Part shown: positions 1 through 64,000 of the stretch, in pieces | Position numbering within the stretch: position 1 is the first letter of the stretch | Layout of the letters: each line of letters opens with the position of its first letter | Virus record (IMG/VR): IMGVR_UViG_3300006168_000009 | Coordinates: 1,583-65,582 of that record | Reading direction: 5' to 3' (one strand) | DNA length: 64,000 nt | Source of the DNA: a virus | Lineage: Duplodnaviria; Caudoviricetes | Program-made: the position numbers and the translations under genes | The notes under the pieces: model-generated | Databases searched by the model: none | What the model was told of the DNA's origin: nothing | The model's input: only the letters and a program-made list of their open reading frames with translations

Positions 1-160
1 TCATACCATCAGGTTTTATATGAGCGCTATCTTGATGCACCACTGATAAACGCTCTCCAGTGGTGCGAACGTCTTTCCTTTGATGATATCGAGGAAGATG
101 GGAGAGAAAAGCTCGATAAGTTTTTGAATAGCTTCAAAATTGTGTAGAGGAGGTGTACTC

Positions 161-535
161 ATGAAGTGTATCGTTTGTGACCGCTGTAAGCAAATCATTG
201 AGAATCCCCGGAATTGCCGGGTGATTACCTGTGCTAAGCCGCTGAAACCGCCCATTGTTCCTGCGGAACATTGTAAGACACAGTATCGCGGCAACGACCG
301 CCAGCAGAACGACATTCTTTGGGAGAAGGAGGTCTGCTTGGACTGCCTGGATGCCCTGGAGGAGTTCTTCGAGGCTGGAGCTGGGACGGTTACCCCGCCT
401 GAGCCTGAGCAGCCTGATACTCCGGGCGACGGTGATGAACGGCCTGAGCAGCCCACTGACCCGGATGAGGGTGGCGATGGCGGCGAGACCGGCGGTGAAA
501 CTGGCGGCGATGGCGAGAGCACACAGTGGCTGTAA
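161..535 (+). CDS. Hypothetical protein: N-terminal Cys-rich (Zn-binding?) domain with acidic Pro/Gly-rich tail
   Basis: SD GGAGG before ATG 161; CxxCxxC and CxxC motifs; low-complexity PEPEQPD/GGETGG tail. Confidence 0.6.
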   Translation: MKCIVCDRCKQIIENPRNCRVITCAKPLKPPIVPAEHCKTQYRGNDRQQNDILWEKEVCLDCLDALEEFFEAGAGTVTPPEPEQPDTPGDGDERPEQPTDPDEGGDGGETGGETGGDGESTQWL

Positions 536-605
536 CCCTTGCGCCACAATACCATAATTGGGTATAAAACACGAATTTGGTAACCACATAGGAGGTGTGT
601 AAGGC

Positions 606-809
606 TTGCCAGAACAGAAAGTATGCAGTCGTTGCGGGCGTGAGCTCGATTTCTTCGACCTGCAACAGGATTTCTCCATACATAAAAAAATCGGATATGG
701 GAGCATCTATGACGGTTGTACCGTGAACTACCAGCTCTGCTGTGAGTGCTTCGATAAAGCGGCGGAGGAGTGTGCTGTGTTCCCTATCTCGGAGGAGGAG
801 CATGAGTGA
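606..809 (+). CDS. Small Zn-finger-like hypothetical protein
   Basis: SD GGAGGTG before TTG; CxxC...CCECF motifs; overlaps next ORF. Confidence 0.6.
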   Translation: MPEQKVCSRCGRELDFFDLQQDFSIHKKIGYGSIYDGCTVNYQLCCECFDKAAEECAVFPISEEEHE

Positions 810-1144
810 ACGCCAGTGATATGGTTCGGCTCTTAACATGGCATGATACTGGGGCCAATCGAAACGGCAGAATGTTTTTGCCAAGCGAGGCAGAGCAGTT
901 CCTTCCATACCATCGCTATGAAACGGAGCGGTTCACGAGGTATGACCGCTACAAAGAGCGTGAGGTAACTCGTCCAACATTTATGGAGGCACATTATAAC
1001 GAGCTGATGAGGTTTGCCAGAATTGCCTCATGGTCTGGTGAGGCTCGCCAAGTTGTGAGTACCCCTCCTGTGGAGGATACCGAATTGACAGCAGAGGACA
1101 CAAAGGAGCTCGACGAGTTCCTCAGCAGTTTCTCAAGAACGTAA
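806..1144 (+). CDS. Hypothetical phage protein
   Basis: ORF coupled to upstream gene, followed by a terminator-like hairpin. Confidence 0.55.
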   Translation: MNASDMVRLLTWHDTGANRNGRMFLPSEAEQFLPYHRYETERFTRYDRYKEREVTRPTFMEAHYNELMRFARIASWSGEARQVVSTPPVEDTELTAEDTKELDEFLSSFSRT

Positions 1145-1167
1145 GAATCAACCAACATACCACGGGG

Positions 1168-1202
1168 AAAGAGCCTTGGAGCATAAGTTCCGGGCTCTTT
1201 TC
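1168..1202 (+). terminator. Rho-independent terminator-like hairpin
   Basis: AAAGAGCC...GGCTCTTT inverted repeat followed by T run. Confidence 0.55.
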
Positions 1203-1227
1203 TCATGGACAGTAGAGAGGTAGAACA

Positions 1228-1947
1228 ATGCAAAAAGTTTTCACTATCTTCTTGCTGGCAGCTATGATGTGCGTTTCGGTCTGCGGGTGCAGTAACGCAC
1301 CTGCCACACAAGACCCTGAGCCCGCTGTCATCGAGAGAGCAGATGAAGATGCGGGCGCCGTTGCGACTGCATTAGTGTACGACGGCGATACGGATGCGTT
1401 GGAGACCGCTATTCCAACAGAAGATACCAAAGAGTGGGACACGGACTATCTGACCATCATGCGAGAGTGTTGTCTGAGCGGCGACGTGGCCGCAGGACGT
1501 GATGCCGAGTCCAACAGAAATGCAAAAATTGCCGCACTCAACTTAGATGTACCGGAAATCAGCTTCGATGAACTGTTCGAGCTGTCCAAGACCATCACCA
1601 ATGAGGCCGGTTCAAGTTGGATTCCAATGGACTGGAAGATGATGGTCGGTGAAGTCGTTCTTAACCGTGTAGCATCCGTAGAGTTTCCCAATACGGTTAT
1701 TGAGGTCATTCACCAGAAGGGTCAATACTCCGGCGCAAACTCCAGTCATTTTGACAGCATGGTTCCGTTTGAGGACTGTGTAGATGCGGCAATCAGGTTG
1801 CTCAGTGGTGAGCGGCTTATCAATGATGTCTCTGTTGTGTTCCAGTCTGAGCACCGCCAAGGTAGCGGTACATATCTCGAACTGTATGACAGTTACTACG
1901 GATATACATACCTATGTTACAGCAACCACCCGGAGCTGTACGAATGA
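1228..1947 (+). CDS. SleB/CwlJ-like cell wall hydrolase (Hydrolase_2) with lipoprotein-type signal
   Basis: Hydrophobic N-terminus with VCGC lipobox-like motif; ITNEAG...VGEVVLNRV..VEFPNTVIEVIHQKGQYS matches the SleB catalytic domain pattern. Confidence 0.8.
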   Translation: MQKVFTIFLLAAMMCVSVCGCSNAPATQDPEPAVIERADEDAGAVATALVYDGDTDALETAIPTEDTKEWDTDYLTIMRECCLSGDVAAGRDAESNRNAKIAALNLDVPEISFDELFELSKTITNEAGSSWIPMDWKMMVGEVVLNRVASVEFPNTVIEVIHQKGQYSGANSSHFDSMVPFEDCVDAAIRLLSGERLINDVSVVFQSEHRQGSGTYLELYDSYYGYTYLCYSNHPELYE

Positions 1948-1957
1948 AAGGACATCT

Positions 1958-2650
1958 ATGGGAAAGGTAATCATTCAAAGCGAATACACCACGAGAAACC
2001 CCATTACAATGATTGGCACAGAGGCCGGTATCTGCTGGGGCGCAGACACATCTGATACCCAGAAGAACTACAAGCGCGGACTTGACTGCCTGGAGAGCGA
2101 GCATGGCCGAACGTTTGAGTTCCCAGACATCTATATGATTCTGGACGGCTATTCGGCCAGGGTTATTCGGGAGTGGTACACCCACATTGGCGGCGCTCCC
2201 ACAAGGCTTCAGGCCAGCACCCGATATATCGACTACGAGCATGGGTTTTCCTATGTGACACCGAATACTCCTGCGTTTAGCGGTAGAGCACTTGCCGTCT
2301 ACGACAGGGTTATGCACAGTATTATGGAGGGCCTGCGTGAGCTTGACGAGCTCGGCGTACCAAGAGAGGACTCTGCCCTCTGTCTGCCGCTCGGTATGAC
2401 CACAAAGATTGTGGACAAGCGTAATCTCCGTAACCTGATGGATATGTCTCATCAGCGGATGTGTACCCGTGCCTATCACGAGTATCGGCAACTGTTCGCC
2501 GATATCAGGGCAGCACTCAATGGGTATTCCCCTGAGTGGAATTATATAGTTGACCACTACCTCATGCCAAAGTGCCAGTACATGGGCTTTTGTAAAGAGC
2601 GGCACACCTGTGGCATGATGCCCAGAAAGCAGGTGGTCACAGGTGGATAA
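1958..2650 (+). CDS. thyX: FAD-dependent thymidylate synthase
   Basis: G+ESEHGRTFEF, REWYTH...QASTRY, LPLG, NLRNL and QR.C.RA..EYR ThyX motifs; start MGKVII after SD. Confidence 0.8.
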   Translation: MGKVIIQSEYTTRNPITMIGTEAGICWGADTSDTQKNYKRGLDCLESEHGRTFEFPDIYMILDGYSARVIREWYTHIGGAPTRLQASTRYIDYEHGFSYVTPNTPAFSGRALAVYDRVMHSIMEGLRELDELGVPREDSALCLPLGMTTKIVDKRNLRNLMDMSHQRMCTRAYHEYRQLFADIRAALNGYSPEWNYIVDHYLMPKCQYMGFCKERHTCGMMPRKQVVTGG

Positions 2651-2747
2651 CTTCTGGCCGCTCGTTCCCATTGCTTTGGTAATTATTATGCTCATACTTG
2701 GTGGCGGCGGCGGCCCGAAGCCTCAGCCCGAGTATGTTTATGCGTAG
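2643..2747 (+). CDS. 34-aa single-TM peptide (not in ORF track)
   Basis: GTG start overlapping the thyX end; MDNFWPLVPIALVIIMLILGGGGGPKPQPEYVYA; fills the gap to the next gene. Confidence 0.45.
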   Translation: MDNFWPLVPIALVIIMLILGGGGGPKPQPEYVYA

Positions 2748-2758
2748 GCAGTAAGCGT

Positions 2759-3208
2759 ATGGAGAGCAAAATTAAGAATCCTGCCAGAATGAAGCAGCTC
2801 ATTGACTTCAAGGGTCTTGGTCTTGACGGCGGGATATACCCCACAGATATCGATGGCCTGATTGAGTACCACGATAAGGAATACATACTGATTGAGGTCA
2901 AGCATGGCAACGCAAAACTTCCGGTTGGACAGCGTGTCGCCATGCAGAGGATGGTGGAGGACTTCACAAAAGTCGGTAAGCGAGCGGTTGCAATCGTCTG
3001 TGAACATCACATTGATGATGTGGACAAGCCTGTAGTTGCCGCTTACTGCCGTGTGAGGGAGTTCTACTACGGCGGTGAGCACAAGTGGCGCCCGCCTGAC
3101 AAGCGTATGACCGTCCAAGAAATGGTCAACAGCTTCGTAAGATATTCAAAGTCAAAGGAGGCCAAGAATGCAGGTAATCGCAATCTCAGGAAAAGCACAG
3201 CACGGTAA
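2759..3208 (+). CDS. PD-(D/E)XK nuclease-fold protein
   Basis: PTDIDG...ILIEVK motif. Confidence 0.55.
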   Translation: MESKIKNPARMKQLIDFKGLGLDGGIYPTDIDGLIEYHDKEYILIEVKHGNAKLPVGQRVAMQRMVEDFTKVGKRAVAIVCEHHIDDVDKPVVAAYCRVREFYYGGEHKWRPPDKRMTVQEMVNSFVRYSKSKEAKNAGNRNLRKSTAR

Positions 3209-3758
3209 GGACACAACGGCGGCGATTCTCAAAGACCAGCTCGAATCTGATGGCTACAAAGTTCTGGTCACTCACTATGCAGACCTTCTCAAGTATATGT
3301 GTCGCACCTATTTTGGGTGGAATGGTGAGAAGGACGATGCTGGGCGGCACATCTTGCAGTATGTCGGCACAGACATCATCAGGCAGAAGCGCCCAGACTT
3401 CTGGGTAGGCTTTGTTACCGATGTGCTCGGCCTGTTCCCTGATGAGTGGGACTTCGTTCTGATTCCAGACTGCCGTTTCCCCAATGAAATCGACTGTCTG
3501 AAAAAGGCGGGGCTCGCTATGATTCATATGCGGGTCATCAGGGAGAACTTTGAAAGCCCGCTCACGCCGGAGCAGCAGGCGCATCCATCTGAAACGGCAT
3601 TGGATGGCTGTACCCCGGACTACTACATAACCAACAACGGAACCATCGAAGACCTGTCTAAAGCCATCTCAAACTGGCTGACAGAGTTCAACGGACACCA
3701 TCAGATGACCTTTGACGAATACTGCGGGTCGAACCTGGTTCTGGATAAAAAGGAGTAA
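3168..3758 (+). CDS. Deoxynucleoside monophosphate kinase (T4 gp1-like)
   Basis: ISGKAQHGKDT P-loop, R.ILQYVGTDIIR, IPDCRFPNE, HPSE motifs. Confidence 0.85.
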   Translation: MQVIAISGKAQHGKDTTAAILKDQLESDGYKVLVTHYADLLKYMCRTYFGWNGEKDDAGRHILQYVGTDIIRQKRPDFWVGFVTDVLGLFPDEWDFVLIPDCRFPNEIDCLKKAGLAMIHMRVIRENFESPLTPEQQAHPSETALDGCTPDYYITNNGTIEDLSKAISNWLTEFNGHHQMTFDEYCGSNLVLDKKE

Positions 3759-3761
3759 GCA

Positions 3762-4556
3762 ATGAAACGTCTGACGGTGTTAGTTGATATGGACGACACA
3801 ATCGAAGATTTGTTGGGCGCATGGGTAGATACGCTGAACGAGCAGTATCACACCGCCGTTGACCCGAACGATGTCAGCGATTGGGATGTCGCAAAATTCT
3901 TCCCAACCCTGACCAAACCGCAGGTCTTTGCCCCAATCTACAATGATGATTTCTGGAGAACTGTCAAGCCTATCGATGGCGCCGCAGACGCTCTTCAGCA
4001 GTTGATTGCAGATGGGCATCGTATCTATATCGTGACAAGTTCCTTCTATGAAACCCTTGCGGTCAAGATGACCGATGTGTTATTTCGATATTTCCCCTTT
4101 CTCAAGTGGGAAGATGTCATCATCACCAGCCACAAGCAGTTGATTCACGGAGACGTGCTGGTAGATGATGGCGTACATAACCTTGAGGGCGGAGATTACT
4201 TAAAAATTCTGATGGATGCACCCCATAACCGTGGCTACGATGCTGAACGGGGTGGTATGCACAGGGTAACAAGCTGGGACGATGCGTATGACATCATCAC
4301 GCAGTACGCTTTCCAGTCTGAACACGATGGAGAGGAGGTAGAACATGACCGTATGACTGTAATCCTATACTCAACGGGCTGTCCAAGGTGCAAGGTTCTC
4401 AGGCAGAAGCTGGATAACAGTGGTGTCCAGTACACAGTGAACGATTCTGTGGATGATATGCTTGCTCTTGGCATTGCACAGGTGCCCGTCCTCTCGATTG
4501 ATGGGGAATTACTCCCCTTTGCCAAGGCAATCGAGTGGGTCAACCAAATCCATTGA
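3762..4556 (+). CDS. 5'(3')-deoxyribonucleotidase (HAD) fused in frame to an NrdH/glutaredoxin-like domain (4353-4556)
   Basis: VDMDDT and LVDDG HAD motifs; C-terminal YSTGCPRC and QVP thioredoxin-fold motifs. Confidence 0.85.
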   Translation: MKRLTVLVDMDDTIEDLLGAWVDTLNEQYHTAVDPNDVSDWDVAKFFPTLTKPQVFAPIYNDDFWRTVKPIDGAADALQQLIADGHRIYIVTSSFYETLAVKMTDVLFRYFPFLKWEDVIITSHKQLIHGDVLVDDGVHNLEGGDYLKILMDAPHNRGYDAERGGMHRVTSWDDAYDIITQYAFQSEHDGEEVEHDRMTVILYSTGCPRCKVLRQKLDNSGVQYTVNDSVDDMLALGIAQVPVLSIDGELLPFAKAIEWVNQIH

Positions 4557-4570
4557 AGGAGGCATGAGAA

Positions 4571-6535
4571 TTGAACATTCCAATCAAAATGAACAAGGAC
4601 TTTGAGAAGGCAATGGCCGCTCTGAGTGAGCGGTATGGCGAAGATTTTGAGTTTTTGAACGGGTTTCACGAGTCGCAGCTCAATTTTTCCGACTTTATCG
4701 ATGGGTTCATCGATAGAAACGTCTCTGACGTGACTATCGATGCGAACGCAAATGCCTCCAACAAGGACATTCGCAGCCTTTTGAACGAAAAGGGCAAGTC
4801 GCACGACAAACTCTTTGCGTTCAACAAGATTTTCTACGAAATCAAAAAGCGGTACAACCTCAAAACGGCACGGGAGTGGCTGGAAACCGAGTACAACGGC
4901 GGTTTTTATCTCCATGATGCCCCAACATCGACCTACCTCCCCTACTGTTATGCCTACGACCTGACGAGGCTGGCGACAGAGGGGCTTTTCTTCCTGAAAA
5001 ACTACAACAATCAGCCGCCGAAGCACCTGACAACGTTCATGGACGATGTTATTGAGTACATCAGTTACATGAGCAACCGCAGTTCTGGTGCTGTTGGCAT
5101 CCCCAACGTGCTTATTTGGACGTACTACTTCTGGAAGAAGGACTGTGAGAGCGGGCACATCATCAAAGACCCCGACTACTACATCCGCCAGTGCTTCCAG
5201 AAGTTCATCTATCGGCTGAACCAGCCATTCATGCGCATCGACCAGACGGCTTTTGTCAATGTTTCCATCTTTGACCGCAACTATATCGAATCTCTGTTCG
5301 GCGGTGTCCAGTACCCGGATGGGTCATTCGTCATTGACAATGTGGAGGAGCTGATTGAGCATCAGAAAACCTTCATGGAGGTCGTGTCTCAGATTCGCAG
5401 CGAGAATATGTTTACATTCCCAGTCCTTACATACAGCTTGCTCAAACGCACTGCTATCACAACCGAGGAAGCGCTGGAGATGCTTCGCTCGAAGAACTAC
5501 GATGTGTTCGTTGACAAGGAGTTTGCCCGTTGGTGCAGCGACCACAACTGCACCTGGAACGACAGCAACTTCTTTATGAGCGATGACGTGGGCACACTCA
5601 GCAACTGTTGTCGCCTGCTCTCAGACACGAAGAAGCTGAATGCTTTCATCAACTCCATTGGTGGTACGGCGCTGTCTATCGGCTCTGTCAAGGTCAACAC
5701 CATCAACCTGATGCGGATTGCCCTTGAAACTGACTGCGATGAAAAGAAGTACCTGGCTCTGTTGAGAAAGCGTGCCCTGCTCTGCTGTAAGGCTCTGGAC
5801 ACGGTGCGCCACATTATCCAACGCAATGTAGAGAAGGGTTTGCTCCCCAACTACCAAGAGGGCGCAGTCGAGATGGACAAGCAGTATTGCACCATGGGCA
5901 TCCTCGGCCTGTATGAGGTCATCGAAGCCTTTGGCTACACACAGACGGACGAGTTCGGTTACATCAGCTACACCGACGAGGGCGTCGAGTTTGCTTCCAA
6001 GATTTTTGAGGTGCTCAACTCAGTGAAGGACAACTTCACCAACGAGTATTCCTTCAACATTGAGAGCGTCCCCGCTGAGAGGGCGGCGGTCATCCTCTGT
6101 CAGAAGGACAATGTCCTGTATGATATGAGGGACAAGGAGCTGTACTCCAACCAGTGGATTCCTCTGTCTGCCAAATGCACCATTCAAGAGAAGCTCCGGC
6201 TTTGCTCTATTCTGGATGAGAAGTGCTCTGGCGGCAGTATTGCCCACATCAACCTGGAGTCGAACTTCCCCAACACAGATGCGGCATGGGATATGCTCAA
6301 CAAGATTGCGCTATCCGGCGTTATCTACTTTGCGTTCAACACTCGCATCAACGAGTGTGAGAACCACCACGGCTTTGTCGGAACAGACCACTGCCCCATC
6401 TGTGGCAAGCCGGTGTATGACACCTATCAGCGCATCGTTGGGTATCTCGTTCCGTCCAGAGCGTATTCCAAGGAGCGGTTCCGGGAGTTCAACACCCGGC
6501 AATGGTACAGCTATGCGGAGGCTATGTCAGAATGA
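4571..6535 (+). CDS. nrdD: Class III (anaerobic) ribonucleotide reductase, no ATP cone
   Basis: Finger-loop SNCCRL, C-terminal Zn site CENH...CPICG, glycyl-radical loop YQRIVGYL. Confidence 0.92.
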   Translation: MNIPIKMNKDFEKAMAALSERYGEDFEFLNGFHESQLNFSDFIDGFIDRNVSDVTIDANANASNKDIRSLLNEKGKSHDKLFAFNKIFYEIKKRYNLKTAREWLETEYNGGFYLHDAPTSTYLPYCYAYDLTRLATEGLFFLKNYNNQPPKHLTTFMDDVIEYISYMSNRSSGAVGIPNVLIWTYYFWKKDCESGHIIKDPDYYIRQCFQKFIYRLNQPFMRIDQTAFVNVSIFDRNYIESLFGGVQYPDGSFVIDNVEELIEHQKTFMEVVSQIRSENMFTFPVLTYSLLKRTAITTEEALEMLRSKNYDVFVDKEFARWCSDHNCTWNDSNFFMSDDVGTLSNCCRLLSDTKKLNAFINSIGGTALSIGSVKVNTINLMRIALETDCDEKKYLALLRKRALLCCKALDTVRHIIQRNVEKGLLPNYQEGAVEMDKQYCTMGILGLYEVIEAFGYTQTDEFGYISYTDEGVEFASKIFEVLNSVKDNFTNEYSFNIESVPAERAAVILCQKDNVLYDMRDKELYSNQWIPLSAKCTIQEKLRLCSILDEKCSGGSIAHINLESNFPNTDAAWDMLNKIALSGVIYFAFNTRINECENHHGFVGTDHCPICGKPVYDTYQRIVGYLVPSRAYSKERFREFNTRQWYSYAEAMSE

Positions 6536-7017
6536 GAGTAAAAACCATTGTTGAGGAGGACTTCACCAACTACAAGGTTCCATCCATGTTCATCGGAACT
6601 ATCTCATGTGGCGGGAAATGCTGCTCCGAAGCAGGCATCCCGCTTTCAGTTTGCCAAAATGATGGGTGGCGCTCATGCGCCCCCATCGAGGTAAACGACT
6701 TTGACTTGTGCAGACGTTACATCCACAACAGACTGACGGGGGCCATCGTCATTGGCGGTTTGGAACCGTTCGAGCAGTTTCAAGAGGTAGAGGAGTTCAT
6801 TCATACTCTCCGTCTGGTATACGGCTGTCAGGATGATGTGGTCATCTACACAGGCTACTACCCGCAAGAGATTGGGCAACAGGTAAAGGCACTGGCCTCC
6901 TACAAGAACATCGTCATCAAGTTCGGGCGGTACATCCCCAATCGTAGGGCCATTTTCGATGATGTTCTTGGTGTAACACTTGCGTCCGACAATCAGTTTG
7001 CTGAAAGGATTAGCTGA
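6532..7017 (+). CDS. nrdG: Anaerobic RNR activating enzyme (radical SAM)
   Basis: ATGA overlap with nrdD; CxxxC...CQN cluster motif, IGGLEP, IYTGY. Confidence 0.85.
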   Translation: MRVKTIVEEDFTNYKVPSMFIGTISCGGKCCSEAGIPLSVCQNDGWRSCAPIEVNDFDLCRRYIHNRLTGAIVIGGLEPFEQFQEVEEFIHTLRLVYGCQDDVVIYTGYYPQEIGQQVKALASYKNIVIKFGRYIPNRRAIFDDVLGVTLASDNQFAERIS

Positions 7018-7019
7018 CC

Positions 7020-7202
7020 ATGAAGATTGAACTGAACCCTGACAAAGAATATGTCAAGGAAATCAAAGACCAACTCAAGGCCAACTCTGGCTATTGCCCC
7101 TGCGTCCTCTACAAAAACGCTGATACCAAGTGTATGTGTAAGGAGTTCAGGGAGATGGACGAGGGTATGTGTCACTGTGGGCTTTACATCAAAACGAAGT
7201 GA
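7020..7202 (+). CDS. Minimal ferredoxin-thioredoxin reductase catalytic-subunit-like protein
   Basis: GYCPC...CMC...CHCGLY matches the CPC/CPC/CHC FTR signature. Confidence 0.75.
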   Translation: MKIELNPDKEYVKEIKDQLKANSGYCPCVLYKNADTKCMCKEFREMDEGMCHCGLYIKTK

Positions 7203-7211
7203 GGGAAATAA

Positions 7212-7760
7212 ATGCTCGTTGTAAATCTGTTCGGAGCCCCTGGTGCTGGTAAGTCAACCGGTGCCGCCTACATCTTCTCAAAGCTGAAGATGGCTGGTAT
7301 CAACGCAGAACTCGTGACGGAGTTCGCCAAGGATAAGGTTTGGGAAGAGAGTAAGGCTGTCTTCCAGAATCAAGCATACATATTCGGCAAGCAGTATTTC
7401 CGCATCAGCCGAGTGCAGGGCAAAGTAGATGTGGTCATCACTGACTCACCAATCCTGCTGTCGAGCTTTTATGCAAACGATGATGTGCTGGGCAAGGAGT
7501 TTGACGCACTGATTATGAAGGTGTTCAACTCCTATGATTCCATGAACGTCTTCGTCAACCGGGTGAAACCATACAACCCCTCTGGTCGGTTCCAGACCGA
7601 GAGCGAGAGCGATGAGCTGGCCAATGTGATGCGCAAGTTCCTGGATGAGCATGGCGTTGTCTGTGAGCAGTACGACGGCTGTGTTGCCGGGTATGACGCT
7701 CTCGTAAACGCCATTCTGACAAGGGTAAAATGCCCCGGCAGAAGCTACGGGGCAGTGTAA
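7212..7760 (+). CDS. P-loop nucleotide kinase/ATPase (AAA_28/NadR-like)
   Basis: GAPGAGKST Walker A; EFAKD..WE; ITDSPIL; GRFQ. Confidence 0.7.
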   Translation: MLVVNLFGAPGAGKSTGAAYIFSKLKMAGINAELVTEFAKDKVWEESKAVFQNQAYIFGKQYFRISRVQGKVDVVITDSPILLSSFYANDDVLGKEFDALIMKVFNSYDSMNVFVNRVKPYNPSGRFQTESESDELANVMRKFLDEHGVVCEQYDGCVAGYDALVNAILTRVKCPGRSYGAV

Positions 7761-7772
7761 AAGGAGGATATT

Positions 7773-8015
7773 ATGGACAAGAAAACCAAGACCACAAAGG
7801 TTACATACCACTTTGACGATGTGACAGAGAAAATGATTGGCAAAACCATCGTTGAGACAGAAGACTTGGTTGAGCCTATTGCTGACGGCTATGATGTCGA
7901 GACTGGTGTTGAACTGGACGGCGTTATCGAACTGTCCCCTCTGGAAATCTTCCTGACAGCCGCCGCAGGCGCTCTGGTTGGCAACCTGCTTTACCGTGCA
8001 GCCCATAAGAATTGA
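7773..8015 (+). CDS. Hypothetical protein
   Basis: Strong SD AAGGAGG; ORF in operon. Confidence 0.6.
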   Translation: MDKKTKTTKVTYHFDDVTEKMIGKTIVETEDLVEPIADGYDVETGVELDGVIELSPLEIFLTAAAGALVGNLLYRAAHKN

Positions 8016-8023
8016 GGTGTGCC

Positions 8024-8227
8024 ATGGTTAAGAGAACTATCAAGGAAACCGTTCGTGAATATGACACAGATGGTCGCCTGTTGAAGGAGACAGTCACCGA
8101 AACCTCCGAAGACGATGACACTGTCTATTACCCGTCATATGCACCAAACATCATCCCCGCCGTTTGGGGAACGGAGGTAACTTGCGACACGCAGTACAAA
8201 GGAGGAACAGATGCAGAAGGTCGGTAA
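8024..8227 (+). CDS. Hypothetical protein
   Basis: SD GAGGTG before ATG 8024. Confidence 0.55.
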   Translation: MVKRTIKETVREYDTDGRLLKETVTETSEDDDTVYYPSYAPNIIPAVWGTEVTCDTQYKGGTDAEGR

Positions 8228-8720
8228 CTTTGAAAAGGTGAGCTTTGAGCAGTTTACCACAGCTATGAAAGAGGAATTTGGTATCGGTGAAACCGAGGCC
8301 AGGATGATGTATGACCTGATTGACCTGCCTGTGCGGGCCACGACAGGAAGCGCCGGGTACGACTTCAAGTCACCAGTCAGTATCACTCTGGCACCTGGGG
8401 CATCTGCGAAGATTCCCACCGGTATCCGGGTAAAGATTGACGAGGGCTGGTGGCTGTGCTGTGCACCACGGAGTGGCCTGGGCTGTAAGTACCGTATGCA
8501 GTTGGACAACACCATCGGCGTGGTTGACAGCGACTACTACAACTCCGACAACGAGGGGCACATCTACGCCAAGATTACTAACGACAGCAGGGAGGGCAAA
8601 AACCTCGCTATTGGGGCCGGAGACCGCTTTATGCAGACCATCTTCATTCCCTACGGGATTACATACTCCGATGCTGCCGAGGGTGTCAGGAACGGCGGCT
8701 GGGGCTCCACAGGCTCTTGA
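8211..8720 (+). CDS. dut: Trimeric dUTPase
   Basis: AGYDF, PRSGLG, GVVDSDY..., QTIF, RNGGWGSTG motifs I-V. Confidence 0.92.
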   Translation: MQKVGNFEKVSFEQFTTAMKEEFGIGETEARMMYDLIDLPVRATTGSAGYDFKSPVSITLAPGASAKIPTGIRVKIDEGWWLCCAPRSGLGCKYRMQLDNTIGVVDSDYYNSDNEGHIYAKITNDSREGKNLAIGAGDRFMQTIFIPYGITYSDAAEGVRNGGWGSTGS

Positions 8721-8735
8721 TGGAGGATACATACA

Positions 8736-8909
8736 ATGAGTGATAACAAAAGATACGGGCTCGGCATCTGTGATGTGCTTGGAATTGTGTTCATCGTCTT
8801 GAAACTCCTGGGTGTCATCGACTGGAGCTGGTGGTGGGTGCTTGCACCTATCTGGATTCCTGTTGTTATTGTGTTGGTCTTGTATGGCGTCCTTGCCATC
8901 TGCAAATAG
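8736..8909 (+). CDS. 57-aa membrane protein (not in ORF track)
   Basis: SD GGAGG; LGIVFIVLKLLGVIDWSWWWVLAPIWIP, a common phage small membrane protein pattern. Confidence 0.75.
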   Translation: MSDNKRYGLGICDVLGIVFIVLKLLGVIDWSWWWVLAPIWIPVVIVLVLYGVLAICK

Positions 8910-8923
8910 CTGACAGAAAGAAA

Positions 8924-8966
8924 AGGACGGGGCGAGTGTAAAAACTCGTCACCGTCCTATTTTTTT
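8924..8966 (+). terminator. Rho-independent terminator ending the nucleotide-metabolism operon
   Basis: AGGACGG.GCGAGT...ACTCGTC.CCGTCCT stem plus T run. Confidence 0.75.
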
Positions 8967-8983
8967 ACCCTCAAATAAAGAAG

Positions 8984-9166
8984 GTGGTCATTATACAAAA
9001 ATACGCCCAAGAAACTATAAACGCCGTCTATGGCGGCGATGTCTATACCATAATCAACCTAACCCCCATCATACATAAAGACGACAGAGAGGAGCGGAAA
9101 GCTCAGATAGAGAAAACCCTGTATGCCGTCTTTAGTAAATACTCACAAAAGCCAAAGAAAAGGTAG
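8984..9166 (+). CDS. Small protein upstream of the integrase (candidate recombination directionality factor)
   Basis: 60-aa basic-ended ORF ending 6 bp before the integrase ATG; start codon uncertain. Confidence 0.5.
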   Translation: MVIIQKYAQETINAVYGGDVYTIINLTPIIHKDDREERKAQIEKTLYAVFSKYSQKPKKR

Positions 9167-9172
9167 GTTGAC

Positions 9173-10687
9173 ATGGAAGATTTAATCTATGCACGACAGT
9201 CAGTAGACAAAGAGGATAGTATTTCTATCGAAAGCCAGATAGAACTGTGTCTACGAGAAGTGGGCAACCGCCCACACAGGGTATTTAGAGACAAGGGATA
9301 CAGCGGCAAAAACACAGAACACCCAGACTTCCAAGACATGATGGCGGAGGTTCGCAGAGGTGGTGTCAGCCGCATCATCGTGTACCGGCTCGACCGTATC
9401 AGCCGGTCTGTTCTCGACTTCGCCAACGTTATCAGTGAGCTCCAGAAGTATGGGGTGGAGTTCGTATCCATCACAGAACGGTTCGACACCTCGACCCCAA
9501 TCGGCAAAGCCATGCTGATGATTGTCATGGTCTTCGCCCAGCTCGAACGTGAGACCATCCAGCAGCGTGTCATTGACGCATATCGCTCTCGCAGCAGGAA
9601 GGGATTCTACATGGGAGGTCGTGTTCCATACGGCTATGAGCTTGAGAACACGGTCATGGAAGGCATTAAGACCTGTATGTATAAGCCCATCCCGGAGCAA
9701 ATTCAGGTCGTCCAGTTGATATTCTCGCTCTACTCCCGGCCACAGGTCTCCTTTTCCGATGTTATGAAGTACCTCAGCGAGAACGGCATCAAAAACCAAG
9801 CGGGCCAGAACTTCAGCAGGATGCGGATACGGGACATCATCATCAACCCAGCCTACGCCAAGGCAGACGCAGAACTGTATGAGTTCTTCCGCACTCAGGG
9901 GACAGAAATCATCAATGATATCTCACAGTTCATTGGGACAAACGGTGCTTATCTCTACACAGGAAGCAAAGCCACTAAGCGGAAGTCCATCTGCCTCGAT
10001 GGTCAGGTGTTGGTACTCGCACCACATGAAGGCTGCATTGATTCAGACACATGGATTCGGTGCCGCCGAAAGTGCTTGAACGTGCGCCAGATTGCAAAGC
10101 CAGTGAAGGCCAGAAACACATGGTTGGCAGGGAAAATCAAGTGTATTGATTGCGGCCACGCTCTCTCGCTCAAATCTTACCCACGCAAGCGCACAGAGGA
10201 TGCCAGATACTACATTTGCAATAGTAAGTATGTGTCAGCATCGTGCGACGGCGTTGGTGCGGTTCAGGCAGGCGATATTGAAGGCATTGTGTTCGATGAG
10301 ATGTCCAGAAAGCTGAGGGAGTTCAGCGAGCTGTCCTACACAGAGAAGCAAGGGGATACCGCCGAGCTTACCAAGCTCAAGATTCGCTTGGATGAAATCG
10401 AAAAAGAAATCGCCACACTCATAGACAAAATCGTGTCTGCGAGCGAAGCGACGATGGAGTATATCAACAAGCGTGTGGATGCGCTTGACGAGGAGAAAAA
10501 GGAGCTCCGTGAAAAGGTATCACAGATGTCCGCTGAAATGTATGATAGGAAGAACATTGGAACAATCAATGGGTACATGAACAACTGGGAGAGCGTCAGT
10601 ATTGACGATAAATTATCAGTGGTTGATGCGCTAATTGAAAGTGTTCATGTTGGTCACGGCAAGGTACAGATATCCTGGAAAATCTGA
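9173..10687 (+). CDS. Large serine recombinase (integrase)
   Basis: IYARQS catalytic Ser, DKGYSG, VYRLDRISR, recombinase domain, CIDCG/YYIC Zn ribbon, coiled coil. Confidence 0.95.
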   Translation: MEDLIYARQSVDKEDSISIESQIELCLREVGNRPHRVFRDKGYSGKNTEHPDFQDMMAEVRRGGVSRIIVYRLDRISRSVLDFANVISELQKYGVEFVSITERFDTSTPIGKAMLMIVMVFAQLERETIQQRVIDAYRSRSRKGFYMGGRVPYGYELENTVMEGIKTCMYKPIPEQIQVVQLIFSLYSRPQVSFSDVMKYLSENGIKNQAGQNFSRMRIRDIIINPAYAKADAELYEFFRTQGTEIINDISQFIGTNGAYLYTGSKATKRKSICLDGQVLVLAPHEGCIDSDTWIRCRRKCLNVRQIAKPVKARNTWLAGKIKCIDCGHALSLKSYPRKRTEDARYYICNSKYVSASCDGVGAVQAGDIEGIVFDEMSRKLREFSELSYTEKQGDTAELTKLKIRLDEIEKEIATLIDKIVSASEATMEYINKRVDALDEEKKELREKVSQMSAEMYDRKNIGTINGYMNNWESVSIDDKLSVVDALIESVHVGHGKVQISWKI

Positions 10688-10737
10688 CGTGGTAGTCTGA
10701 TTGTTTTGGTTTAGCATGACAATCATCATACAACGTC
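10686..10737. other. Putative attP site
   Basis: 52-bp imperfect palindrome GACGTGGTAGTCTGATTGT...ACAATCATCATACAACGTC centred on TT (10711-10712), overlapping the integrase stop. Confidence 0.65.
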
Positions 10738-10790
10738 TTTTCAGCCTTGGGAAACTGATACAACCCAAGGCCAATACATAACAATGTTCA

Positions 10791-10819
10791 TTTACAAGAG
10801 CGCTGATATATGCTATAAT
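10791..10819 (+). promoter_or_regulatory. SigA-type promoter with extended -10
   Basis: TTTACA-17 nt-TATAAT with TGn before -10. Confidence 0.75.
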
Positions 10820-10866
10820 TGCATCAACGATGTTGTAAGCGAACATTTGAGAAATAGGAGAAAGAT

Positions 10867-11568
10867 ATGAAGACAACGAACATCGACAAGGTTAGAGACC
10901 TCGCTATCACCTTTGCTTACCTTCCAATAGAGCCAAATGAAAAGATACCATTCATTGTATCTCATCCGTTCCTTGATACGTCTGTCACTGCTATACAGGG
11001 TGAGAGCGGTTTAGAAATGATAAATGTATTAGAGGGCGATGGTGAGGATAAGTTTCGGGCCTCCATTGTAGACCGCCTAAAGAAGATAGACACACTTACC
11101 GGCTTCCTTCTCCTGTTAAGCAAGTCCTACCGTTTCACATTCCTTGACCACATCAAGAGCTATCTAAGCGACGACGACCTTGGTGCGTGCCTGCGCTACA
11201 TCTGGGAAAACAGCGAGTACACAAACAGCGGCTCCGTTTTCACGAAGAAACAGCTTCTCAGTTTGTTCAAGCGCAGCACAAAAGAGAAGCTAATGGACGA
11301 AGATGAACTTCCGGTCTTCAATGACCTTCCTGACCGCATCACAGTTTACCGTGGCACCACCTCTGTGAATAGCAAAGATATCAAGGTCTTCTCATGGACG
11401 TTATCCAAAAAGAGGGCAGAATGGTACTCTAAGCGATTTGATGACAGTGTTCAAAACGTGTTCCAGGCAGAGTTACCAAAGGACGGCGTCCTTGCCTACT
11501 TCTCCGCCGACGATGAGATTGTCGCAGACCCATTCAAGCTGGAAAACATCCAAAACATAAGTGCATAA
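10867..11568 (+). CDS. Moron protein with ADP-ribosyltransferase-like C-terminal motifs
   Basis: Own promoter, SD AGGAG; VYRG...FSWT...DEIV pattern resembles the R-S-E ART triad. Confidence 0.55.
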   Translation: MKTTNIDKVRDLAITFAYLPIEPNEKIPFIVSHPFLDTSVTAIQGESGLEMINVLEGDGEDKFRASIVDRLKKIDTLTGFLLLLSKSYRFTFLDHIKSYLSDDDLGACLRYIWENSEYTNSGSVFTKKQLLSLFKRSTKEKLMDEDELPVFNDLPDRITVYRGTTSVNSKDIKVFSWTLSKKRAEWYSKRFDDSVQNVFQAELPKDGVLAYFSADDEIVADPFKLENIQNISA

Positions 11569-11571
11569 CGC

Positions 11572-11622
11572 AAAAAGAAGGAGAGCTACCTGCAATCGCA
11601 AGTAACTCTCCTATTTTTGTTT
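11572..11622. terminator. Bidirectional terminator between convergent transcription units
   Basis: AGGAGAG...CTCTCCT stem with A run before and T run after. Confidence 0.75.
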
Positions 11623-12176
11623 TACGCAAAATCGTGTTTCTCCATGCGCTCGTCATAAACCCGCTTGATGTTCATGATTGCGCGAACAGCCCGATTGTTT
11701 GGATACTCAGGGTGTTCCTCACAGTATCTCTCATAGCAGTCGATATTGTAGAGAACCTCGTTAAAGTGCTCCTCCGTGTGTTGACGGTTGGCAATCAACT
11801 CCTCATTAAACCGCAGGATGCTGGCTCGGTGCATATCGGCATTTCGCTCGTCATCGATACGGATATGGGTTCCAAGGCGCTCCTTTGTCTCGGTTTGTGC
11901 CTCCTCAATCTTATCAAGACGCTCCTTTGCTTCTGCTTGAGCGGACTCTATCTGGTCGAGCCTCTTCTGTGTTTCAATCTGGGTCGCTTCTATCCTGTCC
12001 AGCCGCTCAATCACATCGCCGTTAAACGCCTTGCCCACAGCCTTCCAAATGGCCTTAATTACTTTACCGATGGCAGACCACGGGTTTACCTTGATGGGTG
12101 CAATCTGCACCAGTGTCATCAGGATAACCAGCGCCCCGCCGCCATTTACAAGGATTTCCTGAACGCTCACAGTCAC
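11622..12176 (-). CDS. Lysis-module membrane protein with coiled-coil repeats (holin-associated)
   Basis: N-terminal TM, QIAPIKVNPWS motif, three 14-aa repeats. Confidence 0.6.
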   Translation of the reverse strand: MTVSVQEILVNGGGALVILMTLVQIAPIKVNPWSAIGKVIKAIWKAVGKAFNGDVIERLDRIEATQIETQKRLDQIESAQAEAKERLDKIEEAQTETKERLGTHIRIDDERNADMHRASILRFNEELIANRQHTEEHFNEVLYNIDCYERYCEEHPEYPNNRAVRAIMNIKRVYDERMEKHDFA

Positions 12177-12505
12177 TCACCTGCCTTCTCCGTTTCAGTA
12201 GGTGCGTTGACCTTCTTGCTCATCTTGCACAGGTCATCGATGAGCTTACTGATTTCCTCCATGTTGATGTCGTAATCAACAGTGTCGGCAGAAGCCTTGA
12301 CCATGGCGAGAACCCATTCCTTACGGTCGGCACCGTTGTCGAACTTTTCCTCGGCAGTAGCCATGTACTTCATAACCATGTCAAGAACCTTGCCCCAGTT
12401 CTTCTCCTTCACGGCCTTCTTGACATACTCCACCAGCTTAATTGCCAGAGGAATAGCGGTAATCAGACCGGCTACGATTGACGCAATCAGTTGCAGCCAC
12501 TCCAT
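12173..12505 (-). CDS. Holin (LL-H-like)
   Basis: N-terminal TM; AEEKFDNGADRKEWVL pattern; in lysis cluster. Confidence 0.7.
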   Translation of the reverse strand: MEWLQLIASIVAGLITAIPLAIKLVEYVKKAVKEKNWGKVLDMVMKYMATAEEKFDNGADRKEWVLAMVKASADTVDYDINMEEISKLIDDLCKMSKKVNAPTETEKAGE

Positions 12506-12519
12506 ATTTATACCTCCTC

Positions 12520-12879
12520 TCAGATTGCGGGGCTATCCTCTACCACCGCATCCGTTTGTGTAAATCCAGCCGCTTTTGCAGCAGCATACTTGATTCCCTC
12601 GCCGTCAGCGCCAGTATTTTCAGCTTCACTCTTGCGGACAATGCTGTTCAGCACGATGCCGATAGCTGTTCCGATTGGCGTGAACACCACAGTGAAGCAA
12701 GCGAGTGCGCCCATATACTGGTACTCAATGCTCCTCCATGCGAGGATGAATCCGCCCGCCAGACCCAGCAGCAGAAGCAATATGAGGAGCAGGGCAAAGA
12801 GGTTGGTAAACCCAATGCCCCGACGCTTCTTTGTACGCCGCCGGGTCTTCTTACGGCCACGCTCAATCTTGATGGTCAT
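12520..12879 (-). CDS. Two-TM membrane protein (lysis module)
   Basis: Basic N-terminus plus two hydrophobic helices, directly after the endolysin. Confidence 0.65.
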   Translation of the reverse strand: MTIKIERGRKKTRRRTKKRRGIGFTNLFALLLILLLLLGLAGGFILAWRSIEYQYMGALACFTVVFTPIGTAIGIVLNSIVRKSEAENTGADGEGIKYAAAKAAGFTQTDAVVEDSPAI

Positions 12880-12882
12880 GGC

Positions 12883-14346
12883 TTAGACCATCCCCATCAG
12901 TTTTGCAAAGCGGTGCAGCACAGCGACAAACTGTTCACGGGTGAGAACATCTGCCCACATATAGTTGGGCTCGCCGTTGATTTCTGTGCCGTTACCAGCA
13001 ATCAGGCCAGTAGCGGTCGCCCAGTTACGAGCCTCCTCGCTCCACTTGCTGCTGTCATTGTCTTGAAGCTCTTTGCGCATCTCATTGTAGAGCTGCTTAA
13101 AACGTACCACATCCATGTCGTCATCCTCCTCCTTATTGTTGTTTACCCCCGCAAGCAAAGCGGAGACATCATTACGAACTGTCTGCATACTCTTGCCATA
13201 CTTCGGAAGCCAATGCAGCACATCGCCATGGTTGGAGCCAAGACCGAGCTGATAGCTATCCTGATGGCACAGGATAACAGGCACCTTCACGCCGTTATAT
13301 GCAACCGTACCTTGCGGGTCGAGGTTGTAGAGCTTGCACAGATACGCAGTAAGTTCAACGGCCTCACGGTAGACCTTCTCGAAGTAAACTGGGTCGCCCA
13401 GATTGTCCTCACAGATTTCAAACTGAATCCACCCGTTGTTGCAGGAGCCCTTCTTGCCAGAGCCACAACCCCAAGCCTTTTTGTCCCAATCGCCAGCCTG
13501 CACAGTGGTTACTTCACCACTGGCGAGCTTACCGATAAAAGCATGGACACCGGCTTTGAGCGGAACCCACTGACCTTTGACCCATTGACCCTCACGGTTC
13601 CAGTCATTGCTGTTTTTGTTCACACCGAGCAGCTCCAACAACCTTGCCCTGTCCGCTGCGGTGTCATCAGGCTGGACATAGCGTTTCAGACTTGGGTTGT
13701 TAGCTCCGGTGGAGTGCCACAGCACACCACGCACAGGAACCTTACCAGTGCTCTTATACCAGGAACTCTGGCGCATAAAGCACTTCATGGGCGGGTTTGC
13801 AGAAGTATATTTCATCGAACCGCTCTCTCCTTTCTCCACCGCTGCTGCGGCGAATTTGTCGTAATATCCCTGGGCATACCCGGCACGCTTATCCTGTGTT
13901 GCCTTAGTATCCTTGCTGGCAGGCCGCTCGAATTGGAGCAGAACAATGTCGGACGCCTCACGCACAGACGTAGTGCTGAAAAGCACTCCCAGGACGCTCT
14001 TGAAGCTCTCTGAGAGCTCTTTCATCAGGAACTTGAGCTGGGTATCAAGGTCACCAATGGACGCTCCTACGGCCTTACAGAAGGCGTAGAGAGCCTGTTT
14101 TCTCGTCCAGTACGTCCACTGTGCCAAGCCATAGCCAGCAGAGTCCTTGACGAAGTTGGTATACTTGCCGCTATCTACAGCGGCGGTGTAAGTTTCGTCT
14201 GTGTAGCCAAGTTTCTTTTCATATGTGTTCTGGAGATTCTTCGGATTGAGCCCACTCTCGGCGAACAGGTTGCCCATCAGGCCAGCGGCACCAGCGTCAG
14301 TCATGCCCTGGGACTTCAAAAACCTCCAGATAGCAGCTTCATTCAC
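12883..14346 (-). CDS. Endolysin: phage-tail-lysozyme domain + amidase_2 domain + SLH-like C-terminus
   Basis: GLMGNLFAESG/GYGLAQWT; VLWHSTG...FEICED...ILCHQD; WSEEARNWA...LTREQFVAVLHR. Confidence 0.85.
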   Translation of the reverse strand: MNEAAIWRFLKSQGMTDAGAAGLMGNLFAESGLNPKNLQNTYEKKLGYTDETYTAAVDSGKYTNFVKDSAGYGLAQWTYWTRKQALYAFCKAVGASIGDLDTQLKFLMKELSESFKSVLGVLFSTTSVREASDIVLLQFERPASKDTKATQDKRAGYAQGYYDKFAAAAVEKGESGSMKYTSANPPMKCFMRQSSWYKSTGKVPVRGVLWHSTGANNPSLKRYVQPDDTAADRARLLELLGVNKNSNDWNREGQWVKGQWVPLKAGVHAFIGKLASGEVTTVQAGDWDKKAWGCGSGKKGSCNNGWIQFEICEDNLGDPVYFEKVYREAVELTAYLCKLYNLDPQGTVAYNGVKVPVILCHQDSYQLGLGSNHGDVLHWLPKYGKSMQTVRNDVSALLAGVNNNKEEDDDMDVVRFKQLYNEMRKELQDNDSSKWSEEARNWATATGLIAGNGTEINGEPNYMWADVLTREQFVAVLHRFAKLMGMV

Positions 14347-14391
14347 GAAACCACCTCCTATAAAACATCAATTTCATAGCCGGATATACAG

Positions 14392-14428
14392 AATGGGAGC
14401 TCACCATGCGGTGGCTCCCATTTCTTTT
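14392..14428. terminator. Intergenic stem-loop
   Basis: AATGGGAGC...GCTCCCATT; T run on the + side. Confidence 0.5.
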
Positions 14429-14447
14429 ATCCATATTCCGGCTCAAT

Positions 14448-14912
14448 TTAGGAACGAGTTCTCCAGAGTGTGTAGTGCGGTCTTTCGCCGCCCTCTACTC
14501 CATACCGCATCCAGTCCAACATCACGATGCCGACTGCCGCCAGTACCATCCACATGATAAGGAACTGTGGACAAATCTGCCCCATGATGTTCCCAGCCAT
14601 GCCAGAGTAGTCCCACACGCCCATGCCGAGCCATACATTTATGATAAGCCCAGCTACGAACTCAACTGCTGTGATAGCCACGCCGCAGATAGCAGACTGT
14701 GCCATCAGCGGCATATCCCATGGCAACTCAGCACCGAACCGTTCCAGCGGTACGGCCAGGATGATAGCCAGCAAAAGCATTGTCCAGCTAATCATCTCCT
14801 GCCTTCCGTGTGAAGTCTTCCATACGACCTCGATAAAGAAGTAGAGCGTACCAGTCCAAACCCACAGGAGGACGCTCAAGAGCCACTTGCTGATTCGTGT
14901 TCTGCCATACAT
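14448..14912 (-). CDS. Multi-TM protein of the putative ABC-transporter permease (CmpB-like) family
   Basis: G..YF.IEV.W, AVEFVAGLIINVWLG..VWDYS..GNIMGQIC motifs. Confidence 0.7.
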   Translation of the reverse strand: MYGRTRISKWLLSVLLWVWTGTLYFFIEVVWKTSHGRQEMISWTMLLLAIILAVPLERFGAELPWDMPLMAQSAICGVAITAVEFVAGLIINVWLGMGVWDYSGMAGNIMGQICPQFLIMWMVLAAVGIVMLDWMRYGVEGGERPHYTLWRTRS

Positions 14913-14928
14913 GACCCGACACCTCTTT

Positions 14929-15168
14929 TCAATCTGTCACAATGCAATCGAAGAAACAGGCGCCCCAGTGGAAACGCCCGTCCTCTAAACAACAGCACAC
15001 CCCTTCGTCTTCCTCAATGGTGGCCGATATAGTGCCTACCTCGTGAATTGTCACGACCTGCCCAAGATACTCGCACATATATCTGTTGTAGCCGAAACCT
15101 GGGTCAGTCGGCCATTGGTCAATGACCTTCACCTTCATCCCAGGGTGCAGCATCTTGATATCTACCAT
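14929..15168 (-). CDS. Small Cys-rich hypothetical protein
   Basis: SD AAGGAG; beta-rich sequence. Confidence 0.5.
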   Translation of the reverse strand: MVDIKMLHPGMKVKVIDQWPTDPGFGYNRYMCEYLGQVVTIHEVGTISATIEEDEGVCCCLEDGRFHWGACFFDCIVTD

Positions 15169-15174
15169 AGCTCC

Positions 15175-15744
15175 TTAACCGTTCAGACGGGCCACAATGG
15201 CCTCCATCTGTGCCTGGGCGACGGCCAGCTTCTCGTTCATCTCAGTGGTGAACTTCTTCGGCAGATTCATGCCGTAAGTCACGGCGGAAATCTTCTCCAC
15301 ATCAGTCAGGGACTGCACATACGCTTTCAGAGCGTTGTGGTAGGTCGTCTGTGATGTGATGGTGGTTTGAGCCGTGATGTAGATTTGGGCGATTTCCTGG
15401 GCGGTGTAGATGCGGCACTTGCCGCCGTCAGCCTGATAGGGAAACTCGGTGCCGCCCAGCTCCACCACACGGAACAGGTTAGCAATGTTGCTCTGGTCTT
15501 CGATGCTCAGATTGAAGTGTTCGGTTTCCTCGCCCAGCGTGATGTCAAACCCGGCCACGATGACAGCATTACAGGTGGCGGAGATTTCAGCGATTTTTGC
15601 GCCACGGATGACCTCAGTGGCGTTGTCCTCTCCGATGATACCGACCACATCCTCCACGGTCACCCAGCCCTTGGCAACTGCGGCCAGGAGCTTGGCGGGG
15701 GTGAGCTCGCCGCTCTCATACAGATTCTTCAGTCTTTCTTTCAT
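15175..15744 (-). CDS. XkdX-like N-terminus fused to DUF4376-like tail-fibre-associated domain
   Basis: AVAKGWVTVEDV; F.LSIEDQSNI...YQADGG. Confidence 0.6.
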   Translation of the reverse strand: MKERLKNLYESGELTPAKLLAAVAKGWVTVEDVVGIIGEDNATEVIRGAKIAEISATCNAVIVAGFDITLGEETEHFNLSIEDQSNIANLFRVVELGGTEFPYQADGGKCRIYTAQEIAQIYITAQTTITSQTTYHNALKAYVQSLTDVEKISAVTYGMNLPKKFTTEMNEKLAVAQAQMEAIVARLNG

Positions 15745-15747
15745 TTT

Positions 15748-16020
15748 TTAGCCCTCCAATGCACTGATGAGCAGCCCATCAATAATGCGCTGTTGTTCGG
15801 CGACCAGCGCTCCACCGTCAAACTCGGAGACAACAACCGTGTCCGCACCTTCGATTTCCTCGTGACCGAGCAGGTTGTAGGCCACCCCGTTCAGAGCAAC
15901 GCCAATGGCCTCATCCTCTGGTGCTGGGTGGAAATCACCGCTTGCACCAATGTTGATGTAGGTCACCTTGTCAACGGCACCCAGATTAGCACCGCTGTTG
16001 ATATTGGTGATTCGATACAT
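15748..16020 (-). CDS. XkdW-like small protein
   Basis: C-terminal IDGLLISALEG; position before the XkdX-like gene. Confidence 0.45.
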   Translation of the reverse strand: MYRITNINSGANLGAVDKVTYINIGASGDFHPAPEDEAIGVALNGVAYNLLGHEEIEGADTVVVSEFDGGALVAEQQRIIDGLLISALEG

Positions 16021-16421
16021 TACTTGACCTCCTTTGCGCCAACAAGTTCTGCGATGTGTTTCAGCACATCAATATCAGCATTAAAAAATGCTTGGTTCCA
16101 AAACCACCTGTCATCGTAGTCAGCACGCTTGTACGGCTGGCAGGCTGGGTCGTTCCACACCCTGTCCCAACGTTCCTGGTACTGCTCGTCATGGCGTTCA
16201 AGCGTTTTGGTGATGGCCTGTGTCAACTTGCCACGCTCCATACCATACCCATCGTCGTTCCGAGCAAAGAACTGGTTGGCTGTCTCACATTCCTCATAGC
16301 ACACAATGCCGTTGTTGTAGATGATGATGCCGCCCTCGCACTCCACCTCGGTCATGGCCGGGATATTGACGGGGCCGCAGATGACGTTTTTCTTTAAGCG
16401 TCTATGCGCAATGTACTTCAT
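16020..16421 (-). CDS. Hypothetical protein overlapping the end of the DGR RT
   Basis: 133-aa ORF with SD, 20-bp overlap with RT. Confidence 0.6.
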   Translation of the reverse strand: MKYIAHRRLKKNVICGPVNIPAMTEVECEGGIIIYNNGIVCYEECETANQFFARNDDGYGMERGKLTQAITKTLERHDEQYQERWDRVWNDPACQPYKRADYDDRWFWNQAFFNADIDVLKHIAELVGAKEVK

Positions 16422-17571
16422 TTTCTGTTCCTCTCATTCTAAAATTTTCAATCTTCTCAGGGGAAAACCCGAAGATTGCATAAAAAAGCCTGCGAAGACG
16501 CAGGACACGCTTGTGGTCGTTATAGCACCCGAAGTATGCGAGCATACCATTCACAGAAGTCCACAAATCTTCATATGACATTCCGCCTTCTGCAATCTTT
16601 TTGTGGAAGGCTTTTATTTTTCTCCGTGCCCGTTTCATTCCGTCACGGTTCCCGTTGACAACCACCTTTCCGGTTTCTGTCAGGGTATACTTAGCCTTAC
16701 AGTAACGGAACGACTTGGTCAGCGGAACGATGCGGGATTTTGATTTACTGATAGTCAGCTTCAAACTCTCCGCCATTTCTACGATAAGGCGCATGACCTC
16801 TTTCGGGTCAACACCCGGCGGGACAATGATGTAGTAATCGTCCATGTAATGCCCGGCACACTTAATGCCAAGCTGACATTTGATAAAGTTGTCCAGAGCG
16901 GATGGAAATGCAATCATCTCTGCCTGGCTTGGTTCGACTCCAAGAGGTAGACCAACACCTCCTGGGACAGTGTTCACCACATCGTCCCCAACTTGGCGAA
17001 TATCCCTGTTCAGAATAAGCGCTTGGTGGCGCTTAAAGATTTCTGCATGGGACACAGACGGAAAGAACTGCTTGAAGTCGATAAGAATGATGCTGCCTTC
17101 CCGTCCATAACGCCGGAAATGCCAGCGAAGGTCTTCTCTCAGCTCTCGCTTGGAAAACTCAAAGCCCTTTCCTGGCAAGCTGGCTCCGTTGTTGTAAATC
17201 ATGCTTGGCAGATACAGCGGCAGTAAGACCTTTTGCGTATAGACCTTATGCACCTGTCTGTCCTGAATCCGTGGAGCATCGATTGGGCGTGTCTTGCCAC
17301 GCTCAGAAATTGTGAAATGCACATATGTGGTCGGTTCCCACATCTTGTCCAGAAGAAGTTTTCGGCGGCGTGCCGTACCAGAGAACAGGTGCATCTCAAA
17401 CCGTTGTGCGCTGTTCTTCCATCTGACGCCGTTGCAGCACTTCTTTCCGGCCTTATACAGGTCATGGTAGCCAAACACATCTTTCAGTCCACCGACTTCA
17501 ATACATCGCTGTACCCTATTCGCTTCTCGTTTGGCTTTGCGTCGTTGATATCGTCCTTGTCTTCTACTCAT
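16402..17571 (-). CDS. DGR reverse transcriptase
   Basis: GKTRPI, DRQVH, GKG, DFKQFFPSV, GLPLG..PSQ, YMDD motifs; adjacent to TR and avd. Confidence 0.93.
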   Translation of the reverse strand: MSRRQGRYQRRKAKREANRVQRCIEVGGLKDVFGYHDLYKAGKKCCNGVRWKNSAQRFEMHLFSGTARRRKLLLDKMWEPTTYVHFTISERGKTRPIDAPRIQDRQVHKVYTQKVLLPLYLPSMIYNNGASLPGKGFEFSKRELREDLRWHFRRYGREGSIILIDFKQFFPSVSHAEIFKRHQALILNRDIRQVGDDVVNTVPGGVGLPLGVEPSQAEMIAFPSALDNFIKCQLGIKCAGHYMDDYYIIVPPGVDPKEVMRLIVEMAESLKLTISKSKSRIVPLTKSFRYCKAKYTLTETGKVVVNGNRDGMKRARRKIKAFHKKIAEGGMSYEDLWTSVNGMLAYFGCYNDHKRVLRLRRLFYAIFGFSPEKIENFRMRGTENEVHCA

Positions 17572-17822
17572 AGGTTGTTATTCGCTCTTCGTACAGATGT
17601 CTTGTAGGGTGCCGTCTAATCTGCTTAGCTCTTACACATGAAACGGGGTAAGGCACGTCTCCCGCCATGCACGCTCGGTTACCCGGCGGCGTTCGTGCAA
17701 GAGCATCAAAGAGCAGTTTCGGATTTTCATCACGGGAAGTATTTCTCCTTTCGTAAAGGTCGTGTTTCACTCTTTTTTTGAGCTACTGTGGTTGACCCAA
17801 AACCATTTCTGGTTTACGAAAT

Positions 17823-17945
17823 CCGGGGCGAGCCCATTGGAATTGTTGGCGTTGTTATTGTTCGCGTTGCCGTTGGTGTTGACATTGCAGAAATTGTTGT
17901 TGTTGTTGTAATTAGGAGAACGCTCCCACCAGTACGCAGTCGAAC
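17823..17945 (-). repeat. DGR template repeat (TR)
   Basis: 123-bp copy of the VR containing 17 AAY codons. Confidence 0.95.
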
Positions 17946-18009
17946 ACACGGAGGAACAAAAACCCCCAACCGACAGGTTTTACAGAAATACACCCATAGA
18001 AATCAAAAC

Positions 18010-18465
18010 TTACCTCCCTTTGTCACTTTTCAGAACATTGGTGAGCAGACCATTCTCGGCATCGATAAGTTCGCCAAGTTCCTGCGCCATACGCTCCAGT
18101 TTTTTCTTTGCGTCAGATGACGAAACCGCACTCCCATTCCCGCTTGTAAAGCATCCTGACGGGTTTGTCATCATCAGCTCGTAACAATGGGCGAGGTGCA
18201 CATCGAGCGCCATAAGGGCGGCTCTGGATTTAAGTAAGTATTGCTTGCGAAGTTCCTTTCTGGTTTCATCCGAGGGAAAAATACTGTTCGCTTTTTCAGC
18301 GTTGTCTAAGACCTCTGCGGCGAGCCCTGACACAGAATCTGCGACAAGCCTGGAATATCTGGATGAAAGCCGAGACAGGAAGTTGATGGTCTGAACATAA
18401 ATCTTGTTTGCCGTGTTGATGAACTCGGCTTTGCTTTCAGACCGGTGGGCCTTCAAAACTGACAT
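18010..18465 (-). CDS. avd: DGR accessory variability determinant (Avd-like four-helix protein)
   Basis: MSVLK..RSESK.EF N-terminus, helical, between target and TR; start after SD GAAAGGAG. Confidence 0.8.
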   Translation of the reverse strand: MSVLKAHRSESKAEFINTANKIYVQTINFLSRLSSRYSRLVADSVSGLAAEVLDNAEKANSIFPSDETRKELRKQYLLKSRAALMALDVHLAHCYELMMTNPSGCFTSGNGSAVSSSDAKKKLERMAQELGELIDAENGLLTNVLKSDKGR

Positions 18466-18647
18466 GAACTCTCCTTTCGTTCTGTTTTGGATATTTGCCA
18501 TGGCAACCCTAATCACAAAGGGGGGTCATGAATATAGCCTCGTCTGCAAGAAAGCGCAGCGAGGCTGATAAGCACACATGGGGAGGGGGATGGGGCCCAC
18601 TCCGAATCGCAAAGGGGGGTCACCCATCCCCGTTGTTGATTGAACTC

Positions 18648-18663
18648 GCCCACTGTCGTGGGC
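18648..18663 (-). other. DGR target-recognition hairpin
   Basis: GCCCAC-GACA-GTGGGC about 20 bp downstream of the target stop; GRNA-type loop. Confidence 0.75.
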
Positions 18664-18683
18664 TTGATGACTCCGATGCAGGA

Positions 18684-20774
18684 TTAGACCATGAAAGCCG
18701 GGGCGAGCCCATAGGAATCGTGGGCGCCGTTAAGGCTCGCGCTGCCGCTGGTGTAGACAATGCAGAAATAGTAGCGGTTGCCGTAATTAGGAGAACGCTC
18801 CCACCAGTACGCAGTCGAACCCGTCGCACTGTGACGATACTTCACCTTGCTGTTGCTCGCCTTGTAGTAGTCGTACTGAACCTGGGAGTTCTGCTCATAC
18901 TGGTTCGCATAGCTCCGACTTCCAAAAATCTCAAACTCGGCCAGAAGCGGGAGATAGTCAACCGAGGTCTTGACGTTCGCCGCCACATTGGAACTGTTAC
19001 CAACCGCATCCGTGTACTTCGTGATGGGCTTCATCACCGCACGCAGGTCTGCGGGCAGAGCAGCCATCAGCGTATTCGCCACGGGACTGGTAGCCGTGTT
19101 GGTCGGCGCATCATATCCAGTGTCAGAGGTTGTCCTCGCCTTGCCGTAGTTGACAGGCGCCTTGTTCGTTGAACCAAGGATGTCGTATCGAGCATCGCAA
19201 GCCTTCCAACCGCCGTAGTTGTAGTTACCCCAGTGGTTCATGTTGAAGACCTTGCTGCCATCCGTCTTACCGCTATTGTAGCTGCCATCAATCAGGCATA
19301 CATCAGTACCGCCAGTCAGAGCGGTCTTGAACGTGCCGAACTGGATGCCCTTGCCCTCCTTGGCACTGTTGTGGTCAAAACCAAGAATGTAGACGTACAG
19401 GGTAGTGTTCACAGAAAGTGTGCCGACTGTACCCTTCACAAGAACTGCCTTGCGGTCACCGACCTTCCAATACTGAGAACCCTGCCCAGCGTCGGAGACC
19501 TGTTTGATTTCATCCCAGGTCTGGTCGTTCAGCGCCTTCTTGTCAGGCATGAACTTTGCGGTTACAGCCACCGTCTTGCTCGCAGGAGCAGTGTGGTTAG
19601 TGCCAGCCGCCACATTGATGGTGATGGTGGCAGTACCCGTGGTCTGGTTGACATGGCTGATGGTCACAGTGGTGCCGGACACGCTGACTGTGGCGACCTT
19701 GGTGTCGCTTGAGCTGGCAGTGATAGTGCCATTGCCAGCACGGGTAACGGCTACAGTCGCTGTCAGGTTAGAAGCATCCAGCGTCACAGCGGTCTTGTTC
19801 AACGACAGACTGCCAGCAGCCTTGCCGATGCTCCATGCCACGGTCTTAGCCGCCGTAGAGCCGTCAGACCACATATAGTCGGCCTTCGGAGTAAAGGTGG
19901 CATTGTAGCTGGTGGCGTTCGTACCGGTAGTCGTGCCGCCCAGAGTGAGCTGTGAGCTATTGTAGTTGCTCCAAGTGGGAGACTGGGAGTTGCCGTTGTA
20001 TGTAAGGCTCCCACTCTGGCTCGGAGTGTTTGAAATCGTAATTCTATTCGCAACGCCGCTCTTGCGGTTGGCGGTGTTGGTGTTTGCCTTACCGTCCGTA
20101 GACATGGGGAACAGGGAGACGTAATAGGTCGTGCCGTTGGTCAGCCCGGTTGCGATAAGTGCGTTGGTCGCATGACCATTGCGGGTAGTGCTGGTGTAGG
20201 TGAACGCGGCATCTGGGTCTGTTGGAGAGGTAGCGTAGCTGCCAGCCTTCACAACCACGATGGTGGATGCCCAGGTCGCCGTAGTGATACCGTCACTTAC
20301 AACGGTTGCGGCAGGGTCAGTCCACTTGATAGACAGCTTACCGTTACCAGCCGCCGCCAGGGCAATACCAGAAACATTACCCATTGCCACAGCATTGGGA
20401 GTAGCGGAGAACCCGTCGTCCTCAACATCCGTGTAGGAATTGGCTGTGGTGTAGGGGAACAGTTTGTAGTAGTAAGTAACGCCGTCAGTCAGGCCGCTGT
20501 CGCAGAAATAGGTGTTTTTATAGGCATCACGGGTCTTGCTGTCAAGCACAATAACGCCGTCACGACGGCTGGTTGGCATAGAGCCAGCCTTACGCACCAG
20601 AAGGGTGCCGCCCCAGGATGCCAGGGTAGAACCGGCAACAACCAGGTCTTCCGGGTCAGTCCACTTGATATAGACCTTCTCGTGGGCCGTCAGAGTTTTG
20701 ATGTCGGTCGCAGCGGCAAGGGCAAGGCCAGAACTACCACCTGCGCCGCCAGGAAAGTTAGAGATAATAGGCAT
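18684..20774 (-). CDS. DGR target: receptor-binding/tail fibre protein (two FN3-like repeats, Ig-like domains, C-terminal DUF6273/C-type-lectin-like domain)
   Basis: Duplicated KWTDP...W..T..V.KAG domain; VSVSGTTVTI Ig-like segment; WWERSP...GLAPAF VR at the C-terminus. Confidence 0.88.
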   Translation of the reverse strand: MPIISNFPGGAGGSSGLALAAATDIKTLTAHEKVYIKWTDPEDLVVAGSTLASWGGTLLVRKAGSMPTSRRDGVIVLDSKTRDAYKNTYFCDSGLTDGVTYYYKLFPYTTANSYTDVEDDGFSATPNAVAMGNVSGIALAAAGNGKLSIKWTDPAATVVSDGITTATWASTIVVVKAGSYATSPTDPDAAFTYTSTTRNGHATNALIATGLTNGTTYYVSLFPMSTDGKANTNTANRKSGVANRITISNTPSQSGSLTYNGNSQSPTWSNYNSSQLTLGGTTTGTNATSYNATFTPKADYMWSDGSTAAKTVAWSIGKAAGSLSLNKTAVTLDASNLTATVAVTRAGNGTITASSSDTKVATVSVSGTTVTISHVNQTTGTATITINVAAGTNHTAPASKTVAVTAKFMPDKKALNDQTWDEIKQVSDAGQGSQYWKVGDRKAVLVKGTVGTLSVNTTLYVYILGFDHNSAKEGKGIQFGTFKTALTGGTDVCLIDGSYNSGKTDGSKVFNMNHWGNYNYGGWKACDARYDILGSTNKAPVNYGKARTTSDTGYDAPTNTATSPVANTLMAALPADLRAVMKPITKYTDAVGNSSNVAANVKTSVDYLPLLAEFEIFGSRSYANQYEQNSQVQYDYYKASNSKVKYRHSATGSTAYWWERSPNYGNRYYFCIVYTSGSASLNGAHDSYGLAPAFMV
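18698..18820 (-). repeat. DGR variable repeat (VR)
   Basis: Differs from TR at 18 positions, all TR adenines. Confidence 0.95.
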
Positions 20775-20788
20775 AATGTGCCCTCCTT

Positions 20789-21202
20789 TTAACCTAATAG
20801 AATGATGTATACAGGAATGTCACGTTCAGGCAGTTCGCCGTCTGCCGCAATCAGCAGCTTACCCGCCTCCTGCCCGATAACGGACAGCATGGCCTCCCGT
20901 GCAATCTCTCTTTGTTCCGAAGTCGCATTGTGCGCAACGGAGATTGTGCCGTTCTGTGTGGCCGTCAGACCCTCCACAACGAGCGTTTGAGTGAAGGGTG
21001 GGTTAATACCCGCCCAGGCCGTAGAGAGCAGCACAGCGGCCACTGAGACGCTGCTGTTGGCCTTCTCGCCAAGCGCAGTATCAATCTTGACCATATTGGA
21101 ATCGTCCGGCCCATTCATGGCATTGCGCCAATCTTGAAACCGTTCGCTGCTGTCATCTGTCAGATGGAGCTTGTAGTTCGTCGTTTCACTCATTTCATTC
21201 AC
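20789..21202 (-). CDS. Tail-fibre-associated protein
   Basis: C-terminal domain paralogous to 21209-21628 (ends DIPVYIILLG). Confidence 0.6.
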   Translation of the reverse strand: MNEMSETTNYKLHLTDDSSERFQDWRNAMNGPDDSNMVKIDTALGEKANSSVSVAAVLLSTAWAGINPPFTQTLVVEGLTATQNGTISVAHNATSEQREIAREAMLSVIGQEAGKLLIAADGELPERDIPVYIILLG

Positions 21203-21208
21203 CCCCGG

Positions 21209-21628
21209 TTAAGCCAGCAGAATAGTGACAACGGGGATATCGAATTGTGGAACATCGCCAAAGCAGGCTACGGTCAACGCACCGTCCACCTGATTGCAAA
21301 CGTACAGCTCCGCCCCTTTTGCCGCCTCCATCTGGGAGTCGGTGACTTCTTGAGCGATGCCGATAACACCGTTCTGATTCTCTTGCAGGCCAGCCACAGG
21401 CAGGGTCTGCCGCCCGCTGACCCAGCCATTCTTTGTCAGCGTGCCAGTGACGGCTCTGCTCGCTCCGCCGCTGGTAGGATTGATACAGGTGCGCTTTTGC
21501 TTCCCACCATCCTCCGAATCGATATACAGCTTTCCATCATCGGTGGTGTAGTAGCACCAACCGTCATGGAACGGTGTGATGTCCAGAGAGATGCGGGAGC
21601 TATCGCCTTTCAACATTTTGAATAGCAT
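21209..21628 (-). CDS. Tail-fibre-associated protein
   Basis: YYTTDDGKLYID anchor-like N-terminus; ends DIPVVTILLA. Confidence 0.6.
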   Translation of the reverse strand: MLFKMLKGDSSRISLDITPFHDGWCYYTTDDGKLYIDSEDGGKQKRTCINPTSGGASRAVTGTLTKNGWVSGRQTLPVAGLQENQNGVIGIAQEVTDSQMEAAKGAELYVCNQVDGALTVACFGDVPQFDIPVVTILLA

Positions 21629-21660
21629 TGGTTGTAACCCTCCTCATCTTGAGTCCGAGT

Positions 21661-21696
21661 ACAAAAAGAGGGGTGAGCTAAATGCCCACCCGCTCT
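21661..21696 (-). terminator. Terminator-like hairpin after fibre gene
   Basis: Imperfect GC stem followed by T run on the - strand. Confidence 0.45.
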
Positions 21697-21720
21697 ATTC
21701 GTTGTTTGGTTGTATCTGAC

Positions 21721-22917
21721 TTAGAAAGTGCCCCAAGTCAGAGCGGTGTCGGTGTAGTCCTTAGCGTTCTTCTCGGCGGCATCCCACTTCGCCTTGTCGC
21801 CAGCCGCAATCTTGTCCAGCTCATCCTTGTTGGCGTGTTCGTGAGCCTTGGCCTCCACGTCGCCCATGCGGGTGTCCATGGCGGTATCCTTCTCATCGGT
21901 GTAAGCCTTGGCATCAGCCAGGGCCTTGGCGACAGAACCCTCTGTCTCAGCATCACCGGTCAAAGTATCCAGCTTACCCTCGGCAGCGGTCACACGAGCG
22001 GCCAGAGCGGTCAGGTCTGCGGCCTTGGCATAATCACCGATTTTCAGAGCGGCAATGGCATCGGTCACATAAGCGACCACGGTGGGCTGCTCGCCTTCGC
22101 CGCCGATACCAGCCAGGATTGCCTCGATAGCCTGGATAGCAGCCGCCATCTCACCGGCCTCAGAACCGTGAGTTGCGACCCAATCCACCAGCTCCTTGAA
22201 ACTGTTGACGGTATCGTCATCACTCACCTTTGTGGCAAAATCGTTGACAGCTTTAGCAGCTTCATCGGTAGCAATAGCACGGACAGACTTGCCAGTGTCA
22301 TCACCAACCAGAGTGGTTACCTTACCATCAACAGTATCCAGGTCAGCCTGTTCGGCCTTGTCGCCAACAGTGTCCCATGCAGCGACCTTCTCTGCGGTGA
22401 TGCCGTCCAGGACATCCTTGTTGTCGTGGGAATGGTTACCCTCGGCAGCAGCATTCACCTTGGTCTTCAGTGCATCGTCCAGGTCAGTCTCGGTAACCTT
22501 ATCCTTGCCACCCAGAGCGCCAATACTATCTGCCTCGGCGAAAGTCTTACCCATCGTCAGGGTCAGCTTGCGGGTAGCAGGGTCATAGTTGGCTGCGGTG
22601 ACAGCGTTGCCATCACCCACAACCTCAACACTGGTAGCACCGGTGTCCAGATTGATTTGGATGTAGGCTTTCTTTGCGGCATCATACTTTGCAAGGCAGT
22701 TCACATCTGCCACATAGTACAGAGCAGTAGTGCTGGGGTTAGTGTTGGCCTGAAGTTCGGTCAACGTGGCAAACTCCTGGAAATCACCCAGGCGCACACG
22801 GGCACCGTCAATGTCCAGGTACATGGCCCGCTCGTCAGTGGTCACATACAGAGTGCCATCGGCAATAGCGGCAGGCAGGTTTGCCAGCAAGCCCCGCTTG
22901 AAAATAACTTGTGCCAT
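21721..22917 (-). CDS. Fibre-like structural protein (Mtd/hyaluronidase-like N-terminus, coiled coils)
   Basis: MAQVIFKRG...GTLYVTTD; repeated H.H.NKD.LD.I motif; strong codon bias. Confidence 0.6.
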   Translation of the reverse strand: MAQVIFKRGLLANLPAAIADGTLYVTTDERAMYLDIDGARVRLGDFQEFATLTELQANTNPSTTALYYVADVNCLAKYDAAKKAYIQINLDTGATSVEVVGDGNAVTAANYDPATRKLTLTMGKTFAEADSIGALGGKDKVTETDLDDALKTKVNAAAEGNHSHDNKDVLDGITAEKVAAWDTVGDKAEQADLDTVDGKVTTLVGDDTGKSVRAIATDEAAKAVNDFATKVSDDDTVNSFKELVDWVATHGSEAGEMAAAIQAIEAILAGIGGEGEQPTVVAYVTDAIAALKIGDYAKAADLTALAARVTAAEGKLDTLTGDAETEGSVAKALADAKAYTDEKDTAMDTRMGDVEAKAHEHANKDELDKIAAGDKAKWDAAEKNAKDYTDTALTWGTF

Positions 22918-22942
22918 ACTGTTTTCCTCCTTAATTATTTGT

Positions 22943-22977
22943 GCCCGTAGCGGGAGTATCCGCTACGGGCTTTTTTT
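22943..22977. terminator. Strong intergenic stem-loop
   Basis: GCCCGTAGCGG/CCGCTACGGGC 11-bp stem; T run on the + side. Confidence 0.6.
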
Positions 22978-22990
22978 GTTTTACCTGAAA

Positions 22991-23848
22991 TCAGGCAGTG
23001 GCCTCATCACCCAGGTTGCCCCAGACGATGCTCGCCATCACAGTGTCGAGCGCAGCCTTGTCCTCGGCGCTCATAGCACCGGCGGCCTCGGCAGTGGCCA
23101 GACCCAGAGCCAGGCCATCCTCACCAACAGTCAGACCGTTGGCATTAGTCTCGTCCAGCTTGACAGAGACGGTGTTATTCTCCACCTTAATACCGTTACC
23201 GGCCTTAACGGTGTCCACCAGACCCTTCAGCGGAATGTAGATGTGGCTCTCCTCGGCGTTCGCTACAACAAGGTCAACGTAGGGGTCGCCGACCTCGGCA
23301 CCGGCATAGGGGGTGTCAGCGGTCTCAACAATCTCATAGGTGCCGCCGCTCAGAACGGCATCCTTGGGAATGTTGATGGCATCGCCCACATAGGTGACAT
23401 TTTCGCCTTCGGTACGCTTCAGCTTATAGGTCTCGGCGAAACCATCCTCAGCAGTCTCCTGCTTCTCGATGGCGAACTCGACAGCGCCAGACACAGCGGC
23501 AGGGGAGACAAACAGGCCGTCCTCCTTGAGCTCCAGGGCGTTACCATTCTCCTTAGAGACCTGCACGCCAATGGTCGTGTTGCCATCCTCGCCAGCGCCA
23601 AGAATCACACTGGCATCAACCGCAGTCAGACCAATGGCACCGCCAGAAGTCAAAGCATCCAGCTTTGCCTTGTCAGCGGCAGACATCAGGCCAGATGCCA
23701 GAGCAGTGGCTTCGGCACCCTTGCCGTAAAGCACGTCGCCCTTGAACAGTTCCTGAGTGTCACTCAGCCAGTACAGAGTATTGCTGTCCTTGGTGGCAAT
23801 AGCGTCATACTGGGCGCGAGTACCCTGCTTAAAAATCACATTTGCCAT
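22991..23848 (-). CDS. Fibre-like structural protein
   Basis: MANVIFKQGTRAQYDAI...TLYW; repeated GLMSAADK/GAMSAEDK motif typical of fibres. Confidence 0.6.
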   Translation of the reverse strand: MANVIFKQGTRAQYDAIATKDSNTLYWLSDTQELFKGDVLYGKGAEATALASGLMSAADKAKLDALTSGGAIGLTAVDASVILGAGEDGNTTIGVQVSKENGNALELKEDGLFVSPAAVSGAVEFAIEKQETAEDGFAETYKLKRTEGENVTYVGDAINIPKDAVLSGGTYEIVETADTPYAGAEVGDPYVDLVVANAEESHIYIPLKGLVDTVKAGNGIKVENNTVSVKLDETNANGLTVGEDGLALGLATAEAAGAMSAEDKAALDTVMASIVWGNLGDEATA

Positions 23849-23911
23849 AACAATAACCTCCTCATTTTTTGATAGCTATATAGAAACGCTCTCTAAGCGT
23901 CTATACCATGG

Positions 23912-24847
23912 TCACATATCCTCCCACACATATGAGGTTTCACCGCCGGGCTCATCCATACCAGACCCGCCAATATCACTCCATTCATCATTGGGGTTCA
24001 GGTCAACAGGGTCGGGGACTTCTGCCGGTTCACTCTCAATAGTGAAGGTAAGAACCTTATGCTCATCAACGTGTGGCACATAGACAGAACCATCACGGCC
24101 AACAACTGTGCCAAGGTTCTGTGTGGTCTCATCGTCGAATGTAACAATGAGCTCACCCAACCCGTTGATTTCCATATTGATGATGCCACGGGCTGTATCG
24201 GCACGAACGAAAATCGGGTCGCCAAGAGGAATTTGCTCAGTTCCAGTTTCGTTACCCTCCTCATCTCTGAGGATGATAGTAGACACCAACTGGATAGTGC
24301 TGTTCTCCTCGTTGAACACGATGTTGTCAGCCTTGGCCGCAACGGCCTCATCGGTCTTGTCAATACGTTCGGTCAACGTCTGCTCCGCTTTCTCAACCTT
24401 ATCCTCCATGTACCGCTGCATCTCATAAATCAGGCGCAGATTGCGGTCAGAGATGTACTCATCCATGTTCTTGGAGTCAATGACCTGGAGCATACACTCG
24501 CTACTCTTGGCGATAATGGGATGTCTGGGCGGGCCAGAGAAGATTTGCATGAAGGTGCAGATTTCACCAGCGTAACGAGACATATCACTGGTGATAGGAA
24601 GGTGGTACTGGTAGTACCGTTCGTTGTACTTCTCTTCCTCACGAACCAGTAAGGCAATATCTGCTGTGCCGTCCGCACGGATATAGCTCAAATACACGGT
24701 AGCTCGCAACATATCGATGTCGCCTACCATGAGCGGAATGAGGTAGGTGATTTTCTGGTTCAGATGGTCACCCCGATAGATTGGTTCATTCTTTGTGATG
24801 ACAAGGTTCATGTCCTCATCAAGTTTGATGTAAATCACCTGTTTCAC
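23912..24847 (-). CDS. Baseplate upper (BppU-like) protein
   Basis: N-terminal BppU-like beta sandwich, coiled coil, EING.GELIVTFDD repeat. Confidence 0.55.
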   Translation of the reverse strand: MKQVIYIKLDEDMNLVITKNEPIYRGDHLNQKITYLIPLMVGDIDMLRATVYLSYIRADGTADIALLVREEEKYNERYYQYHLPITSDMSRYAGEICTFMQIFSGPPRHPIIAKSSECMLQVIDSKNMDEYISDRNLRLIYEMQRYMEDKVEKAEQTLTERIDKTDEAVAAKADNIVFNEENSTIQLVSTIILRDEEGNETGTEQIPLGDPIFVRADTARGIINMEINGLGELIVTFDDETTQNLGTVVGRDGSVYVPHVDEHKVLTFTIESEPAEVPDPVDLNPNDEWSDIGGSGMDEPGGETSYVWEDM

Positions 24848-24856
24848 CTCCGTTTC

Positions 24857-25783
24857 TTATAAAATGACGTAGTCAACGTCTTTGAACGACATATCGTCAT
24901 AGGTGGAAAGCGTGTCGGAATCCATTTCATACAGGAGCCTGTGACGCTTGATGATGGCATCGACCTCAGACGCAATCTCCAGAGCGTTGACCTCCGGGTT
25001 CATAAATTGAGTTAAGGACTCTGTAACAGACGACAGTATTTCAACAACGCTCTCCATTGCTGCATACTTTCTCATCTGCTCACCAAGCACTTGGCTGTCC
25101 AGCACAATCGGGAATTGGCACCGGCCAAGCGAGAAGTGTATCTCTGTCTCAACGGCTTGCGCTGCGATTTGGATTGCCATTGTTGTCGTATCGCACAGCC
25201 GATACAGAAGGTCAACCAACTCAGAGTTCATAACGATTGATGAACCCACCTTTTCGGATGCCTTCTTTTTCGTTTTGAGCTCGCTGGCCTCTACCACAAG
25301 CTGTGATGATACTTTCTCAAAACTCCGCTTGAATGTCGCCTCAACGTTGGACACGATTTCCATCCCGGACTGCCCACGGCCAAACGGCTTTTTGACATAT
25401 GCACTGACTGGCGAAGATGCAAGTTGTAATGCGCTCTTCGCCGATGCGTAGACATTAGCCATCGTTTTCAGACGCTCCGCCGACAGCTCAATCGCATTGA
25501 CCTCTGGGTAGGATGAATAGTGTACCTGGAACTCTGCACTTGAACCGAGAACAACACCATTGTTCAGCCGCTCCCTGCAAGTCTTAATCATCTTGTCGAT
25601 GTGAGATACAAGCACGGAGCCGGACTGAACAGCGATGAACTTTTGCAAGAGATAGCTCTCAAGGCAGGTCTCCAGAATCAGGCGGTTCATAACGGTCATG
25701 CCGTCACGGTACGGAATGGAATAGACGATGATGTCGCATTGGTGAAGACGTTCGTTTAGGTAAATGTCAAACTCTTTTGCCAT
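24857..25783 (-). CDS. Tail/baseplate structural protein
   Basis: Position in baseplate module. Confidence 0.55.
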   Translation of the reverse strand: MAKEFDIYLNERLHQCDIIVYSIPYRDGMTVMNRLILETCLESYLLQKFIAVQSGSVLVSHIDKMIKTCRERLNNGVVLGSSAEFQVHYSSYPEVNAIELSAERLKTMANVYASAKSALQLASSPVSAYVKKPFGRGQSGMEIVSNVEATFKRSFEKVSSQLVVEASELKTKKKASEKVGSSIVMNSELVDLLYRLCDTTTMAIQIAAQAVETEIHFSLGRCQFPIVLDSQVLGEQMRKYAAMESVVEILSSVTESLTQFMNPEVNALEIASEVDAIIKRHRLLYEMDSDTLSTYDDMSFKDVDYVIL

Positions 25784-25803
25784 ATGCGACCTCGCTCTCT
25801 ACG

Positions 25804-26211
25804 TTACGCCGGGTTCTGCGCCAACAGTTTCAGATACCCTGCCTTAATGGTCATAATGGTTGCCGTCTCAACGCTTCTTGGCGTAGACAGTTCACCGAAC
25901 ATCAGCAGATTGCCGTCATCCGTGGTGGGGGAGTCATAAATCACATAGTGTGTGATGGTGCCCCAGTTGGCGGTTGACTCGTCAAAGTTGATATCCTGTT
26001 CGTTTGTAATCAGACCATCGGTAGGCTCACCCAGACTGGACAGGAGCAGCCGGTTATAACCAGCGTCAGAAGAAGGCTCCTTTACGCCAGAACCGTCAAC
26101 GGCTGGAGTAGTAGAGCTCAGTCCAATGTAATACTGGGCAGGAATTGCGGGATTCTCCTTGGTATGGAACAGGTTACCCGCCACACAGTTCAGGAAATAG
26201 GTCGTATTCAT
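25804..26211 (-). CDS. Tail/baseplate protein
   Basis: YIGLSST.P, WGTITH..IYD...GNLL motif common in siphophage baseplate genes. Confidence 0.65.
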   Translation of the reverse strand: MNTTYFLNCVAGNLFHTKENPAIPAQYYIGLSSTTPAVDGSGVKEPSSDAGYNRLLLSSLGEPTDGLITNEQDINFDESTANWGTITHYVIYDSPTTDDGNLLMFGELSTPRSVETATIMTIKAGYLKLLAQNPA

Positions 26212-26271
26212 ACTGTTGCTTCCTCCTTAATCGAAAATGGGCAAAATAAAAGCCAGTTGCGGTGCAACTGG

Positions 26272-26661
26272 TCATTGGATAAAGCCCCTATTGATGTTGT
26301 TTGTGATATACAGGAGCCCCTGTTTAGGAATCTCAACATCTCCATCAATGTCTTGAATCTGAATTTGGTAGATGTATTTCCCACACAGCTCAACGGTCTC
26401 CTTTGGTTCCAACGTGACAATCAACACATTATTGATAGTACCATCATCGTTGAAAATAGCCTCCATCGGTTTTGTCAAAATAGGCTTGCCCATCTTATTT
26501 GTAAAGCTGACGATTGCGAAGTTCGCAGTACAGCCCGTCAAACTGAATGGGCGCCTATTCTTATAGAAGAAGGTGTTGAACATAAAGTCCTGTGTCTCAC
26601 CGCCGACAAAGTCGATGGTAGGCAATGTATATGGACTAAGTGAGCATTGCATATACATCAC
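26272..26661 (-). CDS. BppU N-terminal-domain-like protein
   Basis: V.LEP.ET..L.GKYIYQIQI pattern. Confidence 0.6.
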   Translation of the reverse strand: MMYMQCSLSPYTLPTIDFVGGETQDFMFNTFFYKNRRPFSLTGCTANFAIVSFTNKMGKPILTKPMEAIFNDDGTINNVLIVTLEPKETVELCGKYIYQIQIQDIDGDVEIPKQGLLYITNNINRGFIQ

Positions 26662-26675
26662 CCGCCTTTCTCGGT

Positions 26676-26855
26676 TTACTTATCCTTCGGCGCCTCTGCG
26701 GTGACGACAATATCGGCGCCCTCCAGCATACCGGCAATCTCCTCGATGGCGGCAATGCTGCCGCCCAGATTGCCAAGGTTCTGCTTTCCGTTCACAGAGA
26801 TGCTGTTCAATGCACCCAGGACAAGCGCAAGCCGCTGCATGATTTCATTCTTCAT
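26676..26855 (-). CDS. 59-aa hypothetical protein (not in ORF track)
   Basis: SD AAGGAG, MKNEIMQRLALVLGALNSISV... Confidence 0.6.
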   Translation of the reverse strand: MKNEIMQRLALVLGALNSISVNGKQNLGNLGGSIAAIEEIAGMLEGADIVVTAEAPKDK

Positions 26856-26868
26856 TGTGGTATCTCCT

Positions 26869-29800
26869 TTAACTCATAGAATTTATCTTTGATTCAAGTT
26901 CCTCTATCCTGCGATAGAGCTTTTGAATCATGTAGGTATTGAGCGAGACAAACTCGCCGTACCGAAGTTCGTAGAAACGCTCTGTCACTCCGTCTTTAAC
27001 GAAGTCATCTGCCAACTCCTCAATCGTGAGCCCCGCAAAGTCTTGCGTGGTCAATCCAGTATCCAACAGGGCCCGTTCCACATCCTGTGCGATGAATCCA
27101 GTATGGTATCTGCCGGATGTACCGCTATTCATCTTGTACTGAGTGGGCTTGAGCGACATGAAAAAGTTTTCATACTTACCCATATCATACTCAATCGAAT
27201 TTTTGATTCGTCTGTCAGAACCAGTAGAGATTTCTGTGCTTGCCACGATTGCGCCGCCAGACACATAGAGGTCAGCAGATGTGGAAGACATTCGACAGCC
27301 ATAGTTGGTTACGATGAAATATGGTTCGTTACCAGCGCCAGCACTTCCGTACATCATAGCGCCGTATGTCAGGCGAGTACCAGTAGAACCGTACCCCTTA
27401 CAAAACCCACCATAATAGCATCCAAGCGTAACGAAATCCGCATCGATGGTTCCTGTTTTGATGTAGTTCGCATTGATATAGAGCCGGTTGTACGTTGAGT
27501 CGCTGAAAATTCCAAACAGCGTGCCGTTGTTTGTCAGAATATTGAAGATATCCCTATCGCTAACGGACGTGTTAAGCGCCTCCTGCCACGCATCCCATGC
27601 AAGGTCATAGGCATCGTCAGCATGGTTATAGGCACTATTCGCATAACTCCACGCACTATTTGCCTGCTGATACGCCTGATTGCTGCCAACGTTGCTTTCG
27701 GACACATTCGCCCAGTTGATGGAAGAACCCCAGGCCATAGTGATACTTCCCTTAACAGACACATTTCCATTTCTGTCCACAACAAAATTTCCGTTGCCAA
27801 CATTCAATCCGTTAAGGTTAAGGTAGTCAGCGGTAAACTCGTAGTTACCATTCATCATGGAGTTACCATACCTATCCAGGAAGGATGCTCCAGACACAGC
27901 GCCCTTGAACGTACCGTTCCTCGCAAACATATCACCGTTTTTCTTCACCCAGAACGGGGCGCTGCCTGGGTTCTGTGCCCCGGCCCAAAACGCATACAAC
28001 GAGTTGGCATTCGTGCCGGAACCGTTCATAGCGACATAGTTGCTCCCACTCCCTGCATAGAGGTAGTCATCCGCAATCGTGAATCCGCCAATCTTGCCGG
28101 AGGTGGCCTTGACATTCCCACGGAAGTATGCGCTGCCATCACGGATGTCCAGATAGAAGTTTGCATTTGTCGGCATACCATCAGAATCGAGCGTTATGCC
28201 TCCACTGCTGTCGATAAAGGACGGAGTGACGGTTGTACCATTCGTTGTGAACAGATTGCCGTTGCCTGCAACAATGCCGTAATCAGGGTCGAGAATAATT
28301 TTGCCGCCGGGCGTAGCCGCACGGGTAGAGAATACAGATGCGTCTGCACTTTGCAGAATAAAGGTAGCGTTGTATAGCCAAGCGCCAGTTGCGTCTACCT
28401 TGAACTGCATAACTCCTTTGTCGTTGGTGTTCTCAATGATGAGATTGTTGCCGACAATCAGTTTGCCGCCGATGACTTCAGCATTGACACCAAAGTATTC
28501 TCCGACCTCTGGTGAAGCGAAGTGTCCGATTGCCAACTTGCTGCTTGCCCAGTTGTCATCCGACATAGCAATCATGCTATCCACGATTCGGATTTGATAC
28601 TTGGAGTCGCCGCCCACATGGATGCCAGCACCATTGATAACAACGCTTTGGTTCGATGCGGCCAAGATTGCGTTTTTAGCGGCGTCCAGTGAGTTGTTCA
28701 TAAACTCAGATACCATGGACGCCTGACCAACAGTTTGATTGTAGATATACTTGCTTGCATCGAAACTCCGGCTGGTAGAATAGCTTGTCTCAATCATGTC
28801 CTTCAGGGTGTTCACGTTGTCGTGACGCTTGAACCTGTTGGAGAACACGATGGAGAACTTGTCTCTATCCTCAAAGTCCAACTCAAACTCAATGATATAT
28901 GGAGTGATGGGGCGTCTTCCGCCTACGTTCAGATATACACCCTTACCCAATTCCAGTTGATTGCGGAATGGGGCGAACTCCTGTGCGAACAGGAAGTTTG
29001 CGGAGTCCACAGAAAATTCATAGGTTGGGGTCGCCACATCATCAAGTACGCCGACGGCATACTCATACAATTCCATCTCCACAGAATATCGCTGATACTC
29101 GCTGACACTTGCTGTTAGATACATAGAACCGGACGCATTGAAGTTGAGCTCAGTACCTTCATCAGTGGTAATGTAGATATCCTCGCCAAGGTCGGTTGGA
29201 TACCTGGTTGTCGTTGGCCGCACATTATTTGAGAAGCCTGACATAGTGCCGGACATGGTGACCATACCGCTGGATGCGGTCTTATCTCCAACTTTAAGCG
29301 TGCCCGCATAGAGGCTCAGGACATAACTGTTGTTTGAGGCCACATCAAGAGTGCCTCGAATAATGTCGCCAGAAATGTTACGGTTGCCAGACAGTGAAAA
29401 TGCGCCGCCTGATATGGTAAACATCCGTTTGTTGAACTTGGATGTCAGGTCAATCCCGGAAATTGCAGAACCTGAGATATACAACTGTTCGCCAGACAGA
29501 GAGTATGAATTACCAGACACAGTTGTATCAACATCTGTTGCAACAAAAGTATCCTCAGTAATATCCTGTTCGATGAAGAAGTTGGACAGCTCACGGTATT
29601 CATCCTCCGTAAAGTAGTTTGAAATAGATAACTCCTTTACGATAGCTTGAATTTGTGCCGCATAAGAAGACGGATTATCAGGGTCAAGTTCACTGTTGAT
29701 GGTTGCAACCGCACTTTCTTGTGCTGCAATCTCAGCTTTCTTTGCGGCTATCTTCCGATTGATATCATCAAGGAGGGATTGCTGATAAGCCTTGCCCTCA

Positions 29801-30807
29801 TTTGTGATTTCCATAGCGGACGCCTGGATAGTGACACTTTGCTGAGCGGTAAGCGTATCCAGTTCACCCTTCAAGTCGGTGAGGGCGGCCTGTGCTGCCG
29901 TAAGACGAGCTGTGGCGGACGCTCGCATAGCCGTAAGGCCACGGTAGTATTGCTGCCTGTTAAGAATACTCGTCTGCCACGACACCCACTTTGATGCGAG
30001 AGGTTCTCTAATGTCACCGTTTGCGATAAAATACGACAGGTCATAAATCCAGTTGGTGCCAATGGGGTTTACATCTCGAATCCCAAGCTCATCCGCACCA
30101 TACGGGCGGATTGCAGTAACCAGCTCGTCACTCTTTTCCTCAACACCAAGGGATTCAATCAAATTGTCGAAGTCCAGATAGATGGGCAACGTTGGCCGTT
30201 CCTCGTCTGCATCGTACACGTTGATTGTCTTTTTGTATGTATCGAACACAAACACGCATCGATACTTCTCCGGGGCGTGACTATACATGAAAGACAACAG
30301 ATAGTCGTCGTATTGGTCAAATGTGCGATATCTGCCAATCAAAGTTGGAGAAACGTAGCCCACGCTCCAACCAATGGCTACCTCAAGAACTCTGCCAAGA
30401 ACAGTATCTGTCGGAGATGCCGGGTTCCAGAAGTTGAACGTCCCTTCCTCAATGAAAAACTTTTTTGTTTCAAGCGTCTTCTCATAGGAGTAGCCTTGGA
30501 CGTGCTTAACCTCCATAATGCCATCGGCCTCAGTTGATGGATTCATCGTCTCATAGATGCCATAACACTTAGTGAAGATTTGCTTAAACCCAGTTACATC
30601 ATCGTAGAGCGGATTGGGTTCACCATCAATCACAGATGGGATATCAAATGAAATTTCACTTGGCTCTGAGAACTTAATGTTGAGCTTGAGGTTGTAAACG
30701 CCGGGGATGATGCCAACCATCTTATCTCCAAGCGTTTTCAGAACAAGCTGTGGTGTTTCTGGTAGTCCATTCCTGTCGAACTCCAGCTTGGAGTAATCAA
30801 GATACAT
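26869..30807 (-). CDS. Tail-associated lysin/spike (Tal) with C-terminal peptidase S74 chaperone
   Basis: Prophage-tail endopeptidase-like N-terminus; SDRRIKNSIE...GFIAQDV S74 motif. Confidence 0.85.
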   Translation of the reverse strand: MYLDYSKLEFDRNGLPETPQLVLKTLGDKMVGIIPGVYNLKLNIKFSEPSEISFDIPSVIDGEPNPLYDDVTGFKQIFTKCYGIYETMNPSTEADGIMEVKHVQGYSYEKTLETKKFFIEEGTFNFWNPASPTDTVLGRVLEVAIGWSVGYVSPTLIGRYRTFDQYDDYLLSFMYSHAPEKYRCVFVFDTYKKTINVYDADEERPTLPIYLDFDNLIESLGVEEKSDELVTAIRPYGADELGIRDVNPIGTNWIYDLSYFIANGDIREPLASKWVSWQTSILNRQQYYRGLTAMRASATARLTAAQAALTDLKGELDTLTAQQSVTIQASAMEITNEGKAYQQSLLDDINRKIAAKKAEIAAQESAVATINSELDPDNPSSYAAQIQAIVKELSISNYFTEDEYRELSNFFIEQDITEDTFVATDVDTTVSGNSYSLSGEQLYISGSAISGIDLTSKFNKRMFTISGGAFSLSGNRNISGDIIRGTLDVASNNSYVLSLYAGTLKVGDKTASSGMVTMSGTMSGFSNNVRPTTTRYPTDLGEDIYITTDEGTELNFNASGSMYLTASVSEYQRYSVEMELYEYAVGVLDDVATPTYEFSVDSANFLFAQEFAPFRNQLELGKGVYLNVGGRRPITPYIIEFELDFEDRDKFSIVFSNRFKRHDNVNTLKDMIETSYSTSRSFDASKYIYNQTVGQASMVSEFMNNSLDAAKNAILAASNQSVVINGAGIHVGGDSKYQIRIVDSMIAMSDDNWASSKLAIGHFASPEVGEYFGVNAEVIGGKLIVGNNLIIENTNDKGVMQFKVDATGAWLYNATFILQSADASVFSTRAATPGGKIILDPDYGIVAGNGNLFTTNGTTVTPSFIDSSGGITLDSDGMPTNANFYLDIRDGSAYFRGNVKATSGKIGGFTIADDYLYAGSGSNYVAMNGSGTNANSLYAFWAGAQNPGSAPFWVKKNGDMFARNGTFKGAVSGASFLDRYGNSMMNGNYEFTADYLNLNGLNVGNGNFVVDRNGNVSVKGSITMAWGSSINWANVSESNVGSNQAYQQANSAWSYANSAYNHADDAYDLAWDAWQEALNTSVSDRDIFNILTNNGTLFGIFSDSTYNRLYINANYIKTGTIDADFVTLGCYYGGFCKGYGSTGTRLTYGAMMYGSAGAGNEPYFIVTNYGCRMSSTSADLYVSGGAIVASTEISTGSDRRIKNSIEYDMGKYENFFMSLKPTQYKMNSGTSGRYHTGFIAQDVERALLDTGLTTQDFAGLTIEELADDFVKDGVTERFYELRYGEFVSLNTYMIQKLYRRIEELESKINSMS

Positions 30808-30818
30808 TTTGCACCCCC

Positions 30819-31610
30819 TTATCCTGCGACGTTGTAAAGCAACCGACCGGTGATAGTCAGTTTGCCATTCCCGGTAATGGTCAGGTTGTTATCGCCGTGA
30901 ACAAACCGGAAGAAGTTGAGATTGAAACCGTCATACAGATTTGTGTTATCTACGGCCTCTTGAATAATACAGTTATCGTTGTCAATGGTAACTGTGGTGG
31001 ACGATGGGATTCCAGTCAACTTGAACTCACGGTCATCGTCGTCATGATTCACAATGCTTAGTGTGCCGCCAGAATCGGGCACATAGATAAGCGTTGGTTT
31101 GATGTACTCATGGACAGAACTGTCATTTCTAAACAGAATGTCCGTTGCTCCGTTGATATTGTATTGATACTCAAACGGGAATCCGTAAGCATACGGGCAA
31201 TCACACACAACGTTTGCCTCAAAAGCATAAGGTAACCACCCATCGGTTAGCGGAGTCAACTGTGTAACCAAGCACCTGAACTGCACCCGCTCCAAATCAG
31301 GCTGGTCGATAGAAAGCCACTGATAATCCTGATGCCCGGTCAACCAGAAAGCGATGTTCTCCATCTCATATCTGTCCAGTGGTTCCATTGACCCGAACAC
31401 CAGCTTAAATTGCAGCGGGGAGCTGTGATAGTTGACCCCAAAGTGAATAGGGCGAATACGGTTGTTAGTCCGTGTTTCAACAATAGACGCCTTGTTACCA
31501 AATGCAACATTGTTCTGCCCATTACCACCAAAGTCGTACAGCATAACACCGTACATCAAAGAAGATTCTCCGGCAAAAGAGAACTCGTAACTATTGAACA
31601 GCTTCCTCAC
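30819..31610 (-). CDS. Distal tail protein (Dit)
   Basis: Position between TMP and Tal; CDCPYAY, F..GDNNLTITG. Confidence 0.8.
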   Translation of the reverse strand: MRKLFNSYEFSFAGESSLMYGVMLYDFGGNGQNNVAFGNKASIVETRTNNRIRPIHFGVNYHSSPLQFKLVFGSMEPLDRYEMENIAFWLTGHQDYQWLSIDQPDLERVQFRCLVTQLTPLTDGWLPYAFEANVVCDCPYAYGFPFEYQYNINGATDILFRNDSSVHEYIKPTLIYVPDSGGTLSIVNHDDDDREFKLTGIPSSTTVTIDNDNCIIQEAVDNTNLYDGFNLNFFRFVHGDNNLTITGNGKLTITGRLLYNVAG

Positions 31611-31667
31611 TTCCTTTCGTCTTTATATGGCGAAGGAGGGAGACCATCACAATCTCCCTCCATACGC

Positions 31668-34600
31668 CTATCGCTTGATGTTGAGTTTTGCAAACAGTTC
31701 ATTTGCCTGCTGGCGAGTGACCGCCTGATGCTTTGCAACTGTTTCATCGTTCGCACCATAAATGTAGGTCGGGCCAATCTCAATTTTCAGTGCATTGCTG
31801 TTTAGAACGTTGGACGGAATATCTGCTTTTGCATCAGACAAGCCGTTGCCAGCGCCAGCAAAGATGTGAGATAGGTCAGAAGACTTCATCATGTTGCTAA
31901 ACTTATCCGCCATTGTGGTCGCAAACTCGACCAGACGGTACAGCCCCTGCTCACGCCTCTTGTCAAGCACAGCTTCACCTTTTTCAAGGATTGCCATAAC
32001 CTCATTCTGCTTGAGTGTTGGGTTATCTCCGGCAATACCGCCCTTGTGATAGATGTACTGCTTATACTTGTCAAACAGAAGTTGCTTTGAGCCATTCATG
32101 TACCATGCGCCATCACCCTCACGGTGGGCGTTGACACCGTACTGTGCCAGCATTGAGCCAAGCTGCAAATTGCGTTTGTCCAGGTCTTTTCGACGGCCTT
32201 CGTTTGCCGTATGCCACTCTTGGCTGTTGCGATACATCTCCTTGATAATAGAGTGGATGCTTTCCTCTTTTGAACTCTGCGTGCGGTCACCGGTATTGCC
32301 AACAATGGTGTTGTTGGATGTACCGTTTGTGCTCGCCGCAATATCATTATCGATACTGTTTAGAGCGGCAACATAACTGCCGTATCGCTGTGCAGCGGCC
32401 AAACAGTTATTCCACGCCTCTGTGATTTCAGAGTTCAGCACACTGCCATATTCAGTGTTCCACGCAATCAGTTCGCTGTAGAGCGTGTCCCAATGGCTCT
32501 GAATATAGGCGATTGCCATATCATACAGCTTCTGGTAGCTGCTGATAGTCTCCTCAAGGGCGGCAATCTCAGCGTCCTTCTCCTCCTCGTAAGCATCCTT
32601 CATCTCATCAAGGGCGTCCTTCTGCGCATCAACTGCGTAATCAGACTGGTCATCGGCCAGCTCCTTCTGGAGCTCGGCCATCTCTTCCTCCAGCTTGATT
32701 TTCTGTGCCTGCGCATCACGACTGTCATCCAGGGAAAGCGCATTGATACGCTCCTGGAGCTTTGCGATTTGCTTCACCTTCTCGGCGACCTTGTCCTCGT
32801 ACTCAGCCTCCTCCTTTGCGGCCTCAAGTGCCTCTTTGCGAAGGTCGATGATGTCGCCGTAGGCATCTTTCAGTTCTTCGAGTGCGTCAATTTGCTGCTG
32901 AATACGATGTTTCAGCATATCCATGACATACTTGAGGATATCGTCAACACCTGACTTCATCTTCTCAAGTTCTTCCTTGGAAGAACCGGCCACTTTGCCG
33001 ATACCGGCAATAGCCGTGTTTGCCAAGTCCTCGATTGACTGAATATTATGGAGCGCCGCCGCATACTGCTCGTCATCCAGGTCACCGAGCGAGTGCATCA
33101 GGGCAAGCTCGGCGTATGCAAGCCCAAACGTTGCATCGGTTGCCTCTGTTGTGGCGTACAGCAGAGTATTCAGATTTTCAATGGAGTCCTCTTGCAGCGC
33201 AAGACGCAGACGCTCCACATAGGTCACAGCCTGTTCAGCAGCAAGCTGCCGTGTCCGTGCGGCAATGACCTTATTGATGTTTTCCTCGTTGATAACCAGC
33301 AGACCGTTCTCGTCCCGAAGGTACTGCATATACTGCGGGCCGAGCTCAATAATCTTTTGGAAAGCGTCAACAGAGATAAAACCACCATTTTCTGCATACT
33401 CATCGGCGGCATCTTTTAGTGTGTCGTAGACATTCTGGATTTCGTCAACGGCATCAGAAGCATCCGAAACAATCTGTTTCAGGGCATCGATGATGGCGAT
33501 TTTCGCTTCACGAATAGAGTTTCTCAACTCCCACCATGTCTCGGAGTTCTCTTGGTTCTCCTCATTCAGCGATTCCAGTGTCTTAATGAACTCCTCCGTA
33601 TCTTCACGGAGCGCATTGGTGGCCTCCTGCAAGCTGTCATACTCACCCTTGCTGTCTGCAACAAGCTCATTCAGGTGCTCCAGGTTCTGGATAAAGAACT
33701 TGTTTGAGTCAGGGTTGTACTCAACATTGAAGCCAAGCTGGCGAAGTGTTTCTGCCCCGTCAGAGATGGTCTTGTCTCGGAGGTCATTCAGGTTGTGCAT
33801 CGCATCCTGCTCATCGCGGTAAATATTCACCAGCGACTCTTGCAGCCGAATTTGCTCTCGCAGGTCGTCAGTATTTGACAAATCAAGTTCGAGCTCGGCC
33901 TTCTTAATCCGAATCCGGTTCAGCCGCTCGATTGCCTCACGGTAATCGTCAATAGCGGCGATGTACTCCTCAACCTCTTTCGTGGCATCCTTACTGGAAC
34001 CACTGCCAGTATTACTTCTGAACTTTTTAAGAGGAGTATTTTTGAGTGCCTGCAAAACTGCAATCTGACCGTCGATTTGGGCAATCGCATCTTTGTAAGA
34101 TGAAATATCCAGCTCAACTTGTGAAATAAAATCATCAAGAGATGCGCCCTTGAAGCTAAAATCAAAGTCGAACCCGTTGAACTCACCACTGGTGACATTG
34201 GTGTCGATTCCTTTGCGGTTTCTACCGCCACCAGAGCCCTTCATCTTTGTGTCTGCGCCAAGAATTGCACCAGTGCCGATTCCCTTGATGGCCTTTGCCG
34301 CTTCATGTGCTTGCTTTGTAACAGAGTTTATATCTGTCTTTGCACGCTCCATATTTTCATAAATGCCCATTGCGGCATTGTAGGCGGCATTATTGAAGTT
34401 ACCATTAACATCAACACAAACTTCTTTTGCAACACGGTCAAACTCTTCTGCATTAAGAGACATTGCAGCCGCTGCCAGCTTGAAGGCTTCTGCTTCATCA
34501 ATACCGTTGTCAATGAGCGCCTTGACCATCTCGTTTGACGCCCTGATACGATACTCAGCGACTTCCTTAGAAACCTGCCCTTCACCTTCGCCGACATTCT

Positions 34601-37600
34601 TAGCAAGGTCGAGCTGCGCCTGGGCAGTCTCCATTTTCGCTTGCAAAACAGCCTTGTCAGCTTCCAGCTTCGCTATCTCAGAATCGATTTGGGCATCCAA
34701 TTCAGCCTTCTTGCCTTGCAGGAAGGTATTGACAACGCCCTCATTCAACACGATTTGGCCGTTTGCAGATACCTGAGCATTATTGAGAATCTCCGGGTAG
34801 ACGGCGGCGAACTCCAGTGCCTTATCAAGAGACATGGTGAACCCATTTGCTACTTGTGCTTGTAGGTCTGCCAGCGTCTGGAACGAATTAGATATGCCAT
34901 CTACAGTAGTGGAGATATTAGAGAAATTTGCAAGGGCGGCGCTGTATGAGTCCAGGTCACCAGTGATGCTCCCGTACAGGCTGCTATACAGAGCCAGCTT
35001 AGCCTGGTTCTCCTCAATGGCCCTTGTGTTCTCTTCGAGCTCACTCGTCGCCATTTCAATCCAGGTATCTTCAAGGAACCCACCGACCGCATCTCTTGCT
35101 TTCTCCCACCAAGCAGCATTATCCCTTGTAACGGTTTCTTGATTCTCGATAGTGCTGATTTGTTCACGGAGAACCGCATTTTTCTCTTCCAGAGCAGCAA
35201 TCTCGCTCTGAATACTTGCTATGTCGTCCTTCATCTTGGCATTGGCATTTTCTTTCCACGCTTCAGTATTCAGCTTGATAATGCCATTTTCCTCATAGAG
35301 GTAGTCAAGATAGTTCTCTTCCGCTGCCGCAAGTTCGGCAATGGTATCAGGTGAAAGCCCCTCGCCACTGGCAACCTCCTCTTGGGCCGTCTTGAGCAGG
35401 TCATATGCTTTCTTTAGCTCGGTGACCTCTTCTGCGAGGTCACCAACAGCGGTAGCCGCTTCAGTTCCAGATACAGCTCCAGTAACAGCCCCCCAGTTGT
35501 CGATGATATTATCAACAACGTCATCAAAATCATTACCAGCAATGCCCATAGCATTAAACCCAGCAACAAAATTGTCTGCGAAGGTCGCGGCATCTTCATC
35601 AGACATGGAACTAAGCAGGTCATCGAACGCACTCTCCACACGTTCTGAGAACTCATCAAACGTGATTTCCCCATTTCTGAGCTCATCCTGCCAATTTGTG
35701 ATATTAGCAAATGCCTCTCTCACATCTGCGCCGGAATTGTAGAGTGGATTGATGATGTAGTCCGTAATGTAGTTCTCAATACTCTCGGCTGTCGTAAGAC
35801 CAAGTTCTGAAAAATCGAGACCGCTAACCATCGTTCTTGCAATGGTCTGCATTTGCTCGTTCATGTCGTTATAGATAAAGTCAGTCTGCAACCATGCGTT
35901 GACCGCAGGATTGATGGTATTCCACTTTGCCTGAACCTTATCTCCAACATTATCCAGTTCTCGCTCAATACCAGCCAGAACGTTCTCGAACTCATCACTA
36001 TTTAGGACGGCCCACCAGTCGATGAGGCCCGTATCTGCGTTGGTGAATTTGTCGAGCATCCTCTGCCAAGAATCCGTGTTGTTGAAAGCATCAAATGCCT
36101 CCTGCATATAGGAGACATAGGATACGCTCATAGAGTCCAGGGCAGAATTAAAGTAGGTCTCCCACTCCTCGCCATAGGCATCTTTGTAGTTTCCGATTAC
36201 TTCATCGGAGAACATCTCGGAGTATGCGTCATAGGCTTGTTGATAATAATCAAGCCTATTTTGGAGTGCTTTCTTCTCCTTGTTGTATACCTTTTCCTGT
36301 TCTTTGACATTATCAACAAGGTCAGGAAGGGTATCGGCAAGCTCCTGCGCAGCCAAAAGTCTTTGTGCCTCCAGAAGCCCATACAGGGAGTCTGTAAGTG
36401 TATCTGCACCATAAGACAACGCAAGCATATAGTTGCCATTCTCGTCCATGCCAAGGTTCAGCTCTGGGAACATTTCGGCAACACGGTTATTCAATTCGAG
36501 GAACTCTGCATACTCCTCGTCCGTCAGGCTCACATTGTCGCCAAACTTGTTGACACCTTTTGCGAGCTCGGCAAAACGAGGAATAACTTCATCCGCTGAT
36601 GTTTTCAGTGACTTGAACTCACTGCTGACATTTCTGATGGTGGAATAGAGCTCGTCATACTCCTCATTCAGTTCTGCCAGCTTTTCTTCATTACTCTTGA
36701 AGGCACCAGACAAAGCGGTGACCGCTGTAATTAGTGCAGAAACGCCAAGAGCAATCCACCCCCACACAGGGATAGAAGCCATCAGTGCCTTAAAACTTGC
36801 ACCAAGTGTATGGTTCGCAACTGTCAGGGTTCCTTCTGCGGTAACAAGCCCGAGAGTTGCCAGAATCTGCTCGCTCTCTGCCGCTGTCAAGGAACCGCTT
36901 GCAACGGCGGCTTGAATCTTAGTTGCCAACTCAGCCTTTTCCGCAATCGTAAGGTTAGCTACCGATACAGCGAGCGCATCAGTCGCACCTTTCTCAGCAA
37001 CCAACCTTGCAACAATCGTGTTGATTGCAGAGGCCGTCTCAGCCGAAGCAACCGCACCGTGCATAGCGGTCATACCAGCCCTGAGCGCCTTGATGGTCAC
37101 AACAACAGATGCAACCATTGGGAGCAAGAGATGCAGCTTTTCAAGCGCATTGAGTGCGCTAATGATATTCGTACCCAAATCAACAAAGAACTTAATCAGC
37201 CCAGAGTTGAGCAGGTTATTGCTGAACTCCTGGAAGGTTGCGTTTAACACTCCAATCCTACCATTGATGGAATCCATATAGATGGTGTTCGCCTCAGTGG
37301 CCGTGCCAGCAGATGCCATGGCGTCCGCATATGCTCCAGTAGCATCGCCCCAGTTGCCAAGAATAGAGGAAATGACCTGGAGCTGCCGTGTGCCACCAAG
37401 GATTTCAGAAATACGGGCCTGCTGTGTATCAGACAGGTCATCCCACACCTTTGAAATACCCTCAAAGATATCATAGATGTCCTTATATGTGTCTGTTGAC
37501 CCATCCACCATAATATCAAAGCCAGTCAGCGCTTTGATTTCCTCAGCATACTTTGAGAAACCTTGCGCAAGGTCGCTTGTATCCTCACCGAGCGCTTCAA

Positions 37601-39305
37601 GGTCTGCCGTAGCGCCACGAATACGAGCGGAAATTGTTTTCAGCGCCGTGCCCACTGTGGATGCGTTCTGCACAGAGGCATTAGCGGCAGCGATAAGACC
37701 GGCTGACTTTTCAAAGCTGGTGTTTGCAGCATTAAGAGCGGCGCCAGACTTCTCATAAGCCTCAATCATTTCGCCTGCGGAAACAGCGTACTTCTGACCT
37801 ACTTCAACCAGTACATCCGCAACGTGTTCCGCCTCGGAAACATCCATATTAAAGCCCTTGATGATTGAGGTGAGACCCGTGGTAGCCTCATCTGTACCTA
37901 CAGCGGCCACATTTGCCAGCACATTTGCGAACTCAGCAAGCTGAGAGGCATCACCCAGGTTGTACCCCAGTCGGCTGAACGTCTCAATAGAGCCAAGAAC
38001 ATTGGTAATACTTTGTCCAAGTTCTTTCGCCAACTGCGTAGACTTGACCAGAAACGTTTCCATTTCTGCATCGGTGGCACCAGTTACGATTCTAAGCTGT
38101 GTAAGCGAGGTATCAATATCCCTGGTGTTTGCAACCATCTTGCGTATAGTCTGAATGACAGTCATAATGACCCTGGTAACGCTGAGCCATGCGCCAAACT
38201 TTTTAGCAAGACCACCCATACGCTCGCCAAATGTTCTTGTATTCTCGCCAGCCAGCTTGATAGCGTTAGAAGAAGATGCAAACGTTCCGCCAAGCTCCGC
38301 AAGATGCTGCTTAAACGTGGTAACATCAATCTCACCGCTTCTGAGTTGCTCAAGATAGACTTGCAAAGAACGAATAGACGCCTGAATGTCGTTGTACTCT
38401 GAACTCGTCTTCCCTGTCTTTGCGGCAGTCCAGTCCCGTTCAGCCTTTTGCATCTGGGTCAACAGAGACAAACCTTGCTTACGGGCTGCATTCAAGTCCT
38501 TCTGTTCCGCAGCGGCATCCTTGTTTGCCTTTGCACCACTTTCGGACGCACTGGCAGCAGCCTGTTCCGCCGCAGCCTGTTCGGTTGCCGCACTAACACC
38601 AGCCGCAGCGGCAGCAGATGCAGCAGCCTGTTCTTGTCGAAGCATCTCTATATTGTTAGCGATTGCCGCACCCTCTGCTTCAATTTCAGCACGATAGCCA
38701 CTTGATGCAGCGGTTTTGGTGGCACGAATCTGTTCGATTTTAACGGCCCATTGCTCATAGTTTGCAATGAGAGCAGCCACCTGTGCCTTCTCTTCCTCAG
38801 TTGTTGCACTATTGCTCAGTGTGGTAAGCGCACGCTGAACAGAAACCTTTTGTCTGTTAAGCGCCTCCATCTGAACCTTAAACTCGGCAGTCTTCTTTGC
38901 GGCATCAGCAGCGGCATCACCAGCCTGCTTCATCTTGGATTTTATTTCACCAATACCCTCAGCAGTTAGCGTGATAGTTGTACCCTTATCCAGATGAAGC
39001 GTATTGACGACGGCATTCAACTGGTTTCTAAAATCAGTGATGGCGCCCGAGCCAAGCGTGAGCTTGGAAACCTGCACCGAAAACTTTCCGCTTGAGCTAA
39101 CAGTATTCAGCTTCGACTGTAGCTGGCTACTCCAAGACTTTTGACCACCAGCATCTGTATCCAAAGCGACCTTGACCTTCAACGGATTCTTATTCAAGGC
39201 CGTCATGATTTGGGTCAGTTGCGACTGAATCAGACTGCCGCTTTCACCGCCCAATGAACCCTCGCCGAGTACGCCAAACAGCAAGGAGATATCTGCGTTC
39301 GCCAT
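31668..39305 (-). CDS. Tape measure protein (TP901-type), about 2545 aa
   Basis: Long helical Ala/Glu-rich ORF; TSLTQLRIVTG...GTALKTISARI core; C-terminal YHKGG...GEAVL; start MANADI at 39305. Confidence 0.93.
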   Translation of the reverse strand: MANADISLLFGVLGEGSLGGESGSLIQSQLTQIMTALNKNPLKVKVALDTDAGGQKSWSSQLQSKLNTVSSSGKFSVQVSKLTLGSGAITDFRNQLNAVVNTLHLDKGTTITLTAEGIGEIKSKMKQAGDAAADAAKKTAEFKVQMEALNRQKVSVQRALTTLSNSATTEEEKAQVAALIANYEQWAVKIEQIRATKTAASSGYRAEIEAEGAAIANNIEMLRQEQAAASAAAAAGVSAATEQAAAEQAAASASESGAKANKDAAAEQKDLNAARKQGLSLLTQMQKAERDWTAAKTGKTSSEYNDIQASIRSLQVYLEQLRSGEIDVTTFKQHLAELGGTFASSSNAIKLAGENTRTFGERMGGLAKKFGAWLSVTRVIMTVIQTIRKMVANTRDIDTSLTQLRIVTGATDAEMETFLVKSTQLAKELGQSITNVLGSIETFSRLGYNLGDASQLAEFANVLANVAAVGTDEATTGLTSIIKGFNMDVSEAEHVADVLVEVGQKYAVSAGEMIEAYEKSGAALNAANTSFEKSAGLIAAANASVQNASTVGTALKTISARIRGATADLEALGEDTSDLAQGFSKYAEEIKALTGFDIMVDGSTDTYKDIYDIFEGISKVWDDLSDTQQARISEILGGTRQLQVISSILGNWGDATGAYADAMASAGTATEANTIYMDSINGRIGVLNATFQEFSNNLLNSGLIKFFVDLGTNIISALNALEKLHLLLPMVASVVVTIKALRAGMTAMHGAVASAETASAINTIVARLVAEKGATDALAVSVANLTIAEKAELATKIQAAVASGSLTAAESEQILATLGLVTAEGTLTVANHTLGASFKALMASIPVWGWIALGVSALITAVTALSGAFKSNEEKLAELNEEYDELYSTIRNVSSEFKSLKTSADEVIPRFAELAKGVNKFGDNVSLTDEEYAEFLELNNRVAEMFPELNLGMDENGNYMLALSYGADTLTDSLYGLLEAQRLLAAQELADTLPDLVDNVKEQEKVYNKEKKALQNRLDYYQQAYDAYSEMFSDEVIGNYKDAYGEEWETYFNSALDSMSVSYVSYMQEAFDAFNNTDSWQRMLDKFTNADTGLIDWWAVLNSDEFENVLAGIERELDNVGDKVQAKWNTINPAVNAWLQTDFIYNDMNEQMQTIARTMVSGLDFSELGLTTAESIENYITDYIINPLYNSGADVREAFANITNWQDELRNGEITFDEFSERVESAFDDLLSSMSDEDAATFADNFVAGFNAMGIAGNDFDDVVDNIIDNWGAVTGAVSGTEAATAVGDLAEEVTELKKAYDLLKTAQEEVASGEGLSPDTIAELAAAEENYLDYLYEENGIIKLNTEAWKENANAKMKDDIASIQSEIAALEEKNAVLREQISTIENQETVTRDNAAWWEKARDAVGGFLEDTWIEMATSELEENTRAIEENQAKLALYSSLYGSITGDLDSYSAALANFSNISTTVDGISNSFQTLADLQAQVANGFTMSLDKALEFAAVYPEILNNAQVSANGQIVLNEGVVNTFLQGKKAELDAQIDSEIAKLEADKAVLQAKMETAQAQLDLAKNVGEGEGQVSKEVAEYRIRASNEMVKALIDNGIDEAEAFKLAAAAMSLNAEEFDRVAKEVCVDVNGNFNNAAYNAAMGIYENMERAKTDINSVTKQAHEAAKAIKGIGTGAILGADTKMKGSGGGRNRKGIDTNVTSGEFNGFDFDFSFKGASLDDFISQVELDISSYKDAIAQIDGQIAVLQALKNTPLKKFRSNTGSGSSKDATKEVEEYIAAIDDYREAIERLNRIRIKKAELELDLSNTDDLREQIRLQESLVNIYRDEQDAMHNLNDLRDKTISDGAETLRQLGFNVEYNPDSNKFFIQNLEHLNELVADSKGEYDSLQEATNALREDTEEFIKTLESLNEENQENSETWWELRNSIREAKIAIIDALKQIVSDASDAVDEIQNVYDTLKDAADEYAENGGFISVDAFQKIIELGPQYMQYLRDENGLLVINEENINKVIAARTRQLAAEQAVTYVERLRLALQEDSIENLNTLLYATTEATDATFGLAYAELALMHSLGDLDDEQYAAALHNIQSIEDLANTAIAGIGKVAGSSKEELEKMKSGVDDILKYVMDMLKHRIQQQIDALEELKDAYGDIIDLRKEALEAAKEEAEYEDKVAEKVKQIAKLQERINALSLDDSRDAQAQKIKLEEEMAELQKELADDQSDYAVDAQKDALDEMKDAYEEEKDAEIAALEETISSYQKLYDMAIAYIQSHWDTLYSELIAWNTEYGSVLNSEITEAWNNCLAAAQRYGSYVAALNSIDNDIAASTNGTSNNTIVGNTGDRTQSSKEESIHSIIKEMYRNSQEWHTANEGRRKDLDKRNLQLGSMLAQYGVNAHREGDGAWYMNGSKQLLFDKYKQYIYHKGGIAGDNPTLKQNEVMAILEKGEAVLDKRREQGLYRLVEFATTMADKFSNMMKSSDLSHIFAGAGNGLSDAKADIPSNVLNSNALKIEIGPTYIYGANDETVAKHQAVTRQQANELFAKLNIKR

Positions 39306-39335
39306 CGTTTTCTCACCGTCCTTTACGAAGAAAAG

Positions 39336-39356
39336 GCTTGGCACGAAGCCAAGCCT
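39336..39356 (-). terminator. Terminator-like hairpin upstream of TMP
   Basis: AAGGCTTGGC-ACGAA-GCCAAGCCTT followed by T run on the - strand. Confidence 0.6.
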
Positions 39357-39366
39357 TAATCAGTTA

Positions 39367-39990
39367 TTATTGATAAACATCCCCTGCGGTTGCGGTCACA
39401 TGGTATTCAGCGCCATAGTTGCCGTTAAAGTCGTCTACCGCCTGCTGGATGAAGTGCAGCCCCTCTCGGTCTTTCTGACTGCGAACCCATGCGTAGTTGG
39501 CCTTTATATCAGAACCACTCCTAAAAAGTGTGCTGGCCGTTGCTTGATGTCCATCCCACCAACCATACACATAGTCACTTGCATGATATCCGTTATTGAA
39601 TAAGGCTACGATATTGTCGATACCCTCACCTGTATATCCATTTATGCCATCATCAAGCGATTCTCTGCGAAGGTTATCCTCGAAGTACACATACATAAGT
39701 GTGCTTCCATCTGGCATCTTGATTGGCTTTGAGCATTCTAAGCTATTGAAGTGTTGCATAATAGACTGTGGCAAGTCACAAGCTCGCGCTGTTTCTTGTA
39801 AAACCTGAATCAGTTTAGCGCCAGCCTCCAACATATCAGTCTCAGTCATCACTTTGCCGCCTCCAGCAGTTTTTCCTTTTCCGTCTGCCGCATATTTATC
39901 AATGCACTCCTTCATGCGGAGCTTGCCGCTGACAGAGCGGCTATATGCTCCAACCTTTGACATGATGGAGCTCATGTTGATAGCAGGCAT
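39367..39990 (-). CDS. Tail morphogenesis protein
   Basis: Position between tail tube and TMP genes. Confidence 0.55.
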   Translation of the reverse strand: MPAINMSSIMSKVGAYSRSVSGKLRMKECIDKYAADGKGKTAGGGKVMTETDMLEAGAKLIQVLQETARACDLPQSIMQHFNSLECSKPIKMPDGSTLMYVYFEDNLRRESLDDGINGYTGEGIDNIVALFNNGYHASDYVYGWWDGHQATASTLFRSGSDIKANYAWVRSQKDREGLHFIQQAVDDFNGNYGAEYHVTATAGDVYQ

Positions 39991-40592
39991 TACTCTGCGA
40001 CCCCAGTGTTAGAGGCGTTCTTTTGCTTCATGTACGCCTCAACAATTCTTTCCTCGGTCAGCGTACTGTTGCCAATCGCACCGACCAAGCGTGTCACATC
40101 CTCTTGCGTGACACCGCCAAACACATCTGCCGTCTGCTTTTGCATCTCCTCAAAGGAAGAAACGAGGTCATTCAGTCGGTTCTGGATAGCGACCGTATTT
40201 GTTTCGCACATATAGGAGAGCTTGCGATTGATGGAAGTGACCATCTCCTGCACCTGCTGCATATTGATGTGTTGACACACAAAGTCCACAAGGTCGGAAC
40301 AATAGAGAATCGCATATCTGTGTTCCAGCTTGTCCGGCAGAGATACGTTGGTGTATCTGCTGATGATGTTACTCTTGATTGCAAAATCCAGAACCTCTGG
40401 TGTATAGACACCATCCCGCTGGAAACAACTCTGTACCACATCGTTCACAAAGGTCAGCATATCAGTGAACGGGAGACTGCGGCGCATCTTCACCTCAACG
40501 TCATACCACTGCTCTGATACGACATTCAAAAAGCGCTCGCCAATGATGCTGTCAACGGCGCTGATAGATACTTTCTTTTCACCCTTCGCCAT
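39990..40592 (-). CDS. Putative tail assembly chaperone
   Basis: Helical protein upstream of TMP. Confidence 0.5.
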   Translation of the reverse strand: MAKGEKKVSISAVDSIIGERFLNVVSEQWYDVEVKMRRSLPFTDMLTFVNDVVQSCFQRDGVYTPEVLDFAIKSNIISRYTNVSLPDKLEHRYAILYCSDLVDFVCQHINMQQVQEMVTSINRKLSYMCETNTVAIQNRLNDLVSSFEEMQKQTADVFGGVTQEDVTRLVGAIGNSTLTEERIVEAYMKQKNASNTGVAE

Positions 40593-41046
40593 GAGTAGTG
40601 TCCTCCTTTTTGTTCTTACTGCGCTTTTCTTCCTTGCGCATCGCTTTTACAGTTTCATAGTCCAGCCAGCCGCCGAACTTCTTCACATATGTAATCCACT
40701 GGTAATTCACATCCGGGTACTTAAACCAAAACATCTTCCGTTTTAGTTTTGCCACGCTGTCTGGCATACCTTTTGTGTCGATTACCTCAATGTGGCCATC
40801 TGCGTACTCGATATAGAAGTCAGCGACGTATGTGATTGGCAAAACCTTCTTGCCATCCCGTGTAAACCCCGATTGCAGCTCAAATTTTTTCTGTAACTCA
40901 TATCGTGTTACTTCGCCGCTTTCCACTTTGGGACAGAGCACATCACGGTAATACCGCATCTCAAGCTGACTGTCGAACACAATTCCATTGTGTGTCCGCT
41001 TATCCCTGTCTTTATCCACATTAAATTTTGACCGTTCCATAATCAT
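40579..41046 (-). CDS. DUF1064-like endonuclease-fold protein
   Basis: FDSQLE..YY, YVADFYIEY, VIDTKG motifs. Confidence 0.8.
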   Translation of the reverse strand: MIMERSKFNVDKDRDKRTHNGIVFDSQLEMRYYRDVLCPKVESGEVTRYELQKKFELQSGFTRDGKKVLPITYVADFYIEYADGHIEVIDTKGMPDSVAKLKRKMFWFKYPDVNYQWITYVKKFGGWLDYETVKAMRKEEKRSKNKKEDTTHGEG

Positions 41047-41061
41047 CTCCTAAAAGAGAGA

Positions 41062-41087
41062 AGGAGGGCAGAATATTCTGCCCTCCT
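41062..41087. terminator. Perfect 26-bp palindrome / terminator
   Basis: AGGAGGGCAGAATATTCTGCCCTCCT, followed by T-rich sequence on the - strand. Confidence 0.6.
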
Positions 41088-41091
41088 ATGT

Positions 41092-41397
41092 TCATTCGAC
41101 ACCCACAGGCGCATCGACAGTTTCGGTGACATCCTTCTCGGCTATTGCCATGAAAGGTACTTCGTTCACCTCGACCGGAATGGCCTTCGGCTCGACTCTC
41201 TTGTGTTTGTTCCGCTTGGTAACCACAGTGGGTTTCCGTGACTCAACGATGCGCTGGAGGTAGGTAGCCCCACACTCAGGGGAACAGGCTACCTCCTGCC
41301 AGTGAAATACGTTTGGGTTGCGGTTCGCAGTGCGGCATGGCTCATACTCCTTACCACACACGCGGCAGGTCTTCTTCTCAGAAGCCATATCAGTCAC
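41092..41397 (-). CDS. Zn-finger hypothetical protein
   Basis: CRVCG...C...CSPECG. Confidence 0.6.
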   Translation of the reverse strand: MTDMASEKKTCRVCGKEYEPCRTANRNPNVFHWQEVACSPECGATYLQRIVESRKPTVVTKRNKHKRVEPKAIPVEVNEVPFMAIAEKDVTETVDAPVGVE

Positions 41398-41405
41398 CTG
41401 CTTTC

Positions 41406-42272
41406 TTAGGGCGTTTCCTCTTCGGTGGTCTCATCGACCACGTCCTCAGCGTTCGCACCGAACACGGTGTAGGTGAAGAGCTGACCGCTCTGGTTGTGAT
41501 AGCCGCAGCCAGCGCCAGCCAGTGACTCAGCCTCGAAAGCGTGGACGGTCTGGTTATCGCCCATCTCGATAGAGAACTCGCCGTTGAAGTCGGCCTTGGG
41601 AATGTAGAACTGGATGCGGTAGATGTTGGCGCACTTGTCCTCGGCCAGAGCGTTGATATACAGGGCGCACTTGCCGGAGTAGGTGTCGCTCATGTTGTTC
41701 AGGACACTCGCCTGAATCTGACGCTTGTAGTACACGACCACCTCAGTGCCATCGGCGATATCGCCAGCATTGAAGGTGAGGGTCTTGGTCGCGGGGTCAT
41801 AAGTGAACGTGTCGCTACCAGCGGCGGCGTCCTGCGTCAGGGTCTTACCCAGAGTGCCATCGGTGTTCTTGATATAGACAGCCTCAACCTCGTTGCCGGT
41901 AGTGCCAACGGCCTTATAGGTCGTAACTGCCTTGTCCTCGGCCACGATGAGATAGTCATTCCACATGACCTCAGTGACCTTGTTCTCGAACTTGCTGCCA
42001 GTCTGAAGCTCCAGCAGGCCGCCAGACACGATGCCGTTGTTGCCACTGATGGTGACAGCCTTGTTCCGCTTCAGAGAAGACAGCTTGCGCCCCTGCTTAC
42101 CAGTGATGTCGGTCTTTTCCTGGCTCTGAGCGATGGTAGCATTTTGCAGCTCGTCCAGGGTGAACAGATAGGCACCGGTCACGATGTCGAACGCATCAAT
42201 CGTCTCCAGGCTGGTGACAGTGATATCACTAACGTTCATAGTTGTTCCTCCTCCTATTTGTGAGTTAGCCAA
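41406..42272 (-). CDS. Major tail (tube) protein
   Basis: Position, size, very strong codon bias, beta-rich. Confidence 0.75.
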   Translation of the reverse strand: MANSQIGGGTTMNVSDITVTSLETIDAFDIVTGAYLFTLDELQNATIAQSQEKTDITGKQGRKLSSLKRNKAVTISGNNGIVSGGLLELQTGSKFENKVTEVMWNDYLIVAEDKAVTTYKAVGTTGNEVEAVYIKNTDGTLGKTLTQDAAAGSDTFTYDPATKTLTFNAGDIADGTEVVVYYKRQIQASVLNNMSDTYSGKCALYINALAEDKCANIYRIQFYIPKADFNGEFSIEMGDNQTVHAFEAESLAGAGCGYHNQSGQLFTYTVFGANAEDVVDETTEEETP

Positions 42273-42970
42273 TTCAAATCGTCTTGGCTTAGGTCTTTTG
42301 CACTGACTGTGCCAGAATAGATGCCGTGCATCCTATTGTCATAGTCAATTTTCTTGATTATCTGGTGCACACTTTCATTGAACTGGTAGATAGAGAGTTC
42401 TCGTGTCCCCTCAAACCCATAGTGGAATTGCTCGGTGTTTACAAGCGCAACAACCAACTCCTCCAACTGGGAGTTTGTTGTTCTGTTCTTGTTACGCCGC
42501 ATTTTTGTGCGTGCCCGTTCAATCAAGTAGTCTTTGGTTTCGCCATTTATTGGCTTGCGGTTATCCCGTTTAAGGTGGTGTATTTTGCGCAAAGTTGCTG
42601 CAATTTGTCCCTGTATGGCCCGGTCAATCATTGCCCCGGTGTCCTTGTCACGAAGAACAAGCATATTATTCTGTGGGTTGATAACAGACTTGAACGCTTT
42701 CAAATCAAGGTCGCCGAAAATTAGAGAAGTATCCCGCTCCTTCAACGCACTAAACATTAGAATGAATAGCTCATACTCGTTTATTTTTGTGAAGTCAATT
42801 CCGATGTCATCAAGCTGCACCATCATATCGATTGGCATAGCAGTCAGCATGGAAACCATACTGTAATAGTCATCTTCGTGGTCTATCACTTCACCAACAG
42901 TCGGAATGCGCACCTTGATGAACTCGTTGACTTTGTATTCCTTTTTGTATAGCAGATTCAGTGTCGCCAT
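42254..42970 (-). CDS. Tail morphogenesis protein
   Basis: ORF coupled in neck/tail operon. Confidence 0.55.
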   Translation of the reverse strand: MATLNLLYKKEYKVNEFIKVRIPTVGEVIDHEDDYYSMVSMLTAMPIDMMVQLDDIGIDFTKINEYELFILMFSALKERDTSLIFGDLDLKAFKSVINPQNNMLVLRDKDTGAMIDRAIQGQIAATLRKIHHLKRDNRKPINGETKDYLIERARTKMRRNKNRTTNSQLEELVVALVNTEQFHYGFEGTRELSIYQFNESVHQIIKKIDYDNRMHGIYSGTVSAKDLSQDDLNWLTHK

Positions 42971-43479
42971 TATCCGGTCTTCCTATTGGACGGAATTGGC
43001 TTACCAGTCGGAGAGAACCGATTAAAATCCTTTGCCTGGAACATCATCACCTTGCCCTGATAATCTGCGATTGGGGCAAAGCGCTTTACAGAATACAAAT
43101 CGAGTTCACCGAGACCATAGAATCTGCTTCCGTTGATTGTCTTTGCAATCTCAGAGCAGAGTTTGTCTGTTCGGACACCACCTTCCGGCAGACGCAGCTT
43201 GCTCTTGTGCGTGAACACCCAGACATAAAGTGCCGGGGTCAAAAATGTCTTGCTTGAAGTCCGTTGAATCTCGACCTCGCAACAGATAAATGTTTGCCCT
43301 CGGGTCACCGTTTCTGGGACATATTCGTATGGGAAAACCTGAGAATACATCAAGCTGTCCGGTTTATGAATGGTCTTGCAGTCATCGCTCAGCAATCTGA
43401 CGATTTGCTTTGACGTAAGCAAATCGTCCATGAGTTGATTTTTGTAACCAAAAAACTCATCAAGCTGCATTACAGCCAC
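42970..43479 (-). CDS. Putative tail terminator/completion protein
   Basis: Position after head-closure gene. Confidence 0.5.
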   Translation of the reverse strand: MAVMQLDEFFGYKNQLMDDLLTSKQIVRLLSDDCKTIHKPDSLMYSQVFPYEYVPETVTRGQTFICCEVEIQRTSSKTFLTPALYVWVFTHKSKLRLPEGGVRTDKLCSEIAKTINGSRFYGLGELDLYSVKRFAPIADYQGKVMMFQAKDFNRFSPTGKPIPSNRKTG

Positions 43480-44240
43480 ACCTTCTTTCCTGGGTCATCT
43501 TCTCTCGGATATGAAACCTGCTCGTCATCCGAGAGATGCGGCCCACCGTGTTCACGAGGAAAATGGTCGTAATAATTCGCAATATGAAGTTCAAGGTTAT
43601 CGCTGTCCTCTGTATTGCACTCTTGCAACACAAAATACAAAACGCCATTCTCGCCGAAGCTACCGCCCAGCTTGAATGGCTTTGTCAACCTATATGCGAG
43701 CACGTTAGGAGACCCATAATCATCGATTAGGAACCTGTCATCACGGTTGAGGCGAAGTGTGTATCCGTCTTTTGGCAGCGTCAAAGAAATTCTTGAATCG
43801 CCCCTGGTAATAATGAAGTCGTTATCTCCATACTCGCCAGTCAGGTACTTCGTTCCGTCCTCAACGATACACCATCGCTCAACAATATTGCCATCATCAG
43901 CAATCCATCTGAGCAAGTAGTTACACTGCCGCATAATGCCTTTGGTATACAATTCATTGTTCGCATCAACCTCTGTAATGAGCCAATGGTTCTTCATCCA
44001 CTCAACCGCTCCGCCGGGCGGGAGGTCTTCACCGGGGAGCGTACATAACGTCTTTTGATTCAAGTTATCTGAATTGATAACCGCTAATGACCTATGTTCT
44101 CCATTGATAATGACCTGATGATAAGAAGGGCTTGCCAGCATCTTTGCATTTAGAAGGCGACCCTCCTTTTGTAAGGCGGCAGTTCGCCTGTCACCACCCT
44201 GGGCGTTAATGCGAGAACGATATGTATCCCAAAAGCTCAC
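43470..44240 (-). CDS. Putative head closure/neck protein
   Basis: Position; WLI/G.MRQCNY.L.W beta pattern. Confidence 0.55.
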   Translation of the reverse strand: MSFWDTYRSRINAQGGDRRTAALQKEGRLLNAKMLASPSYHQVIINGEHRSLAVINSDNLNQKTLCTLPGEDLPPGGAVEWMKNHWLITEVDANNELYTKGIMRQCNYLLRWIADDGNIVERWCIVEDGTKYLTGEYGDNDFIITRGDSRISLTLPKDGYTLRLNRDDRFLIDDYGSPNVLAYRLTKPFKLGGSFGENGVLYFVLQECNTEDSDNLELHIANYYDHFPREHGGPHLSDDEQVSYPREDDPGKKVWL

Positions 44241-44587
44241 TGCGCCACCTCCTCGTTCGGAATGGCGTACCTCGCTTTCAGCTTATTGCAAATCGAAATG
44301 GCCCGAAAGACTTCACGTTTCACGGTCGAAATCTCACAGGACGGATTGTCGATAAAGTATTGCAAAATAGCGATAAGCGAGAGGAACAGTGGGTCTTCGT
44401 GAATAGCCTCAATCAGCTCCTTACACCCAAGCAGCTCTGCTTGCAGACTTTTCATGTAAATACTGAGCGAACCTTCTCCACTCTCCCAGATAGGGAGAAT
44501 TTTGAAAAAGCAGTTGATGAGGGAACGGAAGTAATTGCTCAGTACCTTTGCGTCCATCGGAACGCCAGCCTTAGTCTGTAACATCAT
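44237..44587 (-). CDS. Hypothetical neck-region protein
   Basis: Coupled ORF. Confidence 0.5.
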   Translation of the reverse strand: MMLQTKAGVPMDAKVLSNYFRSLINCFFKILPIWESGEGSLSIYMKSLQAELLGCKELIEAIHEDPLFLSLIAILQYFIDNPSCEISTVKREVFRAISICNKLKARYAIPNEEVAQ

Positions 44588-45081
44588 AGATGCAAATCCG
44601 TCAAATCCCCGTGATTGTACGAATACTCCCTCATCATATTCGTGAAATCTTTTCGAGCCGTAGTATGCGCATTGCTGATACGCAAAAGCAGCTCTGCCGG
44701 AGAATAGGTGGAAAAGTCTCTTGTGTTCATCACACTTTCAAAACTTTCCTGCTTGTAGGTATATGGTTTCATCCACTGCACAAGCATTCCCTCAGAGACA
44801 ATGTCTACAATTTCATCCAGGTCTTCGGACAGCTCCTCGTCCAGTTGCTGTTGCCGCACACCATCTGGGTCTTCCATCGTAACCTTGATAGAAAACTCGC
44901 GGACGTTATCATCACCAGTTGTGGTAAAGTCATACTTGCAGATATGCCTGAAGGCCGCGATTGCACGTTTCATGAACCCATCAATCGTACTGTTCCTTTC
45001 ATTCGGTAGCATATTGACAAAGTCATACTCCGTAATTTTTGAAAGGAACGCCTCTGTGAACTTATCGTATGGAACGTTCAT
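44584..45081 (-). CDS. Putative head-tail adaptor
   Basis: Helical, position after capsid genes. Confidence 0.55.
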   Translation of the reverse strand: MNVPYDKFTEAFLSKITEYDFVNMLPNERNSTIDGFMKRAIAAFRHICKYDFTTTGDDNVREFSIKVTMEDPDGVRQQQLDEELSEDLDEIVDIVSEGMLVQWMKPYTYKQESFESVMNTRDFSTYSPAELLLRISNAHTTARKDFTNMMREYSYNHGDLTDLHL

Positions 45082-45093
45082 GTCTCACGCTCC

Positions 45094-45639
45094 TTATCGC
45101 TCAACCAGTTCTGTACCGAGGCACTTCTCAAGCGTTGTGATAGTCTTGTTGGAATCAATGCCGCCCTCCGCAATGAGCTGCTTCGCCCGATATGCGATAG
45201 ACTTCTTCTGCCCGTCGGACAGCTTGGCGATTGTCTCCTCAATCTCGGCCACAGGCTTCTCGAACAAAGCATCGAACCCCTCAATAGAGATAGAGAATTT
45301 GTAGAACTTGCCCATGCCGAGGTAATCAACAATCCACGGCTCATCGAACATAAACCAGTTGTTGATAAAGTATTTCTTGTTGGAGTTACGAGCGTTCCTC
45401 AGCTCGCCAAGCTCCATATCCTGTTCTGAGCCGAATGAATCCCAAACAAACCGCTCACCAGTCTTCTTGCTCTTATACACAAGCCTGCCCTGGAAACCAT
45501 TCTTAACGGTAACGATTTGCATCGGGTCAACATCCTTTGGAACCATGCGTTTCTTTTCAGCCGCTTGTGTCTCCTGCGATGGACTCTGCTCTGGTGCCGC
45601 CTTTGGGGGACGGCTTCTCGTTGCTGTTTCGTTTGCCAT
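45094..45639 (-). CDS. Hypothetical virion-module protein
   Basis: ORF with SD directly after the capsid gene. Confidence 0.6.
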   Translation of the reverse strand: MANETATRSRPPKAAPEQSPSQETQAAEKKRMVPKDVDPMQIVTVKNGFQGRLVYKSKKTGERFVWDSFGSEQDMELGELRNARNSNKKYFINNWFMFDEPWIVDYLGMGKFYKFSISIEGFDALFEKPVAEIEETIAKLSDGQKKSIAYRAKQLIAEGGIDSNKTITTLEKCLGTELVER

Positions 45640-45662
45640 AATATCTCCCTTTCATACATGAT

Positions 45663-45685
45663 GCGGGGCCCGTAAAGGGCCCCGC
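45663..45685. terminator. Stem-loop downstream of the capsid gene
   Basis: GCGGGGCCC-GTAAA-GGGCCCCGC. Confidence 0.6.
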
Positions 45686-45704
45686 TTTGTGTGTTCGTTA
45701 CTGT

Positions 45705-46718
45705 TTAGGCAATCTCGTAACGGCCAATACCGGCGTTGCCGCCAGCCAGCACGATACCCATGCCATACTTCTCGCCGTACAGGTACTCCTGGGTCAGGTC
45801 ACCATTGGTCATGGGGTCACCCATGAGAACAATGGGGTTGCCCTCATACACGCACTTGATGGGCTTGTCATCACCAGCGATGATGGTCAGGATGTCGTCA
45901 TCCAGCACAAACTCGGTAGAACCGACCTTGTGGCGCTGGGGAGTCACAACCACGGGAGTGCCGTAGAACTTGCCGTAGTAGCCCATATTATACAGGTCGC
46001 TCTTGGAATCGGTGCCCTGAATAGAGGGAGCCAGATTACGAACGGCCTTCTTGGTGCCGATGATGGTTGCAGGCTTGCCACCAGCAGCAGCCTCAACATG
46101 GTTAATCAGCTCCAGCAGCTCGTCCTCATCATACGCACCGGCAGTGGGGAAGTAGGTCACACCGCCAAAGTCCTGTGCGGTGGCACCGCTCCACAGAGTG
46201 TATACGTCGTTCAGCAGCTTCTGACGGAAGGACTCAGACACCTTGTTGATGAACTGGTTAAAGTCCACACGACCAGCCAGGACACGGTTCAGCTCCTCGT
46301 AAATCTTCACAACTTTCAGAGAAGTCGGAATAGACACTTCGCTGATACCGCTCAGGCGCTGCCGACGGATACCCTGAGTACCATCTGCGGCCTCGGACAC
46401 AACAAAGAGATTGCTGTCTTCAATCTCAAAAATGTTCTTGTCACCCTCCGCCACATTGCGGAAATCGACCAGAGCGTTGAAATACTCATCGCCCTGAAGA
46501 CCCTCAACAACAGTACGGCTCAGGACTTCCTCAATCAGAGTGAACAGCCCGCTGCACTTACCGTCGCGGATATTCTTATAGTTCAGGGTCGTGCTGCCGC
46601 CGTTAGCGTCAACAAGAGCCTTTTGCAGCAGCTCCATGGACTGGCCCACAGAATACTGCTCAACGTTGCCGTGATATGCGTCAACAGCAACCTTGACAAT
46701 GTCTTTCATTTCAGCCAT
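45705..46718 (-). CDS. Major capsid protein (HK97 fold)
   Basis: 337 aa, strong codon bias, position after protease/scaffold and decoration genes. Confidence 0.85.
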   Translation of the reverse strand: MAEMKDIVKVAVDAYHGNVEQYSVGQSMELLQKALVDANGGSTTLNYKNIRDGKCSGLFTLIEEVLSRTVVEGLQGDEYFNALVDFRNVAEGDKNIFEIEDSNLFVVSEAADGTQGIRRQRLSGISEVSIPTSLKVVKIYEELNRVLAGRVDFNQFINKVSESFRQKLLNDVYTLWSGATAQDFGGVTYFPTAGAYDEDELLELINHVEAAAGGKPATIIGTKKAVRNLAPSIQGTDSKSDLYNMGYYGKFYGTPVVVTPQRHKVGSTEFVLDDDILTIIAGDDKPIKCVYEGNPIVLMGDPMTNGDLTQEYLYGEKYGMGIVLAGGNAGIGRYEIA

Positions 46719-46735
46719 TACTGATACCCCCTCTC

Positions 46736-47233
46736 TTAGCCTTCGGTCTTGTCAATCTTGATGGTGTAGTAGGTGTAGCGCCCCACCACCTCAATATCAG
46801 CACACTCGCCCAGGCCAGTCCCAGCGGCGTCAATCTTGCCACCGGCACCGATGCCAACCTTGGCGCCCTTGGTGGGGACAGTGCCGCCAACAAAGCCCTC
46901 TTTGGTCACGGAGAACAGATTGCGACTGCGGGGAATGTAACCACGGGTGGCCTTGCCCGCCTCGTTGATAAACTCGTCCAGATTCTTCTTGCGCTCGTCA
47001 TACATGACCTCAACGCCAGCCACAATGGCGCACTCGTTCAGGTCTGCGCCAGCACTGGCGGCAACAGCCTTCATCACTTCACGCTGGCCGTCCTCATAGC
47101 CCTCCAGCTTGACAATGACACCGTTCTCAACCTCGGCAACCTTGCCATTGGCGTCATAGAAGCGCAGAGACACAAGGTCGGCGGGCTGCTTAGTACCGCT
47201 CATCAGGTCGGTACGAATAACCGTATATGCCAT
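46736..47233 (-). CDS. Head decoration/capsid-associated protein
   Basis: VENG.IVKL, G...V..GF beta pattern; directly before the capsid gene. Confidence 0.65.
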   Translation of the reverse strand: MAYTVIRTDLMSGTKQPADLVSLRFYDANGKVAEVENGVIVKLEGYEDGQREVMKAVAASAGADLNECAIVAGVEVMYDERKKNLDEFINEAGKATRGYIPRSRNLFSVTKEGFVGGTVPTKGAKVGIGAGGKIDAAGTGLGECADIEVVGRYTYYTIKIDKTEG

Positions 47234-47247
47234 AACTCGTTCCTCCT

Positions 47248-47272
47248 TGTAGATTATTTAATTATGTTGATT
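47248..47272 (-). promoter_or_regulatory. Repeated 25-bp motif, copy A
   Basis: TGTAGATTATTTAATTATGTTGATT directly before the SD of 46736-47233. Confidence 0.7.
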
Positions 47273-48787
47273 GCCTGACGTAATCCCATATTCGGCGAAA
47301 ACACCGCCATAGGGTTCAGGCTTTACACCGGTCTTCTCCACCGGCAGCTTGGGAGCCTTTGGTTCATGAGAGAACTTCACGGTCGTGCCATTGCGCCCAC
47401 GAAGAGCGTAGCACTTCTCCTCCAAATCTTCGATGGAATACTGCGCACTGTTCTCACGCAGTTTCTCAAATGCCTCGACGCCGACCAAATCCTCAAACTG
47501 AGCAAAGACTTCATCCCGCTTGCCCTTTTCGATGGCACCTTCGGTTTCTGTCTTAAACTGACGCAGGGTATCCAGCTCAGTCTGCATAGTTGAAATCGTG
47601 TCGGAGGCGGCTTGGTACTTCTCGGCCCACTGCGTATCGTTTGTGGTATACTTCTCAACCGCAGCCGCAAAAACGTGCGCCATTGGGTTGCTCTGCTCGC
47701 CCTCATCGAACGCTACAATCGCAAACTTCATCCGCTTCTTGCTGGCAAAGTCAATGACAACGTTATCGCCATTCATGGAATAGCTGAACCCATACAGGTT
47801 CCAATCCGTTGTGTCGTCGCAATACACCTCCGCCGTTTCTGCGTCATAGTCCACAAACCAGTAGTGGGACATTTCGCCAAAGCAGGTCTCGACCTTCTCG
47901 GCCTCCAGAGCAGCAATCAGCTCATTGCGGAACTGGCCTTCCAGGGCGAAATTCTCCGGGTTTTGGGCAGCGCCAGCGGCGGGTGCTGCGGGCTCAGCGG
48001 CCTTCATTTCCTCGAATTTCGCACGCAGTTCTTCCAGAGAGAAATCCTCAAGAGAGAAACCGAGTTTGTCAATATCGAGGCCATACTGTGCGGCCAATGC
48101 CTTTTTCTCGTCCAATACCTCTTCTCCTCCTTCCGAATAGTTTTGTGATATACCAACCCCCTCTGGGGATTGCGCCAGTGAAAATGTTTCCTTAAATTCT
48201 TGCATCATTTCAGCAAGCTGCGTCTTGAAGTCATCACGGGAGAACAATTCCAAAGACGCTGATTCATAACATGGTTCCGCTGTTCCAAGAAGACAGAACG
48301 CCGTAAACTCAAAGCGCTTGATAACGTACACGCCGTCAACCATGCCACCTTCCTTTACGGAAATCTCCATGGACTCATCGGTAATACCGTCCTCTTTGAT
48401 TTTCTTGTACGCCTCTTGACGTTTCCAAATCAAAACGTCCACACACAAGTATTCATGCAGGCCAGAATCATCTTCGATTTCCTCCCACCAATACTTGGCG
48501 CTTTCAGGAACAACGCCGACCGGCTGCGTAATATTGACAATACGCATACCGCCATCGTCTGTCTCAACAAGTTCCATGTCGTGAGAGCCAATCGTGTCCG
48601 TGTCCCGGTCATATCTGCACACAATAGGGCAGTTATAAATGCTCGGCATACAGCGCTCGAAAGTCTCCTTGCTGATGAAGCTGTTATTTCTGTTTCTTCC
48701 CGTATAACAGACACGCAGTACGCCGCTGTCAAAGGAAGAATTGCGTTCGGTCAGGGAACTAATCCCAGATGAGAAAACAATGCTCAT
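47258..48787 (-). CDS. Prohead protease/scaffold (YonD-like)
   Basis: ESMEI, F.AFCLLG...PC protease motifs, acidic helical C-terminal scaffold; start approximate. Confidence 0.75.
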   Translation of the reverse strand: MSIVFSSGISSLTERNSSFDSGVLRVCYTGRNRNNSFISKETFERCMPSIYNCPIVCRYDRDTDTIGSHDMELVETDDGGMRIVNITQPVGVVPESAKYWWEEIEDDSGLHEYLCVDVLIWKRQEAYKKIKEDGITDESMEISVKEGGMVDGVYVIKRFEFTAFCLLGTAEPCYESASLELFSRDDFKTQLAEMMQEFKETFSLAQSPEGVGISQNYSEGGEEVLDEKKALAAQYGLDIDKLGFSLEDFSLEELRAKFEEMKAAEPAAPAAGAAQNPENFALEGQFRNELIAALEAEKVETCFGEMSHYWFVDYDAETAEVYCDDTTDWNLYGFSYSMNGDNVVIDFASKKRMKFAIVAFDEGEQSNPMAHVFAAAVEKYTTNDTQWAEKYQAASDTISTMQTELDTLRQFKTETEGAIEKGKRDEVFAQFEDLVGVEAFEKLRENSAQYSIEDLEEKCYALRGRNGTTVKFSHEPKAPKLPVEKTGVKPEPYGGVFAEYGITSGNQHN

Positions 48788-48858
48788 GCTCCGCTCGCTC
48801 AAATCACAGTTCACCACCTTCTTGACATAGTAAAACCCGCACGATACACCCGTGCGGG

Positions 48859-49035
48859 TCAAAAGGTCAACGTGTCAGAAACTGCCCATGGGATGCCATC
48901 ACACGAGAAGTTCTGCCGCCCCTTATTCAGAAACACAAAGATACACTTTGCATCATCGCTTTTCAGCAACTCATACTGCATTGACAAAAGTTTATCTCTG
49001 CCATCACGGCTGAACACATAAATGAAGTTTCCCAT
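48859..49035 (-). CDS. 58-aa hypothetical protein
   Basis: MGNFIYVF start overlapping the portal stop region. Confidence 0.5.
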   Translation of the reverse strand: MGNFIYVFSRDGRDKLLSMQYELLKSDDAKCIFVFLNKGRQNFSCDGIPWAVSDTLTF

Positions 49036-49036
49036 A

Positions 49037-50581
49037 TTATGCGTCCTCCCGATTTTGCTCGCCGCTCTCACTCAGCTCATCAACGTCCTTCGGTGGTGCG
49101 CCGCCTTCATCAGTTGCACCCTTGCCATCACTGTTAGCAGTGGAGCCAAGCGTTGAGGAACTCTGCAATGGCCGGAACATCTCATTCAAGCCAAGTACAT
49201 CATTCTCCAAGAAGCTCATACAATCGAGCTCCGATTGATTGAGCCCCTGGGTTGCCGCGTAGTAACTAACCATTGGGATGCCATACTGACAGGCTTTCAA
49301 ATAAGAATCTGCAAGCTCCTTGCGATTAAACGGGCTGCAATCAAGGAACGTAATCTTGAAATTCTTACCATAACTCTGCGCTTGAATGAAGCGATTTACA
49401 GCGTCTTCAATGCTTTTGACAATCCCAAATGTCATCGCTTGGTCTGCCTTGATAGACAACACCAGTGCATTTGCGGATGCTTTATCATTGTTGAAAAGTA
49501 GAGACGATACACCGGCAGCACTGAACAGATTTCGCTCAGCTTCCGCAATCGTATCTGTATCTCCTGTATTCGACTTCTCAAAGCTGATTTTGCTAATAGG
49601 CATTGGCGTCAGGACTGAGCCAATCTCCTCCGGCAGAACTCCATCCAGATTGCGCCAAAACTCTTTTGCCTTATCCAGGTCAATCTGCCACTCGCCGTCT
49701 TCGTTCATGCCAATGGTCATAACCAGCATAGCATAGTTCTCAAGAGCGGTCTTTGTCATCTTCAACTGCTTGTAGTCCTCAAGGTCATAGACATCTCGCA
49801 GGAGACCTGCGAATGGCGGAAGAGAATAATCCAAGATATCATTGTTACACTTGATGGCGAACGATGTAGGACAATCAAGCTCCTGCCACCGCATCCCATG
49901 TCGGTCACTCTGATACGCACGATACTTTGTTTGGAACTCAGCAGGATAGTATTCGAGATACTGCGAATGACCGTCAAAATATGAAAAATCGAATGTAACA
50001 TTCAGCACATTGCCTTCAATCGTGGAGATACCACAATAATCAGGCGGAAGCTGTTGGATTGTGATGTTGTCGTTGGTCACCCACATTGTCCCATAGAACG
50101 TATCCTCACGGAGGCATACAGTCAAAATCTTTGGGAACTGTGTACGCACGTTCATAGATGACATAGCGTTCAGCGTCTTCCGATAGTTTCGGTTGATAGA
50201 CTTTGGATTAACGGTCTTTGGGTCAATCTTATATGGGGACACAACATAGGCCAAGTCGGAGAGGCCGGTGAAATACTGGATGAGCCGTCTGAAATGCGGA
50301 CTTGCTCCATAGATATATGTAACCGCATTGCGCAGTTGCTGTTGGTATGTGTACGGATTCTTCAGATACTCCGTGATATTATCTTTACTATACAAAGAGA
50401 ATGTCGGGGTACTTGTATTATTGTTCAAATCTCTGGTAATCAGACGGTTCAAAACTGCAAACCGCTGCGAGATTCCAACCATTCCAACTGAGTCGCCCGT
50501 AAGTTTGCTTACATTTCTTCGTGGGATATCCGCACTGGACTTACCACGACCGCTTCTGCTACCCATTCGATATCTCACCAC
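49037..50581 (-). CDS. Portal protein
   Basis: 514 aa between terminase and protease. Confidence 0.8.
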   Translation of the reverse strand: MVRYRMGSRSGRGKSSADIPRRNVSKLTGDSVGMVGISQRFAVLNRLITRDLNNNTSTPTFSLYSKDNITEYLKNPYTYQQQLRNAVTYIYGASPHFRRLIQYFTGLSDLAYVVSPYKIDPKTVNPKSINRNYRKTLNAMSSMNVRTQFPKILTVCLREDTFYGTMWVTNDNITIQQLPPDYCGISTIEGNVLNVTFDFSYFDGHSQYLEYYPAEFQTKYRAYQSDRHGMRWQELDCPTSFAIKCNNDILDYSLPPFAGLLRDVYDLEDYKQLKMTKTALENYAMLVMTIGMNEDGEWQIDLDKAKEFWRNLDGVLPEEIGSVLTPMPISKISFEKSNTGDTDTIAEAERNLFSAAGVSSLLFNNDKASANALVLSIKADQAMTFGIVKSIEDAVNRFIQAQSYGKNFKITFLDCSPFNRKELADSYLKACQYGIPMVSYYAATQGLNQSELDCMSFLENDVLGLNEMFRPLQSSSTLGSTANSDGKGATDEGGAPPKDVDELSESGEQNREDA

Positions 50582-50586
50582 CTTTC

Positions 50587-52335
50587 TTACTTGATTTTTG
50601 GAGGCTTAAACATGAAGATGTTGTCCTCAAAACTTGCCCCCCGATGCCGCCCCAGCTTGCTCTCAAGCTGCGTTGCAACATAGTAGTTATAGCTCAAACT
50701 GGAGTAACGGTCTTTTCGTCTACCTGTTTTCTCAAACATCCTGACACGACCGCCAGACTCCTCATGCTGCAAATTAACAAGTTCGTCAATCAACAGCGTT
50801 GTGTGCACATATGGCATTTGCAGCTTTACTTTCTCTGATGGGGTGAGTGAGCCATATCCCTTGAGGTCGGACAGCAGCGTTTCGCCATCATACTCAGTAA
50901 CAAGCAGCCTTATCTTTCCGCTCCTGAATCCTTCACGAAGCAGCACAGCACACTCAGAGTTAAGCGCTGGTGTAGCCTTAATCGCCCATATCACTTTGTC
51001 TGCCCCTTTGACTGTGCATCGCTCAGCCATTTCTGGGTTGTTGTAGCAGGAAAGTGCTGGGTATATCTCGCCACTGTCTGGGTCTACCATGTCACGGACA
51101 AGCGCATCATAAACGCCAAGACCAAGCCCAGTACAGTCCAGCACAATATAGTCACAGGCGAACTCATCGTACAACTTCCGTATCACGAGTGCCTGGTCTT
51201 CCGTGTGTAGGCCCTCAAACGTATCGCAGTACACAATATTGCTTGTGTATCGTCCTGCCTTCGTTGGGAGCATCTGGTTGACAAAAATTGCGGTTGCGTC
51301 ATTGTTGTGCTTCTTACTCGACATCAGGGCAATATCAGCAGACAAAATACGCTTCTCACCAAGCTGCTTGGGAGGTATCTTAACCTTTTGGCTGTTACCA
51401 ACTTTCACCGACAACTCGTCAGGAAGCATGGGATATTTGATATGACGTACTTTAGAGATGCTGTCAAAATTGAAGAATGCCCCGGCCTCACCGCCGAGCC
51501 ACATAGCTTCCATCTCCATCTTGAATTTCAGCTCATTAAAGTCCGCCTCAAGCATATCGCTCTCAACGTCCTCTCGGAACATACGCCCTTCCTGAATTGC
51601 AAGCTCATATGGAAATCCGCACACAAACGCTCCGCGTCCACCGCTGAGCATAGTACGGAAGTTAGACAGCATCTGGTTGTAAGACCAATGGTCTTTGAAG
51701 AACGCAGAAGACAGGTAGAACTGCATATTGGGCTCCTTCGCCCGTTCCAACTGCACTTCCTCTTTTGTCAACTCGGAGTATGGCGGTTCACGCCGTTCGG
51801 TCAGAAACTTTTTCAGAACCGTACTGATGGTATCCTGCTTCACAAGTCGAAACTCATCTACGACAAGAAGATTGGCACGGTTACCACGGGCGGTGTCTGC
51901 CGCCGTAACAACCTTGATATAGCTGCCATTTTTGAACATTATCTTTGCATCCTGGCCAGAAAATTTTGTCTCCTTGAAGTCAATCTCGTTCTTCAAATTT
52001 GGAGAACGTGGAATCAACTCCGTTTGAATCTTTTCCAGAATCTGCAATGCCTGTCCTCTTGTACCAGAGGTAAGAACGACCTTGCTGCCAGGGTAAAGAA
52101 TGCACCGCACGCATGAGAATATAGCCGTAATAAACGTTTTACCCATACCACGGGACGCTATCCATAAGAAGATAACGTTGGCATTCATCAGGCACAGCAC
52201 AGCATACTGATACCATTTAAGGTAGGTGATGCCCAGGTATTCCTTCACAAAGGCGTCGATATTCTCTCTGTAATAGCTACCCCAGACCGCCATACCCTCC
52301 AGTACACGCTCTCGCCTTGCCTGCTTCTCATTCAT
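50587..52335 (-). CDS. terL: Terminase large subunit
   Basis: ASRGMGKT Walker A, LVVDE Walker B, ADIA and KDRYSS nuclease motifs; start MNEKQ. Confidence 0.9.
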   Translation of the reverse strand: MNEKQARRERVLEGMAVWGSYYRENIDAFVKEYLGITYLKWYQYAVLCLMNANVIFLWIASRGMGKTFITAIFSCVRCILYPGSKVVLTSGTRGQALQILEKIQTELIPRSPNLKNEIDFKETKFSGQDAKIMFKNGSYIKVVTAADTARGNRANLLVVDEFRLVKQDTISTVLKKFLTERREPPYSELTKEEVQLERAKEPNMQFYLSSAFFKDHWSYNQMLSNFRTMLSGGRGAFVCGFPYELAIQEGRMFREDVESDMLEADFNELKFKMEMEAMWLGGEAGAFFNFDSISKVRHIKYPMLPDELSVKVGNSQKVKIPPKQLGEKRILSADIALMSSKKHNNDATAIFVNQMLPTKAGRYTSNIVYCDTFEGLHTEDQALVIRKLYDEFACDYIVLDCTGLGLGVYDALVRDMVDPDSGEIYPALSCYNNPEMAERCTVKGADKVIWAIKATPALNSECAVLLREGFRSGKIRLLVTEYDGETLLSDLKGYGSLTPSEKVKLQMPYVHTTLLIDELVNLQHEESGGRVRMFEKTGRRKDRYSSLSYNYYVATQLESKLGRHRGASFEDNIFMFKPPKIK

Positions 52336-53395
52336 TGACACCGCCCTCACTTTGGCCAGCGTCGCCGAAGATATCGGACAAGAAGCTATCGTCGTCCTCC
52401 TCTGCATACTCTGGGAACTCGACGCGATATTTGTTGATGGCGTCCTCATACATTTGGCAATAGCTATTTCTCAAGCCAACCATTTTGCAGGCGTGTCCAA
52501 GAAACCAGGTGGTAACATTTCGGATAATTCCACTTTGGTCTTTCAAATCGTCTGGTGTAGTCGGAAGCGGGCGAGCATTCTCCCATTTCTGGATGCCGAC
52601 ACCAAGCGGCATATTTTCCAGGTCAGAGTCCGCCATCATATCCTTTTGCTGGACAGGCTTTAGATTGGCACTGCCAAGCAAATCATTGAGTGCCTTCACG
52701 TTTTTCTCAACACTACGCCCAGCCGCTCGGTCATGTGCGATATCAACTTCCAGGCCGCATATCTGCCTGATGAGAGTTTCTGTACCAACATCCGGGACGA
52801 AATCCTTTGGATATTTACCGAGCCAATAATGGCGGCGCTCTTCAAGTTCCTCATACATTTTTGTGCTGTACCCAGAACCCCAGAACAATCGAATTTCGTC
52901 TGAAACTTCGTTGTATTCTTCCTCAGCATCATCAAGCAGTGGTTCAATCCCATCTTCGTCCTCAACATACTGCGGACGTTTTGCGGCCTCTGCCTCCTCA
53001 CGGACGATTGTGTCATCGAAAGTCTTATCGATGTATCGTGTAAGGTTCGTTTTACCTATGTAAGACCTGATTCGAGATTGAACACCAGCGGTTTTATCCA
53101 CCATATCGTAGATAGCCTCGTCCCAATACAGGTCAAACTTCATGCACATCCGGCGCAAAGCATCCTTGTCGCCAAGTTTGCTGCGGTAGTCGTCGTACAT
53201 CTCCTCAACACAGTCGCTGCACCATGGGAGATATCCAGACTTGCGGTACATTGGACTATGGCTAACAGGGAAAAAACCTTTTCGTCTGCTGTATGCCGTA
53301 CCACATCTGCAACAATAATACTTTTGTCCGCTGGCTGTGGTCTGTGAGGCGTCAGTTGTCTTTTCTAATTTCCGTCTTTTGGGGGCATCCGCCAA
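52328..53395 (-). CDS. Putative terminase small subunit with N-terminal Zn finger
   Basis: CCRCG...WCSDC; overlaps terL start. Confidence 0.55.
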   Translation of the reverse strand: MADAPKRRKLEKTTDASQTTASGQKYYCCRCGTAYSRRKGFFPVSHSPMYRKSGYLPWCSDCVEEMYDDYRSKLGDKDALRRMCMKFDLYWDEAIYDMVDKTAGVQSRIRSYIGKTNLTRYIDKTFDDTIVREEAEAAKRPQYVEDEDGIEPLLDDAEEEYNEVSDEIRLFWGSGYSTKMYEELEERRHYWLGKYPKDFVPDVGTETLIRQICGLEVDIAHDRAAGRSVEKNVKALNDLLGSANLKPVQQKDMMADSDLENMPLGVGIQKWENARPLPTTPDDLKDQSGIIRNVTTWFLGHACKMVGLRNSYCQMYEDAINKYRVEFPEYAEEDDDSFLSDIFGDAGQSEGGVNE

Positions 53396-53704
53396 TTACA
53401 TCAACCCCCTTTTCGTGTTATCTTCCCAAACCTTCACCGCACGTCGCATCCCGTTACCAGGATAGAACCGAGGAATCCAGTGTGCTGGGACATCAACACG
53501 TTCGCCTGTCTGCGGATTTGGGCAGCTACGAGCCTTTCGCTCCAAGATATCGAAACACCCAAAGTTTCGGATTGAAACCGTGTTCCCGTTCTCAAGGTTC
53601 TCCAATATAGTGCAGACAAAATCATCGATGATACTTGTTGCTGCCTTTTTTGTATATCCCTTCTCAACAAGCTGCTGAATCAGGTCACTCCTTTTAATGT
53701 CCAT
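53396..53704 (-). CDS. hup: HU-like histone-like DNA-binding protein
   Basis: VSIRNFG.F....RKAR...NPQTGE...P...P.F.PG. Confidence 0.92.
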   Translation of the reverse strand: MDIKRSDLIQQLVEKGYTKKAATSIIDDFVCTILENLENGNTVSIRNFGCFDILERKARSCPNPQTGERVDVPAHWIPRFYPGNGMRRAVKVWEDNTKRGLM

Positions 53705-53723
53705 CCTTTACACCATCCTTTGT

Positions 53724-54767
53724 TCACAGGTCTGCAAGAGACTTCTGTGCATCCGTTTTGATTTCACCATTTTCATCAAAGTATTGCGAAATCTGTTCCT
53801 CTGCACTCATGTCCTTGTAGACACGCACCATGTCAGCAGACTCCCAACCGACAATATCCTGGATTACGTTGTCTGGGAGACCGAGCTTCGCAAGGTGGGT
53901 CGTAAAGTAGTGTCTCAGGCTATGCCAATAAAAGTCCTCACCGGTCATCCGGCTGAAGGTGTTAGCCCAACTGTTCAGCGTCGTATCGCTCATCTGTTCT
54001 TTGTCATTCCCTGTCGCCGGGAATAGCCACTCGCTCTCTATGCCAAGCTCGCTGCGCTGCTTCATCCAAGCATCGAAATATGGCTTGAACTTTTTCGCCA
54101 GCGTATAGCAGTGAATAAACTTCCCGAGACCAAACCCCTTCGTTTGAATTGGCTCACTCGTCTTATAGAGAACGCCACCGCATACCAGGTTTTCGTCCTG
54201 GAAGTCACCAACACGGAATCGACACAGCTCTGCTTTACGCCTACCACTGCACATCGCCAACGCCAAGGCGCAAGCCTTCTTGTACTGACCACTCTCAGTC
54301 AGCTTGTCCAGCAACTCATCGAGCGCCTCATCGCTCCACACGGTCTTCTTCCGAACCTGTTGCATAGCGGGGTTTTCCACCTTGCGGACGACAGAACGAA
54401 AGTCTTTGAACTCATCTTCATCGTCCAGCATATTGGACACGAAGTTACTCATGGAAGAGATAGCGGATTTCAAACGCCGCACACGGGCTGGAGAGTTGCC
54501 ATTCTCATTGATAAGCCAACTCTGATAGGAAGCATAATCACGCTTCGTAATCTTTGGGAAAAACTTGTTATTATTGTGGGTGAGGTTCCACACCCAGAAA
54601 ATGTCGATATCGTTATCATACCCGGCAATCGTCTTGGGGCTGCGCTGAACAGACCTCAAATAATCTAAGAAGTCCTGCTTTAGCCTCATATTGTCCGGGT
54701 TGACCTGGCTCAAAAGCTCAGGGCTTGTGATATCGTTCTGTTTTGTTTTTCTTGGCATCAAAGCCAC
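53724..54767 (-). CDS. Tyrosine recombinase (XerC/D-like) with core-binding domain
   Basis: SGRRKAEL, HSLRH, VGW, VRVY catalytic residues; N-terminal SPKTI..Y..D domain. Confidence 0.88.
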   Translation of the reverse strand: MALMPRKTKQNDITSPELLSQVNPDNMRLKQDFLDYLRSVQRSPKTIAGYDNDIDIFWVWNLTHNNNKFFPKITKRDYASYQSWLINENGNSPARVRRLKSAISSMSNFVSNMLDDEDEFKDFRSVVRKVENPAMQQVRKKTVWSDEALDELLDKLTESGQYKKACALALAMCSGRRKAELCRFRVGDFQDENLVCGGVLYKTSEPIQTKGFGLGKFIHCYTLAKKFKPYFDAWMKQRSELGIESEWLFPATGNDKEQMSDTTLNSWANTFSRMTGEDFYWHSLRHYFTTHLAKLGLPDNVIQDIVGWESADMVRVYKDMSAEEQISQYFDENGEIKTDAQKSLADL

Positions 54768-54787
54768 CTCGCTTTCTTTGTGTATTC

Positions 54788-54816
54788 TTGTATTCCTGAA
54801 CCGTAAATGCTATAAT
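54788..54816 (+). promoter_or_regulatory. SigA-type promoter with extended -10
   Basis: TTGTAT-17 nt-TATAAT, TGn before -10. Confidence 0.7.
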
Positions 54817-54859
54817 GAAAATACAATCAACAACTTTTCCAAATGAGGAGGTCACATTA

Positions 54860-55393
54860 GTGAAACGACTAATTACCATGTTGTGTATTCTCGCCACTGT
54901 ATTCACCCTATCTGCTTGTTCCACAACCTGTAAGTACGAAGTCGCAAATGGAGTGTGTGGAGAGAAGGTAGACTCAGGGGACTACTGTGCAAAGCATCGC
55001 TGCAATCTATGTGAGAACTCTATTACATCTGGGTCATCTTATTGTGATGAACACAGGTGCCAATTCGACATAGGCTATGGAAGATGTTCCAAAGGAATTG
55101 GAATCTCAAATCTCAAGGATGGTGAAATATATTGCAATACACATAAATCCATTGAGGACATAGACGAGTTCAAAGAAGCAAAGGACATTGCGTCAACATG
55201 GTGTAATACAATCGCCGCACAATCTGCCGGAACGCTTTTTTCTCCGTTCAGGTTCACTGACAACTTTTATGTTGGTGTTTCAACCTATAAATTTGAAGTT
55301 GAAGATGTTGATTCCCCGCATCGGGATGGATATGTTATCGTAAAACGAAACTCAGATGGTGAGCTTGAATGTGAAGGAATGGAATACAACTAA
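54860..55393 (+). CDS. Cys/His-rich lipoprotein (moron)
   Basis: SD GAGGAGG + GTG 54860; LSAC lipobox; YCxxHxC repeats; AT-rich. Confidence 0.75.
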   Translation: MKRLITMLCILATVFTLSACSTTCKYEVANGVCGEKVDSGDYCAKHRCNLCENSITSGSSYCDEHRCQFDIGYGRCSKGIGISNLKDGEIYCNTHKSIEDIDEFKEAKDIASTWCNTIAAQSAGTLFSPFRFTDNFYVGVSTYKFEVEDVDSPHRDGYVIVKRNSDGELECEGMEYN

Positions 55394-55397
55394 TGTA

Positions 55398-55430
55398 GTA
55401 AGGCCGCATTCAAGCGGCCTTACTTTTTTT
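55398..55430 (+). terminator. Terminator of the lipoprotein gene
   Basis: AGTAAGGCCGC...GCGGCCTTACT + T run. Confidence 0.85.
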
Positions 55431-55507
55431 TGGCGACTATAGCCGGACTCGAACCGGCGACCTCCAACGTGACAGGCTGGCGTTCTAACCAACTGAACTA
55501 TATAGCC
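55431..55507 (-). tRNA. tRNA-Asp(GUC)
   Basis: Cloverleaf, anticodon loop CT-GTC-AC, GGTTCGAGT, encoded CCA. Confidence 0.92.
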
Positions 55508-55510
55508 ATG

Positions 55511-55586
55511 TGGTTGCGGGGAGGGGATTTGAACCCCTGACCTACGGCTTATGAGGCCGCTGAGCTAACCGCTGCTCTACCCCGCA
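55511..55586 (-). tRNA. tRNA-Met(CAU)
   Basis: Anticodon loop CT-CAT-AA, GGTTCAAAT, CCA. Confidence 0.88.
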
Positions 55587-55590
55587 GTAT

Positions 55591-55676
55591 TGGTGGGAGA
55601 GGTTGGATTTGAACCAACGCAGCCCGAAGGCGCCTGATTTACAGTCAGGTGTAATTGACCACTCTACCACTCTCCC
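55591..55676 (-). tRNA. tRNA-Tyr(GUA)
   Basis: Anticodon CT-GTA-AA, long variable arm, CCA. Confidence 0.92.
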
Positions 55677-55680
55677 ATAG

Positions 55681-55757
55681 TGGTGATGCGTATGGGGCTT
55701 GAACCCATAAATTCCGCCTTGAAAGGGCGGTGACTCTACCAATTCGTCCAACGCACC
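55681..55757 (-). tRNA. tRNA-Glu(UUC)
   Basis: CCGCC-CTTTCAA-GGCGG, CCA. Confidence 0.88.
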
Positions 55758-55759
55758 AT

Positions 55760-55836
55760 TGGTACTCCCAACGAGACTCGAACTCGTATTACCGGCTTGA
55801 GAGGCCAGCCTCCTATTCCATTTAGAGGATGGGAGC
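55760..55836 (-). tRNA. tRNA-Glu(CUC)
   Basis: CTGGC-CTCTCAA-GCCGG, AGTTCGAGT, CCA. Confidence 0.85.
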
Positions 55837-55840
55837 AAAT

Positions 55841-55916
55841 TGGCTCCTCCTGCTGGACTCGAACCAGCGGCATCTTGATTAACAGTCAAGCGCTCTACCA
55901 ACTGAGCTAAAGAGGA
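55841..55916 (-). tRNA. tRNA-Asn(GUU)
   Basis: TAGCTCAGTTGGTAGAGC, CT-GTT-AA, CCA. Confidence 0.92.
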
Positions 55917-55961
55917 ATATAAAAGGGCCGCCCCATGTAGAGGCGACCCGTGTGGGTTTCT

Positions 55962-57116
55962 CTAATTCAGACCTACATTGTACGAACAGCGCACGCCGCT
56001 CTCATCGCATACACAGACCATCTGTTCCGGCCTACCATAGATGCGCTTCTGGACACAATAGTCATCCATGCCAAGAAAACTACCAGCCATGATAGTTCTA
56101 ATTCCCTGAACATCATCCATCTTGCAATGATGAAGGTGGCCTGACAGCACCGCATACAACGGTTTGCGTACCATAGTTTGCAACGCCTGTACTTTGCTGG
56201 CAGAGCCGTCGAAGTCTCCATGCACGCCGCAGTAGGTCTTGCCGCGTACATCGATGAGATACATCGTCTCGTCAACTTTCTCGCCGCCGCCAATAATGAC
56301 ATTATTGAAGTTTTGAAGACGAGCCGACAGATACCACTCAACAAGGTCATCAAGTCGCTCGCTCACCAGCGCATTGTCTTTGTTCGGGTCAAGTCGGCTG
56401 TGGTTGCCAGCAACACTGACAAAGGTGACAGTGGCGAAATGCTTGCTCAGTTCTGCGATGAACTCTGCAATCAATTCGGACACACCCTTAACCTGTTCGA
56501 TAACATTCTCCTTGTTGGTCACTGCGATAGACTTGTGAATGTTACCAGAAATCTCATCGCCATTCGCCCAGACAATACAATTCTCACTGCTGTGTGTCTG
56601 TGCAATCTGGATGATGCGGTCAAGATATCGGCGCATCATATCCCGGCAAATGTCGGAATTATATGTATTCCAATAGTTATCCACAGTTGCACCGTAGTGG
56701 ATGTCGTTCAGACTGACTAACAGGTCATTATCCGATGGCACGATTTCATGGTACTCATAGTCCAGCCGAGGAAGGTTCCCCGATTGGATTGCTTCAACCA
56801 AAATCTCGTTCAGTTCTTCCTGACGTGAGCGTTCACGAACCAGTTTGTTGTAGGCGTTGCGCTGGTCAAAGAACTTCTGGCGCTCTACCTGAAGCTCGAT
56901 TTTCTTTCGGTCAAACTCTGACAACATATCTGCGGAGCGGATGGCAGCCTCGCCCTCGCGCTCAATGGCATCAATGATGGCTTTCATGCCGTACATTCTC
57001 TTGCGAACTTCGCTGGAATTGAAGCAGTTGCCCTCACCGAACAGACGCTCGCTAAGCTCTGCGTAATCATCGTCAATGGTGCGGTCAACCAGCTTACCAA
57101 TCACGATGTCACGCAT
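55962..57116 (-). CDS. Calcineurin-like metallophosphoesterase with N-terminal coiled coil (YonJ-like)
   Basis: DIHYG, GDEISG, GNHSR, HGD, GHLHH. Confidence 0.85.
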   Translation of the reverse strand: MRDIVIGKLVDRTIDDDYAELSERLFGEGNCFNSSEVRKRMYGMKAIIDAIEREGEAAIRSADMLSEFDRKKIELQVERQKFFDQRNAYNKLVRERSRQEELNEILVEAIQSGNLPRLDYEYHEIVPSDNDLLVSLNDIHYGATVDNYWNTYNSDICRDMMRRYLDRIIQIAQTHSSENCIVWANGDEISGNIHKSIAVTNKENVIEQVKGVSELIAEFIAELSKHFATVTFVSVAGNHSRLDPNKDNALVSERLDDLVEWYLSARLQNFNNVIIGGGEKVDETMYLIDVRGKTYCGVHGDFDGSASKVQALQTMVRKPLYAVLSGHLHHCKMDDVQGIRTIMAGSFLGMDDYCVQKRIYGRPEQMVCVCDESGVRCSYNVGLN

Positions 57117-57146
57117 TTCTTTGTAGCTCGCTGTACTGGTAATGGC

Positions 57147-57335
57147 TTACACTCCCTTTCGTTTACCCTTTGGAGTATCCTGACCACGCATAGCCCTCAG
57201 CATACGCATAGCGCCGCCAGCCTCCTCCATGTAGTAGTGGTGTCTCTTGGAATCCTGCCGCATTGTGCGAGCGATATGTACCTTTGGGAACTTCGCTCGA
57301 ATGGCCTGTTTCTCTGCCGCTGTAATTGCAATCAC
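57147..57335 (-). CDS. Small basic hypothetical protein
   Basis: 62-aa ORF with SD. Confidence 0.55.
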   Translation of the reverse strand: MIAITAAEKQAIRAKFPKVHIARTMRQDSKRHHYYMEEAGGAMRMLRAMRGQDTPKGKRKGV

Positions 57336-57468
57336 TTTTCAATCATCCTTTATTTCAAAATTTTTGGTCTACGACCAAATTATGTTGATATATTTTGTAT
57401 CAATAAAGCATCCCATCAAATGGCCCTCAATCCCTTGTCCAACAATGGATTGAGCATAGCCATTTTTG

Positions 57469-58254
57469 TCAACACGTTTGGTGCAGCTCTGTCCGTAAAG
57501 CCCTTCTTCGCCGCATAACGGACTCGACTTTCTGCTTGGTATGCAGTTCGACAGCGCAGCTTGGGCAATACTTCTGTCGCCGTCCACGGGCCGGTTCCTG
57601 GGTCTTCACGGTGATGCCGCAGTTCACGCACTCGAAGTACGCCCCGCCGTAGTGCTTCAAATACTGATAACCAAGGTTGCGAAAATCCTGAATATGTATC
57701 GCCAATTCTCCAGGCTCTATGAACATGACCTGCACATTCAGGTTGTCAATCTTCTTGGAGAACCGAATGAGGCCAGCGTTCCTGAGTTCAGCGAACATGG
57801 CGCTCTGCCGCCGAATAGACGTGTTGATGTTAGCCATCTGCATAACTTCTTTGTCCGAGCTATTCGCCCAATGATTGTTCTGCTCAGATACGGCATCCCA
57901 ATACTTTGCCACGCATAGGAGCGTAAACGCCAGCCGCCGAATTTGTTTGCCGCCAAGAGCCTCAATACGGTGCAATTCCTTGTCGGTGATATCAACTCCG
58001 TCAATTTGAATGAGCGGATATTTACCAGCATTCTTAGCCACTTTATCCAAAAGTTCCGACCAATGAACCAAGGATACCTGCGGGTCACACTGTAACATGA
58101 AGGCATCCAGCAGCTTGCGGATTTCTGTTTTGCTATATCCGTTCTTCAGGTAATACTTGGCCACCCTGGTCAGTGTTTCAAGTGGCTTCTTGCCGAGGTC
58201 ATGACTGTCAATCATGTGCTCGGCCCACTCATACTCGTTGAGGACTATGCTCAT
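57469..58254 (-). CDS. Putative DNA-binding protein with C-terminal Zn ribbon, coupled to the RNAP gene
   Basis: ATGA overlap with the RNAP stop; CVNCG...YCPSCA. Confidence 0.65.
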   Translation of the reverse strand: MSIVLNEYEWAEHMIDSHDLGKKPLETLTRVAKYYLKNGYSKTEIRKLLDAFMLQCDPQVSLVHWSELLDKVAKNAGKYPLIQIDGVDITDKELHRIEALGGKQIRRLAFTLLCVAKYWDAVSEQNNHWANSSDKEVMQMANINTSIRRQSAMFAELRNAGLIRFSKKIDNLNVQVMFIEPGELAIHIQDFRNLGYQYLKHYGGAYFECVNCGITVKTQEPARGRRQKYCPSCAVELHTKQKVESVMRRRRALRTELHQTC

Positions 58255-60983
58255 ATCTCTCCTCCAATCATAGCTTGTTTTACGGCGAACCTATTGCCGC
58301 CAAATTGGACTTCACCATTGGGCTCCAAAGCAGGGTATGAGATAATGCCACCGCTTCTGGAAAGCAGATTCTGGATAATTTCGTCTCCGCACATCTCCCA
58401 TGCAAACCGCTTTGTTGAACTCTTCTGATAGCAGATATCCAGAACAATGTCACAGAGGACGAACCGGTTAGGGCAAACCCTGGCACACTCCTGCTCGAAC
58501 TCAGCACGCATCTCCATCATTCGTGAGAACGTGTCATACTCGTCCACACGCTCGCAGTTGGCGAAGACAACATAGGTGGACAAGCGCTTGTTGTAGCTCT
58601 CATAGAGCTTGGCAATGGCGTTGAACTGAGAACGGTTGTACTCGACGCCGCTCTTCATGATGGTGTAGTCGAACTCCGTTTCAGCATTGTGCCTGCCGAC
58701 ATACCCATCGAACTCCTGCTCAAACCGTCTGCAAATTTTATTCATCACACAGTCATTATTGCTGACTGGCATCCGGGAGCGGTAGTACCGCAGGAAATCG
58801 TTCTGCCTGTCGGTGCGCTTCTCCTCTGGGATATCCATCAGTTCGTCAACCGTCATGCCGAACTCACGCATGGCATTTTTGTTCGTGTTCTTTATGTATG
58901 TGTTGTACTGCTTCATCAACGCCGGATAGATGATGCGCATGAAGTAAGGCTTTTTGTCGGCGACAAGACTGAGGTAGTAACGCTTGGTGTCGGCATCCTC
59001 AATCATGTTCACACTGTGGCGGTCGTGCCACTCCCTCGGCATTGGCTTAGCTATGATACCCTTGGCCTTGTCGATGGAGTTTTGCTGAAAGAGCTGTCCA
59101 CACTTGATGCGGTAGTCCAGTTCGATATACTCCTTGGAGCCCCTCTCATACTTCGCCTGAATGTCGAACATGGAGGTAATCCAGTTGGTTGTCTTCCCGA
59201 TGTCGTCGCCAAAGCTGTCGATGTTGGCCTGAATGGAATCTGCCTCACTCACGATTTTCTTCTGAGCTTTCCTCTGAACGCACATTAGAGCAGGGAGCTC
59301 CTTCAGTTTTCCGACCAACACTTCATTATCAGTCAACATGACGAGGTCGCCATCCTTGTCCATGCCGTTGAGGGCGTGGGCCGCAGTATCCCAGGAGTTA
59401 AACAGGGTACAAGTCTTCATGTACTGATACCAGTGAGATGCTGCCTCGCTTCGATGCGGACGGACAAGCCGAATGTTGTTATGGCAGGTCATCGGCGCAC
59501 GGAAACAGGCCAGCTTCTCGGCACCCTGTCTGCACCAATACTCGTTGTAAATCTCACCGGCTTTCAGCAGCCCGGTGACCTCCAGGCCGAAGATGTGTTG
59601 ACACAAAGAGTACGGGTCGCCACACACGATAGAGTAGTTGCCATGAACCTTGAGCACGCCTACCTTGGCCTCGTTGATGCGGTTCTTAATCATCTGGTAG
59701 ATGCTGCTCTGGATATATGGGTCATCCAACATTTTCGGCTCAATCATGATTGCCTTGGCAAAATCATTGTCGATTCGCTGGACGTTCTCTTCATTCAGAC
59801 CAACGCCTTTCAAAAACAGAATGGTCTTGACCGGGTCAGCATACAACACATCCCGAATCTCATTCATAGTCGGTGCGATGAGCCTTTCGATATCGTCGTT
59901 GTCCAGGTCGTAGCTTTGGATAAACTGGTAGTTCAATGTACGCTCGCGCTCCAGTTCACGGGGGCAAGTTTTGGTTACACCGAATGTATAGTGATTTTCA
60001 AGACAGTTGCGGACATAATCTTCGCAGCTATCGTAGGAATCCCACAGCTTTAACATAGAAGTGGTCAAAATCATCTCAACATTTCGCACATCCACATCGT
60101 GGCCCCACGCATCCTTTACGATGAACCCTCCAGCTACGTTCTCGGCGAAGTCTACGAAGTCAAACGTAAAGAGCATCCCCTTCTCCCATGAGAACCGTGT
60201 GTTGACACCGCTTACCATATAGTCGAGCCCCAACTCCTCACTCCATCGACTTGCCAATGACGGCAGCATCAGACCATACCCATCGGACTCATCAAGCTGA
60301 ACCAATGCCTGCTTGCGCTCCTCCATAACTGGCTCACCGTCAAGTTCGTCGTTGAGGTAAATGATGTCGGACAAGAACTCTGTCTCACAGTCGCTCACCA
60401 CCAGGATGCCATTAGGCATGGACATCGGCGTAGAAGCACTGCACGTCAGAGCCTTGTACGCCTCCAGCTTGGCCGGAACCATCTCCTTCTCCAGATTACG
60501 GCCATTGTCGATGCGGCGGCGGATTTCCTCGGCATGGCGCTCACTGATGAACACGATGGTCTCGTTCTTCACACCGCCATTGGTGCCCAGTAAGCGCTGA
60601 TATTTCAGTCCATTGATACTGAACCCTTTACAGGCCCGACGATAATCCTTCTCTTTGTCGATAATGACACACAGGTAGTCGGGCTTAAACTGGATATCAT
60701 CCAGCTCGGAGTATAGCTGCTTGACCGCCTTTCGGTTTTGGACACTATTCGGCTCCTTGCGCAGCCTCCGTATCTCAGCCTTGATTTCCCTGGCCTTACT
60801 TTCGGCATCGGTGATACCGTTCAGCTCGTCCAGCCAGCGAAGCACCTGACTGTCGGCCAGCGAAATGACCTCATCGTTTCGACGGGCCTCGGCGATGGGC
60901 AGCGTGAGCCGCCATTTGGCCTTCCGCAGCCTGCTGCTATGCAGCTTGAATATGTACTTCTGACATACTAACTGTTTAGCCAG
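58251..60983 (-). CDS. YonO-like single-subunit (double-psi beta-barrel) RNA polymerase
   Basis: NGMDKDGD metal-binding DxDGD motif, FRAP, SDGYG, KGML motifs; frame open to a CTG at 60983 with SD GAGGTG. Confidence 0.8.
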   Translation of the reverse strand: MAKQLVCQKYIFKLHSSRLRKAKWRLTLPIAEARRNDEVISLADSQVLRWLDELNGITDAESKAREIKAEIRRLRKEPNSVQNRKAVKQLYSELDDIQFKPDYLCVIIDKEKDYRRACKGFSINGLKYQRLLGTNGGVKNETIVFISERHAEEIRRRIDNGRNLEKEMVPAKLEAYKALTCSASTPMSMPNGILVVSDCETEFLSDIIYLNDELDGEPVMEERKQALVQLDESDGYGLMLPSLASRWSEELGLDYMVSGVNTRFSWEKGMLFTFDFVDFAENVAGGFIVKDAWGHDVDVRNVEMILTTSMLKLWDSYDSCEDYVRNCLENHYTFGVTKTCPRELERERTLNYQFIQSYDLDNDDIERLIAPTMNEIRDVLYADPVKTILFLKGVGLNEENVQRIDNDFAKAIMIEPKMLDDPYIQSSIYQMIKNRINEAKVGVLKVHGNYSIVCGDPYSLCQHIFGLEVTGLLKAGEIYNEYWCRQGAEKLACFRAPMTCHNNIRLVRPHRSEAASHWYQYMKTCTLFNSWDTAAHALNGMDKDGDLVMLTDNEVLVGKLKELPALMCVQRKAQKKIVSEADSIQANIDSFGDDIGKTTNWITSMFDIQAKYERGSKEYIELDYRIKCGQLFQQNSIDKAKGIIAKPMPREWHDRHSVNMIEDADTKRYYLSLVADKKPYFMRIIYPALMKQYNTYIKNTNKNAMREFGMTVDELMDIPEEKRTDRQNDFLRYYRSRMPVSNNDCVMNKICRRFEQEFDGYVGRHNAETEFDYTIMKSGVEYNRSQFNAIAKLYESYNKRLSTYVVFANCERVDEYDTFSRMMEMRAEFEQECARVCPNRFVLCDIVLDICYQKSSTKRFAWEMCGDEIIQNLLSRSGGIISYPALEPNGEVQFGGNRFAVKQAMIGGEI

Positions 60984-60999
60984 TATCGTTCACCTCTCT

Positions 61000-61024
61000 T
61001 GTTGATTATTTAATTATGTTGATA
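61000..61024 (-). promoter_or_regulatory. Repeated 25-bp motif, copy C
   Basis: TGTTGATTATTTAATTATGTTGATA directly before the RNAP SD. Confidence 0.7.
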
Positions 61025-61034
61025 TGGTGAAAAA

Positions 61035-61235
61035 TTAAGCGTCATCCTCTAACGTGTAGCGGAACCATTCCTTGTAGAACTGCTGGCGCTCGTTCTCTAT
61101 GTATTCATCCAAGTTACCCTCATCGGTCAGCGGAGCAAAGTATTCACACACTTTGTTGGCTGGGCACACGTCTCCATGGAGACAATTCTTACAATTCCTA
61201 TTCAATCGAGCATCCTCCTCGCTTAGTATTATCAA
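61035..61235 (-). CDS. Small Cys-rich hypothetical protein
   Basis: CKNC..GDVC....VC. Confidence 0.55.
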   Translation of the reverse strand: MIILSEEDARLNRNCKNCLHGDVCPANKVCEYFAPLTDEGNLDEYIENERQQFYKEWFRYTLEDDA

Positions 61236-62454
61236 TCCAGTTGATGAGCAGCTCTCTCATACGGCTGCTCGGCACATATAGGTTAATAGGCTTATCGTCT
61301 CGGATAGCGCTTCGCCAAATCCATTGGAGCATCTCAGACAGGGCAAAGGCATCCTGGTCAATCTCAATTCCACGGGATGCAAAGAACTTCGTCACATTGG
61401 GGTCAGCAAAACGGTTGACCATATAGGCCACGTCCGTCTTGTCCCTGTACTCATTCGTTGCACGGGCGCTTATCTGCAAAAAGTTATTGCGATATCTCCC
61501 GCTCTCGGCAATCAGCTTGGACTGCTCCTCTTTGAAGCAAGTCCAGAGCCGGGTGTTGCTGTTCCCGCCGGAGCCCTCAAAGAAATTCCGTAGACCACGC
61601 CGAAGCAGTTTGATATCCTTATCACTCCTGCCACGACGAGCGTACCAGTTCTTGGACAGCGCATACTTACCGTCCCCCGGTGCGTTCGACTGCGGCTTAT
61701 CGATGATGTTGATGAGATGACAATAATCCAATGGCGGCGGGGCGTCTGGCCTATCGGAAAAATAGTAGCCGTCATCGTCCCTCTCAACGCCAACGATGTG
61801 ATACTCGAATCCAAAGAAATCGAGATAGGCTTTCTGGTACTGCCCCTCAAACATATAGGTCAGCATAAACACCTCGTCAAACGCCTGAAGCATATATGGG
61901 TTCATGATGTTGAGCAGCGCACTGTCCAGTCGAAAGAGTGAGTTGGTGTCTGCCGCCGCCTTATATCCTGAGAACTTCCCAGAATAATCTTTGTCCAGCC
62001 AGCGCAGAAGTCCGCCGTCATGCTCCTCGGCCAAATGGTTTACAATCAAATCAAAGTCCTTGGATGTAATGTTGAACCGCTCAATGACCTCGATGGTCTC
62101 GTCGATGATGAGCGAGTAGTTATACTTGCGGACGAGTTCAAGAGTTTCTTCGTCCATCAGGTAAAAGAGTGAATGGGTTGCGGCGATGTTGTGGCCCTTC
62201 CTCATGTGGGTCTTCAGCTCGATAGACTTGCTGAGGTGGTCGCTGTCTGGCTGCTCGAAGTCGCACATCTCGCAGATGCGCTCAACCTCCTTGAGGTACG
62301 GTGTTATGTATAGGAACCGCTTGCGTCCCTTGTATCGGTTCATGTAGCGGATGGCGGCGGAGGACTTGCCACGCCCCATCCGGGCATCCACTACGGTAAT
62401 AGGTTTCACTGGGGCACCACGCCCTTTCTGTTTATTTTTGGCCAACCAAGCCAT
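61198..62454 (-). CDS. SF2 helicase-like P-loop ATPase (YonV-like)
   Basis: DARMGRGKS Walker A, LIIDET Walker B, QWIWRSAIR motif VI-like. Confidence 0.7.
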   Translation of the reverse strand: MAWLAKNKQKGRGAPVKPITVVDARMGRGKSSAAIRYMNRYKGRKRFLYITPYLKEVERICEMCDFEQPDSDHLSKSIELKTHMRKGHNIAATHSLFYLMDEETLELVRKYNYSLIIDETIEVIERFNITSKDFDLIVNHLAEEHDGGLLRWLDKDYSGKFSGYKAAADTNSLFRLDSALLNIMNPYMLQAFDEVFMLTYMFEGQYQKAYLDFFGFEYHIVGVERDDDGYYFSDRPDAPPPLDYCHLINIIDKPQSNAPGDGKYALSKNWYARRGRSDKDIKLLRRGLRNFFEGSGGNSNTRLWTCFKEEQSKLIAESGRYRNNFLQISARATNEYRDKTDVAYMVNRFADPNVTKFFASRGIEIDQDAFALSEMLQWIWRSAIRDDKPINLYVPSSRMRELLINWIDNTKRGGCSIE

Positions 62455-62675
62455 TCACAATATTTTCGGCACAAAATCGTGCGAGACCCAAGGATGAACC
62501 TGATGTGTTCACCTGTTTTTAACTTGAATTTCTTCATTGCATTCTTATTCTATAGGAAACACGGCTCAATTCCTTGTGGCACAAGGCTTTCATTTTTCAT
62601 TTCGGCACAGAGCGTGCCGAGAATGGGTTTTAGAGGGATTCAATCTTCAATTTTCAAGGTGCAGTCGGTAGGGCG

Positions 62676-63497
62676 TTACCCTACCAAGAAATCTCCTTCT
62701 ACAAGGTCGCTATCAACCAGATAGTTGCAGGATACGCTACCGAGGTTCAACCTGCGGTAGGCTTCATCTATCTCCTCGCTGGTGATGCCGATGTAGTCCA
62801 GAGTCTGTGCGGCGGAAGAATGGCCGAACATCTTCTGGAGGAGCAGGAGCTTCCGTGGGTCGTTGCCACTCATGACCATCTGGTGGTAGGCAAACGTCTT
62901 ACGCAGCGTGTGGGTAGACATCCGATTGCCAAGCCCAAGGTCACGGGCGATACCCTTCAGAATGTTGTCAACGCTTCCCCTATGGATAGGTTTGTTCACA
63001 CTGGCTCCGTTATTGGATTCGCTGCGGAACATGAAGTCGCTGAGCCGAACGCTGGGGGTGTTCTCCAGATAAAGCGTGACCGCTTCGACAACAGCAGTGT
63101 TGACGGTTATGTAACGGTTGCGCTTGTGCGTTCTGGTGTTCTTGGTCTTCTTCTCCAGAATGGCAAACCTGTCACGGAAGGTGTAATCATCATTGATGAT
63201 GTGGGTGAACCGGAGAGAGGTGAGGTCGCTCACTCGAAGGCCGAAGTTGATGCCAACGATGAAGAGCATATTGTCTCTGAAGCGCTTCTGGCCAATAAGG
63301 AACTGGGAGACACGGATGATGTCCTCCATATCCTTGATGGGTTCGGCAGCGTGCTCGTTGGCAAGCTCGTGGGTGACCTCTTCAGTCGCAGGGGCGATGA
63401 GACCAGCCTTGAGCTTACGGCAGCTCTTCTGGACGGCACTGATGTCGATGACACCTGTATTCGTATTAGTGAGATTCAGGTTGATGATTTGCGCCAT
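62676..63497 (-). CDS. Tyrosine recombinase catalytic-domain protein lacking an obvious core-binding domain
   Basis: FGLRVSDL, HTLRKT, FGHSS, TLDYIG. Confidence 0.85.
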   Translation of the reverse strand: MAQIINLNLTNTNTGVIDISAVQKSCRKLKAGLIAPATEEVTHELANEHAAEPIKDMEDIIRVSQFLIGQKRFRDNMLFIVGINFGLRVSDLTSLRFTHIINDDYTFRDRFAILEKKTKNTRTHKRNRYITVNTAVVEAVTLYLENTPSVRLSDFMFRSESNNGASVNKPIHRGSVDNILKGIARDLGLGNRMSTHTLRKTFAYHQMVMSGNDPRKLLLLQKMFGHSSAAQTLDYIGITSEEIDEAYRRLNLGSVSCNYLVDSDLVEGDFLVG

Positions 63498-63529
63498 GGG
63501 TGATTCTCCTCTCTGTGTGACCGGCTCGA

Positions 63530-63554
63530 TGTAGATTATTTAATAGGGTTGATT
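63530..63554 (-). promoter_or_regulatory. Repeated 25-bp motif, copy B
   Basis: TGTAGATTATTTAATAGGGTTGATT, 22/25 identical to copy A. Confidence 0.65.
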
Positions 63555-63564
63555 GGATATTATG

Positions 63565-63593
63565 ATTATACTAAAAAATCTTCTTTACTTCAA
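63565..63593 (-). promoter_or_regulatory. SigA-type promoter of the leftward operon
   Basis: TTGAAG-17 nt-TATAAT on the - strand. Confidence 0.7.
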
Positions 63594-64000
63594 CCCATTC
63601 TTATAAACAATCCAATGAAAAATCCAAGAAATCAGCAAGAAAAGAAAGCCAAAGCAAAAGCCTTGGTGTTAAGCCCTTTACTCTTTTGTCGTGTTCAACT
63701 ATTGGACGAAAGCATCCACGCAAAGGGCTTAACCACTACTCCTCCATTGGGCAAAAGTTGTTGCATCAAAGCCTTGTGCATCAACGTGTTCAAGGTGGTT
63801 GGATGGGCCGGGGTTAAAATAAAACGGTGTCAGTTAGATGAACCGACTACCACTGGTTCGCTGGGGGCAAGGGGGGCAAAATACCATAACCACGCCCCCC
63901 AACACGACATAGCGTGAAAATGTCACGTTGACGGACAGGGGGCAGGGGGGGGCGGACAGCCAACCGCACAAGGGCAGACAGACCACACGGGGCAAGGGTG

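Follow-up and report, generated by a model that had tools for sequence, protein, structure and literature searches.

YonO, the RNA polymerase (RNAP) of phage SPbeta, has served since 2017 as the model of a minimal polymerase resembling the ancestor of the cellular enzymes, with its promoter and its way of finding promoters left open; a single transcription start site (TSS), P_YonO, has been mapped upstream of yonK, and the promoter sequence is undefined (PMC5467207). About ten copies of another element, SPBRE, occur in SPbeta early promoter regions, where they are bound by MrpR (YopR), and one of them lies in the promoter of yonP (PMC10516654); in the SPBc2 record, yonO directly follows yonP. 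Single-chain two-barrel RNAPs with their own mapped promoter motifs are known from the Thermus phage P23-45, where ONT-cappable-seq and ChIP-seq revealed an AT-rich motif for the gp96 vRNAP and a GC-rich motif for the gp64 nvRNAP (PMC10770324).

The window, a stretch of 64,000 nucleotides from a 65.6-kb viral contig, covers roughly 55% of a temperate, SPbeta-like phage whose hosts are mouse-gut Oscillospiraceae and has the SPbeta gene plan of a YonV-like gene, an RNAP gene and a late operon. It carries three co-oriented copies of a 24–25-nt motif and one 13-nt half copy, set among the following features:

63565..63593, minus strand: sigma-A-type promoter TTGAAG-17-TATAAT at the head of the RNAP operon, beside copy B
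63530..63554, minus strand: motif copy B, heading the recombinase/YonV-like/RNAP operon
62676..63497, minus strand: 273-aa protein with a tyrosine-recombinase fold, encoded next after copy B
61198..62454, minus strand: YonV-like 418-aa protein within the RNAP operon
61000..61024, minus strand: motif copy C, adjoining the Shine-Dalgarno sequence (SD) AGAGAGGTGA of the RNAP gene
58251..60986, minus strand: YonO-type single-chain two-barrel RNAP gene (PF05183, E 9e-14)
57469..58254, minus strand: 261-aa protein with a winged helix and a four-Cys zinc ribbon, its start overlapping the RNAP stop (ATGA)
57378..57390, minus strand: half copy TATCAACATAATT, 5′ half only, followed by a hairpin and a T run
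47258..48862, minus strand: 534-aa PHROG 3313 gene; copy A encodes its C-terminal NQHN*
47248..47272, minus strand: motif copy A, adjoining the SD of the 165-aa head gene
46736..47233, minus strand: 165-aa head gene in scaffold or decoration position, which copy A would serve
45705..46718, minus strand: gene for the major capsid protein, second downstream of copy A
45663..45685, no strand assigned: 9-bp GC hairpin directly 3′ of the capsid gene stop

All four elements lie where the initial annotation had placed them. Copies A and C have the 20-mer ATCAACATAATTAAATAATC in common, copy B matches copy A at 22 of 25 positions, and the consensus for the phage family is approximately taTCAAGcTAATTAAATAATcTACAa. 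A degenerate pattern tolerating up to three mismatches returns 3 matches in the window, against 0.00 expected from 100 dinucleotide shuffles, and a scan of the whole contig, part of the check that the annotation had proposed, yields no copy beyond A, B and C. Within copy A, the first 15 nt still belong to the upstream gene, as its final codons and TAA stop; AGGAGG directly follows the copy, and the ATG of the 165-aa gene lies 14 nt on. This gene belongs to PHROG 4147 and has no Pfam match, “decoration” being a putative label, and the 337-aa gene behind it has a homologue in Enterocloster phage PMBT24 that is annotated as the major capsid protein. The GC hairpin closes this cassette of motif, scaffold and capsid. 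Copy B begins 11 nt past the −10 box of the sigma-A-type promoter and lies at about +1 to +25. The half copy, of a length not expected by chance, was found again only in the two closest relatives (L004 and L150); because it is confined to these, it is probably a relic or a binding-only site.

The window RNAP is 27% identical to YonO of the SPbeta group (E about 1e-30) and has the DxDGD motif (NGMDKDGD at residue about 549). Its start codon is ATA (60986) or CTG (60983), in-frame ATG, GTG and TTG being absent, and a non-AUG start (AUA, AUU, AUC or CUG) is near-universal in the family. The 261-aa protein encoded behind it is a candidate cofactor or specificity factor. Its pairing of winged-helix and zinc-ribbon domains recalls TFE/TFIIE-alpha. 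PDB sequence searches return no match for the RNAP, the YonV-like protein or the 261-aa protein, and Foldseek gives none at E ≤ 0.001 for a model of the last. The 273-aa protein keeps the catalytic residues of its fold: R (GLRVS), HxxR (HTLR), H (GH) and Y.

Conservation in related phages, which the initial annotation had set as a test, is strong. Of 71 distinct relatives, 51 have a position weight matrix (PWM) match ahead of the RNAP gene, at a fixed 14–19 nt from motif end to start codon, compared with a chance expectation of 0.005 per search window, and the positions of A, B and C recur in close relatives. Six complete relatives carry 5–12 strong copies each; when these are pooled (n = 43), 38 have a same-strand gene or tRNA start close downstream (88% co-oriented), and five run antisense into a convergent gene at its 3′ end. 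The genes served are those for the RNAP, scaffold/capsid, primase and Pol III alpha, the Erf operon, endolysin, ThyX and tRNA. The autoregulatory loop and capsid boost proposed earlier fit this pattern, and the motif ranges wider, into replication, recombination, lysis and tRNA genes. No sigma-A promoter lies near the copies that adjoin the SDs of the genes for RNAP, scaffold or capsid, primase, endolysin and ThyX. E-class copies stand directly after an intrinsic terminator, and tRNA-Gln begins 0–1 nt (G006) or 8 nt (G004) beyond the motif end, which leaves no room for another promoter. In host metagenome-assembled genomes of 3.6 and 2.8 Mb, every motif match falls inside a prophage.

The copies vary in concert. 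Of 26 positions, non-orthologous copies within a genome share 19.5, copies from different genomes 16.7 and orthologous sites 17.0 (permutation, 0/5000). Motif divergence follows RNAP divergence (rho 0.71) and does not track that of the 273-aa recombinase (rho 0.24), whose gene and the motif are far apart in G006 and G007. The correlation with the RNAP is not specific, because capsid (rho 0.87) and integrase (rho 0.83) track the motif at least as well.

The motif does not resemble a sigma-A promoter. Its conserved 5′ block lies 5 nt from a −10-like hexamer and no conserved −35 element precedes it. The 3′ half is always −10-like: all G004 copies have TATAAT there, and those of the window AATAAT; the window hexamer lacks the T at −12 or the T at −7. 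Sigma-E/K-type, ECF-type, extended −10 and T4 MotA-type readings were rejected by eye because of their spacing. The motif has no dyad symmetry and no Rfam match, and it forms no hairpin of the kind found in N4-type promoters (MFE 0 to −1 kcal/mol on both strands, no better than shuffles). No sigma factor is conserved in the family, a sigma-70 region 2 gene occurring in one of five genomes.

Separate sigma-A promoters stand alongside the B-class copies only; a consensus one adjoins copy B in six of seven genomes compared, and none passed the filter at the G009 copy. TTGAAG-17-TATAAT is the sole 10/12 match at an intergenic operon head on the minus strand between 26.8 and 64 kb; the other 10/12 match (38116–38089) falls within a 7.7-kb open reading frame (ORF), and apart from the promoter at its head, the 37-kb late block has no more sigma-A-like matches than chance would give. 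Two further classes, both near a CI/LexA-like repressor gene, overlap −35 positions of sigma-A-like promoters, the E-class copy directly and the D-class copy from the opposite strand. After the D copy, conservation falls on a plus-strand 107-aa ORF, and the minus-strand 76-aa ORF that overlaps it is spurious. Sigma-A early promoter regions contain the B, D and E classes and not the A, C, P, capsid, endolysin, ThyX or integrase sites. In places the 12-nt 5′ half occurs alone, twice just past a sigma-A −10 box.

Among described systems, P23-45 offers a close parallel: there too a phage-specific motif is repeated before genes, alongside a single-polypeptide two-barrel RNAP, and is confined to relatives that bear the enzyme. 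The enzymes are very distant, however, and the window-family motif adjoins SDs and neighbors sigma-A promoters. Promoters of the T7 group, read by T7-type single-subunit RNAPs, are 23 bp long (−17 to +6) with clade-specific variants, and T7 phi9 and phi10 stand directly before the scaffold and capsid genes. The window motif is likewise contiguous (about 24 bp), with a clade-variable upstream block, an AT-rich block and a conserved 3′ end, and a copy directly precedes scaffold and capsid genes. In contrast to T7, the polymerase fold is unrelated, the RNAP gene itself bears the motif and leaders would be much shorter.

A homologous polymerase and the gene plan are shared with SPbeta, where one YonO start and one late operon are reported, as opposed to 5–12 sites across all gene classes in the window family. 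We located the 244-bp P_YonO primer-extension amplicon in SPBc2 and found within it GATTAAACAATATCTACT, an 18-nt stretch like the 3′ half of the motif. A PWM scan of the 134-kb SPbeta genome ranks other places higher, which makes this stretch an unproven lead. The P_YonO primers have no match in Goe11. SPBRE, recovered from SPBc2 as about 12 copies of a 28-mer, resembles the motif in being repeated, co-oriented, phage-specific and near early promoters, with a recombinase-fold protein encoded nearby, yet it is a different sequence. SPBRE is itself a sigma-A promoter (TAGACA-17-TATAAT), whereas the window motif is not one and lies mostly where none exists; MrpR, moreover, lacks the catalytic residues that the 273-aa protein retains.

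The initial annotation had left two readings, promoter of the phage RNAP or operator of a repressor. The promoter is favored by copies that abut genes or a tRNA and share their orientation, by the missing sigma-A elements, by variation in concert and by the absence of the motif from the host genome. The phage encodes its own RNAP, and the motif is contiguous, co-oriented and repeated, changes with the polymerase lineage (as it does with other genes) and is absent from host DNA. On balance, and only slightly past an even call, we read the motif as a promoter specific to this phage family and recognized by its own YonO-type RNAP, perhaps assisted by the winged-helix/zinc-ribbon protein. Host sigma-A RNAP would fire the promoter at 63593–63565 to give the first polymerase mRNA. 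The phage polymerase would then initiate at or near the 3′ end of the motif (TACA/TGCA), so that the mRNA leader would be little more than an SD. Copies B and C would feed back on the polymerase operon, and copy A would supply extra scaffold and capsid transcripts within the long late operon; in complete relatives, other copies would drive primase and Pol III alpha, the Erf operon, tRNA-Gln, endolysin and ThyX. With its non-AUG start codon, the polymerase gene may damp the feedback loop and keep it weak. Four mouse-gut metatranscriptome runs contain the phage; their assembled contigs span all three motifs at a flat depth of about 10×, a profile uninformative on TSSs.

If a DNA-binding regulator of the phage used the motif as its operator, in the manner of MrpR and SPBRE, it would instead shut off sigma-A early promoters, chiefly that of the RNAP, and keep the prophage silent. 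SPbeta, the phage of the YonO model, has just such copies, including that at yonP, and the reading keeps some weight because three site classes overlap sigma-A promoters: B at the start site of the RNAP-operon promoter, and D and E at −35 positions beside the repressor gene. The recombinase-fold gene directly after copy B and the 5′ halves just past −10 boxes also suit it, and any phage-encoded reader would fit concerted evolution. We nevertheless judge it unlikely, since most copies have no sigma-A promoter to repress and adjoin an SD or a tRNA, and an asymmetric motif is predominantly oriented with the downstream gene. The 273-aa protein is catalytically intact, remote from the motif in two genomes and discordant in divergence, and the CI/LexA-like repressor is rejected because it is missing in three motif-bearing genomes (G006, G007 and G009). 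Host RNAP redirected by an unrecognized phage factor (a small one of sigma or gp55/MotA type, or the winged-helix/zinc-ribbon protein) might also read a promoter of this shape, with the factor on the 5′ half and the AT-rich 3′ half as a −10-like element. Every copy has that element, the 5′ half behaves as a separable module, many phage ORFs lack annotation and the 261-aa protein contains a winged helix. The departures of the window hexamer from −10, the sporadic sigma-70 gene and the position of the 5′ block at about −18 to −24, occupied by the host holoenzyme itself, make this improbable in our estimation; it would also leave a dedicated phage RNAP with no known targets.

That the motif acts in RNA, as a translational operator or enhancer or a processing site 5′ of the ribosome-binding site recognized by a phage RNA-binding protein or nuclease, we consider highly improbable. 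It is strand-specific, AU-rich, unstructured and directly adjoins SDs, and copy A lies within a polycistronic mRNA. However, copies directly precede tRNA-Gln, the E-class motif sits between a terminator and a downstream −10 box and would therefore lie outside the sigma-A transcript, five copies are antisense and copy B is 20–30 nt from its SD. A promoter for the phage RNAP has its own difficulties: the B, D and E classes touch sigma-A promoters as an operator would, and there are the antisense copies and the lone 5′ halves. In the cultured relative PMBT24 (RNAP identity 40%), the RNAP gene is preceded by a plain consensus sigma-A promoter, and the region upstream of it is not repeated elsewhere in the 59 kb of 100 kb examined.

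A fuller version of the phage-RNAP promoter remains tentative and, as a whole, rather doubtful: an RNAP working with a translationally coupled partner, whose promoters overlap a few sigma-A promoters for takeover from the host RNAP, whose AUA, AUU, AUC or CUG start throttles its own feedback, and which would provide the first definable promoter class of the YonO (PF05183) branch of single-chain two-barrel RNAPs. For the question of how a YonO-type enzyme finds its promoter, the family offers a 24-nt consensus, dozens of natural variants, a candidate cofactor and lineage-specific motif changes to compare with residues of the polymerase. In vitro, the circuit would need no more than two proteins and short templates, and a confirmed phage-RNAP promoter would be usable in Clostridia as an orthogonal transcription part. 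Were the motif an operator instead, the master-repressor logic of SPbeta would extend to gut phages. For the phage family itself, a promoter read by its own RNAP would describe a circuit in which a sigma-A trigger leads to self-amplification of the polymerase and from there to the replication, capsid and lysis genes.

Three copies of a 24–25-nt motif, a candidate promoter of the phage YonO-type RNA polymerase (RNAP), lie on the minus strand of the window exactly where the initial annotation had placed them. Copy A continues directly into the AGGAGG of the 165-aa gene and AGAGAGGTGA of the polymerase gene lies directly 3′ of copy C, so that both abut a Shine–Dalgarno (SD) sequence as proposed. 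Copy B was described as sitting just downstream of a SigA promoter, and it indeed starts 11 nt past the −10 element of TTGAAG-17-TATAAT, the sole 10/12 sigma-A match that heads an operon on that strand between 26.8 and 64 kb; the other 10/12 match on this strand (38116-38089) falls within a 7.7-kb ORF. The 13-nt half copy (57378-57390) was likewise confirmed. A degenerate pattern allowing ≤3 mismatches matches the window three times, compared to none in 100 shuffles, and no further copies were found with it in the remainder of the 65.6-kb IMG/VR virus contig, whose completeness is estimated at 55%.

Motif copies and genes of the minus-strand block, in order of transcription
63530-63554, minus: motif copy B, differing from A at three adjacent positions
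62676-63497, minus: 273-aa tyrosine-recombinase-fold protein, first gene of the block (from 63.5 kb downward)
61198-62454, minus: YonV-like 418-aa protein (PF27199 by language-model neighbours, score 0.99)
Listed with the YonV-like protein, before the polymerase, minus: 66-aa ORF
61000-61024, minus: motif copy C, with a 20-mer in common with A
58251-60986, minus: polymerase, 910 aa (Pfam RdRP PF05183; NGMDKDGD motif)
57469-58254, minus: 261-aa protein, its ATG overlapping the polymerase stop (ATGA)
Next, minus: SbcD-like exonuclease, six tRNAs, integrase
Next, minus: terminase, portal, 534-aa head protein
47248-47272, minus: motif copy A, followed by the 165-aa gene and the major capsid gene, minus
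45663-45685: perfect 9-bp GC hairpin immediately 3′ of the stop codon of the major capsid gene

The hairpin, which lacks a coding-strand T run, closes the cassette of motif, scaffold, and capsid genes. The polymerase shares 27% identity with SPbeta-group YonO and 40% with proteins of Clostridium phage c-st and Enterocloster phages, and the position of the predicted YonV-like protein upstream of it strengthens the case for an SPbeta-like gene plan. The phage is seen again in mouse-gut samples, metatranscriptomes among them, and as prophages in MAGs of Oscillospiraceae and other Clostridia.

Related polymerases (60–97% identity) are encoded at 80 viral and 17 bacterial loci. A PWM match lies 14–19 nt ahead of the first aligned RNAP codon in 51 of 71 distinct upstream contexts, where 0.005 would be expected per window. 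Six complete relatives were read end to end with iterative scans seeded solely with each genome's own RNAP-upstream copy, yielding 5–12 strong copies per genome.

Recurrent motif sites in the relatives
RNAP gene
Head of the YonV-like/RNAP operon
Scaffold gene (in relative G006, the capsid gene itself)
DnaG-like primase and Pol III alpha
Early operon: tRNA-Gln, HD hydrolase, Erf
Beside the CI/LexA-like repressor gene

Single genomes carry additional sites at the endolysin, a holin-like gene, ThyX, and the integrase, and sites are gained and lost from genome to genome. Judged by these positions, the genes served belong to replication, recombination, structure, and lysis and are not confined to the late class. 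The RNAP operon of G006 is headed by three tandem copies ~54 nt apart around a consensus TTGACA-17-TGnTATAAT promoter (L133:9278-9411, equivalent to G006 49278-49411), and relative G004 has a pair spaced by 46 nt. ARAGORN also reports a tmRNA gene (tag ANRQMLAVA*) within the G006 provirus record (L135:4762-5090), which may be phage-borne or belong to the host flank.

Several features of these sites are promoter-like. A gene or tRNA start lies downstream on the same strand in 38 of the 43 strong copies, usually with the SD alone in between. In the early operon, the motif is situated downstream of an intrinsic terminator and ends 0–1 nt (G006) or 8 nt (G004) before tRNA-Gln; because it occupies the space between terminator and tRNA, there is no room for another promoter. 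An element acting on translation is excluded at this site, directly before a tRNA. The motif forms no hairpin and has no Rfam match. Copy A encodes the NQHN* end of the upstream protein, a C-terminus restricted to genomes with the motif at that place; the DNA signal therefore constrains the protein end rather than the reverse. The conserved 5′ block (TCAAG/TCAAC/TCATG) is separated by 5 nt from an AT-rich, −10-like block, a geometry unsuited to sigma-A. Good sigma-A promoters, with a TTGACA-like −35 and an often TG-extended TATAAT, were found only beside the head-of-operon copies (6 of 7 genomes, none beside that of G009) and beside no other class; sigma-A-like matches in the structural block show no excess over chance. 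No conserved sigma factor was found in the phage family.

The distribution of sequence variants points to a reader encoded by the phage: every site of a given lineage carries that lineage's own variant, which is TCAACATAATTAAATAA for the window's clade, TCAAGATAATTATATAATCT for G004, TCAWGCTAATWAAATAATTTAC for G006, and TCAAGTCAATTATATGAATA for relative G007. Non-orthologous copies within one genome share 19.5 of 26 positions; those from different genomes share 16.7, and orthologous sites compared across genomes share 17.0. Permuting the genome labels inside site classes reached the observed within-genome likeness in 0 of 5000 trials. All three matches in a 3.6-Mb host MAG fall at prophage A, B, and C positions and both matches in a 2.8-Mb MAG fall inside the prophage, in scans to which a looser host consensus would be invisible. 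Motif divergence follows that of the RNAP and of the 261-aa neighbor (rho 0.71 for each), as well as that of the capsid and integrase, and so tracks overall phylogeny. No such correlation is seen with divergence of the 273-aa recombinase (rho 0.24), and three genomes with the motif lack the CI-like repressor.

Some sites leave room for an operator of the kind used by SPbeta, or for a phage polymerase that occludes sigma-A promoters. The master repressor of SPbeta, the recombinase-fold protein MrpR, binds ~10 SPBRE copies located in the regions of early promoters, among them the yonP promoter (PMC10516654); yonP lies directly upstream of yonO. Three site classes here overlap sigma-A promoters: B at about +1 to +25, E across the −35 site belonging to a −10 further downstream, and D on the opposite strand, its 5′ end (TGTCAA) supplying in reverse complement the TTGACA of a divergent promoter. 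The 12-nt 5′ half ATCAACATAATT also occurs alone, twice just past a TG-extended −10. Most motif sites, however, have no sigma-A promoter and would go unexplained. The SPBRE recovered from the SPBc2 record, a full TAGACA-17-TATAAT promoter whose spacer is conserved, is unlike the motif in sequence. Likeness of the motif to the SPbeta P_YonO amplicon was not significant. The D-class copies are antisense and located at the stop codon of a conserved 107–167-aa gene adjoining the CI/LexA-like repressor (L107:3395-3444 in relative G002, L135:16535-16583 in G006, and in G001 and G004) and form the divergent −35 as TTGAC(A/T). The 5′ half without its 3′ half is found at 57378-57389 in the window, 96525(+) and 96280(−) in G001, and 103451(+) in G002, lying 6–7 nt past a TG-extended sigma-A −10 in the latter two genomes; such a lone half could serve for binding only or be a relic.

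The polymerase gene itself has an unusual start. At 60981-60992 (minus) the sequence reads TGA ACG ATA CTG GCT, with the SD GAGGTGA upstream and no ATG, GTG, or TTG start. Across 70 distinct contexts (L004-L083, L150-L165), the first aligned codon is CTG in 28, ATT in 19, ATA in 17, ATC in 3, and ATG in 3, and in 31 of the distinct contexts the reading frame contains no ATG, GTG, or TTG from the preceding stop codon up to the conserved N-terminus. That a weak start is conserved in a polymerase gene carrying its own candidate promoter suggests throttled positive feedback. The AF2 model of the 261-aa neighbor (pLDDT 83) comprises a helical N-domain, a winged helix (residues about 86–204), and a C-terminal 4-Cys CxxC...CxxC zinc ribbon; its fold matches are generic winged-helix proteins (VIA Z 6–8 to ORC/Cdc6 WH, TFE-alpha, Fur, and CRP). 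Enterocloster phage PMBT24 likewise encodes a homolog after its RNAP gene. The 261-aa protein may be an initiation or specificity cofactor.

As precedent, the two single-chain two-barrel RNAPs of P23-45 have one mapped promoter motif each (PMC10770324). The YonO promoter was left undefined (PMC5467207). With the motif as the promoter of the phage RNAP, host RNAP would fire a single consensus promoter to make the phage enzyme, which would then probably act as the motif reader and initiate at motif 3′ ends. Initiation at B and C would reinforce the polymerase's own operon, and initiation at A would add scaffold and capsid transcripts. Replication and lysis genes would presumably be driven in the same way in the missing half of this genome.

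Follow-up and report, generated by a model that had tools for sequence, protein, structure and literature searches.

A predicted YonO-type two-barrel RNA polymerase gene with a conserved overlapping partner gene in a gut clostridial phage

Introduction

Among the smallest known relatives of cellular RNA polymerases, YonO of Bacillus phage SPbeta is, to our knowledge, the one bacterial or phage protein that has been characterised. It is strictly DNA-dependent, and it alone is known for DNA-dependent, processive RNA synthesis that is lost when the aspartate triad is mutated (PMC5467207). The 2017 study did not settle what its promoter is or whether it requires a helper protein (Forrest et al. 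2017, PMC5467207), and we found no later paper answering either question; the published YonO start site is position 2225998 of B. subtilis 168.

Two double-psi beta-barrels in a single phage-encoded chain are also found in P23-45-type gp64 (P32 gp64, 8f72; P74 gp62, 8f5m), in P23-45 gp96 and in gp66 of the crAss-like phage phi14:2 (6vr4), the last two being virion proteins. The eukaryotic enzymes QDE-1 and RDR2 (PDB 2j7n, 7y7p, 7w82, 7rqs) use RNA or ssDNA as template and serve in RNAi silencing. Long-form homologs of the protein described here are encoded by C. botulinum phage c-st (CST179/178, with the separate partner CST177), Enterocloster phage PMBT24, phages CB457P/CB473P and Bacillus phage BUCT082. 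They are annotated as 'YonO homolog (N-ter/C-ter only)', 'RNA-dependent RNA polymerase' or 'hypothetical protein', and their pairing with a partner gene is not annotated there.

In the present study we analysed a 64,000-nt stretch of a Caudoviricetes genome (positions 1,583 to 65,582 of IMG/VR record IMGVR_UViG_3300006168_000009), hereafter the window, together with loci of its relatives taken from IMG/VR and GTDB. The window carries a new member of this already known, partly annotated family, which includes the proteins of phages c-st and PMBT24 and comprises about 1,900 YonO-type clusters at 50% identity.

Results

The polymerase gene and its family

The YonO-like two-barrel RNA polymerase gene occupies positions 58251..60983 of the minus strand (910 codons; CTG start assigned at 60983-60981, stop TGA at 58253-58251). 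An earlier reading, made from the letters alone (the sequence-only reading), had proposed a protein of about 910 aa at this site, and translation of the minus strand indeed gives 910 residues with no internal stop. The three motifs it singled out were all found, i.e. SDGYG (residues 233-237), FRAP (494-497) and NGMDKDGD (539-546). Within them, D234 and G235, R495 and P497, and D542, D544 and D546 do not vary among 74 diverse homologs. The invariant residues of the first (beta-like) barrel, D234-G235 and K268-G269, align to SDGIG..YKG of RDR2, and the catalytic triad D542/D544/D546 of the beta'-like barrel aligns to DNDGD of YonO and DLDGD of RDR2. In some relatives the gene contains insertions exactly at D544|G545 and I637|D638, at least one of which is a confirmed group I intron, and the c-st polymerase gene is interrupted at D544|G545; these insertion points indicate that the motifs form the conserved core.

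The only Pfam family reported for the protein at E <= 0.01 was RdRP (PF05183; E 9e-14, residues 112-603), which scored 51.5 bits, the curated cut-off being 23.8. BLASTP aligned SPbeta YonO (NP_046615) directly (E 3e-35, 26% identity), and the 512 columns covered both barrels, pairing DKDGD with DNDGD, SDGYG with TDGCG and FRAP with LRSP. YonO thus has the same triad and first-barrel motifs, although it is shorter (839 aa versus 910 aa) and the alignment, of about 510 residues, amounts to 54% of the query. A tblastn search against the SPbeta family gave E values of 1e-28 to 4e-32. The long-form homologs align over 95–99% of the query, with 29–41% identity. A phmmer search of PDB sequences with the single protein returned nothing relevant; profile and fold searches were needed, and the profile of 74 homologs aligned both SDGxG..KG and DxDGD to RDR2.

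The AF2 model of the polymerase (pLDDT 93.3, pTM 0.89) has a predicted fold with two double-psi beta-barrels. RDR2 and QDE-1 were the top Foldseek matches (E 1e-20 to 1e-15; best 2e-20, for RDR2), followed by P32 gp64, P74 gp62, crAss gp66 and bacterial beta'. They also came first in VIA (Z 27–31; 620–650 residues aligned across model residues 4-893). These best structural matches have the same two-barrel core and the DxDGD and SDGxG..KG motifs, but share only 14–17% identity with the window polymerase and are eukaryotic cellular enzymes with no phage context. The VIA scores for gp64-type polymerases, gp96 and crAss-like gp66 were 16, 11 and 9, respectively (9–12% identity), and their accessory domains are unlike those of the window polymerase. 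For cellular beta'/Rpb1 (Z about 9, residues 437-754), the second barrel (RxP, DxDGD) and the next helix align; the other domains are not shared, and the window polymerase has both barrels in one chain. No T7-type (right-hand) RNA polymerase was among the Foldseek and VIA matches listed, and absence from such lists excludes no family.

Sequence and predicted fold both support membership of the two-barrel YonO/RdRP family. The gene product is probably the catalytic chain of a DNA-dependent RNA polymerase of the YonO type, with two double-psi beta-barrels, a prediction in which DNA-dependent RNA synthesis and late-gene specificity are carried over from YonO alone, to which the protein is only 26% identical.

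Genomic context

The genes said by the sequence-only reading to follow the polymerase gene were recovered downstream of it, on the same (minus) strand: (i) a calcineurin-like phosphoesterase/exonuclease (Metallophos; 55962..57116), homologous to SPbeta YonJ (BLASTP E 2e-17), (ii) an HU-type DNA-binding protein (53396..53704), homologous to YonN (BLASTP E 6e-25, 42% identity), and (iii) the large terminase (50587..52449), where the structural (late) genes begin and which is followed by the portal gene. That reading had missed an overlapping 261-aa gene, described below, as well as six clustered tRNA genes (Asn, Glu, Glu, Tyr, Met, Asp; 55431..55916, minus strand). The polymerase operon is closed by a terminator-like intrinsic hairpin with a T run (55925..55949, minus strand). 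Upstream of the polymerase gene lies a 418-aa gene (phrog_2467; 61198..62454, minus strand), which holds this place in all relatives with enough flank (53/53). An Rfam search of the window near the polymerase gene detected no known RNA.

The arrangement resembles that of SPbeta, where yonO has the same place ahead of the late genes and likewise has YonJ-like exonuclease and YonN-like HU neighbours. Together with PF05183, the BLASTP match to YonO and the Foldseek/VIA fold, these neighbours support the earlier view of a divergent YonO relative. The proposed host is supported as well: among close relatives, most MAG titles refer to gut Oscillospiraceae or to further Clostridia. Relatives occur as proviruses in Clostridia MAG contigs, and the best explanation is an SPbeta-like phage, temperate and roughly 120 kb in size, of gut Oscillospiraceae/Clostridia; large size and a temperate lifestyle would be further features in common with SPbeta. 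After induction, the polymerase would transcribe the downstream packaging, head and tail genes of the same strand, by analogy with YonO (PMC5467207).

Non-AUG start codon

The start claimed by the sequence-only reading (CTG, 60983) opens a longer frame than that given by the automatic list of ORFs, in which the gene begins at GTG 60845 and encodes 864 aa; comparison with relatives favoured the longer frame. After the in-frame TGA, the gene has no ATG, GTG or TTG start. A Shine-Dalgarno (SD) sequence, AGAGAGGTGA (60990..60999, minus strand), directly precedes the CTG, and its TGA is the in-frame stop two codons upstream. At the homologous position, CTG is present in 32 sequences, ATT in 20, ATA in 15 and ATC in 2 (69 of 71 in all), and in one relative (L082) an in-frame TAA immediately precedes the ATT. 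The spacing between the GAGGTG-type SD and the start is mostly 6–10 nt (3–4 nt by automatic call in a few loci). YonO starts with TTG, more distant homologs (c-st and several 90% clusters) have ATG at the equivalent N-terminal position, and PMBT24 also uses an ATG start.

We infer that translation starts at CTG 60983 and that a weak codon (CTG, ATT, ATA or ATC) has been kept across the clade. Non-AUG starts generally give low translation, and such a codon may keep the amount of polymerase small, plausibly blocking leaky firing of late genes in the lysogen. Neither a frameshift further upstream nor a variant genetic code was accepted as the source of the N-terminus, given the in-frame stop and strong SD right before the non-AUG codon. 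The phage tRNA-Met (CAT) was rejected as an explanation because it does not look like an initiator: its positions 1 and 72 are paired, and GGG:CCC is absent from its anticodon stem.

The partner gene

The 261-aa gene (57469..58254, minus strand) lies directly downstream of the polymerase gene, and its ATG and the stop codon of the polymerase overlap (ATGA). This overlap recurs in about 70 loci of relatives. c-st, PMBT24 and BUCT082 each have a homolog in the corresponding place, and in the long-form homologs the partner gene is followed by HU and then terminase. In the P0228/P0272 lineage (6 contigs) partner and polymerase form one fusion protein (hhalign probability 96.7%, 225 columns). The product comprises a helical N-terminal domain, a winged helix and a CxxC..CxxC zinc ribbon, the latter two being recognisable in the predicted model. 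The fold matches were weak (Foldseek E about 0.1, VIA Z 6–8): there was no Foldseek match at E <= 0.001, no named Atlas cluster, and no Pfam family over the cut-off (nearest RNHCP, 23.7 bits versus 24). Winged helices are also very widespread. Whereas YonO has a zinc ribbon at its own C-terminus, here it ends a separate protein that also carries helical and winged-helix domains; the two ribbons resemble each other in a colinear match (hhalign E 7e-5), but the alignment is limited to 32 columns with 63% probability.

The polymerase may work jointly with this winged-helix and zinc-ribbon protein, the best candidate for a DNA-binding or initiation subunit. The label 'single-subunit' may not fit here, given the translational coupling between the polymerase gene and that of the conserved partner.

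A repeated 24-nt motif

A 24-nt motif with the consensus ATCAAC..ATTAAATAAT..TACA occurs three times on the minus strand of the window (0 expected by chance). The first copy, ATCAACATAATTAAATAATCAACAAG (60998..61023), lies directly upstream of the polymerase SD. The second (47246..47271) directly precedes the SD of gene 46736-47233, which is placed between the portal-adjacent gene and the next gene of the structural module (45705-46718); a homologous copy stands before the same gene in another relative (L014). The third (63525..63555) is in the leader of a tyrosine-recombinase-like gene (62676-63497), just downstream of the best sigma-70-like site of the region (63593-63565).

Complete genomes of relatives contain 4–6 copies (0 for the reversed pattern), and a related motif is recognisable upstream of the polymerase gene in most relatives. 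In the upstream regions of the c-st and PMBT24 polymerase genes the 24-nt motif was not detected; that of PMBT24 contains a canonical sigma-70-type promoter. All inspected copies that head genes lie 1–20 nt before the SD of the gene. A few others, in relatives, are placed differently: they precede a hairpin or adjoin a sigma-70-like promoter, which in two relatives is canonical (TTGACA-17-TATAAT). Nearly every variant holds a -10-like hexamer (AATAAT, TAAAAT or TATAAT). Copies precede not only the structural-module gene but also replication genes (operons, in relatives) and the polymerase gene itself, so the motif is not a simple late promoter. A scan of the 50–64 kb region for sigma-70 promoters gave 16 sites versus 16.5 expected; host-type promoters as a class thus receive no support, their count being equal to chance.

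The sequence-only reading had announced candidate promoters in the window. A repeated motif was indeed found, but that it serves as an operator is about as likely as that the polymerase reads it. The motif is nevertheless the best candidate promoter of the polymerase, an assignment that, on sequence grounds, we regard as quite possible while short of probable.

Discussion

The window leaves the definition of the YonO-type family unchanged, and offers a well-sampled system of hundreds of gut phage genomes with several handles: a coupled, sometimes fused partner with DNA-binding-like domains, a motif ahead of defined operons, and a weak start codon throughout the clade. The pairing with the partner may help to show how polymerases of this type find promoters.

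That the protein copies or amplifies RNA in the manner of QDE-1/RDR2 instead of transcribing phage DNA, as the annotation of PMBT24 as an RNA-dependent RNA polymerase implies, would agree with the name of the Pfam family and with the eukaryotic RdRPs as best structural matches. GenBank applies the same label to the PMBT24 and Thomasclavelia phage homologs; however, these names follow Pfam, not experiment. Such an activity appears very improbable given the direct match (E 3e-35) to YonO, the sole characterised bacterial or phage member and a strictly DNA-dependent one (PMC5467207), and the position of the gene, which leads the structural genes of a dsDNA phage and has the neighbours that yonO has. 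A further alternative is the automatic gene model, in which the 46 codons upstream of GTG 60845 would be an untranslated leader. GTG is a canonical start codon, and both the ORF list and public gene calls give 864 aa. Yet codons 2-46 are under strong purifying selection (pN/pS 0.13, with synonymous sites saturated), residues 11-50 are modelled at pLDDT 91–98, and the strong SD precedes CTG, ATT or ATA, while residue 47, encoded by GTG here, is V, T, M or I among relatives, so that GTG is not a conserved start; the ATG of distant homologs such as c-st is placed at the same N-terminus as the CTG. We consider this model most improbable. With the CTG start, it is the non-canonical codon that makes gene callers drop 46 conserved residues, and public databases hold truncated proteins: six clusters that are 100% identical over their length, as well as other large clusters of 864–869 aa, begin 42–46 residues downstream.

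As regards the motif, it may instead be the operator of a phage repressor, analogous to SPBRE and laid over host-RNAP promoters of lytic operons, with the polymerase gene being transcribed by the host enzyme after derepression; the polymerase's own promoter(s) would then be other sequences than the motif. The precedent is MrpR of SPbeta, a repressor with a tyrosine-recombinase fold. Its binding site, the repeated element SPBRE, is found in about ten promoter regions, one of them that of yonP, which immediately precedes yonO (PMC10516654). In the window, the recombinase-like gene, 2.6 kb upstream of the polymerase gene, heads the operon, and the motif copy in its leader follows a sigma-70-like site; the -10-like hexamers and the copies before replication genes, i.e. 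early/middle genes, fit the same picture. On the other hand, the recombinase-like gene is present within 10 kb in 40 of 53 relatives, and the remaining 13 keep several copies of the motif (e.g. L046, L067). By sequence, the recombinase-like proteins matched only Xer/integrase chains in the PDB, not MrpR. The host promoters required are also difficult to place: the hexamer lies 5–8 nt before the SD, so that transcription beginning about 7 nt further on would start within the SD itself, one copy is only 9 nt past a terminator hairpin, leaving no room for a separate promoter, and the sigma-70 scan did not exceed chance. We regard an operator as the main alternative, short of probable but about as likely as a promoter.

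If the motif is a promoter, a more far-reaching reading can be formulated, which we consider unlikely as a whole. YonO-type polymerases would not be truly single-subunit; in this large clade of gut phages the catalytic chain would act together with a dedicated winged-helix/zinc-ribbon initiation factor, reminiscent in architecture of TFE/TFIIE-alpha. This factor would be the product of the downstream gene that overlaps the polymerase stop. Some lineages would have it fused to the polymerase, and in YonO it would have shrunk to the C-terminal zinc ribbon. The pair would bind the 24-nt motif before the SDs of its own gene, of the replication operons and of the structural-module gene downstream of the portal, forming a self-amplifying circuit in which the obligatory CTG, ATT or ATA start would throttle accidental firing in lysogens.

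As a separate observation, from which we draw no claim, SPBc2 contains an AT-rich stretch, TCAAC..TTAATTAATTATAG, downstream of yonN.

Polymerase gene and predicted fold

The minus-strand frame at 58251-60983 was translated without a stop into 910 residues, and the three motifs named in the sequence-only reading of this gene as an about 910-aa protein were all found on translation: SDGYG (residues 233-237), FRAP (494-497) and NGMDKDGD (539-546). The proposed kinship with YonO, the RNA polymerase of Bacillus phage SPbeta, was borne out both by the Pfam RdRP profile PF05183 (E 9e-14, 51.5 bits; cut-off 23.8) and by BLASTP comparison with YonO from the SPBc2 record (E 3e-35), in which DKDGD, SDGYG and FRAP of the window protein were paired with DNDGD, TDGCG and LRSP, respectively. 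A tblastn search of 50,697 phage records matched 39 records, including those of Clostridium botulinum phage c-st and six Enterocloster bolteae phages (approximately 40% identity, 95-99% of the query), Bacillus phage BUCT082 (29% identity) and the SPbeta group (26% identity, residues 119-607).

The family is large, with at least 4,888 proteins in a 90%-clustered collection and 1,930 clusters at 50% identity (E <= 1e-3). Residue conservation was read from 74 aligned full-length representatives that share 26-54% identity with the query. Invariant in all 74 were K172, Y176, D234, G235, K268, G269, K312 and Y352 in the first half of the protein, and R495, P497, D542, D544, D546, G596, T599, N600, R625, I637, D638 and K641 in the second half. 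At the level of sequence, this shows a complete, conserved catalytic chain of the YonO family, with all invariant active-site residues present.

The AlphaFold2 model of the polymerase, built from the same 74-sequence alignment, was of high confidence (pLDDT 93.3, pTM 0.89). Its top PDB matches in Foldseek were maize and Arabidopsis RDR2 and Neurospora/Thielavia QDE-1, eukaryotic two-barrel RNA polymerases (E 2e-20 to 4e-15), followed by phage proteins P32 gp64, P74 gp62, crAss-like gp66 and P23-45 gp96 and by bacterial beta' chains; no YonO structure was among the PDB matches. VIA-align placed QDE-1 and RDR2 closest (Z 27-31, 620-650 residues aligned, spanning model residues 4-893), with gp64 and gp62 at Z 16, whereas the likeness to cellular beta'/Rpb1/A190 was confined to residues 437-754 (Z about 9). 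The SDGxG..KG and DxDGD motifs, common to RDR2 and the polymerase, were aligned to each other using the profile of the 74 sequences. The sequence-only reading had hinged on a double-psi beta-barrel, and the predicted fold agrees with it in matching QDE-1 and RDR2.

All features of YonO/RdRP membership that can be examined in sequence or predicted structure were found, and on these grounds the window protein is a member of this two-barrel family. The system is of a known kind. Public collections already contain identical proteins, over a shorter gene-call length, that bear the Pfam label, and the long-form branch with a separate partner is already present, without description, in GenBank phages.

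Start codon

The mechanical ORF list opens the polymerase at GTG 60845 (864 aa), as do public gene calls of the identical protein (clusters P0002-P0007). The DNA 5' of the frame reads AGAGAGGTGA ACG ATA CTG GCT AAA CAG, and since the TGA of GGTGA is in frame, the frame can be opened solely by ACG, ATA or CTG. Comparison of 80 IMG/VR loci and the window, of which 71 sequences could be anchored, revealed CTG at the homologous position in 32, ATT in 20, ATA in 15, and ATC and ATG in two each, mostly with a GAGGTG-type Shine-Dalgarno (SD) sequence 6-10 nt upstream. In the CTG lineages the two preceding codons vary (CCC ATA, GCG AGT, ACT ACC), so CTG is the sole candidate common to them; in the relative locus L082, ATT is directly preceded by an in-frame TAA. 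Some homologs, as well as c-st, carry ATG at the same N-terminal position (MSKQ..., MILAKQ...).

A true start at GTG 60845 is very improbable despite the agreement of the automatic callers, because the codons upstream of it are under purifying constraint (codons 2-46: mean pS 0.90, pN 0.12, ratio 0.13; 51 distinct sequences) and residue 47, encoded by this GTG in the window, varies among V, T, M and I across relatives. Moreover, residues 11-50 are modelled with a pLDDT of 91-98. From the sequence comparison and the model, we concluded that the start at 60983 (CTG), as originally read, is correct. The late gene calls of the window protein, and of the lineages inspected at the DNA level, arise because none of ATG, GTG and TTG is the true start. 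Automatic calls of this family often open 42-46 residues late and yield forms of 864-869 aa, as in the public clusters P0002-P0007, P0094 and P0117; one such cluster holds 5,044 member sequences.

The codon comparison thus indicates that the clade keeps a weak, near-cognate start codon; the window gene starts with CTG, whereas SPbeta yonO starts with TTG and that of phage PMBT24 with ATG. Near-cognate codons initiate at a few percent of the level of AUG or less, and IF3 discriminates against them, as with the AUU of infC. The weak start is therefore likely to result in a low, tightly limited supply of polymerase.

Probable partner gene

The polymerase stop codon is overlapped by a minus-strand gene of 261 aa (57469-58254), whose ATG lies within ATGA, the TGA of which is the polymerase stop. 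Apart from locus L100, where the polymerase gene is intron-interrupted, every related locus examined has a homologous partner of 244-270 aa that overlaps or abuts this stop (offset -1 to -35, most commonly -4). Homologs occupy the equivalent position in c-st (CST177, E 5e-24), PMBT24 (E 1e-12), the other Enterocloster phages and BUCT082, i.e. in exactly those phages whose polymerase aligns at full length. No named family was matched by the partner. Its invariant residues include four cysteines (C209, C212, C230, C233), and its AlphaFold2 model (pLDDT 93.3) comprises an N-terminal helical domain, a central domain (about residues 88-203), a zinc ribbon and a long C-terminal helix. The central domain resembles the winged helices of ORC2/Cdc6, TFE-alpha/TFIIE-alpha, Fur, LexA, CRP and plasmid Rep, with modest match strength (Z 6-8; Foldseek E about 0.1).

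A natural fusion of both proteins was identified in P0228 (1,173 aa, 5 contigs) and P0272 (1,176 aa), in which residues 4-910 correspond to the polymerase and residues 920-1169 to the complete partner (hhalign probability 96.7%, E 4.5e-10, 225 columns for the partner region). The search of the phage collection found no separate partner for YonO, whose final 45 residues instead form a ribbon similar to that of the partner (hhalign E 7e-5, probability 63%). In YonO this ribbon comes after W-x3-G-D-x-[IV]-x-x-N, a motif that also marks where the polymerase core ends in the window protein and in P0228. The conserved overlap or abutment, the homologs in the same place, the natural fusion and the ribbon likeness make a physical and functional partnership of the two proteins likely.

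Repeated 24-nt motif

Three minus-strand copies of ATCAAC-N3-ATTAAATAATC-WACA were detected in the window (0 expected by chance). One (60998-61023) abuts the polymerase SD; another (47246-47271) abuts the SD of gene 46736-47233, which lies in the structural module downstream of portal and a 534-aa gene; the third (63525-63555) is in the leader of a minus-strand recombinase-like gene (62676-63497). The best sigma-70-like site (TTGAAG-17-TATAAT) is just upstream of the third copy. Sigma-70-like sites are no commoner in the region than expected by chance. Relatives carry lineage-specific variants upstream of the polymerase (e.g. ATCATAGCAATTAAATAAAATAC and ATCATGCTAATAAAATAATTTAC), and the remaining copies within a genome are of the same variant. 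In each of five complete or near-complete relatives, the motif occurs 4-6 times and its reversed pattern not at all. In relative genomes, three copies share the strand of the polymerase gene, one lying about 2.6 kb ahead of it, one at the gene itself and one about 13 kb beyond it, and two on the opposite strand precede replication genes, namely an operon of HD-phosphohydrolase, Erf, PD-(D/E)XK exonuclease and DnaB, and the DnaG primase gene. Each of the gene-start copies inspected lies 1-20 nt before the SD, and one copy is only 9 nt past a terminator hairpin.

Candidate promoters in the window had been proposed from the sequence; the repeated motif does exist, and there are two main readings of its role. 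The phage polymerase may, together with its partner, use it as a promoter, which we suggest tentatively, at slightly less than even likelihood. The contiguous conservation over 24 bp, the placement of copies where leaders begin at their 5' edge, the copy that immediately follows a terminator and the persistence of the motif in 13 of 53 relatives without a nearby recombinase-like gene would all favour a promoter. The motif could otherwise be an operator, a serious alternative that we rate clearly below even likelihood. In its favour, about ten promoter regions of SPbeta, including that of yonP, just upstream of yonO, contain the repeated element SPBRE, which is bound by the recombinase-fold repressor MrpR (PMC10516654). 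In the window, the recombinase-like gene heads the operon with a copy in its own leader, and two relatives have a copy directly adjoining a canonical TTGACA-17-TATAAT promoter. In 40 of 53 relatives the recombinase-like gene recurs, at about -2.5 kb. Its 273-aa product, with a short N-terminus and a tyrosine-recombinase fold, could by analogy be a regulator of the MrpR kind, although it has no sequence match to MrpR.

In this temperate Clostridia phage, the polymerase gene heads the structural genes. Upon induction, the operon would be transcribed, possibly from the sigma-70-like site (63593-63565) or from the 24-nt motif, the polymerase would be translated sparingly from CTG, and the partner would be made by translational coupling. 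By analogy with YonO, which transcribes the SPbeta late operon (PMC5467207), the pair would then use DNA templates to transcribe phage genes. Modest novelty lies in the non-AUG start, the partner with its coupling and occasional fusion, the motif distribution and the intron insertions at catalytic motifs, and with these observations the question of YonO-type transcription becomes directly testable.

Gene neighbourhood, phage and host

The minus strand holds almost all genes between 11.6 kb and 63.5 kb. The phosphoesterase, HU and terminase genes reported 3' of the polymerase are indeed present on this strand, as a calcineurin-like phosphoesterase/exonuclease (55962-57116; SPbeta YonJ homolog, E 2e-17), HU (53396-53704; SPbeta YonN homolog, E 6e-25, 42% identity) and the large terminase (50587-52449), followed by portal and further structural-module and tail genes. 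Thus YonJ and YonN of SPbeta both have homologs 3' of the window polymerase, and PMBT24 and c-st share with the window the gene order polymerase, partner, HU, terminase. In c-st (L084:10965-11025), a RAGATH-18 RNA (64 bits) lies 3' of the polymerase module and immediately 5' of the HU-like gene; Rfam revealed no counterpart in the window.

A strong terminator-like hairpin (55949-55925, minus) ends the polymerase operon. Directly 3' of it are six minus-strand tRNA genes (55431-55916: Asn, Glu-CTC, Glu-TTC, Tyr, Met-CAT, Asp), of which Met-CAT seems to be of elongator or Ile2 type rather than an initiator. A lone plus-strand gene (54815-55393, 192 aa) with its own strong terminator (55397-55424) is inserted between the tRNA block and a minus-strand tyrosine integrase gene (53724-54767). 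It matched no PHROG family and may be a moron. The integrase, of tyrosine-recombinase fold, and the recombinase-like gene flank the polymerase module.

The window spans positions 1,583-65,582 of a 65.6-kb linear IMG/VR virus record, estimated to be 55% complete. Close relatives (63-92% identity) are found on MAG contigs from human, mouse and deer gut, titled as Oscillospiraceae, Acutalibacteraceae, Clostridia, Eubacteriales, Ruminococcus and Tyzzerella, some of them 187-359 kb long; the binning of a few as Bacteroidota is probably wrong. According to IMG/VR, one relative is a provirus and another is complete, with terminal repeats (116 kb). These titles and classes support the sequence-only reading of a gut clostridial phage, and indicate that it is temperate, with a genome of about 100-130 kb.

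In some relatives the polymerase gene is broken exactly at invariant active-site positions (D544|G545 within DxDGD; I637|D638). The inserts (L084:6671-6989 in c-st; L102:3096-3400 and 3738-4737; L100:3615-4785) are about 0.3-1.2 kb long, and the reading frame does not run on through them; a group I intron was identified by Rfam at L102:3667-3998 (88 bits). The breaks account for the split PHROG families (N-half, C-half) and for the 'N-ter only / C-ter only' labels in c-st. In Enterocloster phages CB457P and CB473P the polymerase is also in 2-3 pieces.

The window also contains a diversity-generating retroelement (16402-20774, minus), with a reverse transcriptase (phrog_1423, 16402-17571) and an Rfam RT-2 RNA (17564-17800, 144.6 bits). 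Two 128-nt repeats, 85% identical (17818-17945 and 18693-18820), look like a template repeat and its variable counterpart, the latter being at the C-terminal end of a 696-aa ORF (18684-20774).
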